Program-made: the position numbers and the translations under genes
Notes under the pieces: generated by a model
Told to the model about the DNA's origin: nothing
Seen by the model: the letters and a program-made list of their open reading frames with translations, nothing else
Databases searched by the model: none
Assembly (NCBI GenBank): GCA_015233565.1
Contig: JADFXM010000039.1
Coordinates: 3,522 to 67,521, forward strand
Direction of reading: 5' to 3'
Origin: Candidatus Rifleibacteriota bacterium
GTDB lineage: Bacteria; Muiribacteriota; Ozemobacteria; Ozemobacterales; Ozemobacteraceae
DNA length: 64,000 bases
Part shown: piece after piece, positions 1 through 64,000 of the stretch
How the letters are laid out: every line of letters starts with the position of its first letter
Numbering within the stretch: position 1 is the first letter of the stretch

Positions 1-29
1 ATTCCAAGGTGGTCTAAGAGATTCCTTTT

Positions 30-3000
30 ATGAATAATCCGGAAAACCCTCCTGTACAAAATCCATCAGTCGGGCCAAAAATCCTGAATTCAAGAGAAAA
101 TATCAGGCAACTGCTTCTTCGGATGAATAGATTTTCCATTATTTTTGTCATTGTTCTGGCGACTCTTTTTACCACGCTGGTTGAAATAATAATCTTACGG
201 AATTTGATTACTCATCATTTGACTGCCGAAACTGAAATTATTGCAAGAAACAGTGCCGGAGCGGTTACTTTCGGGGATCAAAAAGTGGCAGAAGATATCC
301 TTGCATCACTTAAAGACGTTCCCAATGTTATTTCTGGGAAAATATTTGAAAAAGATGGGACGTTGTTTGCCAAATTTCAATCTGAAAAAAACACAAATCT
401 TGAAATTTCTGATCCTCCTTTTGTTTCGAACCCGGGGGTTTCAGTATCCTTGAAAACCCTTTCTATCATGGAAGCAATTACTTGGAAGAACGAAACAATA
501 GGTTACGTGCAGATTCTTTACGATAACACCCCGGTTGTTTATAGATTTTGTGAAGTACTACTTGCGTTAATAATACTTGGAGTAATAACAATTCTGGTAG
601 CTTCATATATGTTTTCCAGGCAACTGGATTCAATTTCAGACCCAATTTTCCTATTAGTGGGAATCATGCAAGCAATTACTCACGACAAGGATTATTCAAG
701 GCGAGTTCCAGTAGTGGGACCATTAGAAGTCGCAACTTTGGCCGATCGTTTCAACGATCTGTTGCAAACTACCCATCAATGGAGCACCGAAATTGTTTTG
801 CATCGTGAGAATCTTGAAAAGCTTGTTGAGATGAGGACATCGCAATGGCAGACGGCTGTTAACAATCTTCAAGCTGAATTAGAAGAACGAAGAAGAACTG
901 AAGCTGAATTGAGGAAAAAAACAGATGAACTTGCGCTGGTTTCAGAAAATTTATCCCGGTCATTGCAATTTGAAAAACGTTTTCTGGCTAATGTCAGCCA
1001 TGAAATCCGAACTCCGTTAAATGCGATTTTAGGGTTTTCCAATTTTGCTTTGCAAACCAGTCTTACTCCGAAACAATATGATTATGTCAGCAAAATACTA
1101 TTAGCTGGTACTTCTCTACTCGAAATTATTAACGATATTCTGGATTCCTCGAAAATTGAAGCGGGAAAACTGGAAATAGTTTCCCACCCATTTGATTTGG
1201 ATGATGTCATTAACAATACTATAGACATTGTAAGTCATAAAGTACAAGACCGGGGTCTCGAATTCTTTCTGGATATCTCACCGGAAATCCCTTCCAGCCT
1301 TTTGGGCGATTCTTTGAGAATAGGGCAAATTTTATTGAATCTCCTTGGAAATGCAATAAAATTTACTGAAATCGGAGAAGTGGAGCTGAAAGTCGAACTT
1401 TCTGAACGCATGGATGACGGAGTAAAGTTGGTGTTTTCAGTTCGTGATACTGGAATCGGGATGACTGACGAGCAAATGGACAAACTTTTCATGCCTTTCA
1501 TTCAGGCGGATGGCTCCACCACACGCAAATTTGGTGGAACAGGCCTCGGATTGAGTATTTCAAAGCGTCTCGTTGAAATGATGGGAGGGGAAATTTCCGC
1601 TGAAAGCAAGTATGGAAAAGGAAGCATTTTTAGATTTTCCATCTGGCAGAAAGTTGATACTAGTGAGAGATTTCCTCAAAAAACAATTCCCGAAGTACTT
1701 AATGGGCTTCGAATATTGTTAATTAATGAAAACTTGTCGATTCAACAAGCTCTGATGCGGACTTTAAAGCGATTCCCTTTCCATATTTTTGCCATTTCTT
1801 CAACTCAAGCGACTTTGGAAGAGATAAAGAAGCTTGAACTGGACAATCCTTTTAGAATCATAGTGATTGAGAATAAAAATATTTCCGAACACAATATCAA
1901 GTTGATTGAGCAAATCAAGAAAAGTCGTTCCCGGAAAAACGTTCCTTCCATAATCTCCATCCTTTCCTCATTGAGTACAGAAACAAGGGTAAAACTTTCA
2001 GAAATAGGCGTTGACGACATTCTAAAAAAGCCAATCACCAGCTCAACGATTTTTAATTCAATCGTGCGGGTATTATACCCTGAAGAAAAAATGTCAAATA
2101 ATGGGAAAATTTCTGAATGGGGAGAAACGCAGTGTTTTCAGTCCTCCAGGGTTCTTCTTGTTGAAGACAATGATTTCAATCTGCAAATTGCCCAGGAGCT
2201 GCTTGAAAGTTGGGGATTTACCGTTGAAACAGCAAAAAATGGCCGTGAGGCAATTAAAAAAGTTTCTGAAAGCAAGCCTGAACCTTTCAATATGGTTTTA
2301 ATGGATATTCAAATGCCGGAAATGGACGGATTTGAAGCTACCAAACAAATCAGAAAAGATGAACGTTTTAGGAATTTACCCATTATTGCTATGACAGCCA
2401 ATGCTTTTGTGGAAGACAAGGCAAAAGCCCTTGAAGCGGGGATGAATGACCATGTCGGAAAACCAATAGATCCACTAATTTTGAAAGACAAGTTGCATAA
2501 ATTTCTGGCCAAATTTTCGCAATCCTCTCCGCAAGATCTATCAGCTCTTCAATCCTTCTCTCCAATTACTTTAACTGCAATTTCAGGAATTGACGTGCAA
2601 ACGGCGTTAAAACGGCTTAACGGGAACACTGCAAGATATAATAAACTTCTGCTCAAATTTTTGGAAACTAAACAAGTTGTCATTGATGATATCCAGAGAG
2701 CGATTGACACAAAAAACTTTGAACAGATCAGGTTTCTTGCTCACAGTTTGAAAGGAGTTGTAGGAAATCTTGGAATGACCGATCTATTTAAAATATCTAC
2801 AGCGTTTGAGAAAAGTTCCAGCGAGAAAATAGAAACCCAGATAAATGCTCATTGGCAGGAATTGCAAATTTCTTTGAATGAAACATGCATTAAGATCTCA
2901 ATGGAAAAAGTTAAGCTTGAAACCTCGCTTGAAAGCAATGATTCCTTTGTTCATCAAGAGCCGGCATCGGACTCAATAGAATCTCTTTGGAAGCTTGGTG

Positions 3001-3203
3001 AAGGTCTTGAAAAACAGGATTTTGCAGCTTTTGAACAATTTGAAATCATCCAAAAACGTTGGGGAAAGCAGCTTTCCTTCTATTCTGAATTTCAGTTGTT
3101 AGGGCAAAAGATTTCCAGCTACGCATTTGAGGAAGCTTTGGAAGTCTTGAGAAGCCTACTGAACAGGCTAAAAAAGAATGATGAAAAGGTTTCAGAAAAA
3201 TGA
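30..3203 (+). CDS. Membrane hybrid sensor histidine kinase (periplasmic sensor, HAMP, HisKA, HATPase, degenerate REC, REC, HPt)
   Basis: Two TM segments; H-box ANVSHEIRTPLNAI; N-box QILLNLLGNAIKFT; DTGIG and GGTGLGL boxes; REC VLMDIQMPEMDG; HPt AHSLKG. Confidence 0.95.
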   Translation: MNNPENPPVQNPSVGPKILNSRENIRQLLLRMNRFSIIFVIVLATLFTTLVEIIILRNLITHHLTAETEIIARNSAGAVTFGDQKVAEDILASLKDVPNVISGKIFEKDGTLFAKFQSEKNTNLEISDPPFVSNPGVSVSLKTLSIMEAITWKNETIGYVQILYDNTPVVYRFCEVLLALIILGVITILVASYMFSRQLDSISDPIFLLVGIMQAITHDKDYSRRVPVVGPLEVATLADRFNDLLQTTHQWSTEIVLHRENLEKLVEMRTSQWQTAVNNLQAELEERRRTEAELRKKTDELALVSENLSRSLQFEKRFLANVSHEIRTPLNAILGFSNFALQTSLTPKQYDYVSKILLAGTSLLEIINDILDSSKIEAGKLEIVSHPFDLDDVINNTIDIVSHKVQDRGLEFFLDISPEIPSSLLGDSLRIGQILLNLLGNAIKFTEIGEVELKVELSERMDDGVKLVFSVRDTGIGMTDEQMDKLFMPFIQADGSTTRKFGGTGLGLSISKRLVEMMGGEISAESKYGKGSIFRFSIWQKVDTSERFPQKTIPEVLNGLRILLINENLSIQQALMRTLKRFPFHIFAISSTQATLEEIKKLELDNPFRIIVIENKNISEHNIKLIEQIKKSRSRKNVPSIISILSSLSTETRVKLSEIGVDDILKKPITSSTIFNSIVRVLYPEEKMSNNGKISEWGETQCFQSSRVLLVEDNDFNLQIAQELLESWGFTVETAKNGREAIKKVSESKPEPFNMVLMDIQMPEMDGFEATKQIRKDERFRNLPIIAMTANAFVEDKAKALEAGMNDHVGKPIDPLILKDKLHKFLAKFSQSSPQDLSALQSFSPITLTAISGIDVQTALKRLNGNTARYNKLLLKFLETKQVVIDDIQRAIDTKNFEQIRFLAHSLKGVVGNLGMTDLFKISTAFEKSSSEKIETQINAHWQELQISLNETCIKISMEKVKLETSLESNDSFVHQEPASDSIESLWKLGEGLEKQDFAAFEQFEIIQKRWGKQLSFYSEFQLLGQKISSYAFEEALEVLRSLLNRLKKNDEKVSEK

Positions 3204-3259
3204 AGCCCTTTTAAAGTAAATTCAGGAAACCTTGTGAAAATAAGGAGGTTAAACTAAAA

Positions 3260-4333
3260 ATGGTTAAACTGAAATCGAAAATCCTTGTTATCGATGATCT
3301 TCCTTCCAATATTGAAGTCCTGGCTGAACTTTTAAAAACTGATTATGAAATAATTTTTGCAACGAGTGGCAAGAAAGGCATTGAATTAGCTACGAAAGAA
3401 TTCCCTGATCTAATAATTCTTGATGTAATGATGCCGGAAATGGATGGGTTTGAAACTTGCTCACAGCTAAAAAAAAGTGAAATTACAAAAAGCATTCCGG
3501 TAATGTTTGTAACAGCGCTTGGAGAAGAAGTCAGCGAATCACATGGACTTGAAATCGGGGCGATTGACTACATTTCCAAGCCAATCAATCCCGAAATTGT
3601 AAAGACCCGGGTAAAAAATCAAATAGAACTTCAGAAGACAAGCAAAGAGTTGGAACTAAAAAACAGGGAACTGGAGTCATTTTGTTTCGCTGTTTCCCAC
3701 GATTTAAGAGCCCCTTTGCGAAGAATTCAAAGTTTTTCTCAAATTTTGGCGGAAGATTTCAGCGAGAAACTCGATGACAGTGGGCGAAATGTCATAGAAA
3801 AAATTTGCTCCGGTTGCGCTCAAATGGAGGATTTAATCAGCAGTCTATTGCGATTTTCCTTTATCTCAGCAACTGAAATGAAGCAGAACAAATTTGATTT
3901 AAGCAAAATGGCGGAAGAAATCTGTAATACCTTAAATGAGATGGAGAAAAATAAAAATTCTGAGGTTTCGATTACCCCTGAAATGGAGATTACTGCAGAT
4001 TCAGAATTGATTAGAGTCGTTATGACGAATTTACTCAACAATGCCTGGAAATTCACCGGCAAAAAAGATAAGAGGATTATTCAGATTGGTCTGACAACTA
4101 AAAAAGGACTAAATACGTATTTTGTAAAGGATAATGGTGCAGGTTTTGATATGAAATATGCGCATAAAATGTTCGGAGTATTTCAAAGACTTCATGCAAA
4201 AACTGAATTTGATGGAAATGGGCTTGGACTATTTATCACTCAAAGAATCATCGAGAAGCACGGTGGAAAAATATGGGCTGAAGGGGAACTGAATAAAGGT
4301 GCAACTTTCTACTTTGTTCTTCCAACTGAATAA
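3260..4333 (+). CDS. Response-regulator receiver fused to a histidine kinase
   Basis: N-terminal REC (VIDD, LIILDVMMPEMDG, KP); H-box AVSHDLRAPLR; DNGAGF and GNGLGL boxes; AGGAGG RBS upstream. Confidence 0.95.
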   Translation: MVKLKSKILVIDDLPSNIEVLAELLKTDYEIIFATSGKKGIELATKEFPDLIILDVMMPEMDGFETCSQLKKSEITKSIPVMFVTALGEEVSESHGLEIGAIDYISKPINPEIVKTRVKNQIELQKTSKELELKNRELESFCFAVSHDLRAPLRRIQSFSQILAEDFSEKLDDSGRNVIEKICSGCAQMEDLISSLLRFSFISATEMKQNKFDLSKMAEEICNTLNEMEKNKNSEVSITPEMEITADSELIRVVMTNLLNNAWKFTGKKDKRIIQIGLTTKKGLNTYFVKDNGAGFDMKYAHKMFGVFQRLHAKTEFDGNGLGLFITQRIIEKHGGKIWAEGELNKGATFYFVLPTE

Positions 4334-4586
4334 TTTACTTGCAGCACGGATTGGCCGAAATGACAGTGTCGGACTAGCCTGTACGGTAGTCCTTATGGCG
4401 GAAGGGCAGGGGCGTTTTTGCTTTCATTTCCGCAAGAGAAATCCTTGGAAAAATCATCAGAAAAAGACGCGGACTCCCAAAAGGGTCAGCCCAAAGAAAC
4501 TTGGAGAGTGGCACAAATTTACTGATCAGGGGTTGTTGCAGCTTAGCAGTGTTTGTGGTCTTGGGGGGGCAGAACGCAACTTTGAA

Positions 4587-7500
4587 TCAGTCCTTGCCCT
4601 GCTTCCCCTTCAGCTCTAACCATCGCCGCTTGCGAATCCAATAAAATAAAACCGGCAAAAACAAGTCTATCACTTCGTCGGCGATAAGAATTCCACCAAG
4701 TACGGGTGCGGCCATTGGGCGCATTATTTCCGCACCGGTACCCGTTGCCCAGAGCATTGGAGCAAGTCCCAGAATGGCGGTTCCTTCAGTAAGAAGTTTC
4801 GGGCGAAGGCGATGGACGGCGCCTTTCAGAATTGTGTCCTTGAGATCGTCCAGAGAGGTTATCTTTCCCAACCCACCACGCTCGTCAAGTGCCATTCGTA
4901 GGTAGACCAGCATTATTATTCCGGTTTCTGCTGCCATTCCGAAACAAGCGATATATCCAACCCAGACAGCGACACTGAAGTTGTACCCGAAAAAGTATTG
5001 AAACATCACCCCGCCTGCAACTGCCCCTGGAACAGCCATCATCATCAGAAGAGAGTCGGCGAGGTCGTGATAAGTTATATAAAGAATTATGAAAATGGTT
5101 AACGCAACAAGTGGAAATACGAGGGAAAGGGTTCTGCGGGCTCTAATCTGATGTTCGAATTGGCCGCTCCATTCAAGATACATTCCTTGCGGCAGGCTAA
5201 TTTTTGCCCCTATTTCTCGCTGTGCTTCCTCCACGAATCCAACGATGTCACGATCTCGGACGTTAAGCTGGACATAGCTTCGCAGCATTCCATTTTCGCT
5301 TTTGATCATTGCGGGTCCTTCAACGACTGCGATTTCCGCTACTGTGGAAAGCGGAATTTGAAGGATTTTGGCACCAGATCCGGAATTAAGTGGCGTCCCA
5401 GTGTTTGCTTTCATTCCGCTGGAATCACTTCCTGCGGTCGGAGCAGTCATTCCACCACTTCCACTTATAAGAAGCCGCCGGATTTTTTCTTCATCCTCGC
5501 GAAAATCGCGTGCATACCTTATTCGAACTGGAAATCGCTCACGTCCTTCAACAGTGGTCGTAATAACTTTCCCACCCAGCGCGACTTCCACCGTGTTCTG
5601 GATATCTTCGATGGAGATTCCGTATTTAGCGGCTTTCAATCGGTCGGGTCTGATCTCTATGTATCCTTTTCCGACATTTTGATCGGCAAACACGTCTGCT
5701 GCCCCCGGAAGAAGCCTCAAAACTGCGGCAATTTTTTCCGAAACTGTTTGGATTTCGGTAATATCGCTCCCAAAGACTTTTACTCCGATCATAGTTCTAA
5801 CGCCTGTACTCAGCATATCTATACGATTGATTATAGGTTGTGTCCAGATGTTTCCCCAGCCTGGAATTGTCAGCATCTGATCCATTTCACGAATGAGATC
5901 CGGTTTATTTTTCTTCCACAAAAAAACTTGGGATTTAAAACTGGAAACCAGTTGTTTGGTAAATCCATCAGACGCGTCACTTGCAATTTCTTTGATCAGA
6001 ATTCCCTTTTCATTTCCTTTTTTGGAAAGCTCTGAAACAACAATGGAAGTCCAGGCTTCTGCGGCATAATGAAACAATTCTTCATTGATAAGCCTGGTGC
6101 GGTTCTCAAGTTCCACTTTGCGTTTTTCACTTATTTCCTTAAAAAGTGATTGGGAAAGATCTTCACTCTGTTTTCCGGTTACAACGTTGAGAATCTCATT
6201 GAGCGTAGTGAAATAAGTGATTTCAGGAAGACGAAAATCTGTCTGACTAGCAATAATTTCGTGAGTAACAAAATAATCTCTGAATGCTCGGATCATTTTG
6301 TCGGCTTCTTCAAGCCTGATTCCGTTTGCTAAAGGTAAAATGAAAGTTTCCAAGCCTTTTGGAACTTCGGAATAACCTAATGACTCATTATTTACCCACG
6401 CTCCGATTCTTCTGGCGTGTTTAATAAGATATTCCTGAGTGTGGGAAAGTAGGCGCCTTCCAAGTATCGGTGCAAATTCATACTGTCTCTGAATACATAA
6501 ACCACGCATTGCTTCATCGAATCTGGGCAACCCGTCCATCGTTATTTCATCAGCAAGCTTCTCTTTCAGCTCTGTAGAAAAGCTGGCGGCAAGAATTCCC
6601 ATTTGCTGCGCTGTTGAGATTGCTTTGAACACTTGCTTTTGGGCATCTTGTTTCGAAATTTGACGCTTTGTCCAGTATTCCTGCGGTTGAAAATTTATAA
6701 TGGTTTCAATCATATCAAGCGGGGAAGGATCAGTCGGAGTATCTGCACGACCGGATTTGCCAACCACTATTTCGACTTCAGGAACGCTTCTCAACAAAGC
6801 ATCCCTGACTCGGATGTCATCTCCTGCCTCTGTGACTGAGGCGCGAGGAACAGTTATTGGCATTTCCAGAGAAGCCCCTTCATCCAGGGCTGGCATGAAT
6901 TCGCGGCCAAGTCTTCCTGAAAAAAGCCATCCAAAGGCAAGAATAAGTATGAAAAACCAGATGACCAGTTTTGTTCTGTCCATCAGAAGCCGCAACACAG
7001 GTCGATATATTTCTATGACTTGTCGTACAATCCAGCTGTCTTCCTCTTTGCGAAGTCTTCCGCGAATCAGTAGAGGCAGAAGTGCTGGTACCAGGCTGAT
7101 GGATATAATCGACACCCCCAAGAGTGCGAAAACTTTTGTGAATGCAAGCGGGTGAAACATTTTTCCTTCCATTCCTCCCAGTGCGAACACAGGAAGAAAG
7201 GACAAAATCATGATCATGACAGAAAAGAATATCGGACGTCCCACGCTCTGACAAACCGGAATGAGAAACTCGGTGGTATCACCGCTCACAGGCTGATCGC
7301 CAAATTTTATGTGCAGATTGTGAGCGGCATTTTCAACCATTACAATCGACTGGTCAACGATTATTCCAATTGATATGGCAATCCCCGAAAGTGACATGAT
7401 ATTGGAGCTAATTCCGAAAACTTTCATTAAAATAATGGAAACTAAAACCGCCATGGGCAATGCGATGCAAACTGCGATGGAACAACCGAAGTGTCCCATT

Positions 7501-8555
7501 ATTAATAATACAACCAGGCAGGTCACGATCAGTTCTTCTGTGAGAGTTCCAGTCAAAGTGTGGATTGCCCGATTTATCAAAGCTGTTCGATCATAAAATG
7601 GCACAATGGTGACCCCATCCGGAAGACCAGATTGCAGAGAGCGAATTTTTTCCTTCACTCTTTGAATTACCTCAAGTGGGTTCTCCCCGAATCGCATCAT
7701 TACAACTCCGCCAACTGCTTCGTTGCCATCTTTTTCAAGAAAGGACCGCTTAAACTCGGGTCCTAGTTGTACGGTAGCGACGTTTTTTACATATATTGGA
7801 ACACCGTTTTTTTCAGAGATAAATGTGTTTTCGATATCCCGAATGGATTTAATCCATCCGACTGAGCGGATAAGATATTCGGCGTTGCCTTTGTGGATGA
7901 CTCTTCCGCCGACTGAGGAATTGCTTCTTGCGACTGCGCTACTGACCTCTCCAAGGGAAAGAGAAAAAGCACGCAATTTATTGGGATCAATATCGATCTG
8001 ATACTCCCGCGCAGAACCGCCAACCGTAGCTACTTGCGCTACTCCGGGAACAGAATTAAGCTGGTAGCGAACATACCAATCCTGTATTGCTCTCAGTCTA
8101 TCAAAATCTATATTCCTGCCCTCGAGGGTGTACCAGAAAATCTGGCCGAGCGCTGTTGCGTCGGGAGCCATGTAAGGAATGACCCCTGCCGGAAGAAAGG
8201 TATTGGTTGTACTCAGTCTCTCCAGAATTCTCTGCCTTGCAAAATAAAAATCGATACTGTCATCAAAAATAACGTTGATCATCGAAAAATTGAATTCGCT
8301 TGAACTTCGAACTGCCTTGATCCCCGCCAAGCCTTGAAGATTTACCGAAAGGGGAAAAGTTATCTGATCTTCAATTTCCTTTGGGCTTCGGCCCATCCAG
8401 TCGGCAAAAACTACAACCTGATTTTCTGAAAGATCCGGGATAGCGTCAACCGGAGTCAGATATGCAACCCTGATTCCTATAGCGGTCATCAACAAAGCTG
8501 CAACAAATACAATCAAACGATTGCGCATACAAAATCTGATGAATGTTTCAATCAT
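4587..8555 (-). CDS. cusA: CusA/CzcA-family heavy-metal RND efflux pump (Cu+/Ag+ type) with a large periplasmic insertion
   Basis: PVDAIPDLSENQV, MSLSGIAISIG, GMEGKMFHPLAFT and RLRPKLLT motifs; methionines equivalent to the CusA Met triad (LEMP, LDMIET, IDMLSTG). Confidence 0.93.
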   Translation of the reverse strand: MIETFIRFCMRNRLIVFVAALLMTAIGIRVAYLTPVDAIPDLSENQVVVFADWMGRSPKEIEDQITFPLSVNLQGLAGIKAVRSSSEFNFSMINVIFDDSIDFYFARQRILERLSTTNTFLPAGVIPYMAPDATALGQIFWYTLEGRNIDFDRLRAIQDWYVRYQLNSVPGVAQVATVGGSAREYQIDIDPNKLRAFSLSLGEVSSAVARSNSSVGGRVIHKGNAEYLIRSVGWIKSIRDIENTFISEKNGVPIYVKNVATVQLGPEFKRSFLEKDGNEAVGGVVMMRFGENPLEVIQRVKEKIRSLQSGLPDGVTIVPFYDRTALINRAIHTLTGTLTEELIVTCLVVLLIMGHFGCSIAVCIALPMAVLVSIILMKVFGISSNIMSLSGIAISIGIIVDQSIVMVENAAHNLHIKFGDQPVSGDTTEFLIPVCQSVGRPIFFSVMIMILSFLPVFALGGMEGKMFHPLAFTKVFALLGVSIISISLVPALLPLLIRGRLRKEEDSWIVRQVIEIYRPVLRLLMDRTKLVIWFFILILAFGWLFSGRLGREFMPALDEGASLEMPITVPRASVTEAGDDIRVRDALLRSVPEVEIVVGKSGRADTPTDPSPLDMIETIINFQPQEYWTKRQISKQDAQKQVFKAISTAQQMGILAASFSTELKEKLADEITMDGLPRFDEAMRGLCIQRQYEFAPILGRRLLSHTQEYLIKHARRIGAWVNNESLGYSEVPKGLETFILPLANGIRLEEADKMIRAFRDYFVTHEIIASQTDFRLPEITYFTTLNEILNVVTGKQSEDLSQSLFKEISEKRKVELENRTRLINEELFHYAAEAWTSIVVSELSKKGNEKGILIKEIASDASDGFTKQLVSSFKSQVFLWKKNKPDLIREMDQMLTIPGWGNIWTQPIINRIDMLSTGVRTMIGVKVFGSDITEIQTVSEKIAAVLRLLPGAADVFADQNVGKGYIEIRPDRLKAAKYGISIEDIQNTVEVALGGKVITTTVEGRERFPVRIRYARDFREDEEKIRRLLISGSGGMTAPTAGSDSSGMKANTGTPLNSGSGAKILQIPLSTVAEIAVVEGPAMIKSENGMLRSYVQLNVRDRDIVGFVEEAQREIGAKISLPQGMYLEWSGQFEHQIRARRTLSLVFPLVALTIFIILYITYHDLADSLLMMMAVPGAVAGGVMFQYFFGYNFSVAVWVGYIACFGMAAETGIIMLVYLRMALDERGGLGKITSLDDLKDTILKGAVHRLRPKLLTEGTAILGLAPMLWATGTGAEIMRPMAAPVLGGILIADEVIDLFLPVLFYWIRKRRWLELKGKQGKD

Positions 8556-8558
8556 GGT

Positions 8559-10199
8559 TCAATTCCCGTGGTTGGAGAGGTCGACTGACGCAGATTGTAC
8601 TGAGGCCGGCGACAAATTTTCAATTGTTGTGGGCTTTAGGTCGGTATTTCCTATAAAAGCTGCTCCAGCTGCTGGATTTAATCGTGTTTCTGCATCGATC
8701 AGGAATGATCCATGTGCTACAATTTTTTCCCCGGCCTTCAAACCGCTGAAAACTGGATAATAAACGTCTGCACGCGGCCCCAGAGAAACCAGTCTTCCCT
8801 CGTAAATACCTTCGGCCTGTTCAACATAGACTATCTTTCTGGTCCCGGTATCGATCACAGCAGTTTCCGGGACTGCAAGTACGCCACGTGCTGAGGTTTC
8901 CAAGCGATGGGGCTCGAGGTCCATGTCCATGTAAGGTTTGCAGATCGGGCATTTTCCGGCTTTCCCGGATTTCACCTCGGGATGCATAGGGCAGGAGTAA
9001 ACTAAATTTTCATTTGCTTCTACCGGCTTTTCTTTTAATGTAAGTTTCATTAAGCATTTTGGACATTTTCCCGGCTCAGATTGCTCAATTTCCGGATGCA
9101 TTACGCAGGTATAAATGTCTGGTTTATTAGAACTGACTGGCTGGACTATGCCTCGAAATTCGTCGAAATCGCTGAAAACGGCCTGAATGATTGTTGTACC
9201 AAACATTCCAGGTTTCAGTTTCATTGCTGTATTGTTCAGATCGATACGAACGTTTACTGTGCGGGATTCTTTCTCGAATGTCGGATCCAAAAAAGCTACA
9301 GTTCCTGTAAATGACGCGCCTGGATAAGCGGGGGTTTCAAAACGTGCGGATTGTCCGATTCTTATATATGGCATATCGTCTTCAAATACCCGGCATACCA
9401 ACCAGACAACGTTCAGATTTGCCAAGTCAAAAAGGTTCATTCCCTCTTCAACATATTGCCCTTCTATTACTGATTTTTTTACGACAACTCCATTCATTGG
9501 GGAGGTTAGAGTTAAATTGTCAGCACCACCTTTTTTGAGAACTGTTTCAATTTGATCAGGTGTAATTCCCAGATAAAGCAGTTTCTTTTTTATCGCTTCG
9601 GATACACCCCCAAGGGCGCTTCCCTGCTTGCTGTTGGTAAGGAGCTCCTCGAAGGTTGTAATTATTGGTGGGCTGTAAATCTGTGCAAGAGGCTCACCGG
9701 CTTGGACTCCGGCTCCAACAAAGTTTACGAGGAGTTTTTCAATTCGCCCGGGATAACGTGCGGAAACACGTGCAAGTTTACGTTCGTCAAAAACAACTTC
9801 ACCCAGGCTCTCAATTTCTCGCACCAGAGGCTGATATGAGACTGCAGCTGTTTTGATTCCGGCAAGTGAAACCTGGTATGGGGAAATTGTTACACGACCA
9901 GTGATATTTGGTGGTAGCGGAGCGAGCACTCCCTTGGCACGCTTCGAAAGGGGCATTCCACAAATTGGACAGTTACCGTTTTGGGAGCGGATGATGTTTG
10001 GATGCATCGGGCAAAAAAACTCTGTCAATTCCTGGACAATATTTCCAGGTGTTGCTGAGGAGCGAAAAAACCGTTCCCAATAATTTGCTATTGTGTCCCA
10101 ACAACCGACAATCAAACCTGTAATGACTAGTAATCCAACAAAGCGTAAACGCACCTCTATTAATTGCCGCCACATTCGGGGTGTCATTTGCTCTTCCAT
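8559..10199 (-). CDS. cusB: CusB-like RND periplasmic adaptor with three C-x-M-H-P heavy-metal-binding modules
   Basis: CPMHP...CPICGM, CVMHP...CPKCLM and CPMHP...CPICK modules; LKPGMF and LAVPETAVIDTG membrane-fusion-protein motifs; adjacent to cusA. Confidence 0.9.
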   Translation of the reverse strand: MEEQMTPRMWRQLIEVRLRFVGLLVITGLIVGCWDTIANYWERFFRSSATPGNIVQELTEFFCPMHPNIIRSQNGNCPICGMPLSKRAKGVLAPLPPNITGRVTISPYQVSLAGIKTAAVSYQPLVREIESLGEVVFDERKLARVSARYPGRIEKLLVNFVGAGVQAGEPLAQIYSPPIITTFEELLTNSKQGSALGGVSEAIKKKLLYLGITPDQIETVLKKGGADNLTLTSPMNGVVVKKSVIEGQYVEEGMNLFDLANLNVVWLVCRVFEDDMPYIRIGQSARFETPAYPGASFTGTVAFLDPTFEKESRTVNVRIDLNNTAMKLKPGMFGTTIIQAVFSDFDEFRGIVQPVSSNKPDIYTCVMHPEIEQSEPGKCPKCLMKLTLKEKPVEANENLVYSCPMHPEVKSGKAGKCPICKPYMDMDLEPHRLETSARGVLAVPETAVIDTGTRKIVYVEQAEGIYEGRLVSLGPRADVYYPVFSGLKAGEKIVAHGSFLIDAETRLNPAAGAAFIGNTDLKPTTIENLSPASVQSASVDLSNHGN

Positions 10200-10491
10200 T
10201 GATTCTCTCCTCTCAAAGCAAATTGGAATAATCTCTTTAAAAAAGTTTTTTTTTCAATAATACGTACAAATACTAAGAGGAACTTTTTCAAATTCCAAGA
10301 ACCGCATCAAAACAAATTCGGTTTTTGTCAATTTTGCCTTTCTTAGCAACGATACATACCATTGATTTTTTTAGCAATCTTGAATTGGATTTTTTCTCTT
10401 CATAGTATGTCAATAACTGGTGGTTAGTACTAAACTAAACGTTGCAAGTTAACACCATGCCATTGCGAGGCAAACTGCGGTTGAAGTGCAG

Positions 10492-12003
10492 TCAATTCTT
10501 CCCGGTTGGAAAATTACACGATCCCGAAACTTCGAAAATCTTTCCCAATGCTTTATAGGCTTCAAATTCGTATCGAATGGAATTCATCTGGGAAGAAAAC
10601 GAGCTTAAGAACAGCTCCATCCAGTCCGAAAATGCAATCTGTCCAGTTCGGTATGCTGAGCCGGCACTGTCCAGTGTAGTTTCCAGTCTGGGAAAGACAA
10701 TATTTCGCTCAGTTTTTAAAGATTCCCGAGCGTTTTCAAACCCGGTCACTGCTTCTGTCAGCTCAGAAATTGTTGAATTGCGTATTTCGGCCACTTTGGC
10801 TTTTTCTGACCCGATTTGTTGCTCAAGTTCCCGGAGGTACGAAGCCTGTTCAGCTAATTCCAACGGATTTGGCATAGTGACGTCAGTGCCAAAACTGATT
10901 TTGTAGGAATCCAAGGCAGCGGAACTATTTTTTCCGATACCCATTTCCGAATTTGATTGATTCGATTTGCTTGTCATTCCTGATTTTGGATATGCAAATC
11001 CAGGCGAAATCTTTGCAAAGACAAATCGTTTTTTTAGTGACAGAAGGGTTTCCAGAAGTTTGATTCCGATTTCTGCAATTCTTACTTCCTGTCGTTTTTC
11101 CTGTGCCGCTTGGGTTAAATTTTTCCGGTCAACTGGAAAATTTAGGGAAGGAAGCTGAATACTTCCAAAAGAACCATCGGCTGCCCGTGCCAGAAGGTGA
11201 TTGATTTCTGCAATGGAAGCTTTTTGCATGCGTAGCATGGAAGCGCGATCGTTCTTCATTCGATCTTGTTCAACCTGAAGTCGGGTTAACTCAGGATACA
11301 TGGATTTTCCAGTTATGAAACGTGTTTTCAGTGAATTTCCAAAAGCTTCGAGAGCCGCTAAATTCTTTTCTGTAACGGAAATTGAGGCCCGAAACATTTG
11401 GTATTCAGCTGCTTTGTTCAACAATTTGATTTCCAAATTCCGGAGTTTCATGAAATATTCTTCCATGGCCATTTCAACTTCGAGACGGGCGAGCTTGCCA
11501 TTAAATGTGGAAATTCCAGGGCTTGGGAAAAACAATTCTTGCGATTCCCCCATTGCCGAAGAAGAAGTGCGGGTTTCGATGGCCTGGGTGAAAGACCTGT
11601 ACTGGGCGGCAAGAGCATCTACAAACATAGTTTGTGGATACATTTCAGCCCTGGCCTGGATTGTCTTCTTAGATGATTCCAGATCGGGATTTCTTGCAAA
11701 AGCTAGTGTTTGCAGGAAAATCAGCGAAACATTGCCGGATAGAATTTTTTCAATTGATTTGTCATTCAGAGGTTTGGAGGTAATTCCGGAAAGAGTTGTT
11801 TCATTCGGTTGAAAAACTTCATCATTTCTGAAATCAAAATTGGTCGTCCGTTGGTACAATTCTTTTAAATTTCCATTCTCCGAAAAAGCAAAATCGGATG
11901 AAAAAGAAGCAATCAAAGGCGAGCACTCTGCCGAACTGGGACCAAAAAATCCGGGAAAGAGAAAAATTAGGATCAGAAAATTCATGAATTTCTTCATTTC
12001 CAT
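10492..12003 (-). CDS. TolC-family outer-membrane efflux protein
   Basis: Signal peptide; AFARNPDL and AYRTGQIAFSDW outer-membrane-factor motifs; RND operon context. Confidence 0.75.
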   Translation of the reverse strand: MEMKKFMNFLILIFLFPGFFGPSSAECSPLIASFSSDFAFSENGNLKELYQRTTNFDFRNDEVFQPNETTLSGITSKPLNDKSIEKILSGNVSLIFLQTLAFARNPDLESSKKTIQARAEMYPQTMFVDALAAQYRSFTQAIETRTSSSAMGESQELFFPSPGISTFNGKLARLEVEMAMEEYFMKLRNLEIKLLNKAAEYQMFRASISVTEKNLAALEAFGNSLKTRFITGKSMYPELTRLQVEQDRMKNDRASMLRMQKASIAEINHLLARAADGSFGSIQLPSLNFPVDRKNLTQAAQEKRQEVRIAEIGIKLLETLLSLKKRFVFAKISPGFAYPKSGMTSKSNQSNSEMGIGKNSSAALDSYKISFGTDVTMPNPLELAEQASYLRELEQQIGSEKAKVAEIRNSTISELTEAVTGFENARESLKTERNIVFPRLETTLDSAGSAYRTGQIAFSDWMELFLSSFSSQMNSIRYEFEAYKALGKIFEVSGSCNFPTGKN

Positions 12004-13352
12004 AATGTTTTTCTATCAATTTCCGGAGCGCTCCCAAGAAGTGTGACCATTCTTGCCTGAGCTTGCCTGTAATCAGCAATCGCGCGTCGATATGCCAGAA
12101 GAAAATTCAGTCGTACTGCTTGTGCTTCCAGGGATTCAGGAATAATCTCTGAAACCTCGGAACGATTTACTAATGAATTTTCAAGTGTAAGTTGAGATTG
12201 CGGTAAAAGCGAATCTTCATATATCCTGATCGTTCGCCAAAGGGTTTGAGTTCTTACATATTGTGCTGTTATGTCGGAAGCCAGGTTTTGTTGTAAACCT
12301 GTTTTTTCGGCCTCGGCAGCGTAAGTTTTGTGCTCCGCTTCTCTAACCTTTGCCCGATTTTTCCCCTCCCAAATCGGGAAGTTTAAATCAAAGCGATAGG
12401 TGTCTCCCTGGTAATTCACCCTCAGGTTACGGTCACGTTGTTGAGAGTAGCCGACAGTAATATCAGGAACCCTTTCTTTTCTGGACATTTCTTTTTCCTG
12501 TTTTGCCATTTGAATGGCAAGAGCTGCCATGTGCAAATCGGGCTGATCATCGTCCAGAAGTTTCAGTAATTCTGTTAAAGAAGCCACTGGCGGCTCTATT
12601 TGATAAATCGGTTTCATTGCTGGCGATACTTGGCGAATGGAAGCCACGGATAGGGGTCTGTCAATCGGTCGATTCAACAGGGAATTAATGCGAGCCTGTT
12701 CGGCGACTCTAAGCTCCTTTAAGATGGCTTCGTCATAACCTGCCTGGGATAGTTGAGTCTGAATGCGCTGAATCTCAGATAAAATTGCCGGAGAAGTTGT
12801 CCGAGAGGTGGCAACTTCAGAAATCCGATCCAGAACTTTGCGGTTTTCTGAGATGATTTTGATTGCATCATCAAGGTAAGTTATTTCTTCGTAGGAATTT
12901 TTCAAGGCTTCAAGTTTGCTCAAAACAACCGTTTGAAATTGTGCCTTTTCCATTTCAACACGAGTCCCAGCTATATGACCAGCCAGTTTTTTCTTCCCAG
13001 CCAGAGGAATCATCTGCGAAATACCAAAGTTTTTTGCCCCGTTTATCATTTCCATTTCAGTTGTAGGATTGGGAACCAACATTAATCCAAGCATAGGATC
13101 GGGCCAGGTTTTTTCAATCGAAATTCGCTCTTTGGAGGCAAGAATTTTTTCTCTACTAGCCCTTATTTGGGGGTTTTCTTTGAAGAGCTCTGTTATAAGT
13201 GAAGGCAAGGTTTCTTCCAACTTCAAAGATTGCGGTTTTGATGGACTTTCGGGTTGAGTTGCACAAACCCAATCCGGTCCAGTTATCCAGAAAAATGTGG
13301 CAATAAAAACCAAGAAAAAACTTTTAGATCCAGAAAAAAAGTCTCTTTGCAT
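11994..13352 (-). CDS. TolC-family outer-membrane efflux protein
   Basis: Signal peptide; ENPQIRA, WPDPML, ISQMIPLAGK, PDITVGY and NFPIWEGKN motifs. Confidence 0.85.
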   Translation of the reverse strand: MQRDFFSGSKSFFLVFIATFFWITGPDWVCATQPESPSKPQSLKLEETLPSLITELFKENPQIRASREKILASKERISIEKTWPDPMLGLMLVPNPTTEMEMINGAKNFGISQMIPLAGKKKLAGHIAGTRVEMEKAQFQTVVLSKLEALKNSYEEITYLDDAIKIISENRKVLDRISEVATSRTTSPAILSEIQRIQTQLSQAGYDEAILKELRVAEQARINSLLNRPIDRPLSVASIRQVSPAMKPIYQIEPPVASLTELLKLLDDDQPDLHMAALAIQMAKQEKEMSRKERVPDITVGYSQQRDRNLRVNYQGDTYRFDLNFPIWEGKNRAKVREAEHKTYAAEAEKTGLQQNLASDITAQYVRTQTLWRTIRIYEDSLLPQSQLTLENSLVNRSEVSEIIPESLEAQAVRLNFLLAYRRAIADYRQAQARMVTLLGSAPEIDRKTLWK

Positions 13353-13490
13353 ATCAATCCCCTCAAATTTTTTTTTCCGACGGAGTGTTTTTCGCTTCTA
13401 AGACTTGAATAAACCACCATGGTCCTCTGTCACAATTGAATTTATAGTATCTACTCAAATAATCTGCGGCTTTATACGGCGGCTTCGACT

Positions 13491-13534
13491 GTGCTCTGTC
13501 CGCGACCCGTTCGTTGAGCGGAGTCGAAACGACC
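13491..13534. repeat. REP-like palindromic repeat (inverted pair)
   Basis: ggcttcgactgtgctc... facing cgttcgttgagcggagtcgaaacgacc; related copies at 17540-17560 and 37962-38099. Confidence 0.6.
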
Positions 13535-14610
13535 TTCGCGATCAACATCTACACTCATCTGTGGCTAAGGACTAGTTTTTTTAATTTAGAAAAGGCTTGT
13601 TGATCTTTATTGCGATGAAGCTTTCTGAAATTGAGAGAGGGTTTCATGGAAATAACGAAAAATAATAGCATACCCTCCCCAAAAAAACATCATCAAGACA
13701 TTGTGTTCAGCAATAATCCATTTAAGTGCTGAAGCGAAGTTCAGAACCCTTCTGATTGAGTGTTCCTTCAAACCGAGAAACATAAAGACAGCAACAAAGA
13801 GTAAATTCATATTGACATTGGCAATTAACCAGACAATTCAAAAAAAAATCGCGAAAAATTATTTTTTCCAAGTTTTCTGCACTTGCGTTGGTGCAGGTTA
13901 ACAAGTCAAGTATTTTTACTCTTTTTCGCTGACATAAAGAGTTCAGCCTTGCAAAAAAAGGTTCAATAAACATTATTTTTTACCATTTTGCACGAATTTT
14001 TTCTACTTTCAGAATTCCAATTCCCGAGGATATAGTCATGGGACCATTTTCCCAAAACCTGAAAGTGTGAACTAGTTTGGATGCGATTCCTTCCTTAACT
14101 TTTGGATTATTTGGTCTCATACCAATTACAATTAGTTCGTTCATACGCCTTGTTTCTCGCTTCAGATCTGCGTAAAATTAGATTTTATCTGACAGAAATG
14201 AATGTTTCAACCATCCAGTAAGGGATCCTAATTTTCCCGAAAATTTCGTTTTTTCTTGGAGAATAAAGCGATCCCTTTTCATTTTGGTCAAATCAAAGTC
14301 CTTGGGGAAGTGCACGTATTTTTTAGGATTGGTCTCAAAACAAAATTCGGGCTGAAAACTTTTTAATCTCTACGGAATCGGCTTTTGAAGCTGAACAATC
14401 AAAGAAAATGAAGTTTACGACAACAGGAATTCTGACTTTAGGTTGGAGGGACAATACAAAGTCCTGGTCAAAAAGCCTTTTGTAAGTAAATAATATTAAT
14501 AAAAATTTATTTTTCTAATTTATTTATCCGTTAATAAAAGATTTTTAATTTAAATTTTTATATAGCTGTAAGTTCAATATGTTAGTAAATTTGTTTTTAT
14601 AATTTTTTTG

Positions 14611-14639
14611 TTTACATACTGTTTTTTGTTAGGTATAGT
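14611..14639 (+). promoter_or_regulatory. sigma70-type promoter of gdhA
   Basis: TTTACA-N17-TATAGT with a very AT-rich upstream tract. Confidence 0.6.
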
Positions 14640-14695
14640 TTCTATATTCGCGTATCGCGACAAAATAAATTTTATTTTTTTCTGGAGGAATTTAA

Positions 14696-16033
<1,338 letters not shown>

Positions 16034-16055
16034 TCTCGTTGGTAATTTGTTATAC

Positions 16056-16079
16056 AGCGCCCGAAAGGGCGCTTTTTTT
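16056..16079 (+). terminator. Rho-independent terminator of gdhA
   Basis: agcgccc-gaaa-gggcgct followed by a T tract. Confidence 0.9.
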
Positions 16080-16489
16080 GTATAGTCCGCGAAACTGATT
16101 TTTCAGTTTTTCTTGTAAAATTTGAAAGTGTTGCAAAATTACTGAATAAGTCACCTTGAAAGCAGCATGAACAGAGAAATACAAAATAAAGAAGAATATG
16201 CTTTTTTGTTCTACCAAGGTTTTCTGCATTTAGCTTTAAATTTGAGTTAAAATTATCAACCAGCTTGCTACAGTCTCTAAAATTTCAGTGGTAGAGTTGA
16301 CTCTTTAAGAGACAACCTTTTTCAAAAAGAATAGATTTCTCGTAAACCCCATTTTCGGAGAGTTGGTTGACCAACAATCCAGTACTCTTTGGAAACTAAA
16401 GGTTTTCAATTTTATTTATGTTGGAAAAATAGCGGAGAAAGTTCCAAGCAAAAGGGCTATTTACGTAAAGGGGATTTGTCTTTGCACGA

Positions 16490-16526
16490 AAAATCCGGCG
16501 CGATCTATTTGATCGCGCCGGATTTT
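16490..16526 (-). terminator. Terminator hairpin downstream of the 16557-17225 gene
   Basis: Perfect 16-bp stem aaaatccggcgcgatc / gatcgcgccggatttt with a 5-nt loop. Confidence 0.8.
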
Positions 16527-16556
16527 AAATTTGGTATATATTCGATGAAATTACTG

Positions 16557-17225
16557 TCAGTCTACATACCTTGCAACTGCAGGTGCAGGGAGTTTATTGC
16601 TGGAAAATTTATAGGATCCATCACTTCTGTATTCAACCTTTACCCATGTTCCATCGTCGCCGGTGATATTTGCAATATTACCGGAAGTTGAAATTGTTCC
16701 CTTAATAGGATCTTGAGGGATATTTCCTGAGGAGGAGCTTCCGGAAAATTTCGCAATTACTCGTCCAGGTTTTCCTGGTTCAGGTTTAACATCAACCCCA
16801 ACAGTATCCAAAACGGCTTGAAAGTTTTCTTTGTCACAACGAATTATGCTTCCAGAGCGTTTAAAAAATAAAACGGAGACTTCTAGTTTGCCAGGTCTCA
16901 AGGGAAGGCCAAGAAGATTATCTGAACTAAGCTGGGGATTTGAACGTTCAAGTTTTTGCCAATCGGGAAGAACTTTCTGTAAGTCAACACGGTTTTCTTG
17001 TACTATAGCAAATTTGATCTTTTCGACCATTAACTTCCGTGTTTCTTCTGATAGGCCTGCAGCCAAGGATGAAACATTTCCAGTATTCTTGGTGTTTGAA
17101 AGAACATCTTCACAAACTTTTGATTCCATTGCTGATTGAATTAAATTGGAATCATCGGCATAAGAAGGCGTTCCAAAAGTAGAAATGGCCAATCCGACAA
17201 TCACTGCAAATTTAGTAATCTTCAT
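16557..17225 (-). CDS. Exported hypothetical protein
   Basis: Sec signal MKITKFAVIVGLAISTFGTPSYA; GGAGG RBS; own terminator. Confidence 0.8.
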   Translation of the reverse strand: MKITKFAVIVGLAISTFGTPSYADDSNLIQSAMESKVCEDVLSNTKNTGNVSSLAAGLSEETRKLMVEKIKFAIVQENRVDLQKVLPDWQKLERSNPQLSSDNLLGLPLRPGKLEVSVLFFKRSGSIIRCDKENFQAVLDTVGVDVKPEPGKPGRVIAKFSGSSSSGNIPQDPIKGTISTSGNIANITGDDGTWVKVEYRSDGSYKFSSNKLPAPAVARYVD

Positions 17226-17539
17226 TTAATTTCCTCCAGATTTTTGTTTAACTTTTATATCGCAAAAAGTCTGCCAAGTTCGAAGTCCGCATTGGGTCAG
17301 TTTTCCGGAAAAGTAAATTTGAAAAAAGGTAAAAATTTGTGCAGGGGAATTTTGAAAATTCAGCAATTAATAATTGAATTGTTTCACTTGGCGACCTACT
17401 TCGAAGCTGTTGAAAAAACTCGGTACATTTTTTTTTCTTTTTTCGATTCAAAGCGACTCGCTGTTGATGCGAGAAAGCGGGGCGAAGAATGGGTGGGTGC
17501 ACAAAACAGTGAATTTTCGGGGATTTTTCGACAGTCTCT

Positions 17540-17560
17540 CTTCGACTTGCTCAACGATCG
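17540..17560 (-). repeat. REP-like repeat, partial copy
   Basis: Reverse complement cgatcgttgagcaagtcgaag resembles 13508-13534. Confidence 0.45.
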
Positions 17561-17687
17561 GGCGTTCGAGGTTTTTTTCTCCCTTTTATTAAGATTTGTA
17601 ATCTTTTGGATTGAATATTTCTTTACAAAAATTACCTTCACGTGGGCAATTTTGATAGTGTTTTGAATTTTGTTCTTTTAGAAAAAG

Positions 17688-17696
17688 TGATATAAT
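17688..17696 (+). promoter_or_regulatory. Extended -10 promoter of the obg operon
   Basis: TGaTATAAT 45 nt before the obg ATG. Confidence 0.55.
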
Positions 17697-17741
17697 AGTC
17701 TCTTTAGAGATTATCGGATTAATTAAAGATCGGACGAGCAA

Positions 17742-19025
17742 ATGAAATTTGTTGATCAGCTTACAATCGAAGTAGAAGCCGGAAAAGGCGGAGATGGAAT
17801 GATCGCATTTCGCCGCGAGAAATTTGTCCCATTCGGAGGCCCATCCGGTGGTGATGGTGGACGCGGAGGAGATGTAATTTTAGTCGCTTCCCGGGATTAC
17901 AATACCCTCTACGAACTTGGGTTTCAGAGGCGCTATATTGCCAATGAAGGAGAAAAGGGCGGACCAAAAGACAAATTTGGACATGGTTCCCCACCCGTTG
18001 AATTAAAAGTTCCTGTAGGAACACTGATTTACGACGAGGAAACTGGTGAACTCCTGGCTGACCTTGATTCTGAAGGTTCGCAGTTTATTGTAGCCAAAGG
18101 AGGCAACGGAGGAAGAGGAAACGCAAAGTTTGCTTCATCCACTCGTAGAGCACCAAGAATAGCCGAAAAAGGGGAGCCTGGTGAAAAGCGCACGGTAAGA
18201 CTCGAACTTAAGCTTCTTGCAGACGTTGGATTGGTAGGGCTTCCAAACGCTGGAAAATCTACACTTCTTAACGCAGTAAGCAACGCCCGACCGAAAATTG
18301 CTGATTATCCATTTACAACACTTCACCCTTACCTTGGAATCGTGAAATTCGAGAATTTGCCATCGTTTTGTATGGCTGACCTTCCCGGTTTAATTGAGGG
18401 AGCTCATGCTGGAACTGGCCTCGGAACACATTTCCTTAAACATATAGAGAGAACCCGATTACTTCTACATCTTGTCGATCTGAGCACGGTTGATCCCAAA
18501 GATCCGCTGGAGTCATTTGAAGGAATCCTTCGCGAATTGAAACTTTTCAAGGAATCTCTTCTCGATAAACCGATGCTTGTAGTTGGAAACAAAATGGATA
18601 TTACTGAGGCGCGTGAATTATGGCCAGTATTTAGCGAAGCAGTTCAGAAAAGGGGATATCGTGTTTTTTCCCTTTCCGGAGCCACCGGCAAAGGCCTTCC
18701 TGAGCTATTGAAAGCCATTAATGAACTTCTTGCGCAAAACAATGAGAAACCCAAAATGCCAGAGATGGAAGAAGAAAGGTATCATGAATTCCTGGCCCCA
18801 TTTTCCATTGAACGTATTTCAGCCAACTCTTTCATGGTTACTGGTCGTGAAATTGAAAGACTTGTACAAATGACTGATTTTACCACTGACGATGGCGTTA
18901 TGCTTTTCCGAAAAAAGTTAAAAAAACTTGGGTTTATGGATGAATTGTCTCAAACTGATGGAAACGACGAGGACACTGTCATCATCGGTGAAATGGAGTT
19001 TGAATTCAGGGAGTTTTTCATTTGA
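17742..19025 (+). CDS. obg: GTPase Obg/CgtA with C-terminal OCT domain
   Basis: Gly-rich Obg fold (FRREKFVPFGGPSGGDGGRGG); GLPNAGKS, YPFTT, DLPG and NKMD GTPase motifs. Confidence 0.98.
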   Translation: MKFVDQLTIEVEAGKGGDGMIAFRREKFVPFGGPSGGDGGRGGDVILVASRDYNTLYELGFQRRYIANEGEKGGPKDKFGHGSPPVELKVPVGTLIYDEETGELLADLDSEGSQFIVAKGGNGGRGNAKFASSTRRAPRIAEKGEPGEKRTVRLELKLLADVGLVGLPNAGKSTLLNAVSNARPKIADYPFTTLHPYLGIVKFENLPSFCMADLPGLIEGAHAGTGLGTHFLKHIERTRLLLHLVDLSTVDPKDPLESFEGILRELKLFKESLLDKPMLVVGNKMDITEARELWPVFSEAVQKRGYRVFSLSGATGKGLPELLKAINELLAQNNEKPKMPEMEEERYHEFLAPFSIERISANSFMVTGREIERLVQMTDFTTDDGVMLFRKKLKKLGFMDELSQTDGNDEDTVIIGEMEFEFREFFI

Positions 19026-20131
19026 TAATCGGGTTATTCGGGGGGTCTTTTAATCCTCCACATAAGCAACACATCAAAATTGCCCAGAAAAGTCTCGAAT
19101 CTGGGCTGATTGATGAGGTATGGTTTATCCCTGTTTTTTTGCCCGTCCATAAAAGCGATACAGAGCTCATCTCTTTTTCCGACAGATGTGAAATGCTTAA
19201 AGCCAGCATTCAAGGGAAAAAAGGATTGAAGTTATCGGAGGTTGAACGCGAGCTGGATGGCCCTTCCTTCACAATCCGGACAATACGCCATCTTAAGAAG
19301 CAAAATCCATTTCACGATTATTTTCTAATCATAGGCTCAGATTCTCTGAATGATTTGAAAAATTGGAAATCTTCTGCTGAAATAATTGCTGAAGCTGGCT
19401 TAATAGTTGCAAGCCGCCCCGGATACACCGTTCCCTCTGTTTTGCCTTCCAAGAAAACTTTTCTGATTAATATCGATGAAGACCCGGTTTCTTCAACCGA
19501 ATTTCGTAAGAAACTGAAACTTAAAAATGATCCCTTCCGATTTGTTCCGCCGGGTGCTGCGGCGATAATTGCCGAAAAAAATCTTTACAACTGCTGGGGA
19601 ACAGAATTTAGAACCTGGGTTGAGCAAATTCGTTTGAAGCACCAAAATCTACCAACGAGCATTATTAATCACCTTGCTGGTACTGCATCACTTGCTGCGC
19701 GGTATTCTGCCGAGCTTACCGATGACCCTCGACTTGGGTGGCTGGCCGGAATTAGTCATGATCTATTTAGAGCTTCACCTGATCAAGAAATTTTGAATGT
19801 TCTCTCCAAGTCTGATATACCATTATTCAAAAAAGAACGTGAAATTCCTATGTTGGGTCATGGTGCCGCAGCTGCGTGCTTTTTGAAAAATCTTGATCCT
19901 AATTTTCCCAAAAAAGTAATTACTTCTGTTAGAATGCATACCTTTCCGAGAGTCAGGTGTGGAAAAATCGAGAAAGCTTTGGTAATGGGTGATTTTCTTG
20001 ACCCTTCAAGAGAAAGTAAGGAACGTAGTAAAATCAGGGAGATGGAATTAACTCCCCAGAAACGCTTTGAAGTCGTATGTCGTTCCAAACGGGAAAAAGC
20101 CTTAAAAAAACAGTTGATAACCACTCTTTGA
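19022..20131 (+). CDS. nadD: Nicotinate-nucleotide adenylyltransferase fused to a YqeK-like HD domain
   Basis: GLFGGSFNPPHKQH, IIGSDS and VSSTEFR NadD motifs; C-terminal H...HD...GHG...HT...D HD-domain residues; TTG start overlaps the obg stop. Confidence 0.88.
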   Translation: MIIGLFGGSFNPPHKQHIKIAQKSLESGLIDEVWFIPVFLPVHKSDTELISFSDRCEMLKASIQGKKGLKLSEVERELDGPSFTIRTIRHLKKQNPFHDYFLIIGSDSLNDLKNWKSSAEIIAEAGLIVASRPGYTVPSVLPSKKTFLINIDEDPVSSTEFRKKLKLKNDPFRFVPPGAAAIIAEKNLYNCWGTEFRTWVEQIRLKHQNLPTSIINHLAGTASLAARYSAELTDDPRLGWLAGISHDLFRASPDQEILNVLSKSDIPLFKKEREIPMLGHGAAAACFLKNLDPNFPKKVITSVRMHTFPRVRCGKIEKALVMGDFLDPSRESKERSKIREMELTPQKRFEVVCRSKREKALKKQLITTL

Positions 20132-20193
20132 AATAGCCCTCATAGTGAAATGAGAATTACATATTTTAAAATAATAATTTTCGGGGAAGAAAA

Positions 20194-21486
20194 ATGAGTT
20201 CCGATAGAACAATTTCACCGAAACCTAGAATGGGAAGCATTTTCTGGGGGGGGGCAGAAATTGTTTTTTTCATCTTTAACCTCCTTTTTTTTGCGGGAGT
20301 AGCCAACAAGTGGATGGCGCTGAAAGTGCCTCCTGAGCTTGCTCCGATTAAACCTATTTCATCATTGACCGGAGAAAAACACTTTGGAAAAATCAACATC
20401 CTTCTTTTAGGAATGGATTCTGTCGACGGATCTCATCGGACAGACACTATCCTTCTCGTAGGTTTAAAAGGTGATTCCAAAGAAATTCATCTACTGTCTA
20501 TTCCACGAGACACCCGCGTAATAATCGAAAACACTGCAAAAAAAATCAACGAGATTTTTACACGGTTTGGAATTGCCGCTCTTGATGGTTTGGTAGAAGA
20601 CCTTTTGGAAATAAAAATCGAAAGATATGCCAAGATTGATTTCCAGGGGTTCATCAATATACTCAATCTCCTGGGTGGCGTTAATCTGGTTATTGACCAA
20701 CCGATGAATTACGAAGACAATTATGGAAACGTTCATATTCACTTGTCATCTGGCCCAGCTCACCTTGACGGGAAGAACGCTCTCGACTACGTAAGATTTC
20801 GAGCTGATGCGAATGCCGATCTTGGAAGAGTCAAAAGACAGCAGAAGTTCCTTGCAGCACTTCTGGAGAAGTTCAAAACACCAGGTTTCCTATTGAAAAT
20901 TTCCGGAATAATTGAGCAGATTTTTCAGAATTTTGAGACCGATATTTCTTTGCCAGAAGCAATAGAAATATTAAAATTTGTTGGAAGCGGTGATTTTAAG
21001 GTTCAAGCCCATTCATTGCCGGGTGACGCAAAGTATATAGATAAACTCAGCTATTATATTCCGTTTAAAGACCAATCAGTTGTAGTTGGAACAAGCTTTT
21101 TTTCAGATAGTTCGGAAATTAAACTATCTGCAACGTTTTCTGTGCCGCTCGCAACTGATTCACGGAGTTCCAGTGCTTCTCCTTCTGCTGCCTTTTCTCC
21201 GGCTTCTTCTTCTCAGAACTTTCAGACATTTCCAGCTAATCAAACTTTACCCGCTATTCAAACTTTACCGTCTATCCAGACGTTAGCAGCTACCCAAGCT
21301 TCACAGTTCCCCCAGACTTCGGAGAGTATACAGACTTCGGAAAGTATCCAGACTTCGCAGAATATACAATCATCGACAGTTTCAGCTGCTTTAACGACAA
21401 ACTCGTCGAACAATTCGGTCGCGAGTTCAATTCCCCCTACGGTCGTAGCCTCTCAAGCTTCTCAACCTTCTCAAGTTACTCAATGA
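20194..21486 (+). CDS. LytR-CpsA-Psr (LCP) family protein with Ser/Thr/Gln-rich tail
   Basis: TM helix; INILLLGMD, RTDTILL, SIPRDTRV, YVRFR and DLGRVKRQQ motifs. Confidence 0.93.
   Translation: MSSDRTISPKPRMGSIFWGGAEIVFFIFNLLFFAGVANKWMALKVPPELAPIKPISSLTGEKHFGKINILLLGMDSVDGSHRTDTILLVGLKGDSKEIHLLSIPRDTRVIIENTAKKINEIFTRFGIAALDGLVEDLLEIKIERYAKIDFQGFINILNLLGGVNLVIDQPMNYEDNYGNVHIHLSSGPAHLDGKNALDYVRFRADANADLGRVKRQQKFLAALLEKFKTPGFLLKISGIIEQIFQNFETDISLPEAIEILKFVGSGDFKVQAHSLPGDAKYIDKLSYYIPFKDQSVVVGTSFFSDSSEIKLSATFSVPLATDSRSSSASPSAAFSPASSSQNFQTFPANQTLPAIQTLPSIQTLAATQASQFPQTSESIQTSESIQTSQNIQSSTVSAALTTNSSNNSVASSIPPTVVASQASQPSQVTQ
21223..21369 (+). repeat. 18-bp (6-aa) degenerate tandem repeats in the LCP tail
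   Basis: QTFPAN-QTLPAI-QTLPSI-QTLAAT and QTSESI-QTSESI-QTSQNI. Confidence 0.85.
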
Positions 21487-22505
21487 AAACGGCAGAATTC
21501 GATTACTTGCTGCCGGAGGAACTTATTGCCCAGGTGCCATCTTCCGAAAGATCGGCTTCCAGACTGATGGTCTTTAATCGGAAAACCTCTGAAGTTGAGC
21601 ATACTCATTTTAACCACTTGAGAGATCTGATTCCTCCTGAAGATCTTTTGGTTATTAACAGTTCAAAGGTTATTCCCGCAAGACTTTATACTGTTCCGAA
21701 ATCAGGAGAAATGGCACGAGAGATTCTTTTCATAAAAAAACTTACGGAAAATAAGTTCAGTGCAATGGTGCGCCCTGGAAAAAAATTCAAGATGGGTGCT
21801 CAACTGCCTCTCCCGGAAAATAAAACAGCTGAAGTGCTGGATATTCTTCCCGATGGACTTAGAGTTCTTTCAATTGCAGGGGAAGACGATCCGGTATCTT
21901 TTTTCAGGCGAAATGGAGAAATGCCGCTTCCTCCTTATATTACGTCCCGGGAAAGCTCTCCGGAAAGGTATCAGACTGTTTTTTCGGGAATGGAAGGTTC
22001 CATTGCAGCGCCAACAGCAGGACTTCATTTTGATCAGACTTTGATGGCAAAGATCAAAGATTCAGGAGTCAGAATTGAGGATGTGGTTTTACACGTTGGA
22101 ATCGGAACCTTTAAACCGGTTGAAGTTGAAAATATTCATGACCATCAAATGCATTCCGAGGAATATTTCATTTCCCAACGACTGGCAGATGAATTCAATA
22201 ATACAAGAGCCAGAGGTGGAAAAATTTGGGCTTGCGGAACCACTTCGGCCCGAACGCTTGAATCATCGATCGACTCCAACGGAAAACTCCAACCTGGATA
22301 CAATGAAACCAGTATTTTTATTTCACCCGGATATCGCTTTAAAGCGATTGATCATTTGATTACCAACTTCCATTTGCCGAAGTCCACGCTTATTATGCTT
22401 GTTTCTGCATTTGCAGGACGAGAAAAAGTTCTTGAATTGTACAAAATTGCGATTGAGATGAAATATCGGTTCTACAGCTTTGGCGATGCCATGTTAATAA
22501 TTTGA
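21483..22505 (+). CDS. queA: S-adenosylmethionine:tRNA ribosyltransferase-isomerase
   Basis: FDYLLPEELIAQ, MPLPPYI, YQTVF, AAPTAGLHF, TNFHLPKSTL and YRFYSFGDAM motifs. Confidence 0.98.
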   Translation: MKTAEFDYLLPEELIAQVPSSERSASRLMVFNRKTSEVEHTHFNHLRDLIPPEDLLVINSSKVIPARLYTVPKSGEMAREILFIKKLTENKFSAMVRPGKKFKMGAQLPLPENKTAEVLDILPDGLRVLSIAGEDDPVSFFRRNGEMPLPPYITSRESSPERYQTVFSGMEGSIAAPTAGLHFDQTLMAKIKDSGVRIEDVVLHVGIGTFKPVEVENIHDHQMHSEEYFISQRLADEFNNTRARGGKIWACGTTSARTLESSIDSNGKLQPGYNETSIFISPGYRFKAIDHLITNFHLPKSTLIMLVSAFAGREKVLELYKIAIEMKYRFYSFGDAMLII

Positions 22506-22545
22506 AGCGACCAAACGCCTTACGATTTCTTTAAAGCGAGATTTT

Positions 22546-23700
22546 ATGAATCAATTTAGATTTGAACTTATCCATGAGTCGAACGAATGCCTGGGAAGGA
22601 CGGGGAAAATTTCCACTCGCTGTGGAGATATCGAAACTCCAGTATTTATGCCTGTCGGAACTCAAGGAACCGTGAAAACCCTTTCCCCGGATGAACTTAT
22701 TGAATCAAATGCGCAGATAATTTTATCCAACACCTATCATCTTTTCCTTCGCCCGGGAACAGAAGTCCTGGAAAAATTCGGTGGCTTGCATAACTTCATG
22801 GCTTGGCCACGCCCTATCCTGACTGATTCAGGTGGTTTCCAAGTTTTTTCGCTGAAAACATTAAACAAAATCACAGATGAAGGCGTAACTTTTGCTTCGC
22901 ACATTGATGGAAGTCGGAAATTCCTCTCTCCCGAGGAGGCAATCAGAATTCAGAGTTCTATTGGCTCCGAAATAATGATGGTATTTGATGAGTGTTCCCC
23001 TTTTCCCATTGAATATAATGAGGCTAAGGAAGCAATGGAACGTTCTGTAAGATGGGCTTTGAGATGTCGGAAAGCTCATCCCGCCATGAAAAATGGCCAG
23101 GCTTTGTTTGGAATTATTCAGGGCTCGATGTTCCACGATCTGAGAGATGAATCCCTGAAACAGACTGTGGAAATTGGATTCGAAGGATTGGCGATCGGTG
23201 GGTTATCGGTTGGGGAACCGAAAAATCTTATGCTGGAAGTTCTGGAAGCTCTTACCCCAAAAATGCCAAAAGCTTTCCCCAGATACCTCATGGGAGTTGG
23301 AACTCCTGAAGATTTGTTCTTTGGAGTGGAACGGGGAATTGATATGTTCGATTGCGTGCATCCAACGCGTATTGCACGACATTCATCAGCCTTCACTCGT
23401 GATGGACGAATTGACTTATCAGCCGCTTCTCACTCTTTTTCCGATCAACCGATTGACTCGACTTGTACTTGTGCAACTTGCAGAAAATTTTCCCGAGGGT
23501 ATATAAGGCATCTTTTTAAGGCTGGTGAAATTCTTGCTTTACGGCTTGCCAGTCTCCATAATGTACACTTTTTGATCAACCTGATGCGCGAAATTCGAGA
23601 AGCTCTTTTAGCCGGCACTTTTAACTCTTTAAGATGCAATTTTTTGGAGAGATATGGCTCAGCTACGGTTCAGAAAAAAACAACTGAGGAGGAAAACTAA
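22546..23700 (+). CDS. tgt: Queuine tRNA-ribosyltransferase
   Basis: TPVFMPVGTQGTVK, LTDSGGFQVFSL and GIDMFDCV motifs; Zn site CTCATC...HN. Confidence 0.98.
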   Translation: MNQFRFELIHESNECLGRTGKISTRCGDIETPVFMPVGTQGTVKTLSPDELIESNAQIILSNTYHLFLRPGTEVLEKFGGLHNFMAWPRPILTDSGGFQVFSLKTLNKITDEGVTFASHIDGSRKFLSPEEAIRIQSSIGSEIMMVFDECSPFPIEYNEAKEAMERSVRWALRCRKAHPAMKNGQALFGIIQGSMFHDLRDESLKQTVEIGFEGLAIGGLSVGEPKNLMLEVLEALTPKMPKAFPRYLMGVGTPEDLFFGVERGIDMFDCVHPTRIARHSSAFTRDGRIDLSAASHSFSDQPIDSTCTCATCRKFSRGYIRHLFKAGEILALRLASLHNVHFLINLMREIREALLAGTFNSLRCNFLERYGSATVQKKTTEEEN

Positions 23701-23987
23701 TGAACACTATTGACCCTGTAAAAGTTCTTATGAACGAGGGAATGGATGCCCTGAAAAGCGGCAATCTTGATGAAGCTGAAAGTATTTTCCGTGATTTTTT
23801 GAAATCTCATCCGGATAGTGACCTTGCTGACAATGCCTGTTACAACTTGTCAAAGATTTGCCTGAAAAGAGGGGATACGAAAAAAGCAATCGAATGGCTG
23901 GACTATATTTTGAAGCATTATCCTGATAGTGATGCCGCATATTTTGCAGTTGATGACAAAGAAGAGCTTTTGAAGGAACTTAAATAG
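23700..23987 (+). CDS. Small TPR protein (CpoB/BamD-like repeats)
   Basis: Two TPR-like repeats ending HPDSDLA and YPDSDAA; GAGGAGG RBS; start overlaps the tgt stop. Confidence 0.8.
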   Translation: MNTIDPVKVLMNEGMDALKSGNLDEAESIFRDFLKSHPDSDLADNACYNLSKICLKRGDTKKAIEWLDYILKHYPDSDAAYFAVDDKEELLKELK

Positions 23988-24101
23988 GGAAAAGTGTTCT
24001 ACCAACCAGGGATGGCCACAGAGCTGGCTCGAACATTATCGAAATTGGCACCCCCACGATTATGAAATTTTAGCTTCTTCTGTTACTGTATTGAGGGAAA
24101 T

Positions 24102-24132
24102 AAAAAAGGCACGTTATTAACGTGCCTTTTTT
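24102..24132. terminator. Bidirectional terminator
   Basis: aaaaaaggcacgtt-att-aacgtgcctttttt between convergent genes. Confidence 0.9.
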
Positions 24133-24164
24133 CCGGGTTTATTTCAGAAGATCTTAACTAACTT

Positions 24165-25478
24165 TTACATGGAAATATCAGTAGTGAATATGGTATTTCC
24201 ATCCTGAGGGATTTCGATGCTTGTTTTTTCGGCATGTATATACCCTCTTTGGGTGTTAATAACATAGAAATCCAGTGGATAACCGGTGATTACTCCGCTG
24301 AAATATGCTTCAGCGTGGTAGTTGCTTCCGGCAACGTCAACATATGGTACAATATCTTTCCCGCCTTGGCGAATATACACTCTTATGATTTCCCCGTTAT
24401 CAACAGTTGAAGGAGTTGGGGGATCAGCAGTGGTAACCGGTGCTGAACCGGTAATGATTACTCTTACATCACGTCTGATAGGCTCAATGTTCTCAAAGTC
24501 GGCGTCAATTCCGGCTATGGTCCCGGATGGGCGCTGTTTGGGAATGCTGACTGCAGAACTGATAGTGATCAGATCGTAGCCTTTTATTTTGGCTTTTACC
24601 GCAATGTTTCCAACTGTGACCGGAACATTTGCAATTGTGTAAACCACATTTCCAATACTTCCACTTGTACCGGCTGCGGGTGCCGAAGTCAATAAAGTTG
24701 CGGTTGCAACAACTTTCCCTGCTGACTCTGCCCAGATCGTGGCTCCGGAATTTGCCCATCCGGTCATCAAATAACCAGGTAAATTCCTGAGGGTTCCCTG
24801 AACAGAAACTGTCAAAGGAGTCATTTTTATAACACCCATATCATAAGGAGTTGTGGTGATCTGAATCCCTGGGTCAGGAGTGACAAAATCCAGATAGTTA
24901 TCACAAGTTATCCGATATTTTCTAGCTCCACCTTCCAGACCCGTCCAGCCAGAATCTTTGAAATCCTGAGCCTGATCGAATGTTTTATTTCTGGCAGGGT
25001 CGATTTGTGTAACGGTAAAGCCCAGTAAAGGAGATCCTGTGATCGCGTCAACCGGATAACCTTTGAGTGTTCCCTTAATGGTTTGTCCTGTTTGTGCCAT
25101 AAAGATCATTGGCGCGTGAACTGTTTCCCCATTTCCAACATAAACGTCAGTTGAAGTATTGGTACCAGTGGCAATCCATCCATACTTCTGAACGGACAGG
25201 GTCCATTTTGCAGGGCCACTGGAAGGTGGATCTGTAGTAATTGTGTAACCGCCATCTCCCCCGGTAGTAGCTTCTCTGGTTTGATTTGACGGACCTAGCG
25301 CTTTTACCCATACATCTGCAATGGGGATGTTTTTCTGAGAATCAAGCACATATCCATTTACGGCTCCGTCTTTTATCCCCAAAGAGCCCTTTTCGCAACC
25401 GGTGAATACTAAACTGGCTACCATTAGCAGGTAAAGCAAGATTCTTCGATTACAATTTTTTAAATATACTTTATCCAT
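24165..25478 (-). CDS. Lipoprotein with carboxypeptidase-regulatory-like beta-sandwich domains (CEKG paralog 1)
   Basis: Lipobox VFTG-C then EKGSLGIKDG; GGAGG RBS favours the ATG at 25478 over the track start 25490. Confidence 0.8.
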   Translation of the reverse strand: MDKVYLKNCNRRILLYLLMVASLVFTGCEKGSLGIKDGAVNGYVLDSQKNIPIADVWVKALGPSNQTREATTGGDGGYTITTDPPSSGPAKWTLSVQKYGWIATGTNTSTDVYVGNGETVHAPMIFMAQTGQTIKGTLKGYPVDAITGSPLLGFTVTQIDPARNKTFDQAQDFKDSGWTGLEGGARKYRITCDNYLDFVTPDPGIQITTTPYDMGVIKMTPLTVSVQGTLRNLPGYLMTGWANSGATIWAESAGKVVATATLLTSAPAAGTSGSIGNVVYTIANVPVTVGNIAVKAKIKGYDLITISSAVSIPKQRPSGTIAGIDADFENIEPIRRDVRVIITGSAPVTTADPPTPSTVDNGEIIRVYIRQGGKDIVPYVDVAGSNYHAEAYFSGVITGYPLDFYVINTQRGYIHAEKTSIEIPQDGNTIFTTDISM

Positions 25479-25512
25479 GGTGCCTCCCATGTTTTAAAAA
25501 TATTACCCTTTC

Positions 25513-25539
25513 CTATCGACAGTTCAGATTCATTTTTTG
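25513..25539 (-). promoter_or_regulatory. Putative sigma28 (FliA/SigD/WhiG)-type promoter
   Basis: (T)CAAAAAAT-N11-GTCGATAG, 34 nt upstream of the start. Confidence 0.55.
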
Positions 25540-25585
25540 ACAATCTTTTCCCTAAATTGGTGCAATTTTGTTTAAAATTTATTCT

Positions 25586-25612
25586 TAAGCTTTTCCCTCC
25601 ATCATCCGATAA
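25586..25612 (+). promoter_or_regulatory. Putative sigma28-type promoter
   Basis: (T)TAAGCTTT-N11-TCCGATAA versus consensus TAAAGTTT-N11-GCCGATAA; 45 nt upstream of the ATG. Confidence 0.65.
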
Positions 25613-25657
25613 AGAACTAGGTATTTTTCTTTTTATCGAATACCAGGAGGCTTAAAA

Positions 25658-26884
25658 ATGAATTCAATTTGTCGCACCGCCGGTGGACTCAAGATAATTC
25701 TCTTTTTAATGGTTCTAATATTGATATTAGGCGGTTGCGAAAAGGGAACCCTTGGTATCAAAGGTGGTTCAGTTTCAGGAATGGTACTGGACAGCCGAAC
25801 TCTTGTGGGTGTTTCAGGAGTTACAGTTACAGCAGAAACTGGAACTGGAGATTCTTTGGTAAACAAAATTGCTTACACAGATACCAATGGAAACTACTTT
25901 GTAAGTGATATGAGACAAGGTGAGTGGACTTTTTCATTTGACAAGGTGGGATACCAGCAAGTCACATCTGATGCTACAAATACAATTAAAGTTGTGGTTG
26001 TGAACAATGAAAACAGGGTAGCACCTCAGGTCAGATTGGTTCAGAACTATATGAATCTGTATATCAACGTCAAGGGAGTATTGAAAGACGCAGTTAATGG
26101 TACAATAATTAACCTGGGACTGGCACAATTTGTTTTTGGAAATCTGGTTTTTGATAATCGTATTCCAAGCGAATTTCAGACAGGTTTTTCTGTACCGGCA
26201 GTAAACGGCGATTTGAACTTGACAATAAAAGTTACCAATTATCAAACATATACAGTGGTCATTCCAAATGCAGTGACAGATCGCGATCTGGGCAATATTT
26301 CCCTCCAACCTATGACATATAGTGTGGTGGGGGTATGGAAGGATGTCCCAGGATGGGTTTTCCAGGAAGCACCGACTGCAAACATTTTCGCTTATGCAAG
26401 CAATAGAGTCGTGGCGACGGCTTCATGTGCAATGAATCAACAATCCTTTAATTTGACAGGAATTCCGATAGGAACGTCAGTAACACTTGATGCACAAATC
26501 AAGGGGTACAAGATGAATGGTTCAATTCCCATTACTCCAAATAGTGACTTTCAGGGAACCATATATCAAAATCTCTCTCTAAAAACCAATTTTGCGCAGA
26601 TTATGCGTGATATAAGACTTGTCGTAAATGGAAACAACATTGCATTGAATCAGAGAATTGGCGGATATTGCAACGAAACGGGTGCGGTATGGCCTCAAAC
26701 AGTTGTTACCGGTGGAATTCTCAATATTCCTCGTGTTGTAGATCTTGGAGTCAACCAAGTTCCAAGTGGATATACTCTCACTTTCACCGGTTTTAATGTT
26801 GATAATGGGACCATAGGCACAAGCCGTGTGATAGTTAATGATGACGGTAGTGATCCACAGATCGTTACTGTCCAGGTTAACTAA
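25658..26884 (+). CDS. Lipoprotein with carboxypeptidase-regulatory-like domains (CEKG paralog 2)
   Basis: Lipobox LGG-C then EKGTLGIKGG; TDTNGNY motif; AGGAGG RBS. Confidence 0.85.
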   Translation: MNSICRTAGGLKIILFLMVLILILGGCEKGTLGIKGGSVSGMVLDSRTLVGVSGVTVTAETGTGDSLVNKIAYTDTNGNYFVSDMRQGEWTFSFDKVGYQQVTSDATNTIKVVVVNNENRVAPQVRLVQNYMNLYINVKGVLKDAVNGTIINLGLAQFVFGNLVFDNRIPSEFQTGFSVPAVNGDLNLTIKVTNYQTYTVVIPNAVTDRDLGNISLQPMTYSVVGVWKDVPGWVFQEAPTANIFAYASNRVVATASCAMNQQSFNLTGIPIGTSVTLDAQIKGYKMNGSIPITPNSDFQGTIYQNLSLKTNFAQIMRDIRLVVNGNNIALNQRIGGYCNETGAVWPQTVVTGGILNIPRVVDLGVNQVPSGYTLTFTGFNVDNGTIGTSRVIVNDDGSDPQIVTVQVN

Positions 26885-26927
26885 ATCAAAAAATTGGATT
26901 TTCAGACCACTTTGAGGAGGTCGTTGT

Positions 26928-28652
26928 ATGAAAGATTATCGTGTTTTGGGAAGTTGGATTCTTGTCATCATGGTATTTTTGGTTTTGATGACTATTGGAT
27001 GCGAAAAAGGTGCATCGGGCTTAAAAACCGGCATTGTAATGGGTAGAATGGTTGATGGAACCAAGCGTGACGTAGGTGTAGCCGGCGCAAGAGTCCAGAT
27101 TGCTTCAGCACAACCTCAATCCTCTGGTGGTGGTGTTCCACTTGGGCAGCAGCTTGTTACTACTACTGACGCAAATGGGAATTTTTACTTTGATGGAGTC
27201 AGAGCAGATGCCATGACATTGTATGCCACTCATGGAAATTATTTTCCATTCTCATATCCAAACTCGAATGCTTCTGCAAGCGGAAACGCAGGTGATTCAG
27301 GCTCAGCTCCCGGAGCTGCTGGCCAGAATATTTGGGTAACCACAAATGCCGTTGTCAATATGGGGGACCTCAGTATGTCGCCAAAGCCTACTACAATTCC
27401 AACTGGCGATATTACTGTAAAACTATATCTTCGTGATGCATTTACCAGAGAATTGATAGATACCGCCAAAAATTTCCCCTCAAAAGCTGTTTATTTAACA
27501 GTTGATAATGTCCAGAAAGTTCCAATGGATCCATCTGATTTAAGAACTACCGGCTTGAGTCTTTCACCGAAAACTGCGACTTACTCAATTTCTATAAACG
27601 TTGACCCGGGATCCGGAAAACCCAGAATGTATCAAGTTTATGACTTTTCCCTCGCTGGCAATCAAAGTTCTGTTACAGATGTTTATTTGCAGCCGTTTAC
27701 CTACCAGATTTCATGCCGCTTTCTCAACTGCCCATCTTATATCACAGGTGGAAATGTAAACGTATTTGCAGAAGTGAATGATCCGAACAACAGTGAGATT
27801 AAGAAAATAATTGCCACTCAAACTGTGGATACAGTTACCATTCAGGGTGAAAATAGGCTGAATCTCCCACTGGTTGTACCACTTCCTGAAGTTCCACTTC
27901 CGGTTTCACTGAGATTTAATGTTTTTGGATATATTGATGAAGTTGTTGATATACCTGTTTCCGCAGGAACTCAAGGCAATGTTAGAGTCGATGTCGATTT
28001 TATGGGAGACAACTCACTTGACCATTACTATTCTTACAACCATCCTGATACTACCAAAAGTGTGAATGGCGTAAAAAAAGTGGCAACCTCATATCCGGGC
28101 TTCAGTCGCATTGTTGAAACCAGAAGTGATTGGAAACCTGATCAAGCTTCTGTAATGCTTTTTGATAATCGATTAATGAGACCGGTTACCGCCTGGTGGG
28201 CTGGCCCGCATTTCTATGGAACAGCGGTTCCCAATGCAGTTCCACCGATCAATGCACCATTGGACAGAGCTTCCGTCCAAGTGTGGGATTTCGTCAAGGG
28301 ATGGAGTTCTGCGGTATATGGTTCCAATTACTCTCTTAACTTTGATTATGCCGGAAATTCTGACCCGACAAATAATTTCCTGATCCCGATTGGATACGAA
28401 TTAAATAGTTGGCTTACTGTTATTCACGGGGCAGGTACTCCAGGTGCGGCTTCAGGGTCTTATACTGTTGGACCCAACAAAGTTACTATTCCACCTGATG
28501 CGGTAGGAATTCCTCTGAGTTATATAGATTATTGGTGGCATGAGACTGTTAATGGAGTGGAGGTCTACAATTGGGATCTCATTAAGAGTGCAAACTTTCC
28601 TAACAGACATGCTCCCGTTTACTTCGTTGCAAAAAACCCCAACTCACAGTAA
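26928..28652 (+). CDS. Lipoprotein with carboxypeptidase-regulatory-like domains (CEKG paralog 3)
   Basis: Lipobox TIG-C then EKGASGLKTG; TTDANGNFYF motif; GAGGAGG RBS. Confidence 0.85.
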   Translation: MKDYRVLGSWILVIMVFLVLMTIGCEKGASGLKTGIVMGRMVDGTKRDVGVAGARVQIASAQPQSSGGGVPLGQQLVTTTDANGNFYFDGVRADAMTLYATHGNYFPFSYPNSNASASGNAGDSGSAPGAAGQNIWVTTNAVVNMGDLSMSPKPTTIPTGDITVKLYLRDAFTRELIDTAKNFPSKAVYLTVDNVQKVPMDPSDLRTTGLSLSPKTATYSISINVDPGSGKPRMYQVYDFSLAGNQSSVTDVYLQPFTYQISCRFLNCPSYITGGNVNVFAEVNDPNNSEIKKIIATQTVDTVTIQGENRLNLPLVVPLPEVPLPVSLRFNVFGYIDEVVDIPVSAGTQGNVRVDVDFMGDNSLDHYYSYNHPDTTKSVNGVKKVATSYPGFSRIVETRSDWKPDQASVMLFDNRLMRPVTAWWAGPHFYGTAVPNAVPPINAPLDRASVQVWDFVKGWSSAVYGSNYSLNFDYAGNSDPTNNFLIPIGYELNSWLTVIHGAGTPGAASGSYTVGPNKVTIPPDAVGIPLSYIDYWWHETVNGVEVYNWDLIKSANFPNRHAPVYFVAKNPNSQ

Positions 28653-28671
28653 TAAACAAACGATTTAAATC

Positions 28672-28702
28672 AACCGCCGCTTACATGTTGAGCGGCGGTT
28701 TT
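28672..28702. terminator. Terminator hairpin between convergent genes
   Basis: aaccgccgct ... agcggcggtt followed by Ts. Confidence 0.8.
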
Positions 28703-28713
28703 AATTTGGCAGG

Positions 28714-30225
28714 TTAATTTTTTTCCATGATTTTGGATGCTGATAGGGCTCGTTCGCTGGCCCAACCTTTGATAAACTTAATTTGTTCAGCCATTGTTCG
28801 TGAAAGAGGCACTGTAATTCTTATGATCGAGTAGAGATCATCTAAATTCATCTTTCGTTTGAAATTGAAAGCTTCTATCATTGCTGCTTCGATGGCATGT
28901 TCGATTTCCGCGCCGTTCCAGAACTCTGTGGCAACACTTAGCATCGTAAGATCAAAATCTGCGGGGTCATTATTCCTTTTACTCAAATGTACTTTCAGAA
29001 TCTCTTCCCGTTCCTGATCGTTTGGAAGATCAAGGAAGAAGACTTGATCGAAACGCCCTTTTCGAATAATTTCGGCAGGGAGGAGATCTATTCTGTTTGC
29101 GGTTGCAGCAACGAAAACATCCGCTTTCTTTTCCTGCATCCAGGTCAAAAAAGCTGAAAAAATGTGCGACCCCGTGGAACCGTCTTTAGCAGTCGAAGAG
29201 CTGATTCCGCCCTCGATTTCGTCTATCCACAAAATAGCCGGCGCAACAGCTTCAATAGTCTGTATCGCTCTTTGGAAAGTAGATTCAGGAGTGCCATAGA
29301 GGCCTGAATAGACCTGATTCATATCCAGCCTGAAAAGAGGTAGATTCCAAAGTGAACTGATTGCTTTTACGGACAGAGATTTTCCGCAGCCGGAAATTCC
29401 CATCATTAGAAGGCCCTTGGGTGGAGTAAGACCAATCGCGGCTGCTTCGGGAGAAAAAAGCTGTTTCCTTTTCGTTAGCCAATTTTTCAACCCGGCAAGG
29501 CCACCTACGTCATTAATCGTAAAATCGGTCTTTACGAATTCAAGAATTCCCTCTTTTCTAGTTAATTGTTCCTTTTCGGAGTAAAACAAGTTCAATACCG
29601 AACTATCTATTTTTGCACGATTCCACAAAATCTTGTTTAAGACGGAATTTATTTCATTGCCTGTAAAACCCTGAAGGGCAGTTATTATGTTGGACATATC
29701 CTCAGGGGTCAGCTTATTTTCACATGTTCTTTTCGCCAGATTGGCGAAATGTTTTTCGACTATTTCCTTGATTTCAATAGAGTCAGGTAAGCCGAAGAGT
29801 ATTAAATAGATGTCTTTTCGCAATTCGGATGGGATCGTTATTTCCGACCCGGACAGGAACAAAAATCGTCTGGTACCACGAAACGAAGATGCTATGTTCT
29901 TGATGCGCCGTTTCACTTCAGTGTTCGCGAGGAAAGGTCCCATGTCCTTGAAAAGATAAAACCCTTCATCAGTCAGGGAATAAATTTTATCCAAGGCCGC
30001 CTCCGGATCACCAGGAGGCCCGATGACCTGGTCGTCAACCGTCAGCCCGATATGCGAGTCCCAGCGGATAATTTGCTTATCACATTGAAAAACTGCTCGG
30101 GAAAGAGAAACAATTGACGAATCGACCTTTTCTTCTTCCCAGGAGTCAATCGCAATTACTGGGTACCCTGAAACTAAAGCCATTCTGAGATTTGAAATTG
30201 CACTATCATGCTGGGATTTTGACAT
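28714..30225 (-). CDS. Ycf46-like AAA+ ATPase
   Basis: DVGGLAGLKNWL; Walker A GISGCGKS; Walker B WIDE; SRH TANRIDLLPAEIIRKGRFD; degenerate N-terminal module. Confidence 0.88.
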   Translation of the reverse strand: MSKSQHDSAISNLRMALVSGYPVIAIDSWEEEKVDSSIVSLSRAVFQCDKQIIRWDSHIGLTVDDQVIGPPGDPEAALDKIYSLTDEGFYLFKDMGPFLANTEVKRRIKNIASSFRGTRRFLFLSGSEITIPSELRKDIYLILFGLPDSIEIKEIVEKHFANLAKRTCENKLTPEDMSNIITALQGFTGNEINSVLNKILWNRAKIDSSVLNLFYSEKEQLTRKEGILEFVKTDFTINDVGGLAGLKNWLTKRKQLFSPEAAAIGLTPPKGLLMMGISGCGKSLSVKAISSLWNLPLFRLDMNQVYSGLYGTPESTFQRAIQTIEAVAPAILWIDEIEGGISSSTAKDGSTGSHIFSAFLTWMQEKKADVFVAATANRIDLLPAEIIRKGRFDQVFFLDLPNDQEREEILKVHLSKRNNDPADFDLTMLSVATEFWNGAEIEHAIEAAMIEAFNFKRKMNLDDLYSIIRITVPLSRTMAEQIKFIKGWASERALSASKIMEKN

Positions 30226-30588
30226 TCTGATTCCTTCTTATTCTTTCTTTTGAACCTGTTGCACAATTAATAAAAACCATTAATTTGCAAATTTTTGGTG
30301 TATAGTACTCAAATATCATATTTCAAAAGGTTTTTCATTGTCAAAGAAATTATTGAGAAATTGTTGAGATAACGCTAATGAATATTTCACTGTGCAACGA
30401 ATCAAGAATAGAATTTCGTATTTGGATAAGATGAATTTTTCTTTTTATTGCAGGACAAACTCGTCAAACTGGTCGAAATAACCATAAATACAACTAACTT
30501 GAAGGGGAACTGTAGGGTTTTCAGAAATCTGGCTTAAAATCAATCGAAAATTAATGTGGGACTTTTATCTATGAGTAGGAGGTAAGAC

Positions 30589-32454
30589 ATGAAAAAGCAA
30601 TGTGTTAGTCCACTGTTAAAAACAATTTTGACTATAACTGTCTTGTTTTCTTTGCTGAACTTAACTCTTGAAGGTGCAAACTCAACGGATGGTTCAGAAA
30701 AGCTCCCCAATTATCATTTAAGAGAGCTTGATGCCCGTGAAATTGCTGACTTCATCAATCAGGTAATCACTGATCAGGAAAAGCAATTACAAGAGTTGAA
30801 GAATAAATATCCGAATAAATCCAAGCAAATTGAAGAAAATCCTGAGATGATAGCTTATGCTCGAATCCTCCGATTAGCTTCTGAATTGGCTGACAATGTT
30901 GGCAAAGGCAATTGCGGGCCTGAACAGAAAGAGAAATTTGTGAATCTTCAGAGATTGCATTACGGTGCTCTGACGGAGTTAGGATCTGCCTCTTCCCCAA
31001 TTTCAGGGGTGAGAGAGATTCTCGGCATGAAAGTGGTAAAGGTTCCACGCCCCAAAGTATTGGATACCCCCATCGGAATCGGAGCTGCACAGTTGGAATC
31101 AGATAACCTGATAGATCCAAAAACCGGGAAAAGAGTTTCTTTGGAAGAATTAGCAAAAATGAATCATCTGGGAATTTCCAGGTTAGAACCGTCATCCGAA
31201 AACCACTGGATTTATGGAAAGCCTGCAAATGGGAGATTTCCTGCATTTGTTCAGGAAAATTTCGATTTGATTCGATCATTAGGTGGAAAGTTGGGGAGGT
31301 TCGATCTGGGTTTTGCAAAGAAGGTTTTGTTCTACGATGGTTTGAATGCTGACGATACCGCTCCAAAAATTACTACCCTTGATAGATATGGGAACAAATG
31401 GAAAGTAAAATGGGGTGATGAAACCCATTCAAATATAATCGCCACCAGGCTTTACATTGAGGTAGGAGGAAGTTTCACCGATCTGAAATTTCATTCGGGC
31501 CCAGGTGAAACGATAATAATTCTTACCTCCCCGGATTCAAAGGATAGTTCCGAACCTAAAACCGTAGCTGATCTGGAAGAACTTCTGTTAAAATCCAAAT
31601 TTAAGTTTCGTCTTGCCCCTTATTACATTGACCCAAAGGATATGCTGAAAAATGCTCAGGGAAAGCTCCTTGGGAATGGGTTGATCGACAAGGAAATGGC
31701 CAAGCGGGAATCCATTCCCGAAAAATATGTAGGAGCTTACTTTTTCAAAGTAAAGGAAGCTCAATTAACATTGTACAACCCCGCGTTCAAGCAACTCGGG
31801 GGAGCTGCACTCAGCACAGTTGGAGCCGAAAAGAACCGTTTCACCCGTAGTTCCATGATATTCAATTGTTGGATAAAAAACTGGGATGTTAAGGACGGCA
31901 ATACTCATACCGGGTTGTTGTATAATTCGGTGACTGAGCAATTTGACCGACAAACAGAATACTTTAGTGACCTTGGAATTGCCATGGGGACTTTAATCTT
32001 GGGCGGGGTAGTCAACGCAATTGAGCCCTCCTTTGTTAAACTGCTCCCGGGGTCAATTAACTTCAATTTTCGGACGATGTTCTATCCTAAATCATGGAAA
32101 CTGTGCACCTATGCTGATGCGCGTTGGATGGCACTCAAAATCGCATCTTTAAAAAGGGGTGATTTTGAGCAAATTGTTGCGGAAAGTGGATGGCCGGTTT
32201 TCGTCCAAAAAGTTGTCGTTGAGAAGCTTATTTCAAGGCGAAACGAACTGGCAAAAGCGTTCAATCTTGAGCTGGACGGAATTTCAATTATTCTTTGCGA
32301 TCCAAATTTGACAATTACTGCAAATTACAAAGGAACTCAGGATTCGCCGATAATTAATGGGAAGATCAACTCAAATTCTCAAATGGTTAAAGATCTGGAA
32401 GCTGATTGCCATCCGGAAGGCCTGGCCAAAGTTATAAATCGTTTCCAGGGTTAA
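30589..32454 (+). CDS. Exported hypothetical protein with protein-kinase-like motifs
   Basis: Signal peptide; WKVK...E...ATRL, NWDVKDGN and SDLG in kinase order; AGGAGG RBS. Confidence 0.7.
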   Translation: MKKQCVSPLLKTILTITVLFSLLNLTLEGANSTDGSEKLPNYHLRELDAREIADFINQVITDQEKQLQELKNKYPNKSKQIEENPEMIAYARILRLASELADNVGKGNCGPEQKEKFVNLQRLHYGALTELGSASSPISGVREILGMKVVKVPRPKVLDTPIGIGAAQLESDNLIDPKTGKRVSLEELAKMNHLGISRLEPSSENHWIYGKPANGRFPAFVQENFDLIRSLGGKLGRFDLGFAKKVLFYDGLNADDTAPKITTLDRYGNKWKVKWGDETHSNIIATRLYIEVGGSFTDLKFHSGPGETIIILTSPDSKDSSEPKTVADLEELLLKSKFKFRLAPYYIDPKDMLKNAQGKLLGNGLIDKEMAKRESIPEKYVGAYFFKVKEAQLTLYNPAFKQLGGAALSTVGAEKNRFTRSSMIFNCWIKNWDVKDGNTHTGLLYNSVTEQFDRQTEYFSDLGIAMGTLILGGVVNAIEPSFVKLLPGSINFNFRTMFYPKSWKLCTYADARWMALKIASLKRGDFEQIVAESGWPVFVQKVVVEKLISRRNELAKAFNLELDGISIILCDPNLTITANYKGTQDSPIINGKINSNSQMVKDLEADCHPEGLAKVINRFQG

Positions 32455-32474
32455 TGGAAAAAGTGGAGACAAAG

Positions 32475-33347
32475 ATGGGAAAGCAACAGATTTGGATTCC
32501 CGGTTGTTCGGGAATGTTGGGAAGTCAGATAATAGAGTGTTTGAAGGACTCACAGTATGAAATTTTTGCAACAGATCGCGATCTGGACATTACCGATGGG
32601 GATGTAATTACATCGTTCCTTTCCGATAAGAAGCTATCCTGGATAATAAATTGTGCAGCTTATACGGCTGTTGACAAAGCCGAAACTGACCAGGAGAGCT
32701 CGTTTGCCGTTAACGCTCTGGGCCCTAAAAATCTGGCGCGGGTTGCCACTAAAATAGGTGCCAAGCTCATTCACTTCTCTACGGACTATGTGTTCGATGG
32801 AAAACTTGATCGTCCCTACGTTGAAAGTGATTCTCCGGCGCCCGTTTCAGTTTATGGGAGAAGCAAACTAGCGGGCGAAGATAGAATAAAAGATTTTTCC
32901 ACAAAATACTTCATCTTCAGAATTAGCTGGTTATACGGACAAAATGGTGCGAACTTCGTTAAAACCATTGTTCGATTGCTTGCTGAGAAAGATGAACTAA
33001 GGGTGGTATCTGACCAAATCGGTTCCCCGACATGGGCCAAACAGCTTTCAATGAACATTTCAGATCTTATCGGAAGAAATTCCACAGGTTTTGGGACATA
33101 TCATTATTCCGATCTTGGAGATATCTCCTGGTATGAATTTGCACTGGCAATCAAGGAATTTGCTTTGAGTCATAAATTATTGGAAAAGGATACACCCGTA
33201 ATAGCTATTCCAACGAGCGAGTTTCCGCGCCCAGCTGTTCGACCCTTAAATTCAAGGTTTAACAAAAAGCTTATTGTGGAAGAGCTAAATTTCAAAGTAA
33301 ATCCCTGGAAAGAGAATCTTGAACAATTTTTCAAAGAGTGGGGATGA
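32475..33347 (+). CDS. rfbD: dTDP-4-dehydrorhamnose reductase
   Basis: GCSGMLG, NCAAYTAVDKAE, STDYVFDG, YGRSK and DQIGSPT motifs; GGAG RBS before the ATG at 32475. Confidence 0.95.
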   Translation: MGKQQIWIPGCSGMLGSQIIECLKDSQYEIFATDRDLDITDGDVITSFLSDKKLSWIINCAAYTAVDKAETDQESSFAVNALGPKNLARVATKIGAKLIHFSTDYVFDGKLDRPYVESDSPAPVSVYGRSKLAGEDRIKDFSTKYFIFRISWLYGQNGANFVKTIVRLLAEKDELRVVSDQIGSPTWAKQLSMNISDLIGRNSTGFGTYHYSDLGDISWYEFALAIKEFALSHKLLEKDTPVIAIPTSEFPRPAVRPLNSRFNKKLIVEELNFKVNPWKENLEQFFKEWG

Positions 33348-33485
33348 AATAAATAAGAGCTTCGTGCAATATTGCAGAAAATTTGCACATCGGGCAAAAA
33401 GAAATTCAGGTTTGATGATCATTGTGATATTTATCGCAAACTTGAATTTGCCAATTTTGCAAGAACCTTATTAGGAAGATTTTAT

Positions 33486-34193
33486 ATGGAAAATACTATA
33501 TTAACTTTTAATGGTAAAGTTGCGGGAAAAATCTCTGCAATTATAGGCACTGGCCTTATTGTTCAATTCATTGTCCGTTATTTCGGACAAGAGTATGTTT
33601 CTTTTGATGGATTTCACACGGTGATCTTCTTCTCTCGGCTTTTGATCCCCATTTTGGTTGCTTATTTTCTTGGTTTATCTTTATCAGATCTAGGATTATC
33701 AATGCCAACCGGTGGAAAAAAATGGGTTGGAGGTTTTCTTTTCCTTTTGGGATTAATAACTGTTGCAGTTTTTTGGGGGATATCCCTGGAAAGCACTTAC
33801 AAATTTTATCTGGTAAAGTATGGGGCGCTTCGAAATGCCCAAGTAGCTTTTGTAAAATTGTCTCTTCTTTTCACATTTTCCACAACTCTTCCCTGGGAAT
33901 TTTTTCATCGTGGATTTCTTCTTTTCGGTCTTCAGAAATCATTGAGTGAAGCTCTTCCGTCAGAAGATTCCGGGTTTGTTCTTTCGGGGTTTTTGGCAAT
34001 GATGTTTTTGTGGGTTTTCGAAGTTATTTTCCATTTTTCCAAGCCGGCACCGGAAGCCTTTGGAATGGCCATAGTTTCTATTGCACTCAGTTATGTGGCA
34101 CTCATAAGCCGCAGCATATTGTACCCGTTGCTTTTGCACGTCTATATCGAACTTGTTTTTTTGGTTGCAGTCGTAATGATCGTTTTGAAATGA
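33486..34193 (+). CDS. CPBP (CAAX/Abi) family intramembrane metalloprotease
   Basis: Multiple TM helices; WEFFHRGFLL, FH and LLLH motifs; start placed at ATG 33486. Confidence 0.75.
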   Translation: MENTILTFNGKVAGKISAIIGTGLIVQFIVRYFGQEYVSFDGFHTVIFFSRLLIPILVAYFLGLSLSDLGLSMPTGGKKWVGGFLFLLGLITVAVFWGISLESTYKFYLVKYGALRNAQVAFVKLSLLFTFSTTLPWEFFHRGFLLFGLQKSLSEALPSEDSGFVLSGFLAMMFLWVFEVIFHFSKPAPEAFGMAIVSIALSYVALISRSILYPLLLHVYIELVFLVAVVMIVLK

Positions 34194-34418
34194 AATATGA
34201 AAATCAGTTCTATAATACTAATTTCTGCAAATTCAGAAATCCTGACCCGTATATGAATTGATCGCTATTTTGCAGTATTGGTGCGGAATTTGAAAATGCA
34301 CTTTTTCCGGAAAAATTTGCCGACATTTCAAGGCTATCTCGAATAAAAAGTGCCATTTTAAAATACTCCCGCATCAGAGTCTGAAATTGGGTATTTTTCA
34401 ACAGGTTCATTTATGGAG

Positions 34419-34556
34419 CAGCAATCTCGGTGAGTTTTCTCGCAAAACATCGCTATTACTGATTTTTGTTGCGAAAGTTATCGGAATAATTAGTTTTTTG
34501 AACATTGCTCAAAATGGCTCATAGGAACAATCGCAGCAACTCAGCGAGAATCGCTG
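34419..34556. mobile_element. 138-bp MITE-like element
   Basis: Imperfect terminal inverted repeats (cagcaatctcggtgagtt versus reverse complement cagcgattctcgctgagtt) flanked by the perfect 9-bp direct repeat tttatggag (34410-34418 and 34557-34565). Confidence 0.7.
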
Positions 34557-34557
34557 T

Positions 34558-36561
34558 TTATGGAGCAGTTACTACGCTTTGAATCTCAAATTTAAAAGTC
34601 TCGTCAAATGGATCGATCAGCTTGAACTTAATTTGAACGATGTTTCCCACTGCCAAATCGAAAGGAGGCCTTTTACACTTTCCTAATCGGCAAAGATCCG
34701 TAAAATAGACAGAGACTTCATTCATCCCGTTATCTACGACCACAGCTCTGGTAGTTTCATTTCCTTTGGAAATTTCTGCTTTTAGATGCTTGAAAAGGAA
34801 ATAATTAAAGCGTTTCTGCATGGCGTCTTCTCCAATATCGACGGCCATATCGGATATAAGAAGCTTTTGGTCGAGAGCTGCGTTATCATACTCCGGCGGA
34901 AGACCAGCTAAAGAGTTTTTAATCTGTCTTTGAAGAATTAAATCGCAATATCTTCGCATCGGAGATGTAACCTGGCAATAGGGATTCACTCCAAGGCAAG
35001 CATGTAACCCGGGTTCAGAAGAAGTAACGGTTCGTTTCAACTGCCGAATGATCTGAAAAAATTCAACAGGGTCAAATTTTTCTGAGGGTTTGGGAAGATT
35101 TTCCGGAGCACTTTGAACTCTGAAGGCAAATGGGATTTTCTTCTCAACGGCGTGTCTCGCAAAAAGATGATTCCCCCAGATCATGAATTCTGCAATCATT
35201 TCCGAAGTTTTCAGTCCTCGCTCTCTCTGTTTTACTAAAATTTTTCCATCCCTTGCTTTGATTTCAAGCTCAGGTCTGACCATTATAAGCGCACCGGATT
35301 TCATGCGAACTGATTTTAACAACTCAGCTAATTCCACCGCAGTTGTCAAATCCGGTTCTGAGGTTATCAGATCTTCGGCAGAGGCGTAGTCCACGGCGCG
35401 ATTGATCTTCACTAAGGAACAAAATACTTCGTATTCAACCAGAATTCCATCTGGCGAAAAACGAGTTTTCAGCGTTACACAACGGCGTTCGGTACCCATA
35501 TTAAGGCTGATTAAGTCCTCTGAAAGAGACAATGGCAACATTGGAAGATTTTGATCAGGCATATAAATTGATGCCCCTCTTTCCAAGGCTTCACGATCCA
35601 AGACGCTCTCCGGACGAATAAAATGGGCGGCATCGGCGATATGTATCCAAAGAGAATATCCTGAGGGATCTTTTAAAATTGAGAATGCGTCATCCCGGTC
35701 TCTGGTTTCTTCACCATCAATGGCCCAGGTGAATAGCTCTTGCAAATCCCTTCTTTCCTGGTCAGCTTGATCTGCTAATTTTTCCGTAGCATCTGTTATT
35801 TCGGAAGAAAATTTTGTTGGGATTCTGTTTTTTATAAGAAAAATGTTTTCATCTGGCTGAAAACGGCCTAGTTTGACCAGAAGCGAAAAAAGTTTTCGAG
35901 GGTTTGCCCATCCTCCCTTTTGAAGTAGATCGGCAAAATGCTTTTCCCCTTTGAAATCATCATAAGAAACGGCATATTCCACAATTTTTTCCAGATTGGA
36001 AAGAACTTTCGGGGGAATGTTGGTAGGGGTTCCTTTCTGGTAAGCAAGGTTGAGTTCATTAATAAAAGCTTGCTCATCCAGTTCTCTTTGCTTTCTTTTC
36101 TTCTCGCGGTCAATAGCCTCTTCAACCTGGATTCTAGGGGCAGGGAACCAGCCTTCCTTCTTTTCCTTGAAGTAAAAGGAATCGGCGGAAAGTTGCCGCA
36201 AAAAAGCCGCTTCAAAATCTTCATCTGAAGTTTCTGTTAAAAATCCCGCCATTTCACGTAAGCTATAAGGCCTTATGTCCTCTGAAAGAAGTAAATGAAG
36301 CGCGTCAAGATCTATTGATTCAGCTAATTCCTTCCTTTTTGCATCGCATTTGGCCAGAACTTCAATCACTCGATCGATATCTGAAGTTCCCGTTCTCCCT
36401 GACTGGGTAACGTGAAGAATATTGCGCTCACTGATCGTGGTTTCCTTTTTATTTGAAAGGATTACTCGAACTCCTTTACCACCCGTGGATAGTACAAGTC
36501 CGATTCTGATTCCATCGTCTTTGTCGTTAAATTCAATAATTTGTCCAGGTATATAATTCAT
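34558..36561 (-). CDS. RNB-domain exoribonuclease (RNase II/R family)
   Basis: AIDGEETRDRDDAFS, WIHIAD, ASIYMP, IAEFMI and TSPMRRYCDL motifs. Confidence 0.92.
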   Translation of the reverse strand: MNYIPGQIIEFNDKDDGIRIGLVLSTGGKGVRVILSNKKETTISERNILHVTQSGRTGTSDIDRVIEVLAKCDAKRKELAESIDLDALHLLLSEDIRPYSLREMAGFLTETSDEDFEAAFLRQLSADSFYFKEKKEGWFPAPRIQVEEAIDREKKRKQRELDEQAFINELNLAYQKGTPTNIPPKVLSNLEKIVEYAVSYDDFKGEKHFADLLQKGGWANPRKLFSLLVKLGRFQPDENIFLIKNRIPTKFSSEITDATEKLADQADQERRDLQELFTWAIDGEETRDRDDAFSILKDPSGYSLWIHIADAAHFIRPESVLDREALERGASIYMPDQNLPMLPLSLSEDLISLNMGTERRCVTLKTRFSPDGILVEYEVFCSLVKINRAVDYASAEDLITSEPDLTTAVELAELLKSVRMKSGALIMVRPELEIKARDGKILVKQRERGLKTSEMIAEFMIWGNHLFARHAVEKKIPFAFRVQSAPENLPKPSEKFDPVEFFQIIRQLKRTVTSSEPGLHACLGVNPYCQVTSPMRRYCDLILQRQIKNSLAGLPPEYDNAALDQKLLISDMAVDIGEDAMQKRFNYFLFKHLKAEISKGNETTRAVVVDNGMNEVSVYFTDLCRLGKCKRPPFDLAVGNIVQIKFKLIDPFDETFKFEIQSVVTAP

Positions 36562-37631
36562 TATCTGCTAGCGCTTTCGTCGGATTTATCTCTCTCTTTT
36601 AACAAATTCAACAACCATTTTTTTACTTCTTCAGTTGCAATTTCATAGAATTCCGAATCATTATCTGAAAGGGGTAGGTTGCTGGAAGAATAAGAATTCT
36701 CAGGTTCTCTCACTATTTTTTCTTTTTTTGCTTCAATACATATCAGCGACTCTATAATATCGGATTGGATACCCGAACCGTATTCTACCGCTTCTTCCAT
36801 GGCCAAAAATGTCCTTTTTGGGTAAAGCCGTTCGAGGGAATGAAGTGCTTTTTGTATATTTTCCAGATATACAGAATTGCTTTTCTGAAACGGGTCAGCC
36901 GAATCGCGCCATTGATCAAAAAATGAAGCCATTTCCGAACCGAATTCAAACTTCTCAGGGATGGAGAATTCAATAATCGACCATGCCAAATGGCTTCTCT
37001 CACCAAATGACCAGTCGCTTACTTCCCGCCAGTCCTCGCCTACCTGATCATTAAAAATCCTTCTGAGAGAATGATTGAAAGCCTGATGGCGCTTTTTGTC
37101 GCTCTCCAGTAATTTAAGAGGATCATCGCCAGAAAGTGTTGCCAGAAAGTTTGAGACCTTTCTTAATTCAGGTGAAACGTGCAAAAAAGCAAATTCCAGC
37201 AGCCCGGTTCGTCCCTGCGCATTTCCGGCTAAGTTGCATCTTACGCAATTGACAAGCTTTTTTACCGTATCAAGTCTCAAGGGAGTAACATGCAATCTTC
37301 CGGTGTCGGGAAGATCTTCAGATAATCCGAAGGGGACTGCCTTCGATTCTTTAGGTCTGGTTAATCGACGTAGTCTTAAAGAGAGATATGAGGCCAACCC
37401 TCCTACATGGTTAATTCGGCTTAAATCAATTTCTTCAATTAAAATCAAAAAAATTTCACACCAAATTTCGCGGGTCTTTTCCAACATGGTCATCCCTTGA
37501 GCTTTCCATGATCTGGCAAACCCAAGGACAAGTTCTTTCCCGTGCTCAATGACTTTGCTGAAAGCTTCTTCTTTACGATGATTCAAAAAAGAAAGAACTG
37601 CTTCGTTAAATTTGTTGAGATCGGTTTTCAT
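36561..37631 (-). CDS. Hypothetical protein (weak sigma region-2-like N-terminus)
   Basis: Long ORF coupled to yggT and the RNB gene; start placed at ATG 37631 just after the yggT stop. Confidence 0.7.
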   Translation of the reverse strand: MKTDLNKFNEAVLSFLNHRKEEAFSKVIEHGKELVLGFARSWKAQGMTMLEKTREIWCEIFLILIEEIDLSRINHVGGLASYLSLRLRRLTRPKESKAVPFGLSEDLPDTGRLHVTPLRLDTVKKLVNCVRCNLAGNAQGRTGLLEFAFLHVSPELRKVSNFLATLSGDDPLKLLESDKKRHQAFNHSLRRIFNDQVGEDWREVSDWSFGERSHLAWSIIEFSIPEKFEFGSEMASFFDQWRDSADPFQKSNSVYLENIQKALHSLERLYPKRTFLAMEEAVEYGSGIQSDIIESLICIEAKKEKIVREPENSYSSSNLPLSDNDSEFYEIATEEVKKWLLNLLKERDKSDESASR

Positions 37632-37632
37632 A

Positions 37633-37872
37633 TCAAAGGAATATAAGAACTCTTTCAATAGCTTGAAGGAGCAACAAAGCCAAAATTGGACCAAGATCCA
37701 ATGCCATGTTTCCCATTGGAATGAGAACTCTGAAAAACCTCAGAAAGCTATCTATTGGCGCGGTTATAACAAGTAAACGTCTGTCACCACGAGGGACAAA
37801 CCAAGATAAAAGAATGCGGAGCACAATCAATAATTCAAATAGCCTCAACAACTGGATAATAAGCAATATCAT
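37633..37872 (-). CDS. yggT: YggT family membrane protein
   Basis: LRILLSWF...ITAP...LDLGPILALLLL; near yggS. Confidence 0.85.
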   Translation of the reverse strand: MILLIIQLLRLFELLIVLRILLSWFVPRGDRRLLVITAPIDSFLRFFRVLIPMGNMALDLGPILALLLLQAIERVLIFL

Positions 37873-37961
37873 TTTTTTTCCTGTCAGTAGAATTTTAGTA
37901 ACATAAATCTAATAAAGAAACCAAAAAATGCTGGATGCTAGGCCTCTGAGCGGGCTTAAAA

Positions 37962-38099
37962 CGGTCGCTGAGAAGGTGTGAAATAATAAAAAATGTAAAG
38001 TGAAAACAATCACAATGGTTTTCTGGCGACTTTCTCAAGTGTTGTACTTTCGTGGGCTGGCAAATTATTCCCAGCTTCTGAGCGGAGTCGAAGCGACCG
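37962..38099. mobile_element. REP-like palindrome interrupted by a 105-bp MITE-like insert (37973-38077)
   Basis: ctgag duplicated at 37968-37972 and 38078-38082; insert ends aaggtgtgaaataat versus reverse complement aagctgggaataat; excision restores cggtcgctgagcggagtcgaagcgaccg. Confidence 0.55.
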
Positions 38100-38185
38100 A
38101 AAAATCGGTATATGCATTTTGGAATTTGGCGCATAAAATATCACAATAATTAAAATAAAAATCAGCTCCAGGTTATTGAAAATAA

Positions 38186-38866
38186 TCAGGAAAACAAAGC
38201 TCTACCAATTCTTACCATTGTGGAACCCTCCTCAATGGCTATTTCGAAGTCGTCTGACATCCCCATTGAGAGAATTTCAGGTTTGTATGAACAACTTTGG
38301 ATTTTTTTGCTTTCATCAAAGAGATTTCGCAATTTTCGAAAAGCTCCTCTAACAGCTGTTTCATCGTCGGTAAAAGGCGCCATACCCATGAAACCGCGAA
38401 TGTCCAGATTCTTTTTTTCATTTGTTGAAGCAACAATTTCCAATATTTCAGCAGGATGAAACCCTTGTTTTGAATTTTCATCCGAAATGTGAACTTCCAG
38501 CAAACACGGGCAAATTTTTCCTGTTTTCTCCGCAAAGTGAATGAACTCGTCGATCAATTCTATGTTATCAATCGAGTGGACAAGCTCAACAAGCGGATAG
38601 ACGTATTTGATTTTATTCTTCTGCAGATTTCCTATCATGTGCCAGGAGATTTTTTCATGAGCCAATTCCTTTGATTTATCTCTCAGGATTTGGGGGCGAT
38701 TTTCCCCAAAAATGGAATGCCCACATTTAATCATTTGGGTAATGGTCGATGAATCCACAGTTTTTGAAACTGCAATTAAAGTAATTTCATCAGGGTTTCG
38801 ACCGGCCCTGGAAGCGCTGCGAAAGATTCTTTCCTTAACGCGGGAAAGGTTTTCCCTAAGATCCAT
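38186..38866 (-). CDS. yggS: Pyridoxal phosphate homeostasis protein
   Basis: LIAVSKT, FGENR, WHMIGNLQKNK and LSMGMSDDFEIAIEEGSTMVRIG motifs. Confidence 0.97.
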   Translation of the reverse strand: MDLRENLSRVKERIFRSASRAGRNPDEITLIAVSKTVDSSTITQMIKCGHSIFGENRPQILRDKSKELAHEKISWHMIGNLQKNKIKYVYPLVELVHSIDNIELIDEFIHFAEKTGKICPCLLEVHISDENSKQGFHPAEILEIVASTNEKKNLDIRGFMGMAPFTDDETAVRGAFRKLRNLFDESKKIQSCSYKPEILSMGMSDDFEIAIEEGSTMVRIGRALFS

Positions 38867-38895
38867 TTTGATACCTCAAAAACCAAATCTTCCGT

Positions 38896-38922
38896 TTGTC
38901 GGACTTCACAAACATATTATTA
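38896..38922 (-). promoter_or_regulatory. Possible sigma28-type promoter
   Basis: (C)TAATAATA-N11-TCCGACAA, 29 nt upstream of yggS. Confidence 0.4.
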
Positions 38923-38946
38923 GTCCAATCTTGAGGATATACCCAA

Positions 38947-40695
38947 TCAATTGTTCGGAAGCGTTCTGATTCTTAAGAGGTTAACGGAAACTGGAACAAA
39001 AGGCAAGTGGTCAACGGCAGTGGGCTTCCAATCTACCTTGATCCCATCTTTTCCTGCGTTATCAAACCACCGCTGCAGATTTCCCTCGATGCAAGCACCT
39101 ACAATCTTCAGAGAAACCTTTTCACCTTTCCCTTCAGATGCTGGGTTCAAGGATTGGCCCTGGGAAAGTTGGTGGGCCCATGAACCATACCAGCCAGCCC
39201 CCGGTCTGTATAAAACCGCATTTATTATCCATTGGGTTGCAGCCTGGATGGTTTCAAGAGGAGGTTTTTGCTCCTCTATATATTTTTCCAGATCTTTTGT
39301 TGAAATTCCAATCCCATTGCCAGCTATCATCAACAGGTTAAATCCACTCTCAGAGTTTACTGATCCGGTCAAAAGAATATGTCGAGGAGTGCACAGAACC
39401 ATGTCTCCTCCAATTTCGCATCGAATGAAAACGGAATTTTCGGAAAAAACCACGGAAACACCTTTCAAAACTTCTGCAGCCAAATTGTTCTTCCCATCAA
39501 AACGATTTGCTGTAGCGAGTGTGACGAATCCGCCACTGATTTCATCCTGGCGCCATTCTGATTCGTTCGAAGTAAGATAGGATTCGGAGAAAATCTGCTG
39601 ATTTTCGAAGTGGTAATCCATATCCAGTTTTTCGCCTCTTAAATAAGGTCGTCCCTGAGGGTCAATATAGAGTCCGTCTTTTTTTGCTTTCTGGCGGATG
39701 GATTCATAGTCCGGCTTCCAGGTTGTCAAAAAAGCGGTTTTGGGAGTTGAATCAGCATCTACAAATGGTCCTTCGGGAAGTTCCGCTTCAAGATTATCAA
39801 GAATCTTTTGAATTCTGCGACTGGAAGGAATAGCCAAAACAGAATTTGCAACTTTCAAACTAGGGCGGCTTGTTCCGCGCCGGTATAAATAAGATGCAGT
39901 TTGGATAGGTCCAAAGAATTGATGATTGTCTATTACAATAGGAGTTTGACAATAAAGAGGGCCATTGCAAGGAGAAGGCCCTTCTCTTGAGAAAAACATA
40001 GTTCCGTAGTTTCCCTTGAACTTATCTTTCCCGGTGGGTGGATTGAATGGGTCGGGTTCACCGGTTTTGAATAATTTAATTAAAAAGTCCGGATCGTAAC
40101 ATACCCCGAAATTGTTCAGTATCCCGCTTTGAAACAGGGAAAAATTGCTTTTCCGGAAATTTTCGAGGTTTCCAAATTCTTGAATCCAAGGAAGGAGTGG
40201 CTTGCCGTAATAATATTCGTTAAGACTGTTGAAAACGGCGAATCTTTTTACAATCGGAATTATTCCAATTGTGCCCCAAACGCGATAATTCGAGCTTCCA
40301 CTTCTTCCTTCGCTTTCAATTCTGTAAAGGCTGCTTTCGTCTATTAATGGGGTAGCAGGATTGTCTACGCCCGGGAGAGGTCTTACTTCAAGAATTCTGC
40401 AACCTGAGTCTGAGAATAACCCGATTGGCCGCCATCTTGGGGACATCAGGTCTTCCACCACCGGAAGACGAGTTCCTCCCTCTTTCGCAATTTCTTGTCT
40501 TATTCGGGTGATCCCAATGTGAACCCCTGCCTGTCCTGCAAGCATGGCCTGTATTTCCGAAATTTGTCTGGTTGCCAGTTCACTGTCAAGAAAATAGACC
40601 CGCAAAGCGAGCACGACGCACAAGAAGAAGAAAAAAAGGATCATCATCGTTAAAGGAAAATGCGGTTTTCGGGCAAGAAATACAATTTTGTTCAT
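38947..40695 (-). CDS. Large PilX/GspK-like minor pilin-type protein
   Basis: N-terminal hydrophobic helix; QAMLAGQAGVHIGI and YRIESEGRSG PilX-like signatures; third gene of a prepilin-like trio. Confidence 0.55.
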   Translation of the reverse strand: MNKIVFLARKPHFPLTMMILFFFFLCVVLALRVYFLDSELATRQISEIQAMLAGQAGVHIGITRIRQEIAKEGGTRLPVVEDLMSPRWRPIGLFSDSGCRILEVRPLPGVDNPATPLIDESSLYRIESEGRSGSSNYRVWGTIGIIPIVKRFAVFNSLNEYYYGKPLLPWIQEFGNLENFRKSNFSLFQSGILNNFGVCYDPDFLIKLFKTGEPDPFNPPTGKDKFKGNYGTMFFSREGPSPCNGPLYCQTPIVIDNHQFFGPIQTASYLYRRGTSRPSLKVANSVLAIPSSRRIQKILDNLEAELPEGPFVDADSTPKTAFLTTWKPDYESIRQKAKKDGLYIDPQGRPYLRGEKLDMDYHFENQQIFSESYLTSNESEWRQDEISGGFVTLATANRFDGKNNLAAEVLKGVSVVFSENSVFIRCEIGGDMVLCTPRHILLTGSVNSESGFNLLMIAGNGIGISTKDLEKYIEEQKPPLETIQAATQWIINAVLYRPGAGWYGSWAHQLSQGQSLNPASEGKGEKVSLKIVGACIEGNLQRWFDNAGKDGIKVDWKPTAVDHLPFVPVSVNLLRIRTLPNN

Positions 40696-41225
40696 TGGTT
40701 GTACAGGTAAACACTTTTCTCGAAAAACATTGTTTCGTCCGGATCATCGGGCGCGCTAACGTTAAGTTTGATTTTCAAAAGTCTGGGAGAATGTCGTTCG
40801 AATTTTACAGTGGAAACTCCACTTAAAATGGGGTTGGGAAGACCTTTGAATGACTTTAACTGGTTGCTTCCTGAAGCGGTTTTCACAATATAAAAGAGGG
40901 AATTTTCAGTAAAAATGAACCCTCGGCTTTCTGCCGCTGGGGCGAGGTTCCAATCAGCCATAGCCGGTTTAAATATACATTGCTTGCTTTCCCCCTGGAA
41001 AGGAAATTCTATTTCGGCTGCATTTTGAATCTCAAGAGCTATGTTGTTCAGGGTTCTTTTAACGTCATATGACCATTTCGAGCGCGTTTGAGCTATTCTC
41101 ATATCCCTGGAAGAAAGAAAAAACATAAAACAAGCTGCACCAGCCGCCAGAGAAAGGAAAAGAACCGCCAGAAACATGTCGGTTAAAAGGTAACCCTTTC
41201 TCAAATTATTGAAGTAATCGCTCAT
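40692..41225 (-). CDS. Prepilin-like protein (PilW/GspJ-like)
   Basis: Class III-like signal RKG|YLLTDMFLAVLFL; IALEIQNA helix. Confidence 0.6.
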   Translation of the reverse strand: MSDYFNNLRKGYLLTDMFLAVLFLSLAAGAACFMFFLSSRDMRIAQTRSKWSYDVKRTLNNIALEIQNAAEIEFPFQGESKQCIFKPAMADWNLAPAAESRGFIFTENSLFYIVKTASGSNQLKSFKGLPNPILSGVSTVKFERHSPRLLKIKLNVSAPDDPDETMFFEKSVYLYNQ

Positions 41226-41254
41226 TATGCACTACCAATTTTCCATTGTCATTA

Positions 41255-41665
41255 TTACGGCCTTGTTTGAGAAACCATTGCTTCAAGCACAACTTGCTTT
41301 CTGAAAAAAAGCATTCCCCATTGAACTTGAGCACGAACAACAGTAATATCAGGAAGATTCGGATGAGGAAAAGCTTCCACCTTCCCTTCAAAAGGAGTAT
41401 CTCCCGGAAAAGAAATCGGATGAAACTCCGTCTTGGGCATTATTTCAATGAATGGTTTTGAAAGAGCTTCGGATAAGAGATTCTCCACCGCCATGGCAGC
41501 CTGTCTGTGTGAATCCGAAAAAAAAAGTGGGACATCATGCACAGACCAGAGTTGGATAAACGGTAACAGGAAAAAAGTCAGAGATCCAAAGGCCAGCACT
41601 GTTCTTAATGCACTGTTACCGTTTCGACTAAGTTTCTTAAGGATTAAGTGCCGCATATTCTTCAA
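41255..41665 (-). CDS. Prepilin-like protein (PilV/GspI-like)
   Basis: RNG|NSALRTVLAFGSL; QAAMAVENLLSE; C-terminal VVRAQVQW. Confidence 0.5.
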   Translation of the reverse strand: MKNMRHLILKKLSRNGNSALRTVLAFGSLTFFLLPFIQLWSVHDVPLFFSDSHRQAAMAVENLLSEALSKPFIEIMPKTEFHPISFPGDTPFEGKVEAFPHPNLPDITVVRAQVQWGMLFFRKQVVLEAMVSQTRP

Positions 41666-42704
41666 GTTCCCTTATATATCTCTCTGCCATAGCAATTTTT
41701 TCTTCTTCCTGAGTTGCCAGTGTATATTTTTTCCAGGTTCCGATTGCATCCCGATGCTGCCCCAACCTCTCATAAATTATTGCAAGGTTGTATAGGGCTT
41801 TGTCCATAAACGGATCTTGTTTCAAAGCAGATTTATAAGCATCAATTGCTTCGTCATAACGCCTTTCCATGTCAAACAAACAGGCCAAATTATAGAGGGC
41901 TTGCGTGTTTTTGGGATACAGAGATCTAATTTCCTGATACGCTTTTATGGCATCTTCAGTATCATTTTCCTTAAAAATTTCATAAGCTGCATTCAATTTT
42001 TGAGAAAGAAGGCTGGGAACCACAGGAATACTCTTTTGGGGAGCACGAACCCGCGTATCTGCCACTCCATTTCCCGTTCTGAAAAGAGAAAAGTAATGAT
42101 TTACCTTCTTTACATAGTTCATTGTTTCACGGATTCTGGGAACTCCTCGGGCTTGTTCGACTCTTCCTGGGCCTGAGTTGTATGCTGCGAGGGCGAAATC
42201 AAGGTCCCAATTAAATTTTTCGAGCATCATTCGAAGATATCTTGTTCCTCCGAGAATGTTCTCCTTGGGATCAAATGAGTTGTAACATTGAACAAGTTTT
42301 GCTGTGGAGGGAATTAACTGCATTAATCCCTGGGCATTCTTTGAGGAGACAATTCCCGGGTCAAAATCCGATTCAACTTTGATCACTGCTTTGATTAAGT
42401 ATGGATCCACAGAGTATGTCCTGGCAGCTTCATTAATGATTTCACTATAAGTTTCATCATTTGGAAGGAGGATTTTCTGCGGCGTTACGGAATTTATACA
42501 CTGCGTGCCTGGAGGCCCATCGGGATCAGCTCTGTCTTTTCGGGAAGTTACAACTATCTGATATTTTTTATTGGGCGGATTGTCAGTCAAAAACAATCTC
42601 CCTTGCTCATCGCGATAGGAGTAAATGGCTCCCTCCAGAAATGAAAGAGGTAATACCAGAAAAAACACCCCGGCAAGCAAAATATTCTTAACCTTGATAT
42701 TCAA
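41637..42704 (-). CDS. Soluble lytic transglycosylase with DUF4124-like N-terminus and C-terminal TPRs
   Basis: IYSYRDEQGRLFLTDNP; AVIKVESDF (catalytic Glu), GLMQL, AAYNSG and ETMNYV; TPRs with ALYNLA; GGAGG RBS favours TTG at 42704. Confidence 0.9.
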   Translation of the reverse strand: MNIKVKNILLAGVFFLVLPLSFLEGAIYSYRDEQGRLFLTDNPPNKKYQIVVTSRKDRADPDGPPGTQCINSVTPQKILLPNDETYSEIINEAARTYSVDPYLIKAVIKVESDFDPGIVSSKNAQGLMQLIPSTAKLVQCYNSFDPKENILGGTRYLRMMLEKFNWDLDFALAAYNSGPGRVEQARGVPRIRETMNYVKKVNHYFSLFRTGNGVADTRVRAPQKSIPVVPSLLSQKLNAAYEIFKENDTEDAIKAYQEIRSLYPKNTQALYNLACLFDMERRYDEAIDAYKSALKQDPFMDKALYNLAIIYERLGQHRDAIGTWKKYTLATQEEEKIAMAERYIRELEEYAALNP

Positions 42705-42742
42705 TGCTTCCCTCCAAATTGGTTGAACCAAGTCAACCCGTG

Positions 42743-42769
42743 CTATCGACGAAAAGCTTTATTTCCTTA
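42743..42769 (-). promoter_or_regulatory. Putative sigma28-type promoter
   Basis: (T)TAAGGAAA-N11-GTCGATAG, 38 nt upstream of the start. Confidence 0.6.
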
Positions 42770-42832
42770 ATAAAAATTATATATTTATTTTATTTTAACA
42801 CCTGTTTTCAAAAATTTCCTGTTTTTAAAATC

Positions 42833-42861
42833 TTGATAGAGATTACTGAGAAAGGTATAAT
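42833..42861 (+). promoter_or_regulatory. sigma70-type promoter
   Basis: TTGATA-N17-TATAAT, ending 14 nt before ATG 42876. Confidence 0.7.
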
Positions 42862-42875
42862 CTAAAATTTAGTTT

Positions 42876-43565
42876 ATGGAAATTAAAACAAATAAAGTTT
42901 ACTCAGCGATTATTGCATTTTTTGCTCTGGCAATGCTTCTTTTCGGGGGATTTTATTTTTCCGGACGCCAGAAGAATAATGAATTCTGCCGCTTGGTGGA
43001 TGAAGGGGCTTCATTTTTCCAAAATGAAAAACTTGACCAGGCAATAGATTCCTTTGGAAAGGCAGTTTCACTAAATACCAGTTCCCGACGCTTTTTCGTA
43101 TCTATTCAAAAAATGTTTGGGAAGAAATACCCGGACCCGAAAGAAGTTGTACTTATGCGCAGCGAAGTATTTCTTTCCAAGGCTTATGATGAGCTTTTCC
43201 TTTTGAAACCTGCAGAAAGTTATCTTGAAAAAGCAAAAAATGGAATCTACAATATCAATACTCCTGAAGCAGAGGAATTGAAAAATAGCCTTATTACAGC
43301 CTTAGGCGTTTCACGTCTTTGTCAAACTATAGTAAAACGGAATTTTCAAAAAGTCCTCAAAGACCTTCTTGAAGTTGAAAAAAAAGCCTCAGCTACTGAC
43401 AAGGATTTTTTCATCATGGAGATAAGGCTCCTTATAATTTGTGGAAAATCCTTGAAAAACCAGGAACTTCTTCAGCAAGCACGCGAGCTTCTTTGGATAA
43501 TCACTTCAAAATCATCCACCCGCGATCGAAGGACCGATACCCTCTGGACTCTCCTTAGTAGATGA
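42876..43565 (+). CDS. Membrane-anchored TPR-like hypothetical protein
   Basis: N-terminal TM helix; EGASFFQNEKLDQAIDSFGKAVSLN TPR-like repeat. Confidence 0.7.
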   Translation: MEIKTNKVYSAIIAFFALAMLLFGGFYFSGRQKNNEFCRLVDEGASFFQNEKLDQAIDSFGKAVSLNTSSRRFFVSIQKMFGKKYPDPKEVVLMRSEVFLSKAYDELFLLKPAESYLEKAKNGIYNINTPEAEELKNSLITALGVSRLCQTIVKRNFQKVLKDLLEVEKKASATDKDFFIMEIRLLIICGKSLKNQELLQQARELLWIITSKSSTRDRRTDTLWTLLSR

Positions 43566-44386
43566 CTATTAGATACAACCCGCAATCCCTACAAAAAAAC
43601 TTTGCCAAACTACAGTTTCCCAATTTGCCGAGCAAAATGCCATTAGAGGCGGAAATTATTTTTTGGGGAAGAAATTTTTGGAACAAAAGCGAGTGTTGCT
43701 TTAGCCCAGGAACCTTCTTCTGGAAACCGGAAAACATTTCTGAAGAAAGATTTGTCGAATATGGAATCGATGCGTGCAGATTAGCTATGTTATCTGTGCC
43801 TTCAAATGTGGTTCCTTGTGATGAATTGTTGGAATCCTCGTTCAAATGGTTATCATCATTTTATGAGGCTTTCACCGGCCTGCGAAAAAATTTGGAAACA
43901 TGGGTTTCGGATTGCTGGCTCACGGCTGCTCGAGCTTCATACGATCATCTTTTAACCAGAGATCGTCCATACGCTTCATTTTCAGTAATAAGAAAAGCCT
44001 TTATACAAATGCCGATTGTCAAATCAACTCCAACTGAAGGAAAATTGCTTTCTTTGTTGCTCTTAATTCCTTTCGCTCCGATCTTGGGGGCATCTCTTTT
44101 AAATGAAATTTCAGGGGGTTTGAATTTCTCAAAGCTAAACTTCACAATAGATTCATTAATTTCAACGTTTTCCCCCTTGCAACCATTTTGCATCACCACA
44201 AAAAACGGTGGACGAAAGTGGGAAATCTTTGATTGTCAAGACATCTCCGAATATCCCAAAATTGAAATATCCAAACTGGAATGGGTGAAAAAATCTTTGA
44301 AAAATGTTGAATGGAATCTTTCAAAAACAGAAAATGGTTGGATGATATGCCCCTTGGAGAAAAATTTGATTTCAAAGGGTTCCTGA
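43562..44386 (+). CDS. Truncated LeuRS-like protein (anticodon-binding and C-terminal domains, no catalytic motifs)
   Basis: YNPQSLQK, EYGIDACRLAML, LESSFKWL, LLIPFAPILGASL and TKNGGRK...KLEWVKKSL resemble LeuRS segments; no HIGH or KMSKS. Confidence 0.6.
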   Translation: MTIRYNPQSLQKNFAKLQFPNLPSKMPLEAEIIFWGRNFWNKSECCFSPGTFFWKPENISEERFVEYGIDACRLAMLSVPSNVVPCDELLESSFKWLSSFYEAFTGLRKNLETWVSDCWLTAARASYDHLLTRDRPYASFSVIRKAFIQMPIVKSTPTEGKLLSLLLLIPFAPILGASLLNEISGGLNFSKLNFTIDSLISTFSPLQPFCITTKNGGRKWEIFDCQDISEYPKIEISKLEWVKKSLKNVEWNLSKTENGWMICPLEKNLISKGS

Positions 44387-44739
44387 CGCTGATTGTTCTG
44401 GTAACCCTTTTCACTCTCTTGAATGGTCTGATAGTTAAAGATCCAGAGCCATTTAAGACTTACTTTAATTCTCAGAATGGGCTTTCTGAAAAAAAAAATA
44501 GTGAAAGTCGGGAGCCCCAGGACAATTCAAATTTAAATTCCGTCTCCCCGGAAAGACTCATTCAAGCTTCAAACTTTAATTCTCATTTGGTGCATTTAAT
44601 AGTCTTAGAAAGAAGTATCCGCTCTTTTTCGGATTGGGATGAGCTGAAAAGGCGTATCCCAGAAATAAAAGACTCAGATATCAGTTCTTTAAAACTTTCG
44701 GGAATCACTATAATCTCGAAAGTTGCATCATCTCAATAA
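44347..44739 (+). CDS. ComEA-like membrane-anchored helix-hairpin-helix protein (degenerate)
   Basis: TM helix, polar linker, then LNSVSPERL...IVLERSIRSFSDWDELKRRIPEI; directly before comEC. Confidence 0.6.
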   Translation: MPLGEKFDFKGFLTLIVLVTLFTLLNGLIVKDPEPFKTYFNSQNGLSEKKNSESREPQDNSNLNSVSPERLIQASNFNSHLVHLIVLERSIRSFSDWDELKRRIPEIKDSDISSLKLSGITIISKVASSQ

Positions 44740-44798
44740 AGAAGAGTAAATGTGTTATTTAATGATTTCAGTAATGCCAAGAATCAGCGGTTCACTAA

Positions 44799-47009
44799 AT
44801 GACTCGGTCTAAAACAAGTGAGCCATCTACCTCTCCGACTTCGAGAGAGCCTAATATTGCAGTTTTCACGGTTCTTTTCATTATTGGGGTAGTGTTCTCG
44901 AAGGATTTTTCGCCAAATTTTAATTTTTTTCTTCTTTCCTTGATTTTTGTTTTTAGTATTGCAGGATATTTTTTTGGAAAAAGGAAGTCCTGGGAAGCCT
45001 CAAAAATTTTTTTGTTCTCTGCCGCTGTTTTTGTGGGCATGTACACAGGAATTCAAGGAACTCCTCCGGCGCCCCCGAGTGACATCCTGAATAGCTTGGC
45101 GGACACGGATGGTGAAATATCCGGAGTTTTCAATCGTGATTTCAGCAAATCCGGAAAAGAAGGATTTTCGTTTCTTCTTAACGACGTGGACCTGACAAGC
45201 GGGGGGAAAGATTTCCGACTTCCTTTTTTGGTCAGACTCAAAGTTTCAAACCCTGAGTTTTTTCCTGAACCAGGAGTCAGGTATTCAGCAAGTGGAACAT
45301 TCAAAGTTGAAAAACGTCGTCTAGCAATGGTCTGCAAAAATTATCGAATTGTTCCGCAGGAAATTCTTTTGTCGCTTTCAGGAACCACAAGGGAATGGAT
45401 TAAAGATGGCTTCAAGAGTATGTTATCGCCAAGGCATCACGCATTGCTCTCGGGCTTTCTCATCGGGGATACATCGAAATTAAGCTACTCCGACCGTGAA
45501 CTATTTAGGAAGACTGGAATCACGCACCTTTTGGCTGTTTCCGGACAACAGGTTATGTCGCTGGCTTTTCTTTTAGCTGCTATTCTAAGTTGGACAGGCA
45601 TTCCTCCTCTTTCCCGTGGCTTTGTCATCTCAGGTTTTCTGTTTTTTTTCGGACTTATGACCGGAGGACAATCTTCAGTCTGGCGTGCTTTGATAATGTA
45701 TGTTGCCGGCTTCATAATATGGAACCTCGAAAGTGAGCCTAATCCAATGGTTCCACTTTCAATTTCCGCATTAGTCCTTCTTCTTTACCAACCCACATTA
45801 ATTTACGACTTAGGATTCCAACTAAGTTTTCTGGCAGTCTTAGGAATAATATTTGTTCGTGAACCCATAGAAAAAATGCTTGCCCGTTTCGGGATTCCTC
45901 TGCTTCTGGCTCGATATATTGCAGTGTCAACGGGTGCAAACATTGCAACCATTCCAATTTCGGCGTGGCATTTTCAATATATTTCATTTTCCTCCTTCAT
46001 AATAAATCCACTTGTGGTTTGGCTATTTTCAGTTGTTCTTCCAATGGGACTTGCGGTTTCAATAGTCGGGCATTTTTGGTTTAACGGGGGATTGATAATT
46101 GCTGCAGCGCTTTCTTTAATAATTGATTCCATGATGACTATGGTTGAGTTCGTTTCACGTTTTCCTTTTGCAATTCTCACGATTTCAAATTTTCATCCCC
46201 TGATTCTGGTGGGAATCTATGCATTGATTTTATTTACCATCGATTATTTCACCTCCGTCCCAGGGGAAATTTCGACTTCTGGTCCTTCTTCTGTTCATAC
46301 TTCAATTCCGGCTGCCTCACAAGCCTTAACCCAAGCTGGAACTCCAGCTTTCAAAAAAAATAAAGAATCTGGAAAATCCTACCTGCTCATTGAAAAAGAA
46401 GAGCCCCAAGTTAAGAGGAAAGTAAGCGCAGTTAATCGAAAAATGCGATTCTTTGATTCGGATTTACTTAATATTCTCGAAGTTCTACTTTCCCAACTTC
46501 CTAAAAGGTCTCTTAAATCGAAAGGGAACATTGAGTTGTTAAATTTTCCCGTATCAAAATTGAGTGTTGATGGGCAAACTTTCTTTCATAGACTGGACGA
46601 TCTTACCGCCGAAATACTTACGCGGGAGCCTCAAAGAATTATTCAGGCCCAGCTATTTTGCCTTGCGCTCTTTTGCATGGAATTCGCATTTGATAATACT
46701 TTTACTGCATACTGCAAATCTTTTTGTTCACGACAAAACGAAGCTTTGGGAAAAGAAAAACGGGACCGGGCATTATTGATTTGCATGGCTTTTGAAGCTT
46801 TTCCCCGCCCAATTTCAGAAGAAACTGAGGGGAACAATATTCCCAAATACCCGCTGGCAAGAGAAATTTTCCAGGATGGCTTAGAGCTCCTTGGGAGTCA
46901 AATTTTTCAGAAATCGACTTCAAAAGATGATTACTTATCGATGATAAAAGACCATATGGATTACCGAAAAAGAGTGTTAAACCAGATACGGGGACAATTT
47001 GCAAAGTGA
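44799..47009 (+). CDS. comEC: ComEC/Rec2 competence channel protein with an atypical C-terminal domain
   Basis: FRKTGITHLLAVSGQ, SVWRALIM, DLGFQLSFLA and HFQYIS...INP motifs. Confidence 0.9.
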   Translation: MTRSKTSEPSTSPTSREPNIAVFTVLFIIGVVFSKDFSPNFNFFLLSLIFVFSIAGYFFGKRKSWEASKIFLFSAAVFVGMYTGIQGTPPAPPSDILNSLADTDGEISGVFNRDFSKSGKEGFSFLLNDVDLTSGGKDFRLPFLVRLKVSNPEFFPEPGVRYSASGTFKVEKRRLAMVCKNYRIVPQEILLSLSGTTREWIKDGFKSMLSPRHHALLSGFLIGDTSKLSYSDRELFRKTGITHLLAVSGQQVMSLAFLLAAILSWTGIPPLSRGFVISGFLFFFGLMTGGQSSVWRALIMYVAGFIIWNLESEPNPMVPLSISALVLLLYQPTLIYDLGFQLSFLAVLGIIFVREPIEKMLARFGIPLLLARYIAVSTGANIATIPISAWHFQYISFSSFIINPLVVWLFSVVLPMGLAVSIVGHFWFNGGLIIAAALSLIIDSMMTMVEFVSRFPFAILTISNFHPLILVGIYALILFTIDYFTSVPGEISTSGPSSVHTSIPAASQALTQAGTPAFKKNKESGKSYLLIEKEEPQVKRKVSAVNRKMRFFDSDLLNILEVLLSQLPKRSLKSKGNIELLNFPVSKLSVDGQTFFHRLDDLTAEILTREPQRIIQAQLFCLALFCMEFAFDNTFTAYCKSFCSRQNEALGKEKRDRALLICMAFEAFPRPISEETEGNNIPKYPLAREIFQDGLELLGSQIFQKSTSKDDYLSMIKDHMDYRKRVLNQIRGQFAK

Positions 47010-47308
47010 CATTCCGGCCCAATGAACGGGGCAAACGCCTATTTTTGTTGATCTGAGGCGGTTAATCCAATCAAAGTGGATTTATAAATCATATTTTTCT
47101 GTCAATATTTTCATCAAAAAATGGGCGCTTTATACGAAATATCCGGTAAAGCCGCATCAACAGAAAACCTCATGAAAGATTGATTAGCAGCGAAAAAAGT
47201 TATGGCTGCCCTGGCCCTCTGAAAAAATCTTTCGGGAAAATTTGCATTTTGTCGAATATGAATTTATACTTGCACAACTTTTCTCGAGTATTCCCAAGTG
47301 AGGTTGAC

Positions 47309-47587
47309 ATGTCCGAAATCATTTCCCAATCAAGTTCTTCGGTCGACAAACCATTTCTTCCTTCACCACCTGCAGCCAAAAGTCAGGGATCAGAAGTCCC
47401 AGTAGAAAAAACAGAGAAACAAGAGCTTTCTGACCTGGTATTGAAATTCGAAGCTCAAAACAGAAGTTGTTGGCTTTGCACAAAAATTGCCGGAGTGTTT
47501 AAATCAGGTAAAGAATTATCAGAAGATGACAAATGGCATCTTTCAACTTGTGTTAAAGCTTGGGAAAATGTCCATAAAATGCAATAA
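47309..47587 (+). CDS. Small hypothetical protein with a possible Zn site
   Basis: GAGG RBS; CWLC...HLSTC. Confidence 0.55.
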   Translation: MSEIISQSSSSVDKPFLPSPPAAKSQGSEVPVEKTEKQELSDLVLKFEAQNRSCWLCTKIAGVFKSGKELSEDDKWHLSTCVKAWENVHKMQ

Positions 47588-47812
47588 TGAGCCTGTTGTA
47601 TAATTAATAAAAATCATTAATTATGCAAAATTGAGATTAAGAAAGTGCTTTTTAATGTTGATCTCATGTTTTGGACTTTCGCGAATTTTGGAATTGTGCA
47701 ACAAGCTTTAATCTGCTAGAAACACTCGGTTTGAACCTGTCGATCTAATCATAGTAAGTTTGTCAATGCACTTTGTTGACAAAATTATTTGTTTTTTAAG
47801 GAAGGATCAAGA

Positions 47813-48004
47813 ATGGATAGGAGAGTCATAAAAATTGAATCGTTAAAAGAGCATCAAGATGATCCTTTTGTGCCAGGAACTGTTGAAGAACGTCTGGCGC
47901 TTGTGTGGCCTTTGACTTTGGAATTGGTTTCGATAGGAGGAAAACTCAATGTTGAACGAAGATTACAAAGAGATGTTGTCCGCATTGGTCGAAGAAAAAG
48001 TTGA
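47813..48004 (+). CDS. Small hypothetical protein, partner of the nucleotidyltransferase
   Basis: AGGA RBS; TVEERLALVWPL...RLQRDVVR; overlaps the next gene. Confidence 0.6.
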   Translation: MDRRVIKIESLKEHQDDPFVPGTVEERLALVWPLTLELVSIGGKLNVERRLQRDVVRIGRRKS

Positions 48005-48404
48005 ATTTCTTCTTATAGGGGCATATGCGCTGGCCGTTTTTGGCGTCCCACGGGCTACTGTTGATCTTGATTTATTCGTCAAACCTTCTCCGGAAAATGC
48101 TGCCAAACTGATGCAAGCTCTTGCTCGATTTGGGGCTCCAATGGATCAAATAAATGTTAAAGATTTCGAACATGATGATACGATTTTTCAGATAGGTGTC
48201 GCGCCGCGTCGAATAGATATTTTGACTGGAATAACTGCCTTGAATTTTGATGAAGCGAGTAAAAATGCAATAGATGCGACTATTGAGGGAATTCAACTTA
48301 AGGTTATTTCGATTCAGAACATGATAAAAAACAAAACCGCAATTGGTCGAACGAAAGACTTGGCTGACACGGAAATCCTAAAAAAAATTGCTACCCCATC
48401 GTAA
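47949..48404 (+). CDS. Minimal nucleotidyltransferase (DUF6036/AbiEii-like)
   Basis: LIGAYALAVFGVPRATVDLDL, RIDIL and NKTAIGRTKDLAD motifs; AGGAGG RBS. Confidence 0.8.
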   Translation: MLNEDYKEMLSALVEEKVEFLLIGAYALAVFGVPRATVDLDLFVKPSPENAAKLMQALARFGAPMDQINVKDFEHDDTIFQIGVAPRRIDILTGITALNFDEASKNAIDATIEGIQLKVISIQNMIKNKTAIGRTKDLADTEILKKIATPS

Positions 48405-48475
48405 CCGAGACGAGCTAACATCTTTCATTCTCTCGAAAATAACCAGTTATCGCCCTTCGGTCAGACTTTTATAAA

Positions 48476-48520
48476 CCCTCACCCTAACCCTCACCCACGG
48501 CAACCGCCGGGTAGAGGGAG
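48476..48520 (+). repeat. BoxC-like palindromic repeat
   Basis: ccctcaccctaaccctcaccc...gggtagaggg hairpin. Confidence 0.55.
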
Positions 48521-48638
48521 AAAGCAAGAACTGCGGCCCTTGGGGAACCGCATAAAAAAATGAAAAATCCTATGCCATTAAATTAGAGTTCACTTAACAC
48601 AATGATCTCTAGCGGAGAAAATTTCTACAAAAAATTAC

Positions 48639-48667
48639 TTGACTTGGATGGAGGTCTTTGATATCAT
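48639..48667 (+). promoter_or_regulatory. sigma70 promoter of the tRNA operon
   Basis: TTGACT-N17-TATCAT with a TG extension. Confidence 0.75.
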
Positions 48668-48698
48668 ATGTGAACTGCACCGCTGTTTCGGAGTGCGC

Positions 48699-48772
48699 CG
48701 GGGCGTGGCGCAGTTGGTTAGCGCGCTTGCCTTGGGCGCAAGAGGTCGCTGGTTCGAGTCCAGTCGCCCCGA
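48699..48772 (+). tRNA. tRNA-Pro(TGG)
   Basis: Acceptor cggggcg/cgccccg; anticodon arm cttgc-ctTGGgc-gcaag; GGTTCGAGTCC. Confidence 0.97.
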
Positions 48773-48787
48773 CCGAAGAATTGATTT

Positions 48788-48860
48788 GCGGGAGTAGCTC
48801 AGTTGGTAGAGCGCCACCTTGCCAAGGTGGATGTCGCGGGTCCAAGTCCCGTCTCCCGCT
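48788..48860 (+). tRNA. tRNA-Gly(GCC)
   Basis: Acceptor gcgggag/ctcccgc; anticodon arm ccacc-ttGCCaa-ggtgg; T-loop variant TCCAAGT. Confidence 0.92.
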
Positions 48861-48884
48861 CTGATGTGAGGCTTAAAGGCTTCT

Positions 48885-48958
48885 GCGCCTGTAGCTCAGT
48901 TGGATAGAGCAACAGCCTTCTAAGCTGTGGGCCAGAGGTTCGAGTCCTCTCAGGCGCG
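48885..48958 (+). tRNA. tRNA-Arg(TCT)
   Basis: Acceptor gcgcctg/caggcgc; anticodon arm acagc-ctTCTaa-gctgt. Confidence 0.97.
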
Positions 48959-48973
48959 TTCAGTTAGGTTCGT

Positions 48974-49046
48974 GGTGGGAGTAGCACAATGGCAGTGCGC
49001 TAGACTGTGGATCTAGTCGTTGCGGGTTCGAGTCCCGTCTTCCACC
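48974..49046 (+). tRNA. tRNA-His(GTG)
   Basis: G-1 and C73; acceptor gtgggag/cttccac; anticodon arm ctaga-ctGTGga-tctag. Confidence 0.95.
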
Positions 49047-49061
49047 CAGCAGGAGTTTTAT

Positions 49062-49135
49062 GCGCCTGTAGCTCAATTGGATAGAGCAACGGACTTCGGA
49101 TCCGTAGGCTGAGGGTTCGAATCCTTCCAGGCGCG
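49062..49135 (+). tRNA. tRNA-Arg(TCG)
   Basis: Acceptor gcgcctg/caggcgc; anticodon arm acgga-ctTCGga-tccgt. Confidence 0.96.
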
Positions 49136-49141
49136 AGTTGA

Positions 49142-49213
49142 GGGGCGTTAGCTCAGCGGTAGAGCATCTGCCTTTTAAGCAGAGGGCCGTTGGTTCAACT
49201 CCAACACGCCTCA
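49142..49213 (+). tRNA. tRNA-Lys(TTT)
   Basis: Acceptor ggggcgt/acgcctc; anticodon arm tctgc-ctTTTaa-gcaga. Confidence 0.95.
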
Positions 49214-49231
49214 GTTTCCCTCTTTTTCTTC

Positions 49232-49304
49232 GGACCGTTAGCTCAAGTGGTAGAGCAACTGACTCTTAATCAGTAGGTTGCAGGTTCGAGTCCCGCACGG
49301 TCCA
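49232..49304 (+). tRNA. tRNA-Lys(CTT)
   Basis: Acceptor ggaccgt/acggtcc; anticodon arm actga-ctCTTaa-tcagt. Confidence 0.96.
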
Positions 49305-49538
49305 TTTCTAGTTCGTTTTTCACCTTTTCTTCTTTGCAACTCCAAAAATTTTTAAATCTGTTGGTCATTATTTTTATTTTCAGATTTCCCAACCTCGGGG
49401 ATTTAAATTTGATACCATTTATTCGATTAATGAACCACCAAGTTGCTTTGGAAGGCATCTTCTGATTTATTTTTGTGAATGTTGGTCTCAGAAATAATCC
49501 AGTCGAAAAGTATTCCAAAAGTCTGTTAAACTCTTGCT

Positions 49539-49565
49539 TAATAACCGCCTTGATTTTGCCGATTA
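49539..49565 (+). promoter_or_regulatory. Putative sigma28-type promoter of the giant ORF
   Basis: (T)TAATAACC-N11-GCCGATTA, 36 nt upstream of ATG 49602. Confidence 0.6.
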
Positions 49566-49601
49566 ATTTTCCAAGGAATTTTTTTAGGTTTTTTGAAAAA
49601 A

Positions 49602-52600
49602 ATGATTGGAAAACAATTTTTGCTGAAAAAGACAAGGAATTACTGGAATGTGATTCTTGTATTGTTTTGCTTTTTCTTTTTTTGTGGAGCAAAATTGTTT
49701 GCTGACCCCCCAGCATATATTTCTAATGTTCAGAGTATAACCACAAATCCACCCTATGGTGGAGACGTGGCGACTATTGGTGCTAAAATCACTTATACTT
49801 TGACGACTGGAATTTCATTACCCGGAGATGATCCGGTTCAAGCTTGGATAACTCTCTGGGATGGCGGTCCGTCTTTTCTAATGGCTCCAACCCTTCCTCA
49901 GACACCGCCTTTTTCCACTTTTACCACCACGTACACTGTTCCAGAGGGAACATGGAATTCCCAGGCAACTCCCTTCAAATTTCAATTTGTTTCCACGGGC
50001 TCTCCAACAAGCCCTGTTTCAGTAAGTGCACCCAATATTAATCAGATAAAAATTGACAATATGCGCCCCAAGGTGAGCGGGCCAATGACTGTTCAGATAC
50101 GCTCATTTCCTTATTCATCTGCGCCAATTTCCTGGACTGGCCAGTGGATCAAGAAAGATGACAAGGTCATTTTAACTCAAGCAGTTGACACAACAGCCTA
50201 TCAAGCTGGTGAATCAGCGGTTGTTGATGTAAGCAGCCTTCAACCTGGGGCAGGCAATACTCAACAAGCATTGTCTTTTGACAACGGTAACAAAAAGTAT
50301 GTTTCACCGGAATTGCTCGTAGAAAGTTGGTTGGATAATTCAGGTTCCCCTATTGATTATCACGCAGTTGATCTTTATGGAAACGCTACTGATGCCAACC
50401 CAATTCTTTTACTTCCCGTAGATACTACACCGGCAACGATTACAAGTATTGTGTTCAACCCGGCGACTACTTCTGTTTCTGCTTACAAAGCAAATGACAC
50501 AGTTACTATTACTGTCAACCTCCAAGGTCATGACTCAGACTCAGTTATTGCATCCTGCACCTGGTTGTCTCCCTCCGGAATCAATCTCCCTTATATATCC
50601 GGGAATGCTCCGGCAATTTTTCAAAAAACCATTACAGTTTACCCTTCTCCACCTGCGACTCGATTCGCTGGCCCCACGCCATGCGATTTTATCGTGACCG
50701 ACAAAGCAGGAAACATTACAACTTCCAGCGTGCAATTAAACATCGACAACACGATGCCGCTACTTCCAAATCAGCCAACTGCCGCAATTATCCAAACTAA
50801 TGGAAAGCTTAGTGATTCGGTCGGTATTATAGGTGATCGTTTGATTCTTCAGGCGACTGCAACTTTTTCACCCAGTCAAAGCGGAAAGGTTTTCATCGAC
50901 TTATCACCCCTGGGGCCGAATTGTCCAAGCGCTCTTGAAATTCCTGGAGCCGGGGTTGCAGGCAGTTATGGTATTGCTTATACCCTTCCGGCTGGAATAG
51001 CTGAAGATCCGGATCAGAGAACCTTTACCGTAACGGCGAAAGATATGAACGCCGGAGGAAATGTTGTAGCAAGTTGGACTACTCCTCCTATAATAATCGA
51101 TAATACTCCTCCCGTGATTTCGAATACCAGCGTTACACGTTTGAGTGGCACTGCCGGCAAATATAAGATTGGAGATCAATTTCAAATTTCTGCAAGAGTT
51201 CTTAACTTGGATGGAGCCGAACTTGGAGCTGTTGGGGTAAATGTGGCTTCGCTTTCAAGTTTATACACTTCTAGTACCCCACTTACAAGAAATTCGGCCG
51301 ACCCTTCTTTGTTTGAAGGAATTTTCACAGTTGGAAGCTTTACTGATGTAACAAGAGGTTGGAATGGTGTTTCAGATATCAAACTGATCGCTTCAGATGC
51401 CCAGGGGAATCTTGCCACAGCCTCAGTTTCCACTATTGATCCAATATATAATGTTTTTCCCGACGTTCTTGCTACAACCTGGTCAGTAAATCCACCACTT
51501 GACAGCGCTCAACATTCTTATGTGCGAGTTGGCGACAGTGTGACGCTATTGGTGCAGCTTTCCCAGATCATCAACGGTGAAACAGTGGTTTCAAATCTTT
51601 CAAGTGTGAATGGCTCGGCAAATCAGTCGCTAACTTATGATGGAATAGGAACTTACACATATACCTGGAAAATAGCAACCGGTTCTCTGAACAATGGTGC
51701 TACTTTCCCAGTGACGATTTCAGATAGTGGTGGAAATTCAACAGTAAAAATAATTTCCATCCAGCCATACGACGATTCTCCACCAAGCCCAGGATCCATG
51801 ATAATGACCGGAAAGGACTGGGTGGATTCACCAAATGCTGTAAACATTGGGGACCAGTTAAATTTTAGAATCCCACTGACTCTTGCTTCTCCTGATGATC
51901 ATGGAACTGCGACAATAGATCTTTCTAGGGTAGGTGGGCCATCAGCGGCTACTATGACTTTCTCCGATGCTTCATATTCAGTCTTTTTTACAGCTACAAA
52001 TACCAGTGTCAATCTTGAGGAGACCTCTTATTCATTTACGGCAGTTATTACAGATAAAGCAGGTAACTATCGTTTAGTACAAAACGGTCCTCACGTTGTC
52101 GACTGTTGGCCCCCAAAACTATTGGAGTTAAAGACCGGAATCAGGGAAGGTGTTTCCACAGCCACAATTGGAATGCATGTTGAGTTGCATGCCCACACCG
52201 CCGAAGAGGATACCGGTGTTCCATATGTTGATTTGTCGGCCTTCGGTCTGTCAGCTACAACCTACATGACTGGATCTTCAACCCCGCATTGGTGGGATTA
52301 TTCATTGGCAATAGCAACAGGAGGAGCAAGCGGAATATCAATTTTTGATAATAAGCTGGCTTCCTGGTCGGTCACGATCAAAGATGATGCTGGGAACATT
52401 GCTTCAATGCAAACAGCAAATGTCGGAATTGATAATAACCCTCCAATTGTTAATGGGGCTTTTACGGTATCTCCTTCCGATAAAGTAAAATTAGGGGATA
52501 CTCTCACTTTTTCCCTTCCAGTCAGTGGAGATATTGGAACAGCGACGGTCAATCTGGTGTCCATCGGACGGTTGGCAAGTTCCCAAATGTCCTATTCCGC

Positions 52601-55600
52601 CCCAAACTTTACTCTTTCAACAACAACTGCTCTTACAACTGTGGAATATACAAATTATGTCTTTCAGGCAACTATCACAGATAGCAATGGCAACAAAGTC
52701 ATTGTTAATTCCAATCCAGTAAATTTTATCGACTGCTTACCGCCAGCATTTGCAAATGGCGGAATAAACATTTCCCAGACAAATTCAGACAACCCAAATT
52801 CTTTGGTTGCAAACATAAATGATACTTTAACTGTTTATGCTTCCATGAGTTACTATGCTGACGCTATAGGTTCGGCAACTCTTATTGCGAGTGGAGTACA
52901 AGTTGCAACTGCGACAATGAAATATGTTTCAGCAAGGAATCGACACGAAGCAACTTTTGTTGTACCGAAATCAGGTTCTGTAAATTGGGGCGATTTGAAC
53001 GAATCACCGGTTTCGTTTATTTTAACCGCCACTGATGACGTTGGAAATGTGGCAACTTCGAGTTCCGGGGCAGCAGCATTCACTATCGACAACCTCACTC
53101 CAATAATCAATGGAGTTACCTGGACAGTCTATCCAAGTATTGCCACAAGTACTTTCAATGGTGAGCCTGTCATAAACGTTGGATCAGGAACAACTCTGGA
53201 CCTTCTTTGGGCTTCAGCTACAATAGATACAAACATTTCGGACGCGTTCTTCAATCTTTCCGCGTATCCTGGGGGGCCATCCAAGTTCGCAATTGCTTAT
53301 TCCGGCCAAGTTGCAAGTTCAAGTCCAGGTGTTTCTCTGAGCGACTATTCTTCCACAAATTGGACTCACGCAACTTTTTCTATTACTTTGAAGGATCAGG
53401 GGGGGAACTCAGTCATTTCCTCACAATCTTTTTACATCGACACCCGTCGCCCGCAACTTACTGATGCCTCCTTTAATGGAAGCATATTAACACTTACTTA
53501 TGATGAGGAAATATGGACGTTTGACCCCACCCAGTTTGAAATCTGGGGGAGTACGACCGCTGGAATATCTACTTTTACGGCTTTAAGCACATACACTCCT
53601 CCACTTGGATTGTTCAGCGTTGACCTTCCAATTCCCATTGCTTCCAGAACCATTATGACCACCTGGGCTTCTCAATCACTTTATTTGAGAGCTAAAACCG
53701 GAGCTGCTGTTACCGATTTTGCGGGGAACTGGTGTTATCAATATGACCGTTTTCCAATAACTCTCACCTCAACTGCATGGCGGGAACCACCAAGAATTAA
53801 TTCTTTGGTTGTAACTCAAACCTGGCCAGCGTCTCCTTCAGTAATACTGGACTTTTACTTCAGCAAATCAATTGCTCCAGGTTCGTTAGTGGCCTCGAAT
53901 GGAGTATTATTTGTTACCGCAAACGATTTTTCAACAGTGGATTATAGAAATGGTTATGTTTTCCAACCCACAGATGCAGTGTCATGGCCGGGAAGTGATA
54001 ACACTCAACTTCGAATAACCCTTGCCTCAGATTCAGCGGCATGGGTTGCAAAAAAGCTTGGAAATGGCACAACGACCCTTAAATTTGCAACAAGATCTGG
54101 TGCATCAGTGTTTTTAAAGGACGATTTACAAAAACCTATGGGGGCCATTTCATCAGCAAGTCCGGTTTCTGCAGGCGTTACTCGCCCATATACCGTTTCC
54201 CCTCCACCCTTCGCTTTTAACGTTGAAAGCGGGAGTTCAGGTACAAGTCCTCCAATTTTGGATATTTCGGGATCAAAAGGTCTCCTAAAGTTAAATTTTT
54301 CTGACGACGCGTTGCTATATTCCAATGACTTTGAAACGATCGATCAGATCATTCCGAAAATGGGAATGCCAATTCCCACGTATATTAAAAGAACAACTGC
54401 GTTTCATGGCAAAATTGCTCTGTTTGATTCAGGGGTTTCGCCGGCAACCAGTATTAATTTGACTTTCGAACCTCTAAGTCAGACACGCAATGGAAAGATT
54501 TCAAGTAAAACAGTCACTTTGGAACTTACCGATACTGACTTACAAAACATGCTGGCGATGTTCAAGAGTAATGCAACGCCATCTTGGCAACTTCAAGTGC
54601 AGTCGGGAGCGTTCTCTAACTGGTGGAGCCAGCCAAATCAAGCTTATGGAATATCTGAGCCGGGATTTGTTCAGCTTGCAACGCCGACTCCGCATGCTGC
54701 TTCCTGTACTCTTGCAGCAGTGGCATTTTCAGATCCATCACCAACAAAGTATCATTCTGCCGGCGATTTGACTTTCGAGTGCGAATTATTTCCCGGAACA
54801 CTTGGAAATTCGTGGATCCCCATTGCTTCCACCACTCCAACGGTTCAGATTCTTCGACAGGATAACAGTACTGTTTTGACAACCGGAACTTTCCTGGGTT
54901 GGGGGTCTCGCCAGGTAACGGGTGAAACAGCTCCAAGAGCGATTGCCAGATTCAAGAGCACGTCGAATCTGCCGCAGAATGTCGAACGGATACCTGCGGA
55001 AATAAAGATCGATTCAGTGTATGACATTTTTTCAAACAAGATGGACCCAAACAGTAATATAGGGTCGTTTGTTTTTGACCTTAGCGCACGCAACGATTCG
55101 ACTGTTGGAGGATTTAATACCGCTTCAGCAGCCTTGGTTATTGACTCCAGAGCTCCGCTGGTAGTTTCTGTCACTCCTTCTCCCGGGCCTATTGGGCAAA
55201 CTTCGATAAATGGACGATTTTTCGACGTAACATTTGATGAATCGATGGATACTACAACGTCTAACATTCCATTTCTTCAGCTTGCTACAACCGGACAAAC
55301 TCTGACTTTCAATTTCCAGACATGGATCAACTCAAGTCAAACAGCGCGATTTACTAATGCTCAGGCTATTACTCCAGCAACATTAAATGGCATCTGGACA
55401 TATCAGGTGGCCAGCGGGTATGATCCTGCGGGAAATATGATGGGTACACCAACTGGCTTGACTCTTGAAATTCGCTCGGCTTCTCCGGAGCCAACAATCG
55501 AAGTTCAAACCCGTCAACCCCAGCTCTCCAGTCAAGTCCTGGTTGGTCAGCCGCTCAGCCTTTCGGTTGGGGATGGGACTGCCACAATTAAAATTACCTA

Positions 55601-58600
55601 TCCGGATGTGCCATCTTATACCCCGCACAATTTGCAAGTATTTGATGCCAATGATGTCCAGGTTGCAACACTGACTCCGTCAGGAATTAATCCTCTTTAC
55701 GCCTGGTTCCCAGGACCATCTGCAAACTGGGTTTCAGGGAGATTTCCTTCAAGCAATCGAGGCCCTGAAACATACCGATTCAAAATAATCAATTCGCTTG
55801 GAAGCATTTCCTCTTTCTACATTGGTTCGATAATCCATGATAGTAAACCGGCTCAAATTAGCTCCTTTGCTTTCGATGACGGTTCCAAGGGGTTAAGTAT
55901 CGGTGGAATTCGTTATTACTCTTCTGCGTTGGGTTCAGCAACCATTACAATTCAAAGTGATGCAACGGATAGTCAGCGGTTGACTATAGCCTCGACTTCT
56001 TCTCAACTTCCCCAGGTTTATGATCTTACCAAGTCAGGTACAACACATTCAGCGGTTTTTGGCGGGTCATTGGATGAATGCCTTGCTACTTTCACCATGG
56101 TCGACTTAGCCGGAAACTTCGCCACAGGGGTAAAACCCACTTTCCTGGTTAAAGTGGATAAAACCTCACCAACAGTTATTTCGGTAAGCCCAAGTCAACC
56201 GATCGGACCGTCTTCGCCTGGGCAAACCACATTTGATATTACATTTAGCGAAGAAATGAATACAGCGGTGGTTCCCACTGTAACACTTTCAACAGGTAGC
56301 ACGATTATTCATTTACAGGGGATAGCGCCTTCCTGCTGGCTTTCATCCACAACTTGTCGACTTACCAACCAGGACGCAATTGTCGAGCTTCCCATTTCAA
56401 CTTATACTTACCAAATTTCCAACGCGAAAGATTACGCTGGGAATGCAGTTCTGCCATCAAATTTCCAGGTTTATATTTTTTCAAAAGGAACGCCTGCAAT
56501 TACGACTGTTTTAACGCGGCAACCCGGCATTTCTCCGGATCTATTTACAAATCAGCCGTTCAGTCCTTATGTGGGTGCCTCCTCCGCTACAGTGGTAATT
56601 TCCTTTTCGCCTGCAATCCAAGTGAATCCACCTTATCGATTGCTGGTATATGATACCTCAGATGTAAATGTAGCAACGTTTTCCATTTCATCAGGCAATC
56701 CCGGATCGGCCATATTCAGCAACAATGCTTCCCTTTGGGCTTCCGGAGCTGCACCAGGCACAAATACGGGCCCACAGACTTATCGTTTCAAACTTCTCGA
56801 CACATTCGGAAATATTTCCACAAGTTATATCGGATCGATTGTCTATGATAGCAAATCTACAAACATTAACTCGTTTTCCTTCAACGACGGGGGACGTGGA
56901 ATAGCAACAAATGGAATCAGGTATTACGCACCTGTTTACGGTTCAGCTACTGTTTCCATACAAGGAGACAATACCGACTCCCATAGGTTGGTATTTGCAT
57001 CCAACCCAGCATTGCTCCCTGTATTATTCCCTATGACAGTAAGTGGAAATACCCATTCAGTCGTTTTTGGTTCGGGAATAAGTGAATGTGTTGCAACTCT
57101 TAGTGTTGTGGATTGGGCGGGAAATTTATCAACCGGATCGCCTGCAAACATGACTGTTCGGTTTGATCGAACCGCGCCAATTGTTACTACAGCTTCTCCC
57201 TCGATGCCTATTGGGGTCAGAGAAGCTCTCAAAGGAATTTTCGATATCAGTTTTAGCGAACCAATGCAACAAGGCATTATTCCAACTGCAACTCTTGAGA
57301 ACAGCTTTGCCATAATCAATCTTCAACCAATCAGCTCGACTCCATGGATTTCCTCTACCGTCTGTCGTTTTACCAATCGTGATGCGATTAAAGATCTTCC
57401 CATCGGAACCTATACATATTTTGTTTCCGGGGCGCGAGATTTGGCAGGAATAGACAATTTAACCGGGTCGGCGCAAGTTTACATTCATTCCACAAGTGCA
57501 TCTGCGACCGTTACGATTTTCACAAAGCAACCGCAGATTTCCAGTGATGTTCTTTCGGATCAACCTTTCAGTACAAAAGTTGGTGATGGAAGTGCAACTG
57601 TCCAGTTTGATTTTTCGCCTGATATAATGGGAGGCTCACCATTCAACATGATCGTTTGTGATCAGAATAATGTTCCGGTCGCAACCCTTCCAATTTCAGC
57701 AGGAAATACCGGATTCAGCACTTTTCCAGGTTCATTTTCGAACTGGGCATCAAATAAATTTCCAGCATTGAACGTTGGGCCTATCAATTATCAACTTAAA
57801 GTATCAGACAAATTCGGGAATCTTTCAACCTCTTTAAAAACTTTGATCTTTGATTCGAACTCTCCTTCAATTAACACTTTCACTGTTTCAGACGGAGGAG
57901 GAATTGCAACGCTGTCTCCGGATCTTCAGAGAACCGTACGATATCACTCTCCAGCACTTGGACATGCGGTAATATCGCTTGGGACAAATTCAAACGATAG
58001 TCTTCGTTTGTTGGTTGGGCCATCGCTTAAGTCCGCGACCACCACTTTTGCATTGACGGGCGGAGGTTCGACAAGTAATTACTCACTAGAACTTGATACC
58101 ACAACATTTCCTGAAACGGAAGGAATTTTAAGAGTTGCGGATCTGGCAGGAAATACTGCGATAGGAGCTCATCCAACCCTGGGAATTCTGATAGATCAGA
58201 CTTCGCCAACTGTGAAATCAGTTTCTCCAACTCAACCAATAGGAGCAATTCAGGCAGGAAACGGTGTTTTTGATTTCACGTTCAGCGAAAGAATGAATAC
58301 AGCAGTAGCGCCCAATGGTCAGATCACCAGTGGAAGCGTTTCCATCAGGCTTCAGGCAACCGCGCCGGGGTGCTGGATCAGCCCCTATATCAGCCGAATG
58401 ACAAATCTTGATCCGATTTTAAATATTCCTCCTTCAACTTACTCCTGGCAAATCAGCGGTGCTGTTGATTACGCTGGCAATGCCAATCTGCCTTGTACAC
58501 AACAAATTTTCATTAACTCAACAGCTCCATCCGGACAAGTTATTATTCTGACAAAGCAACCGCGAGTATCAAACCAGATTTTCCAGAATCAGCCTTACAG

Positions 58601-61600
58601 CTCAATTGTAGGAGAATCTTCGGCCACAGTTTTGATCACTTTTCCATCGAATACCAATTTAACTGCTCCTTATAGTCTTTTGGTCTATGATTCCATTGGA
58701 GTCAATGTTGCAACTTTCCCCGTAGATTTGAACGCCCCTGTAAAAGCGATTTTTTCTACCAATTCAGTTTATTGGGCCAGCGGCAAAACTCCTGGTACAA
58801 ATGTTGGTCCTATTTCCTATAATTTGAGCCTGATTGATGGATTGAAAAATATTTCATCACAGCCAATCGGAACTCTTGTTTTTGACACCAAATCATCTAC
58901 AATAACTGCTCTTCAATTCGATGACGGAGGTAAAGGAGAGGTGCTGGACGGAGTCAGATATTACTCTCCTAACTTCGGTTCGGCTTCAATTCAGCTTCAG
59001 AGCGACCAAACTGAAGTGTTAAGGATGGTTTTGGCTTCAACCTCCGCTTATCTTCCTGAGCTATTCCCAACCTCATTTAACGGAATTTCCTTTCAGGGAG
59101 CATTTGGAGGATCACTGGCCGAAACCGTAGCAACAGTCACCTTTGTTGATCCAGCCGGGAACTCTTGCGGTGGAGTTCCTTCAATCTTGTCAATCAGAAT
59201 CGATCGCACTCCCCCGCAAATCACAACTATTATACCTTCCGGGCCAATTGGAAGTATTGATGCTGGAAACGGCGTTTTTGATATTCAGTTTTCCGAAAAG
59301 ATGCAAACTTCCTCTGTTCCAACCGTTTTCCTGCAGAAGGATTCAACAGTTATCAATATGAAACCCATTTCCACTTCACCATGGATTTCACGAACTGTTT
59401 GCCGCTTTACCAATAGTGATGCAATCAGAGATGTCCCGGTAGGAACCTATACTTTTGCTGTCTCCGGTGCTAAAGACCTTTCCGGACAGGAGAACAGCCC
59501 ATCGCAAAACCAGATTTACATTAACTCTACGGGCCTGGTTCCCAGCTTTACCGTATTAACCAAGCAACCAAATCTCTTCAAGGATATATTGACGAATCAG
59601 CCGTTCAGTACTTTAGTTGGTGATGGCTCAGCAACTATTTCGCTTTTATTCACTGCAGATGCTCAAAATGTTTCTCCACTGAACCTCCAGGTTTTCGATG
59701 ACACTAATAGCCAGGTTGCCACTCTTCCAATTTCGTGGGGAATGCCGGCAACATCGGTGTTTCCGTCTTACAGTTCTAACTGGATTTCGGGGAAGTTTCC
59801 TCTAGCTAATCAGGGACCCATTTCTTACCGTTTCAAAGTGATCGATCGTATCGGAAACGTTTCCTCCAACTATATTGGAACACTGGTATTCGATTCTCTT
59901 CCGGCGAATGTTTCTTCGCTCTCTTTGGATGATGGCAACAAGGGTGTAATTCAAAATGGAATAAAATATTTTTCACCTGCACTTGGAACCGGCAACTTAT
60001 CTGCTCAAACCGATTCGGCTGATTCTCAGCGGCTCATAATTTCTTACGGAAGCGGATTTCCAACATCATTCGTAATGACACCAAACGGTAACACTCACTC
60101 GTTTGCATTCAATTCTTCCATTCCTGATGGAATTGCAACTATGACTCTTGCTGATCTTGCCGGGAACCCAGGTTTGGGAGCCAGCTTATCGGTAGTGTTT
60201 GATTCTACGCAACCGAAGGTCGTCAGCGTGATTCCGGCAACTGAAATTGGCCCTTATCCGGCTCTTTCCGGACAGTTTGACATAAAGTTCAGTGAAGCGA
60301 TGAATCCAAACGTTGTGCCAACCGTTACTCTTCAGAATGGTAACATCTCGATTCCGCTGGTTCAGGCTATACCGGCACCAGGATGTTGGATTGGTTCCCA
60401 AACGGTGAGATTGACCAATCAATATTCATTAACTGATTTCCCTCAAGGAAAATATTCTTATATTATTAGTGGAGCAGCGGATTTGGCCGGTAATTCATCG
60501 GTGAATACCAATGCCGGAGATTTCACTTTAACCCTCAATCCGGTTGAAGCTGCTTACGTAGTGACATTTTCAACCAGGCAACAAACCATTAGTAACACTC
60601 TCTTGGTAGATAAACCTTTCAGCCCGGTTGTCTCGCCATTTTACGGAACGCTTTCAGTTACCAAGCAGAATTCAGCTCCAGGCATTCCAAGTGAAATCAG
60701 GGTATTCGATTCATCCAATAATCTTATTGCAACAACTCCTCTTCTGATGAGTGCAAATGTTGGAACTGCAACCGTAAACGCACAATTCTTCAATAACCCA
60801 GGAAAAGCAGGACCCATTTACTTTAACATCAAAATAGCCGACAACCTTGGTGGAGTTAGCAATTTCTCTAAAGCTGTTACCTACGACGGTCTTGAACCCA
60901 CAGTTAACTCAGTAACTTTCAATAATGCTACGGCTCTGGGAAGCACTGTTTGGTATAGCCCAACGATTAAAGGTGATCTCTCCTTTTCAGTACAAGCTGG
61001 TTCCGGAGATCCACTTAACGCCCTTTTGGTTACGCCAACCGGTACTCAAAGCTATCCCATGACAAAACCGTCTTATTATTATTCCGGAAGAATACCGGCC
61101 AAGGATTTTTCTTCCCTTGCAGACGGTCAATATTCAATCTACTTTGCTGATGATGCCGGTAATCTTGCCACCGGGCCGGCAAATTATTCACGAATATATG
61201 TAGATCGTGTGGCTCCCGGAGTTACAAATTTCAAGAGCTTTCCTGCGACTCCTTTAAAAGCACTAGGGGTTGGTTTGGCCTCATTCACAGTTACGTTCAA
61301 CGAAAAGATCAATCAGTCCGCTTCCACTACCCCTCAGCTTTCTCTTGCTTCGGGATCATATGTAATCAAAGCAAGGCTGGCGAATTGGAACAATGAAAAG
61401 GAAGCGGTTTTCGTTAATGACGATCCAATTACTGGATCCATTCCTCAAGGAAAGTGGGATGTCGTAATAAAAGCTTGGGACCCCGCAGAAAACGTTCTTC
61501 AGACACAACTTCCCGGTTTAATTTCGATTAACTCCCAAGGCCCGGCTATATCTGATTATTCCATTGAATCGTATCAGCAAACAACTGCCACGCTTCCGTT

Positions 61601-64000
61601 CCCTCAGGGGACTTTGAATAATACCCCGTTCAGTATGGGAGTCTGGCCATATTATTCGACCTTGAAGATTTCGGTAAGCGGAAAACCCAGTGAGCCAGTT
61701 TATTTGCACTTCATGTCGAATGGTTTTTCTGTTGCTTCATATCCGGTGTCTTTTGCCAATGGAAAAACACAGTTTGTTTGGAGTTCGACAAGAGGCCCGG
61801 TTCCTACAGTTCCAACTTCGTATCAAATAAAATTAGTGGATTCGCTGGGAAATGAATCAACTGAAATTCCGAATTGGACTGTTGATTCGCTTCCACCTTC
61901 CATTAATTCGGTCTCAATTTCCGGAGGAAGTTTTTTCACGAATACCGGGGAAAGATATTTCAACCCTCAAATTCACGGTAGCATTGGGACCAACTGGCTG
62001 ATTTCAGGTGAATCAAATCCACCTTTATTACGTATTACCGGTAATGGAGCAACGCAAACTCTCGCTTTGGCGGGGTCGGGTACCAGTTGGAACAGCACGT
62101 TCACAGGTAAAAAACCTGATGGTACTAACCTTCCCGATGGGGAATATTATCTTGACATCGTGGATGTAGCAGGAAACGTTGGAAACAGTGCTTCTCCGGC
62201 GCCATCAAGTATTTCGGTAATAATAGATACTCAGGCTCCGTCAGTTTCAACTATTACAACCAAAGTTAATGGTACATTGAAAGACAGATTTTCACCAACT
62301 GTTTCCGGGTTGGAAATTTCCCTCACCACCAGTGAATCAATCTCTCCAACTGGTGTGTGGAATGTAATAGTTAAGTCGAGCAGTGGAATAACAGTCAAGA
62401 GGTTAACGATTGGTCTATTGGATTCCGGTGGAATCGGCGTAATTTGGGATGGAACCGGTCTGGACGGAAAAATCATTGGCGATGGTAGCTACCGGATTTA
62501 TATTACAGATTTTGCCGGAAATAGTACTACAGACTCCGCTTTAGTAACAGTTGTGAAGAATGACTTCAAGGTTACGTCTGTTAATCAACTGACAAGTAAA
62601 TCATTGAAAGTAACATTCAATCAGGATGTTGACCCAAATTCAGTAACTGGCAGTGCGTTTTCTTTCGATCCTCAGGGGCCTATCGTTAATTCTGTATCGC
62701 TGATTGACAATAGAAACATTGAGGCTGATATGGCCGACACTTTCTCCAATGGTGTGTCTTACAAGGTTACCCTGAATTCAGGATCCATTTCTTCCATTGA
62801 TGGAATACCGATTACCGATGGAAAAAATTCTGGGAAATTTACAGCTGACAGTCAAGGACCGGTGCTTTCAAAAGTAGGTTTTGAGGGAATAAGTAATAAT
62901 CGCGACTTCATTTTATACTTCAGTGAAGTTGTGGACAAAACAAGTGCTGAAGATGTTACTACTTATGTGTTAACACTGGGAACAAAAAAGATTTCCATCA
63001 CCCGGGCTTCGGTGAGATCAGATAATGCTTCAGTTCTTTTATCTGCAGCTGAAGATCTTTCTAACAGCAACTCTTACAAGATTGGAGCGTATGGGATAGC
63101 CGATAAATTCGGAAACCTCAGCCAGGGATCAACTGTTGAAAAAACATTCAATGGAATTGATCTCACTCCACCGCAGTTGTTGCTTTATGCATTTTCAAAT
63201 CCTGCAAATGAACAGGACCTAATGATAGTACTATCCAGCAATGAAGACTTGAGTGGAACGCCGGTTGTCACGCTCACACAAAGTGGAGGGTCACCGATTA
63301 GTATTACGATGAATCCTGGAACACGTCCAAGATATTACATGGGTGGCGCCCGTTTGGACCCCAATTTTTCGGGGAGTGCAGAAATTCAAGCTTCGGCAAA
63401 TGATTTGTCGGGAAATACCGGAAAAGCCACCTTTAGTTTCAGTGCAGCCATAGTGAGCGCCAATCTCAGAGCTTCATTGATCTCTTCTGACGGAAAATGT
63501 TCTTCCACTTTTGATCAGGAAACTTTCAAAGAAAAAACAATGGTAACCTTGATAGAACAACCTTTATACAAAAACCCTCAAATAAATGGTTCATTGATTG
63601 TGCCACTTCCAATCAACAGAATTCTTGGGACAAAATTTAATGTGGTGAACAATTCAACCGCTTCGATTACTTTGATTGCTTCGAATACTATCGTTTCCAA
63701 TACTCCTTCAAATAATTCGGAACTCGAGATTCAGAGCTCTGCTTACGAGATCAGTTTCGGTAAGACAGTCAATCTTAAACCTTTTACTGTATCTATTTCG
63801 ATTTCGGAAGCAAAATCCTTGAAGGGACTGGGAATATTTGCACTCGATACTTCTTCGAATTGGCAATGGATCAATTCGAGCACTTCAGGGCACAAACTGA
63901 CTTTCAGAGCTATTACTGCCGGAGTTTATTCGATAATGAAGGATTTCGTGGCTCCTTCGATAGTCGTTACAACCAAAATTCCTGATTTCGAGACTATCTC
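49602..64000 (+). CDS. Giant exported Ig-like repeat surface protein, >4,799 aa, 3' end outside the window
   Basis: First ATG after the in-frame stop at 49551; signal peptide MIGKQ...VILVLFCFFFFCGAKLFA|DPP. Spot translation in this frame gives recurring D-x-A-G-N and (I/V/F)D-x-x-x-P motifs up to ...KDFVAPSIVVTTKIPDFETI at the window end. The ORF track lists no ORF in this frame, consistent with no internal stop. FlgD-like WDG...DGSY at about 62340-62520. Confidence 0.9.
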   Translation, partial: MIGKQFLLKKTRNYWNVILVLFCFFFFCGAKLFADPPAYISNVQSITTNPPYGGDVATIGAKITYTLTTGISLPGDDPVQAWITLWDGGPSFLMAPTLPQTPPFSTFTTTYTVPEGTWNSQATPFKFQFVSTGSPTSPVSVSAPNINQIKIDNMRPKVSGPMTVQIRSFPYSSAPISWTGQWIKKDDKVILTQAVDTTAYQAGESAVVDVSSLQPGAGNTQQALSFDNGNKKYVSPELLVESWLDNSGSPIDYHAVDLYGNATDANPILLLPVDTTPATITSIVFNPATTSVSAYKANDTVTITVNLQGHDSDSVIASCTWLSPSGINLPYISGNAPAIFQKTITVYPSPPATRFAGPTPCDFIVTDKAGNITTSSVQLNIDNTMPLLPNQPTAAIIQTNGKLSDSVGIIGDRLILQATATFSPSQSGKVFIDLSPLGPNCPSALEIPGAGVAGSYGIAYTLPAGIAEDPDQRTFTVTAKDMNAGGNVVASWTTPPIIIDNTPPVISNTSVTRLSGTAGKYKIGDQFQISARVLNLDGAELGAVGVNVASLSSLYTSSTPLTRNSADPSLFEGIFTVGSFTDVTRGWNGVSDIKLIASDAQGNLATASVSTIDPIYNVFPDVLATTWSVNPPLDSAQHSYVRVGDSVTLLVQLSQIINGETVVSNLSSVNGSANQSLTYDGIGTYTYTWKIATGSLNNGATFPVTISDSGGNSTVKIISIQPYDDSPPSPGSMIMTGKDWVDSPNAVNIGDQLNFRIPLTLASPDDHGTATIDLSRVGGPSAATMTFSDASYSVFFTATNTSVNLEETSYSFTAVITDKAGNYRLVQNGPHVVDCWPPKLLELKTGIREGVSTATIGMHVELHAHTAEEDTGVPYVDLSAFGLSATTYMTGSSTPHWWDYSLAIATGGASGISIFDNKLASWSVTIKDDAGNIASMQTANVGIDNNPPIVNGAFTVSPSDKVKLGDTLTFSLPVSGDIGTATVNLVSIGRLASSQMSYSAPNFTLSTTTALTTVEYTNYVFQATITDSNGNKVIVNSNPVNFIDCLPPAFANGGINISQTNSDNPNSLVANINDTLTVYASMSYYADAIGSATLIASGVQVATATMKYVSARNRHEATFVVPKSGSVNWGDLNESPVSFILTATDDVGNVATSSSGAAAFTIDNLTPIINGVTWTVYPSIATSTFNGEPVINVGSGTTLDLLWASATIDTNISDAFFNLSAYPGGPSKFAIAYSGQVASSSPGVSLSDYSSTNWTHATFSITLKDQGGNSVISSQSFYIDTRRPQLTDASFNGSILTLTYDEEIWTFDPTQFEIWGSTTAGISTFTALSTYTPPLGLFSVDLPIPIASRTIMTTWASQSLYLRAKTGAAVTDFAGNWCYQYDRFPITLTSTAWREPPRINSLVVTQTWPASPSVILDFYFSKSIAPGSLVASNGVLFVTANDFSTVDYRNGYVFQPTDAVSWPGSDNTQLRITLASDSAAWVAKKLGNGTTTLKFATRSGASVFLKDDLQKPMGAISSASPVSAGVTRPYTVSPPPFAFNVESGSSGTSPPILDISGSKGLLKLNFSDDALLYSNDFETIDQIIPKMGMPIPTYIKRTTAFHGKIALFDSGVSPATSINLTFEPLSQTRNGKISSKTVTLELTDTDLQNMLAMFKSNATPSWQLQVQSGAFSNWWSQPNQAYGISEPGFVQLATPTPHAASCTLAAVAFSDPSPTKYHSAGDLTFECELFPGTLGNSWIPIASTTPTVQILRQDNSTVLTTGTFLGWGSRQVTGETAPRAIARFKSTSNLPQNVERIPAEIKIDSVYDIFSNKMDPNSNIGSFVFDLSARNDSTVGGFNTASAALVIDSRAPLVVSVTPSPGPIGQTSINGRFFDVTFDESMDTTTSNIPFLQLATTGQTLTFNFQTWINSSQTARFTNAQAITPATLNGIWTYQVASGYDPAGNMMGTPTGLTLEIRSASPEPTIEVQTRQPQLSSQVLVGQPLSLSVGDGTATIKITYPDVPSYTPHNLQVFDANDVQVATLTPSGINPLYAWFPGPSANWVSGRFPSSNRGPETYRFKIINSLGSISSFYIGSIIHDSKPAQISSFAFDDGSKGLSIGGIRYYSSALGSATITIQSDATDSQRLTIASTSSQLPQVYDLTKSGTTHSAVFGGSLDECLATFTMVDLAGNFATGVKPTFLVKVDKTSPTVISVSPSQPIGPSSPGQTTFDITFSEEMNTAVVPTVTLSTGSTIIHLQGIAPSCWLSSTTCRLTNQDAIVELPISTYTYQISNAKDYAGNAVLPSNFQVYIFSKGTPAITTVLTRQPGISPDLFTNQPFSPYVGASSATVVISFSPAIQVNPPYRLLVYDTSDVNVATFSISSGNPGSAIFSNNASLWASGAAPGTNTGPQTYRFKLLDTFGNISTSYIGSIVYDSKSTNINSFSFNDGGRGIATNGIRYYAPVYGSATVSIQGDNTDSHRLVFASNPALLPVLFPMTVSGNTHSVVFGSGISECVATLSVVDWAGNLSTGSPANMTVRFDRTAPIVTTASPSMPIGVREALKGIFDISFSEPMQQGIIPTATLENSFAIINLQPISSTPWISSTVCRFTNRDAIKDLPIGTYTYFVSGARDLAGIDNLTGSAQVYIHSTSASATVTIFTKQPQISSDVLSDQPFSTKVGDGSATVQFDFSPDIMGGSPFNMIVCDQNNVPVATLPISAGNTGFSTFPGSFSNWASNKFPALNVGPINYQLKVSDKFGNLSTSLKTLIFDSNSPSINTFTVSDGGGIATLSPDLQRTVRYHSPALGHAVISLGTNSNDSLRLLVGPSLKSATTTFALTGGGSTSNYSLELDTTTFPETEGILRVADLAGNTAIGAHPTLGILIDQTSPTVKSVSPTQPIGAIQAGNGVFDFTFSERMNTAVAPNGQITSGSVSIRLQATAPGCWISPYISRMTNLDPILNIPPSTYSWQISGAVDYAGNANLPCTQQIFINSTAPSGQVIILTKQPRVSNQIFQNQPYSSIVGESSATVLITFPSNTNLTAPYSLLVYDSIGVNVATFPVDLNAPVKAIFSTNSVYWASGKTPGTNVGPISYNLSLIDGLKNISSQPIGTLVFDTKSSTITALQFDDGGKGEVLDGVRYYSPNFGSASIQLQSDQTEVLRMVLASTSAYLPELFPTSFNGISFQGAFGGSLAETVATVTFVDPAGNSCGGVPSILSIRIDRTPPQITTIIPSGPIGSIDAGNGVFDIQFSEKMQTSSVPTVFLQKDSTVINMKPISTSPWISRTVCRFTNSDAIRDVPVGTYTFAVSGAKDLSGQENSPSQNQIYINSTGLVPSFTVLTKQPNLFKDILTNQPFSTLVGDGSATISLLFTADAQNVSPLNLQVFDDTNSQVATLPISWGMPATSVFPSYSSNWISGKFPLANQGPISYRFKVIDRIGNVSSNYIGTLVFDSLPANVSSLSLDDGNKGVIQNGIKYFSPALGTGNLSAQTDSADSQRLIISYGSGFPTSFVMTPNGNTHSFAFNSSIPDGIATMTLADLAGNPGLGASLSVVFDSTQPKVVSVIPATEIGPYPALSGQFDIKFSEAMNPNVVPTVTLQNGNISIPLVQAIPAPGCWIGSQTVRLTNQYSLTDFPQGKYSYIISGAADLAGNSSVNTNAGDFTLTLNPVEAAYVVTFSTRQQTISNTLLVDKPFSPVVSPFYGTLSVTKQNSAPGIPSEIRVFDSSNNLIATTPLLMSANVGTATVNAQFFNNPGKAGPIYFNIKIADNLGGVSNFSKAVTYDGLEPTVNSVTFNNATALGSTVWYSPTIKGDLSFSVQAGSGDPLNALLVTPTGTQSYPMTKPSYYYSGRIPAKDFSSLADGQYSIYFADDAGNLATGPANYSRIYVDRVAPGVTNFKSFPATPLKALGVGLASFTVTFNEKINQSASTTPQLSLASGSYVIKARLANWNNEKEAVFVNDDPITGSIPQGKWDVVIKAWDPAENVLQTQLPGLISINSQGPAISDYSIESYQQTTATLPFPQGTLNNTPFSMGVWPYYSTLKISVSGKPSEPVYLHFMSNGFSVASYPVSFANGKTQFVWSSTRGPVPTVPTSYQIKLVDSLGNESTEIPNWTVDSLPPSINSVSISGGSFFTNTGERYFNPQIHGSIGTNWLISGESNPPLLRITGNGATQTLALAGSGTSWNSTFTGKKPDGTNLPDGEYYLDIVDVAGNVGNSASPAPSSISVIIDTQAPSVSTITTKVNGTLKDRFSPTVSGLEISLTTSESISPTGVWNVIVKSSSGITVKRLTIGLLDSGGIGVIWDGTGLDGKIIGDGSYRIYITDFAGNSTTDSALVTVVKNDFKVTSVNQLTSKSLKVTFNQDVDPNSVTGSAFSFDPQGPIVNSVSLIDNRNIEADMADTFSNGVSYKVTLNSGSISSIDGIPITDGKNSGKFTADSQGPVLSKVGFEGISNNRDFILYFSEVVDKTSAEDVTTYVLTLGTKKISITRASVRSDNASVLLSAAEDLSNSNSYKIGAYGIADKFGNLSQGSTVEKTFNGIDLTPPQLLLYAFSNPANEQDLMIVLSSNEDLSGTPVVTLTQSGGSPISITMNPGTRPRYYMGGARLDPNFSGSAEIQASANDLSGNTGKATFSFSAAIVSANLRASLISSDGKCSSTFDQETFKEKTMVTLIEQPLYKNPQINGSLIVPLPINRILGTKFNVVNNSTASITLIASNTIVSNTPSNNSELEIQSSAYEISFGKTVNLKPFTVSISISEAKSLKGLGIFALDTSSNWQWINSSTSGHKLTFRAITAGVYSIMKDFVAPSIVVTTKIPDFETI
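55140..62222 (+). repeat. Seven ~336-aa tandem protein repeats inside the giant ORF
   Basis: Unit starts IDSRAP 55140, VDKTSP 56154, FDRTAP 57162, IDQTSP 58191, IDRTPP 59199, FDSTQP 60198, VDRVAP 61200, next IDTQAP 62223; spacing 999-1029 nt. Confidence 0.85.

Follow-up and report, generated by a model that had tools for sequence, protein, structure and literature searches.

In the window (the whole stretch of 64,000 nt that was analysed), two lipoprotein loci are transcribed away from each other. The minus-strand gene (24165..25490) encodes a lipoprotein-like protein of 441 amino acids with a CarboxypepD_reg-type beta-sandwich (Pfam PF13620, E 3e-06). It is a paralogue of the plus-strand gene at 25658-26884, and members of the family retain this divergent arrangement. 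The plus-strand arm (25658..28652) encodes two tandem CarboxypepD_reg/SpaA-like beta-sandwich proteins (Pfam) of 408 and 574 amino acids, which have an Atlas structure match to SpaA-type pilin-like proteins (TM 0.65). Further along, at 38947..42731 on the minus strand, lies an operon beside yggS, a position kept in relatives. According to Pfam and the translations, it consists of an SLT-TPR transglycosylase gene (41637-42704 or 42731; Pfam SLT, E 1e-28) and genes for three small or uncharacterised proteins of 136, 177 and 582 amino acids with hydrophobic N-termini. The latter have no Pfam match, including none to N_methyl. The label "prepilin" that had been attached to this operon is not established, because only one of the proteins has a GYLLTD sequence, which is merely pilin-like. 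Finally, an open frame on the plus strand (49593..64000) encodes a giant Ig-like surface protein with weak Big_13 and Big_3_2 matches; it exceeds 4800 amino acids where it runs off the window and comes to 4976 amino acids in the contig by our own gene calling.

Five sites near these genes have been put forward as promoters of the FliA/SigD/WhiG (sigma-28) type, and re-reading of the sequence finds all five strings at their coordinates and on their strands. The predicted promoter CAAAAAAT-N11-GTCGATAG (25513..25539, minus strand; hereafter 25539-) faces the lipoprotein gene 24165-25490, and TAAGCTTT-N11-TCCGATAA (25586..25612, plus strand; 25586+) faces the lipoprotein operon 25658-26884 plus 26928-28652. 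The putative promoter of the transglycosylase operon is TAAGGAAA-N11-GTCGATAG (42743..42769, minus strand; 42769-) and that of the giant Ig-like protein gene is TAATAACC-N11-GCCGATTA (49539..49565, plus strand; 49539+). The fifth, TAATAATA-N11-TCCGACAA (38896..38922, minus strand; 38922-), had been proposed for yggS. The distance from the end of the -10 element to the start codon, given in the preliminary description as 29-45 nt, is 45 nt for 25586+, 29 nt for 38922- and 38 nt for 42769-, the last being measured to a TTG at 42704 preceded by GGAGG; 25539- falls short of that range with 22 nt, and the value for 49539+ is at least 27 nt.

The class 3 flagellar promoters of enterobacteria follow the consensus TAAAGTTT-N11-GCCGATAA. 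Four of the five sites show the corresponding layout, namely a TAAA-like -35 element, a GCCGATAA-like -10 element and some 15-16 nt between TAAA and the -10. The sites were scored with a matrix under two-fold cross-validation, in place of a matrix trained on its own top hits. Scores are 14.5 for 25586+, 13.7 for 25539-, 13.5 for 42769- and 14.0 for 49539+, while the yggS site, with -0.8 and 2.5, is at background level. No sigma-70-like site was found on the minus strand in the region of 42769-, nor at the region of 49539+. In contrast, the divergent comEC arm carries a sigma-70-type promoter, TTGATA-17-TATAAT, at 42833..42861 on the plus strand (11 of 12 matches), as had been claimed. The four window sites, which fall within 25 kb (a 24-kb stretch), are the densest cluster of the motif in the 8.3-Mb genome; no other cluster exceeds 2 sites, and about 0.03 clusters of 4 in 25 kb are expected. 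A weaker site on the minus strand (30537-30569, score 10.7), 311 nt from an AAA-ATPase gene, is left out of these counts.

The loose pattern as first written is weak evidence. It matches 17 times in the window against 9.09 +/- 3.16 in shuffled sequence (2 of 100 shuffles reach 17), and a naive count in upstream regions gives 74 sense and 75 antisense matches. Such figures speak for the view that each of the five sites is a random match of a permissive pattern in AT-rich DNA between genes, and the yggS site behaves in just this way. The naive count was replaced by an orientation-aware classification because divergent intergenic regions had been counted on both sides. A hexamer orientation scan likewise did not expose the motif (CCGATA, 172 sense vs 152 antisense); TATAAT is separately enriched (609 vs 378). 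Specificity appears genome-wide only when spacing and orientation are both imposed. Within 150 nt of a gene start and pointing at it, TAA-N17-CCGAT occurs 22 times and TAA-N18-CCGAT 24 times; 11 other spacings give 3-14 (about 10), and sites directed at gene ends number 4-7. The GTCGATA variant is likewise over-represented at the correct spacing (4, 4 and 6 vs 0-2 elsewhere); no such excess is seen for CCGAC, the variant that forms the core of the yggS site (3, 4 and 3 vs 1-6). With home-made gene calls and an assembly whose contamination is estimated at 8.49%, 59 cross-validated sites scoring at least 13 are directed at gene starts and 18 at gene ends, the corresponding numbers being 52 and 16 at a score of at least 13.5 and 43 and 10 at a score of at least 14. 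The excess toward starts is about 41 sites at a score of at least 13 and about 79 at a score of at least 10. From the same start-versus-end comparison, roughly a quarter of the sites scoring 13.5-14.5 are expected to be false. The enrichment upstream of genes that the preliminary description anticipated is thus present, and from the spacing enrichment and the matrix scores it follows that all sites but the yggS site stand above chance.

Conservation upstream of orthologues draws the same line. The relatives compared belong to one family and are not independent samples; among them, the 25586+ motif precedes the lipoprotein orthologue in 18 of 18, with diverged spacer and flanks, and GCCGA and CCGAT are the most shared 5-mers of this region after the ribosome-binding site (16/18). 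On the paralogue arm (25539-), a -10 element G[CT]CGAT[ATG] is found in 18/18 relatives, the complete layout of the preliminary description in 13/18 and a relaxed pattern in 17/18. The motif of 42769- lies upstream of the transglycosylase gene in 10/17. For the giant protein the comparison covers six homologues or paralogues only, of which 2/6 have the strict layout, 5/6 a relaxed one and 6/6 CGATA. Outside the window, the motif is kept upstream of pilM in 12/22 relatives (17/22 relaxed). The chance level is 108 of 3580 windows (3%), and an unbiased 5-mer count recovers CCGAT/CGATA. Upstream of yggS the motif occurs in 0/23 relatives. Several of these yggS relatives, read by eye, show TGnTAnnAT-like -10 boxes instead. 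We reject 38922- as a promoter on its scores, on its CCGAC core that lacks spacing enrichment and on its absence from relatives. For this site the chance explanation stands; for the other four it is refuted by the orthologue comparison. Given also the spacing-specific enrichment, the cross-validated scores, the clustering and the diverged spacers, an origin of all five sites by chance is hardly credible.

Which RNA polymerase might read these sites? The genome encodes one sigma factor of the FliA/WhiG family, C136, which scores 285.9 bits with the FliA_WhiG model, above a cut-off of 189.6, and 355.7 with the WhiG equivalog, whose cut-off is 343; the next four sigmas in the ranking resemble RpoD/RpoS. 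The C136 gene adjoins CheD/CheC-like genes. Flagellar genes are also present, namely FlgM, FlhA (880 bits), FliD and 8 flagellin-N matches, and among 41 relatives searched, FliA is found in 40 and FlhA in 39. The motif, its enrichment and its conservation are accompanied in this genome by both FliA and FlgM. The sequence CTTAAGAAGA-11-GTCGATAA precedes fliD with a score of 19.3, a CheR-kinase gene has a site scoring 21.3, and the flgM site scores 13.6 and is kept in 20/22 family relatives. The GTCGAT variant is common to fliD, flgM and two of the window sites.

The five sites had been described as a non-flagellar regulon, in which a dedicated alternative sigma factor of the sigma-28 type would serve adhesion, pilus and wall genes only. 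Many of the top predicted targets are indeed non-flagellar, none of 15 chemoreceptor genes has a site scoring at least 9, and most flagellin genes are without a strong site (three were scored, at a cross-validated 4.4-8.2). Against such a separation, the only FliA/WhiG-family sigma lies beside CheD/CheC-like genes, the motif including its GTCGAT variant stands before fliD and flgM and is conserved at the latter, and FlhA accompanies FliA in nearly all relatives searched. The label "non-flagellar" is therefore dropped, and we regard a separate regulon as very unlikely. We favour instead, with a probability of roughly 80%, the reading that 25539-, 25586+, 42769- and 49539+ are promoters read by FliA (sigma-28) RNA polymerase and belong to an enlarged FliA regulon. 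Reading by FliA, the positions where transcription would start and its timing are predicted from sequence.

As the link between FliA and the sites is of this kind, one may ask whether a protein other than FliA binds a bipartite element of this sort. Candidates would be a transcription factor and the RpoD/RpoS-like sigmas C149, C113 and C127. The gene of one of these sigmas, C149, is itself preceded by the motif, so that a sigma cascade is possible. The element has, however, the layout of a sigma-28 promoter, matching both the consensus given above and the Bdellovibrio motif TTAAG-N16-CCGATA reported in PMC3627812. It is asymmetric, constrained in spacing, oriented toward genes and placed 22-130 nt before start codons, and RpoD-like sigmas would be expected on TTGACA/TATAAT-type boxes, which are enriched separately. 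We consider a binder other than FliA unlikely.

The set of genes under predicted FliA promoters includes giant Ig-like proteins, LysM-M23, PBP1, pilM, a polysaccharide deacetylase and the SLT transglycosylase. Of 69 targets, 9 have adhesin-type Ig/beta-sandwich Pfam domains; none of 40 randomly chosen genes does (one-sided p = 0.013). Targets scoring at least 15 tend to be long: 32% have at least 800 amino acids, compared with 8.8% of the background (p = 0.0005). Peptidoglycan-related genes (5/69 vs 1/40 random, p = 0.28) are not significantly enriched, nor does a crude signal-peptide measure reveal any enrichment among the targets. Of the proposal that an alternative sigma factor co-activates surface genes, the sigma-28-type class and the enrichment of Ig/beta-sandwich targets survive; independence from a flagellum and the inclusion of yggS do not.

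Several known systems are relevant here. The sigma-28 of Chlamydia, which has no flagellum, serves non-flagellar, stage-specific genes. The motif described here is likewise found on non-flagellar genes, but unlike in Chlamydia, FlhA and FliA are encoded in this genome and in nearly all sampled relatives; with FlhA at 880 bits, flagellin-N domains, FliD and FlgM, this is not a genome devoid of a flagellar apparatus. With the enterobacterial class 3 promoters, the sites share the layout, the -10 core, flgM and fliD as targets and FlgM as anti-sigma factor. They differ in tolerating T at the second -10 position (GTCGAT), in an occasional C for T in the -35 (CAA) and in a much broader target set.

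The closest likeness in the motif is to Bdellovibrio bacteriovorus, whose FliA attack-phase motif has been mapped as TTAAG-N16-CCGATA (Karunker et al. 2013, PMC3627812), a source that also cites TAAAGTTT-N11-GCCGATAA as the FliA site. The form found here, (T)TAA(G/A)-N16/17-G(C/T)CGAT(A), is nearly identical. As reported there, the Bdellovibrio motif lies on 92 of 140 experimentally mapped phase-specific promoters, compared with an excess of only about 40-80 sites, predicted from sequence, in the present genome. In both organisms FliA is proposed to serve surface proteins and many uncharacterised genes in addition to flagellar ones, and the motif is also present on promoters of other regulators (for Bdellovibrio, PMC3627812). 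The lineage studied here is Riflebacteria/Ozemobacteraceae, not Bdellovibrionota, and the two-phase life cycle of Bdellovibrio has no known counterpart in it.

In Bacillus subtilis the flagellar sigma factor SigD also controls vegetative autolysins, as stated in PMC3865298 and PMC5200910. Similarly, the predicted targets here include the wall-acting LysM-M23, SLT transglycosylase, polysaccharide deacetylase and PBP1. Chemoreceptors and flagellin are core SigD targets in Bacillus, whereas in this genome the former are without sites and the latter are weakly matched. To our knowledge, neither giant Ig-like adhesins nor pilM belong to the Bacillus SigD regulon.

The four window sites look like FliA promoters and are conserved in the family; adhesin-like, pilus and wall genes therefore appear to be co-activated with late flagellar genes. 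In the mechanism that we propose, RNA polymerase carrying the single genomic FliA would read the four window promoters. The regulon would span late flagellar genes (fliD, flgM, the CheR-kinase gene and, weakly, some flagellins) together with conserved envelope genes. The latter would comprise the two divergent SpaA-like lipoproteins, the lytic transglycosylase operon and giant Ig-like proteins, as well as the LysM-M23 peptidase, PBP1 and the pilM pilus-assembly operon. According to the textbook picture of the FliA/FlgM checkpoint, FliA is kept inactive by FlgM until FlgM can leave the cell through the hook-basal body. Were the same checkpoint to operate here, expression of the surface genes would begin in the motile cell type, at the same time as that of the last flagellar genes.

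It may be, although we think it rather improbable, that this checkpoint has been co-opted in the Riflebacteria/Ozemobacteraceae family as the master switch of a motile "seek-and-attach" cell type. Such cells would bring into use together giant Ig-like adhesins, type IV pilus machinery, SpaA-like lipoproteins and enzymes that cut peptidoglycan, and would parallel the attack phase of Bdellovibrio by convergence. That would hint at a life style in two phases, possibly epibiotic or predatory, within a phylum from which no member has been cultured; an "attack" life stage as such is speculation. A full-text search combining Riflebacteria with FliA returned no paper from the library searched, and a related-locus search of one genome-contig collection with the lipoprotein as query returned no relative. 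The analysis yields a conserved regulon that can be tested, in a candidate phylum for which metagenomes are the only source, and names surface proteins that are likely made in the motile state, with the contrast that adhesin-like genes carry the motif while chemoreceptor genes lack it. It would also place one more independent lineage among those whose flagellar sigma factor governs functions of the envelope and of adhesion.

The sigma-28-type layout [TAA/CAA]n5-N11-[G/T][C/T]CGA[T/C]nn was proposed in the preliminary description for five intergenic sites, and all five strings are indeed found in the window, at 25539 (-), 25586 (+), 38922 (-), 42769 (-) and 49539 (+). This pattern is loose: the window contains 17 matches, whereas dinucleotide shuffles give 9.09 ± 3.16 and as many as 17 in 2 of 100 cases. 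Chance was therefore judged genome-wide, using crude gene calls (6180 genes) and classing matches as coding, directed toward a gene start or directed toward a gene end. Within 150 nt of a start, TAA-N17-CCGAT and TAA-N18-CCGAT face the gene 22 and 24 times, compared with 3-14 times for 11 alternative spacings and 4-7 times facing gene ends. The same spacing comparison gives 9 and 11 versus 1-7 when a G precedes the core, and 4, 4 and 6 versus 0-2 for the GTCGATA variant. Genome-wide, no spacing peak is seen for the pairing of CAA with CCGAT, nor for the CCGAC core of the site assigned to yggS.

A two-block matrix seeded on TAA-N16/17-G[CT]CGAT was trained on half of the contigs and used to score the other half. 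With a threshold of 13, 59 of the detected sites point at starts, 18 point at ends and 353 lie within coding DNA; raising the threshold to 14 leaves 43 facing starts and 10 facing ends. The window sites at 25586 (+), 25539 (-), 42769 (-) and 49539 (+) score 14.5, 13.7, 13.5 and 14.0, respectively, while the yggS site at 38922 (-) obtains -0.8 and 2.5. Four of the 52 start-facing sites in the genome that score at least 13.5 thus fall within 25 kb in the window; no other cluster exceeds two, and about 0.03 clusters like this one are expected. An AAA-ATPase gene (28714-30225) is preceded, at a distance of 311 nt, by a weaker match, GATAAAAGTC-11-TTCGATTG (30537-30569, -; score 10.7).

Conservation was examined between positions -150 and -5, on the sense strand, of orthologous loci from relatives, leaving out the genome's own locus and allowing ±1 in spacing. 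The layout is present upstream of the lipoprotein gene (25658, +) in 18/18 relatives, its divergent paralogue (25490, -) in 13/18 (17/18 when relaxed, 18/18 for the -10 box alone), the transglycosylase gene (42731, -) in 10/17, and homologues and paralogues of the giant Ig-like gene in 2/6 (5/6 relaxed). Chance, measured in 145-nt windows of the same loci, is 108/3580 (3%); since the relatives are kin, these fractions are not independent trials. Between genera, GC-rich relatives included, spacers and flanks have fully diverged, while the TAA(A/T)TTTT and GCCGAT(A/T) blocks remain aligned, the mark of selection acting on both boxes. When shared 5-mers are counted without bias, GCCGA/CCGAT or CGATA ranks first or nearly so in five sets (lipoprotein, paralogue, giant, flgM and pilM); in the transglycosylase set TCGAT ranks only tenth (8/17). 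CCGAT/CGATA words are not near the top of the yggS set, and the layout is found in 0/23 relatives upstream of yggS (38866, -). Together with its low scores and the lack of a spacing peak for CCGAC, this removes yggS from the regulon; by visual reading, several of its relatives have TGnTAnnAT-like boxes. The proposed sites are thereby confirmed as real for four of the five.

The regulon had been described as non-flagellar, a label that does not hold. The assembly (8.3 Mb, 185 contigs, 94.75% complete, estimated contamination 8.49%), in which the window occupies C118:3522-67521, encodes one FliA/WhiG-family sigma factor, on contig C136 (285.9 bits, cut-off 189.6; 355.7 against the WhiG equivalog model, cut-off 343), adjoined by CheD- and CheC-like genes. 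The next four sigma matches are RpoD/RpoS-like. The closest FliA matches in named public records (86-92% identity) belong to Candidatus Riflebacteria, Ozemobacteraceae and Ozemobacter sibiricus. The flagellar set includes FlhA (880 bits), eight flagellin-N matches, FliD and FlgM. In a family and phylum sample that includes this genome, FliA occurs in 40/41 and FlhA in 39/41 genomes; the lineage is thus flagellated, and "non-flagellar" can describe only some of the target genes.

Several canonical flagellar genes are among the best start-facing sites, including fliD (CTTAAGAAGA-11-GTCGATAATTAA, score 19.3) and flgM (GTCGATGT, 13.6). The flgM motif is kept in 20/22 family relatives in the form CTAAA(C/T)GAAC-N11-TCCGATAT, and the T variant of the -10 box is common to fliD, flgM and window sites 25539 (-) and 42769 (-). 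On the flagellin contig, the site of a CheR-histidine kinase-receiver gene scores 21.3. The classic FliA targets, in contrast, match poorly. Two flagellin genes carry TAAC-N17-[AT]CCGATAA, with cross-validated scores of only 6.9-8.2, and the 250 nt upstream of each of 15 chemoreceptor genes contain no site that reaches a score of 9, an unusual feature in a FliA regulon.

Open frames of 744-1022 aa make the flagellin genes unusually long (contigs C95, C130 and C143; loci L010-L015 and L017). Three of their 5' leaders (C95 at 100925, 103733 and 106687; L012-L014) have a common hairpin, GTCGGCAAA-(A)GGA-TTTGCCGAT, followed by CAAGGAGGA at the ribosome-binding site, which looks like CsrA/FliW-type translational control. 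Between promoter and start codon, the flgM leaders of the family (L241-L263) share a long 5' UTR that is conserved and contains the complementary arms GGAGGCGTCCCCCGC ... GGGGGAGACG; it may form an RNA structure controlling translation.

In the window, the two lipoprotein genes are paralogues whose divergent arrangement is kept across the family; for the 408-aa protein, the Atlas structure model matches SpaA/MSCRAMM-type beta-sandwich chains at TM 0.65. The "transglycosylase-prepilin operon" is a transglycosylase operon that runs on through three proteins lacking Pfam matches. As only one of these has a pilin-like GYLLTD, the prepilin part of the name is not borne out. Back to back with the sigma-28-type promoter of this operon, the comEC arm carries the sigma-70-type promoter attributed to it, a near-consensus TTGATA-17-TATAAT (42833-42861, +). 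No own-strand sigma-70 site precedes the sigma-28-fronted window genes, except a 9/12 match at 25516-25544. Between comEC and the giant gene (49593, +) lies a small DUF2204/AbiEii-type nucleotidyltransferase gene (47949-48404, +), possibly half of a toxin-antitoxin pair.

Pfam was run on the 65 further genes behind cross-validated sites scoring at least 12.5, giving 69 targets with the four from the window. Large repeat or Ig-type proteins are represented by an ALTTAQ-repeat giant, two Big_13 giants (1805 and 4270 aa) and Big_9/PKD, Big_5, fn3 and triple CarboxypepD_reg proteins; wall and envelope functions by LysM-M23, TPR-polysaccharide deacetylase, PBP1, a LysM protein, Omp85 and signal peptidase II; pilus and secretion functions by pilM and a secretin; and regulators by an RpoD/RpoS-like sigma and a GGDEF protein. 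Of the remaining targets, some 20 are housekeeping-type genes and some 20 belong to no family, in line with a false-positive share of roughly one quarter. Ig/beta-sandwich adhesin-type domains (E ≤ 1e-5) occur in 9/69 targets versus 0/40 random genes with an upstream gap (one-sided p = 0.013), and 32% of the 28 targets scoring at least 15 reach 800 aa, versus 8.8% of 4240 background genes (p = 0.0005). No significant enrichment is seen for peptidoglycan-related genes (5/69 versus 1/40, p = 0.28), and none for signal peptides by a crude measure.

Upstream of pilM, CGATA is found in 19/22 relatives and the full layout in 12/22 (17/22 relaxed). In most relatives (L264-L286) a conserved AAACTGAC directly follows the -10 box G[TC]CGATA, with ACTGA in 19/22. 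The RpoD/RpoS-like sigma gene (C149:9169-10109, L002/L034; 289 aa) is preceded by a sigma-28-type promoter that ranks among the best, TATAAAGTTT-N11-GCCGATAT, suggesting a sigma cascade under FliA control. A T2SSG/N_methyl pilin-like gene drawn as a random control (C97:173165-173835) has a site, TTTAATTTTT-11-GCCGATGA, scoring 17.8 in a self-trained matrix.

The closest precedents are Bdellovibrio, where TTAAG-N16-CCGATA is reported in 92/140 mapped attack-phase promoters and FliA is proposed as a global regulator, cell-surface proteins included (PMC3627812), and B. subtilis, whose SigD is described as controlling autolysins too (PMC3865298, PMC5200910). The regulon is a further case of this type, in the Riflebacteria lineage; a full-text literature search found no paper naming both Riflebacteria and FliA.

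The original interpretation, an alternative sigma factor co-activating dispersed surface machinery, was right in kind; its "attack stage" reading is speculative. The FliA/FlgM checkpoint of flagellar assembly is well established. Given the motif, its enrichment and conservation, a single FliA and a flgM gene with a FliA-type promoter, export of FlgM after completion of the hook-basal body would allow the envelope genes to be transcribed. Their expression would then coincide with that of fliD and flgM, in motile cells.
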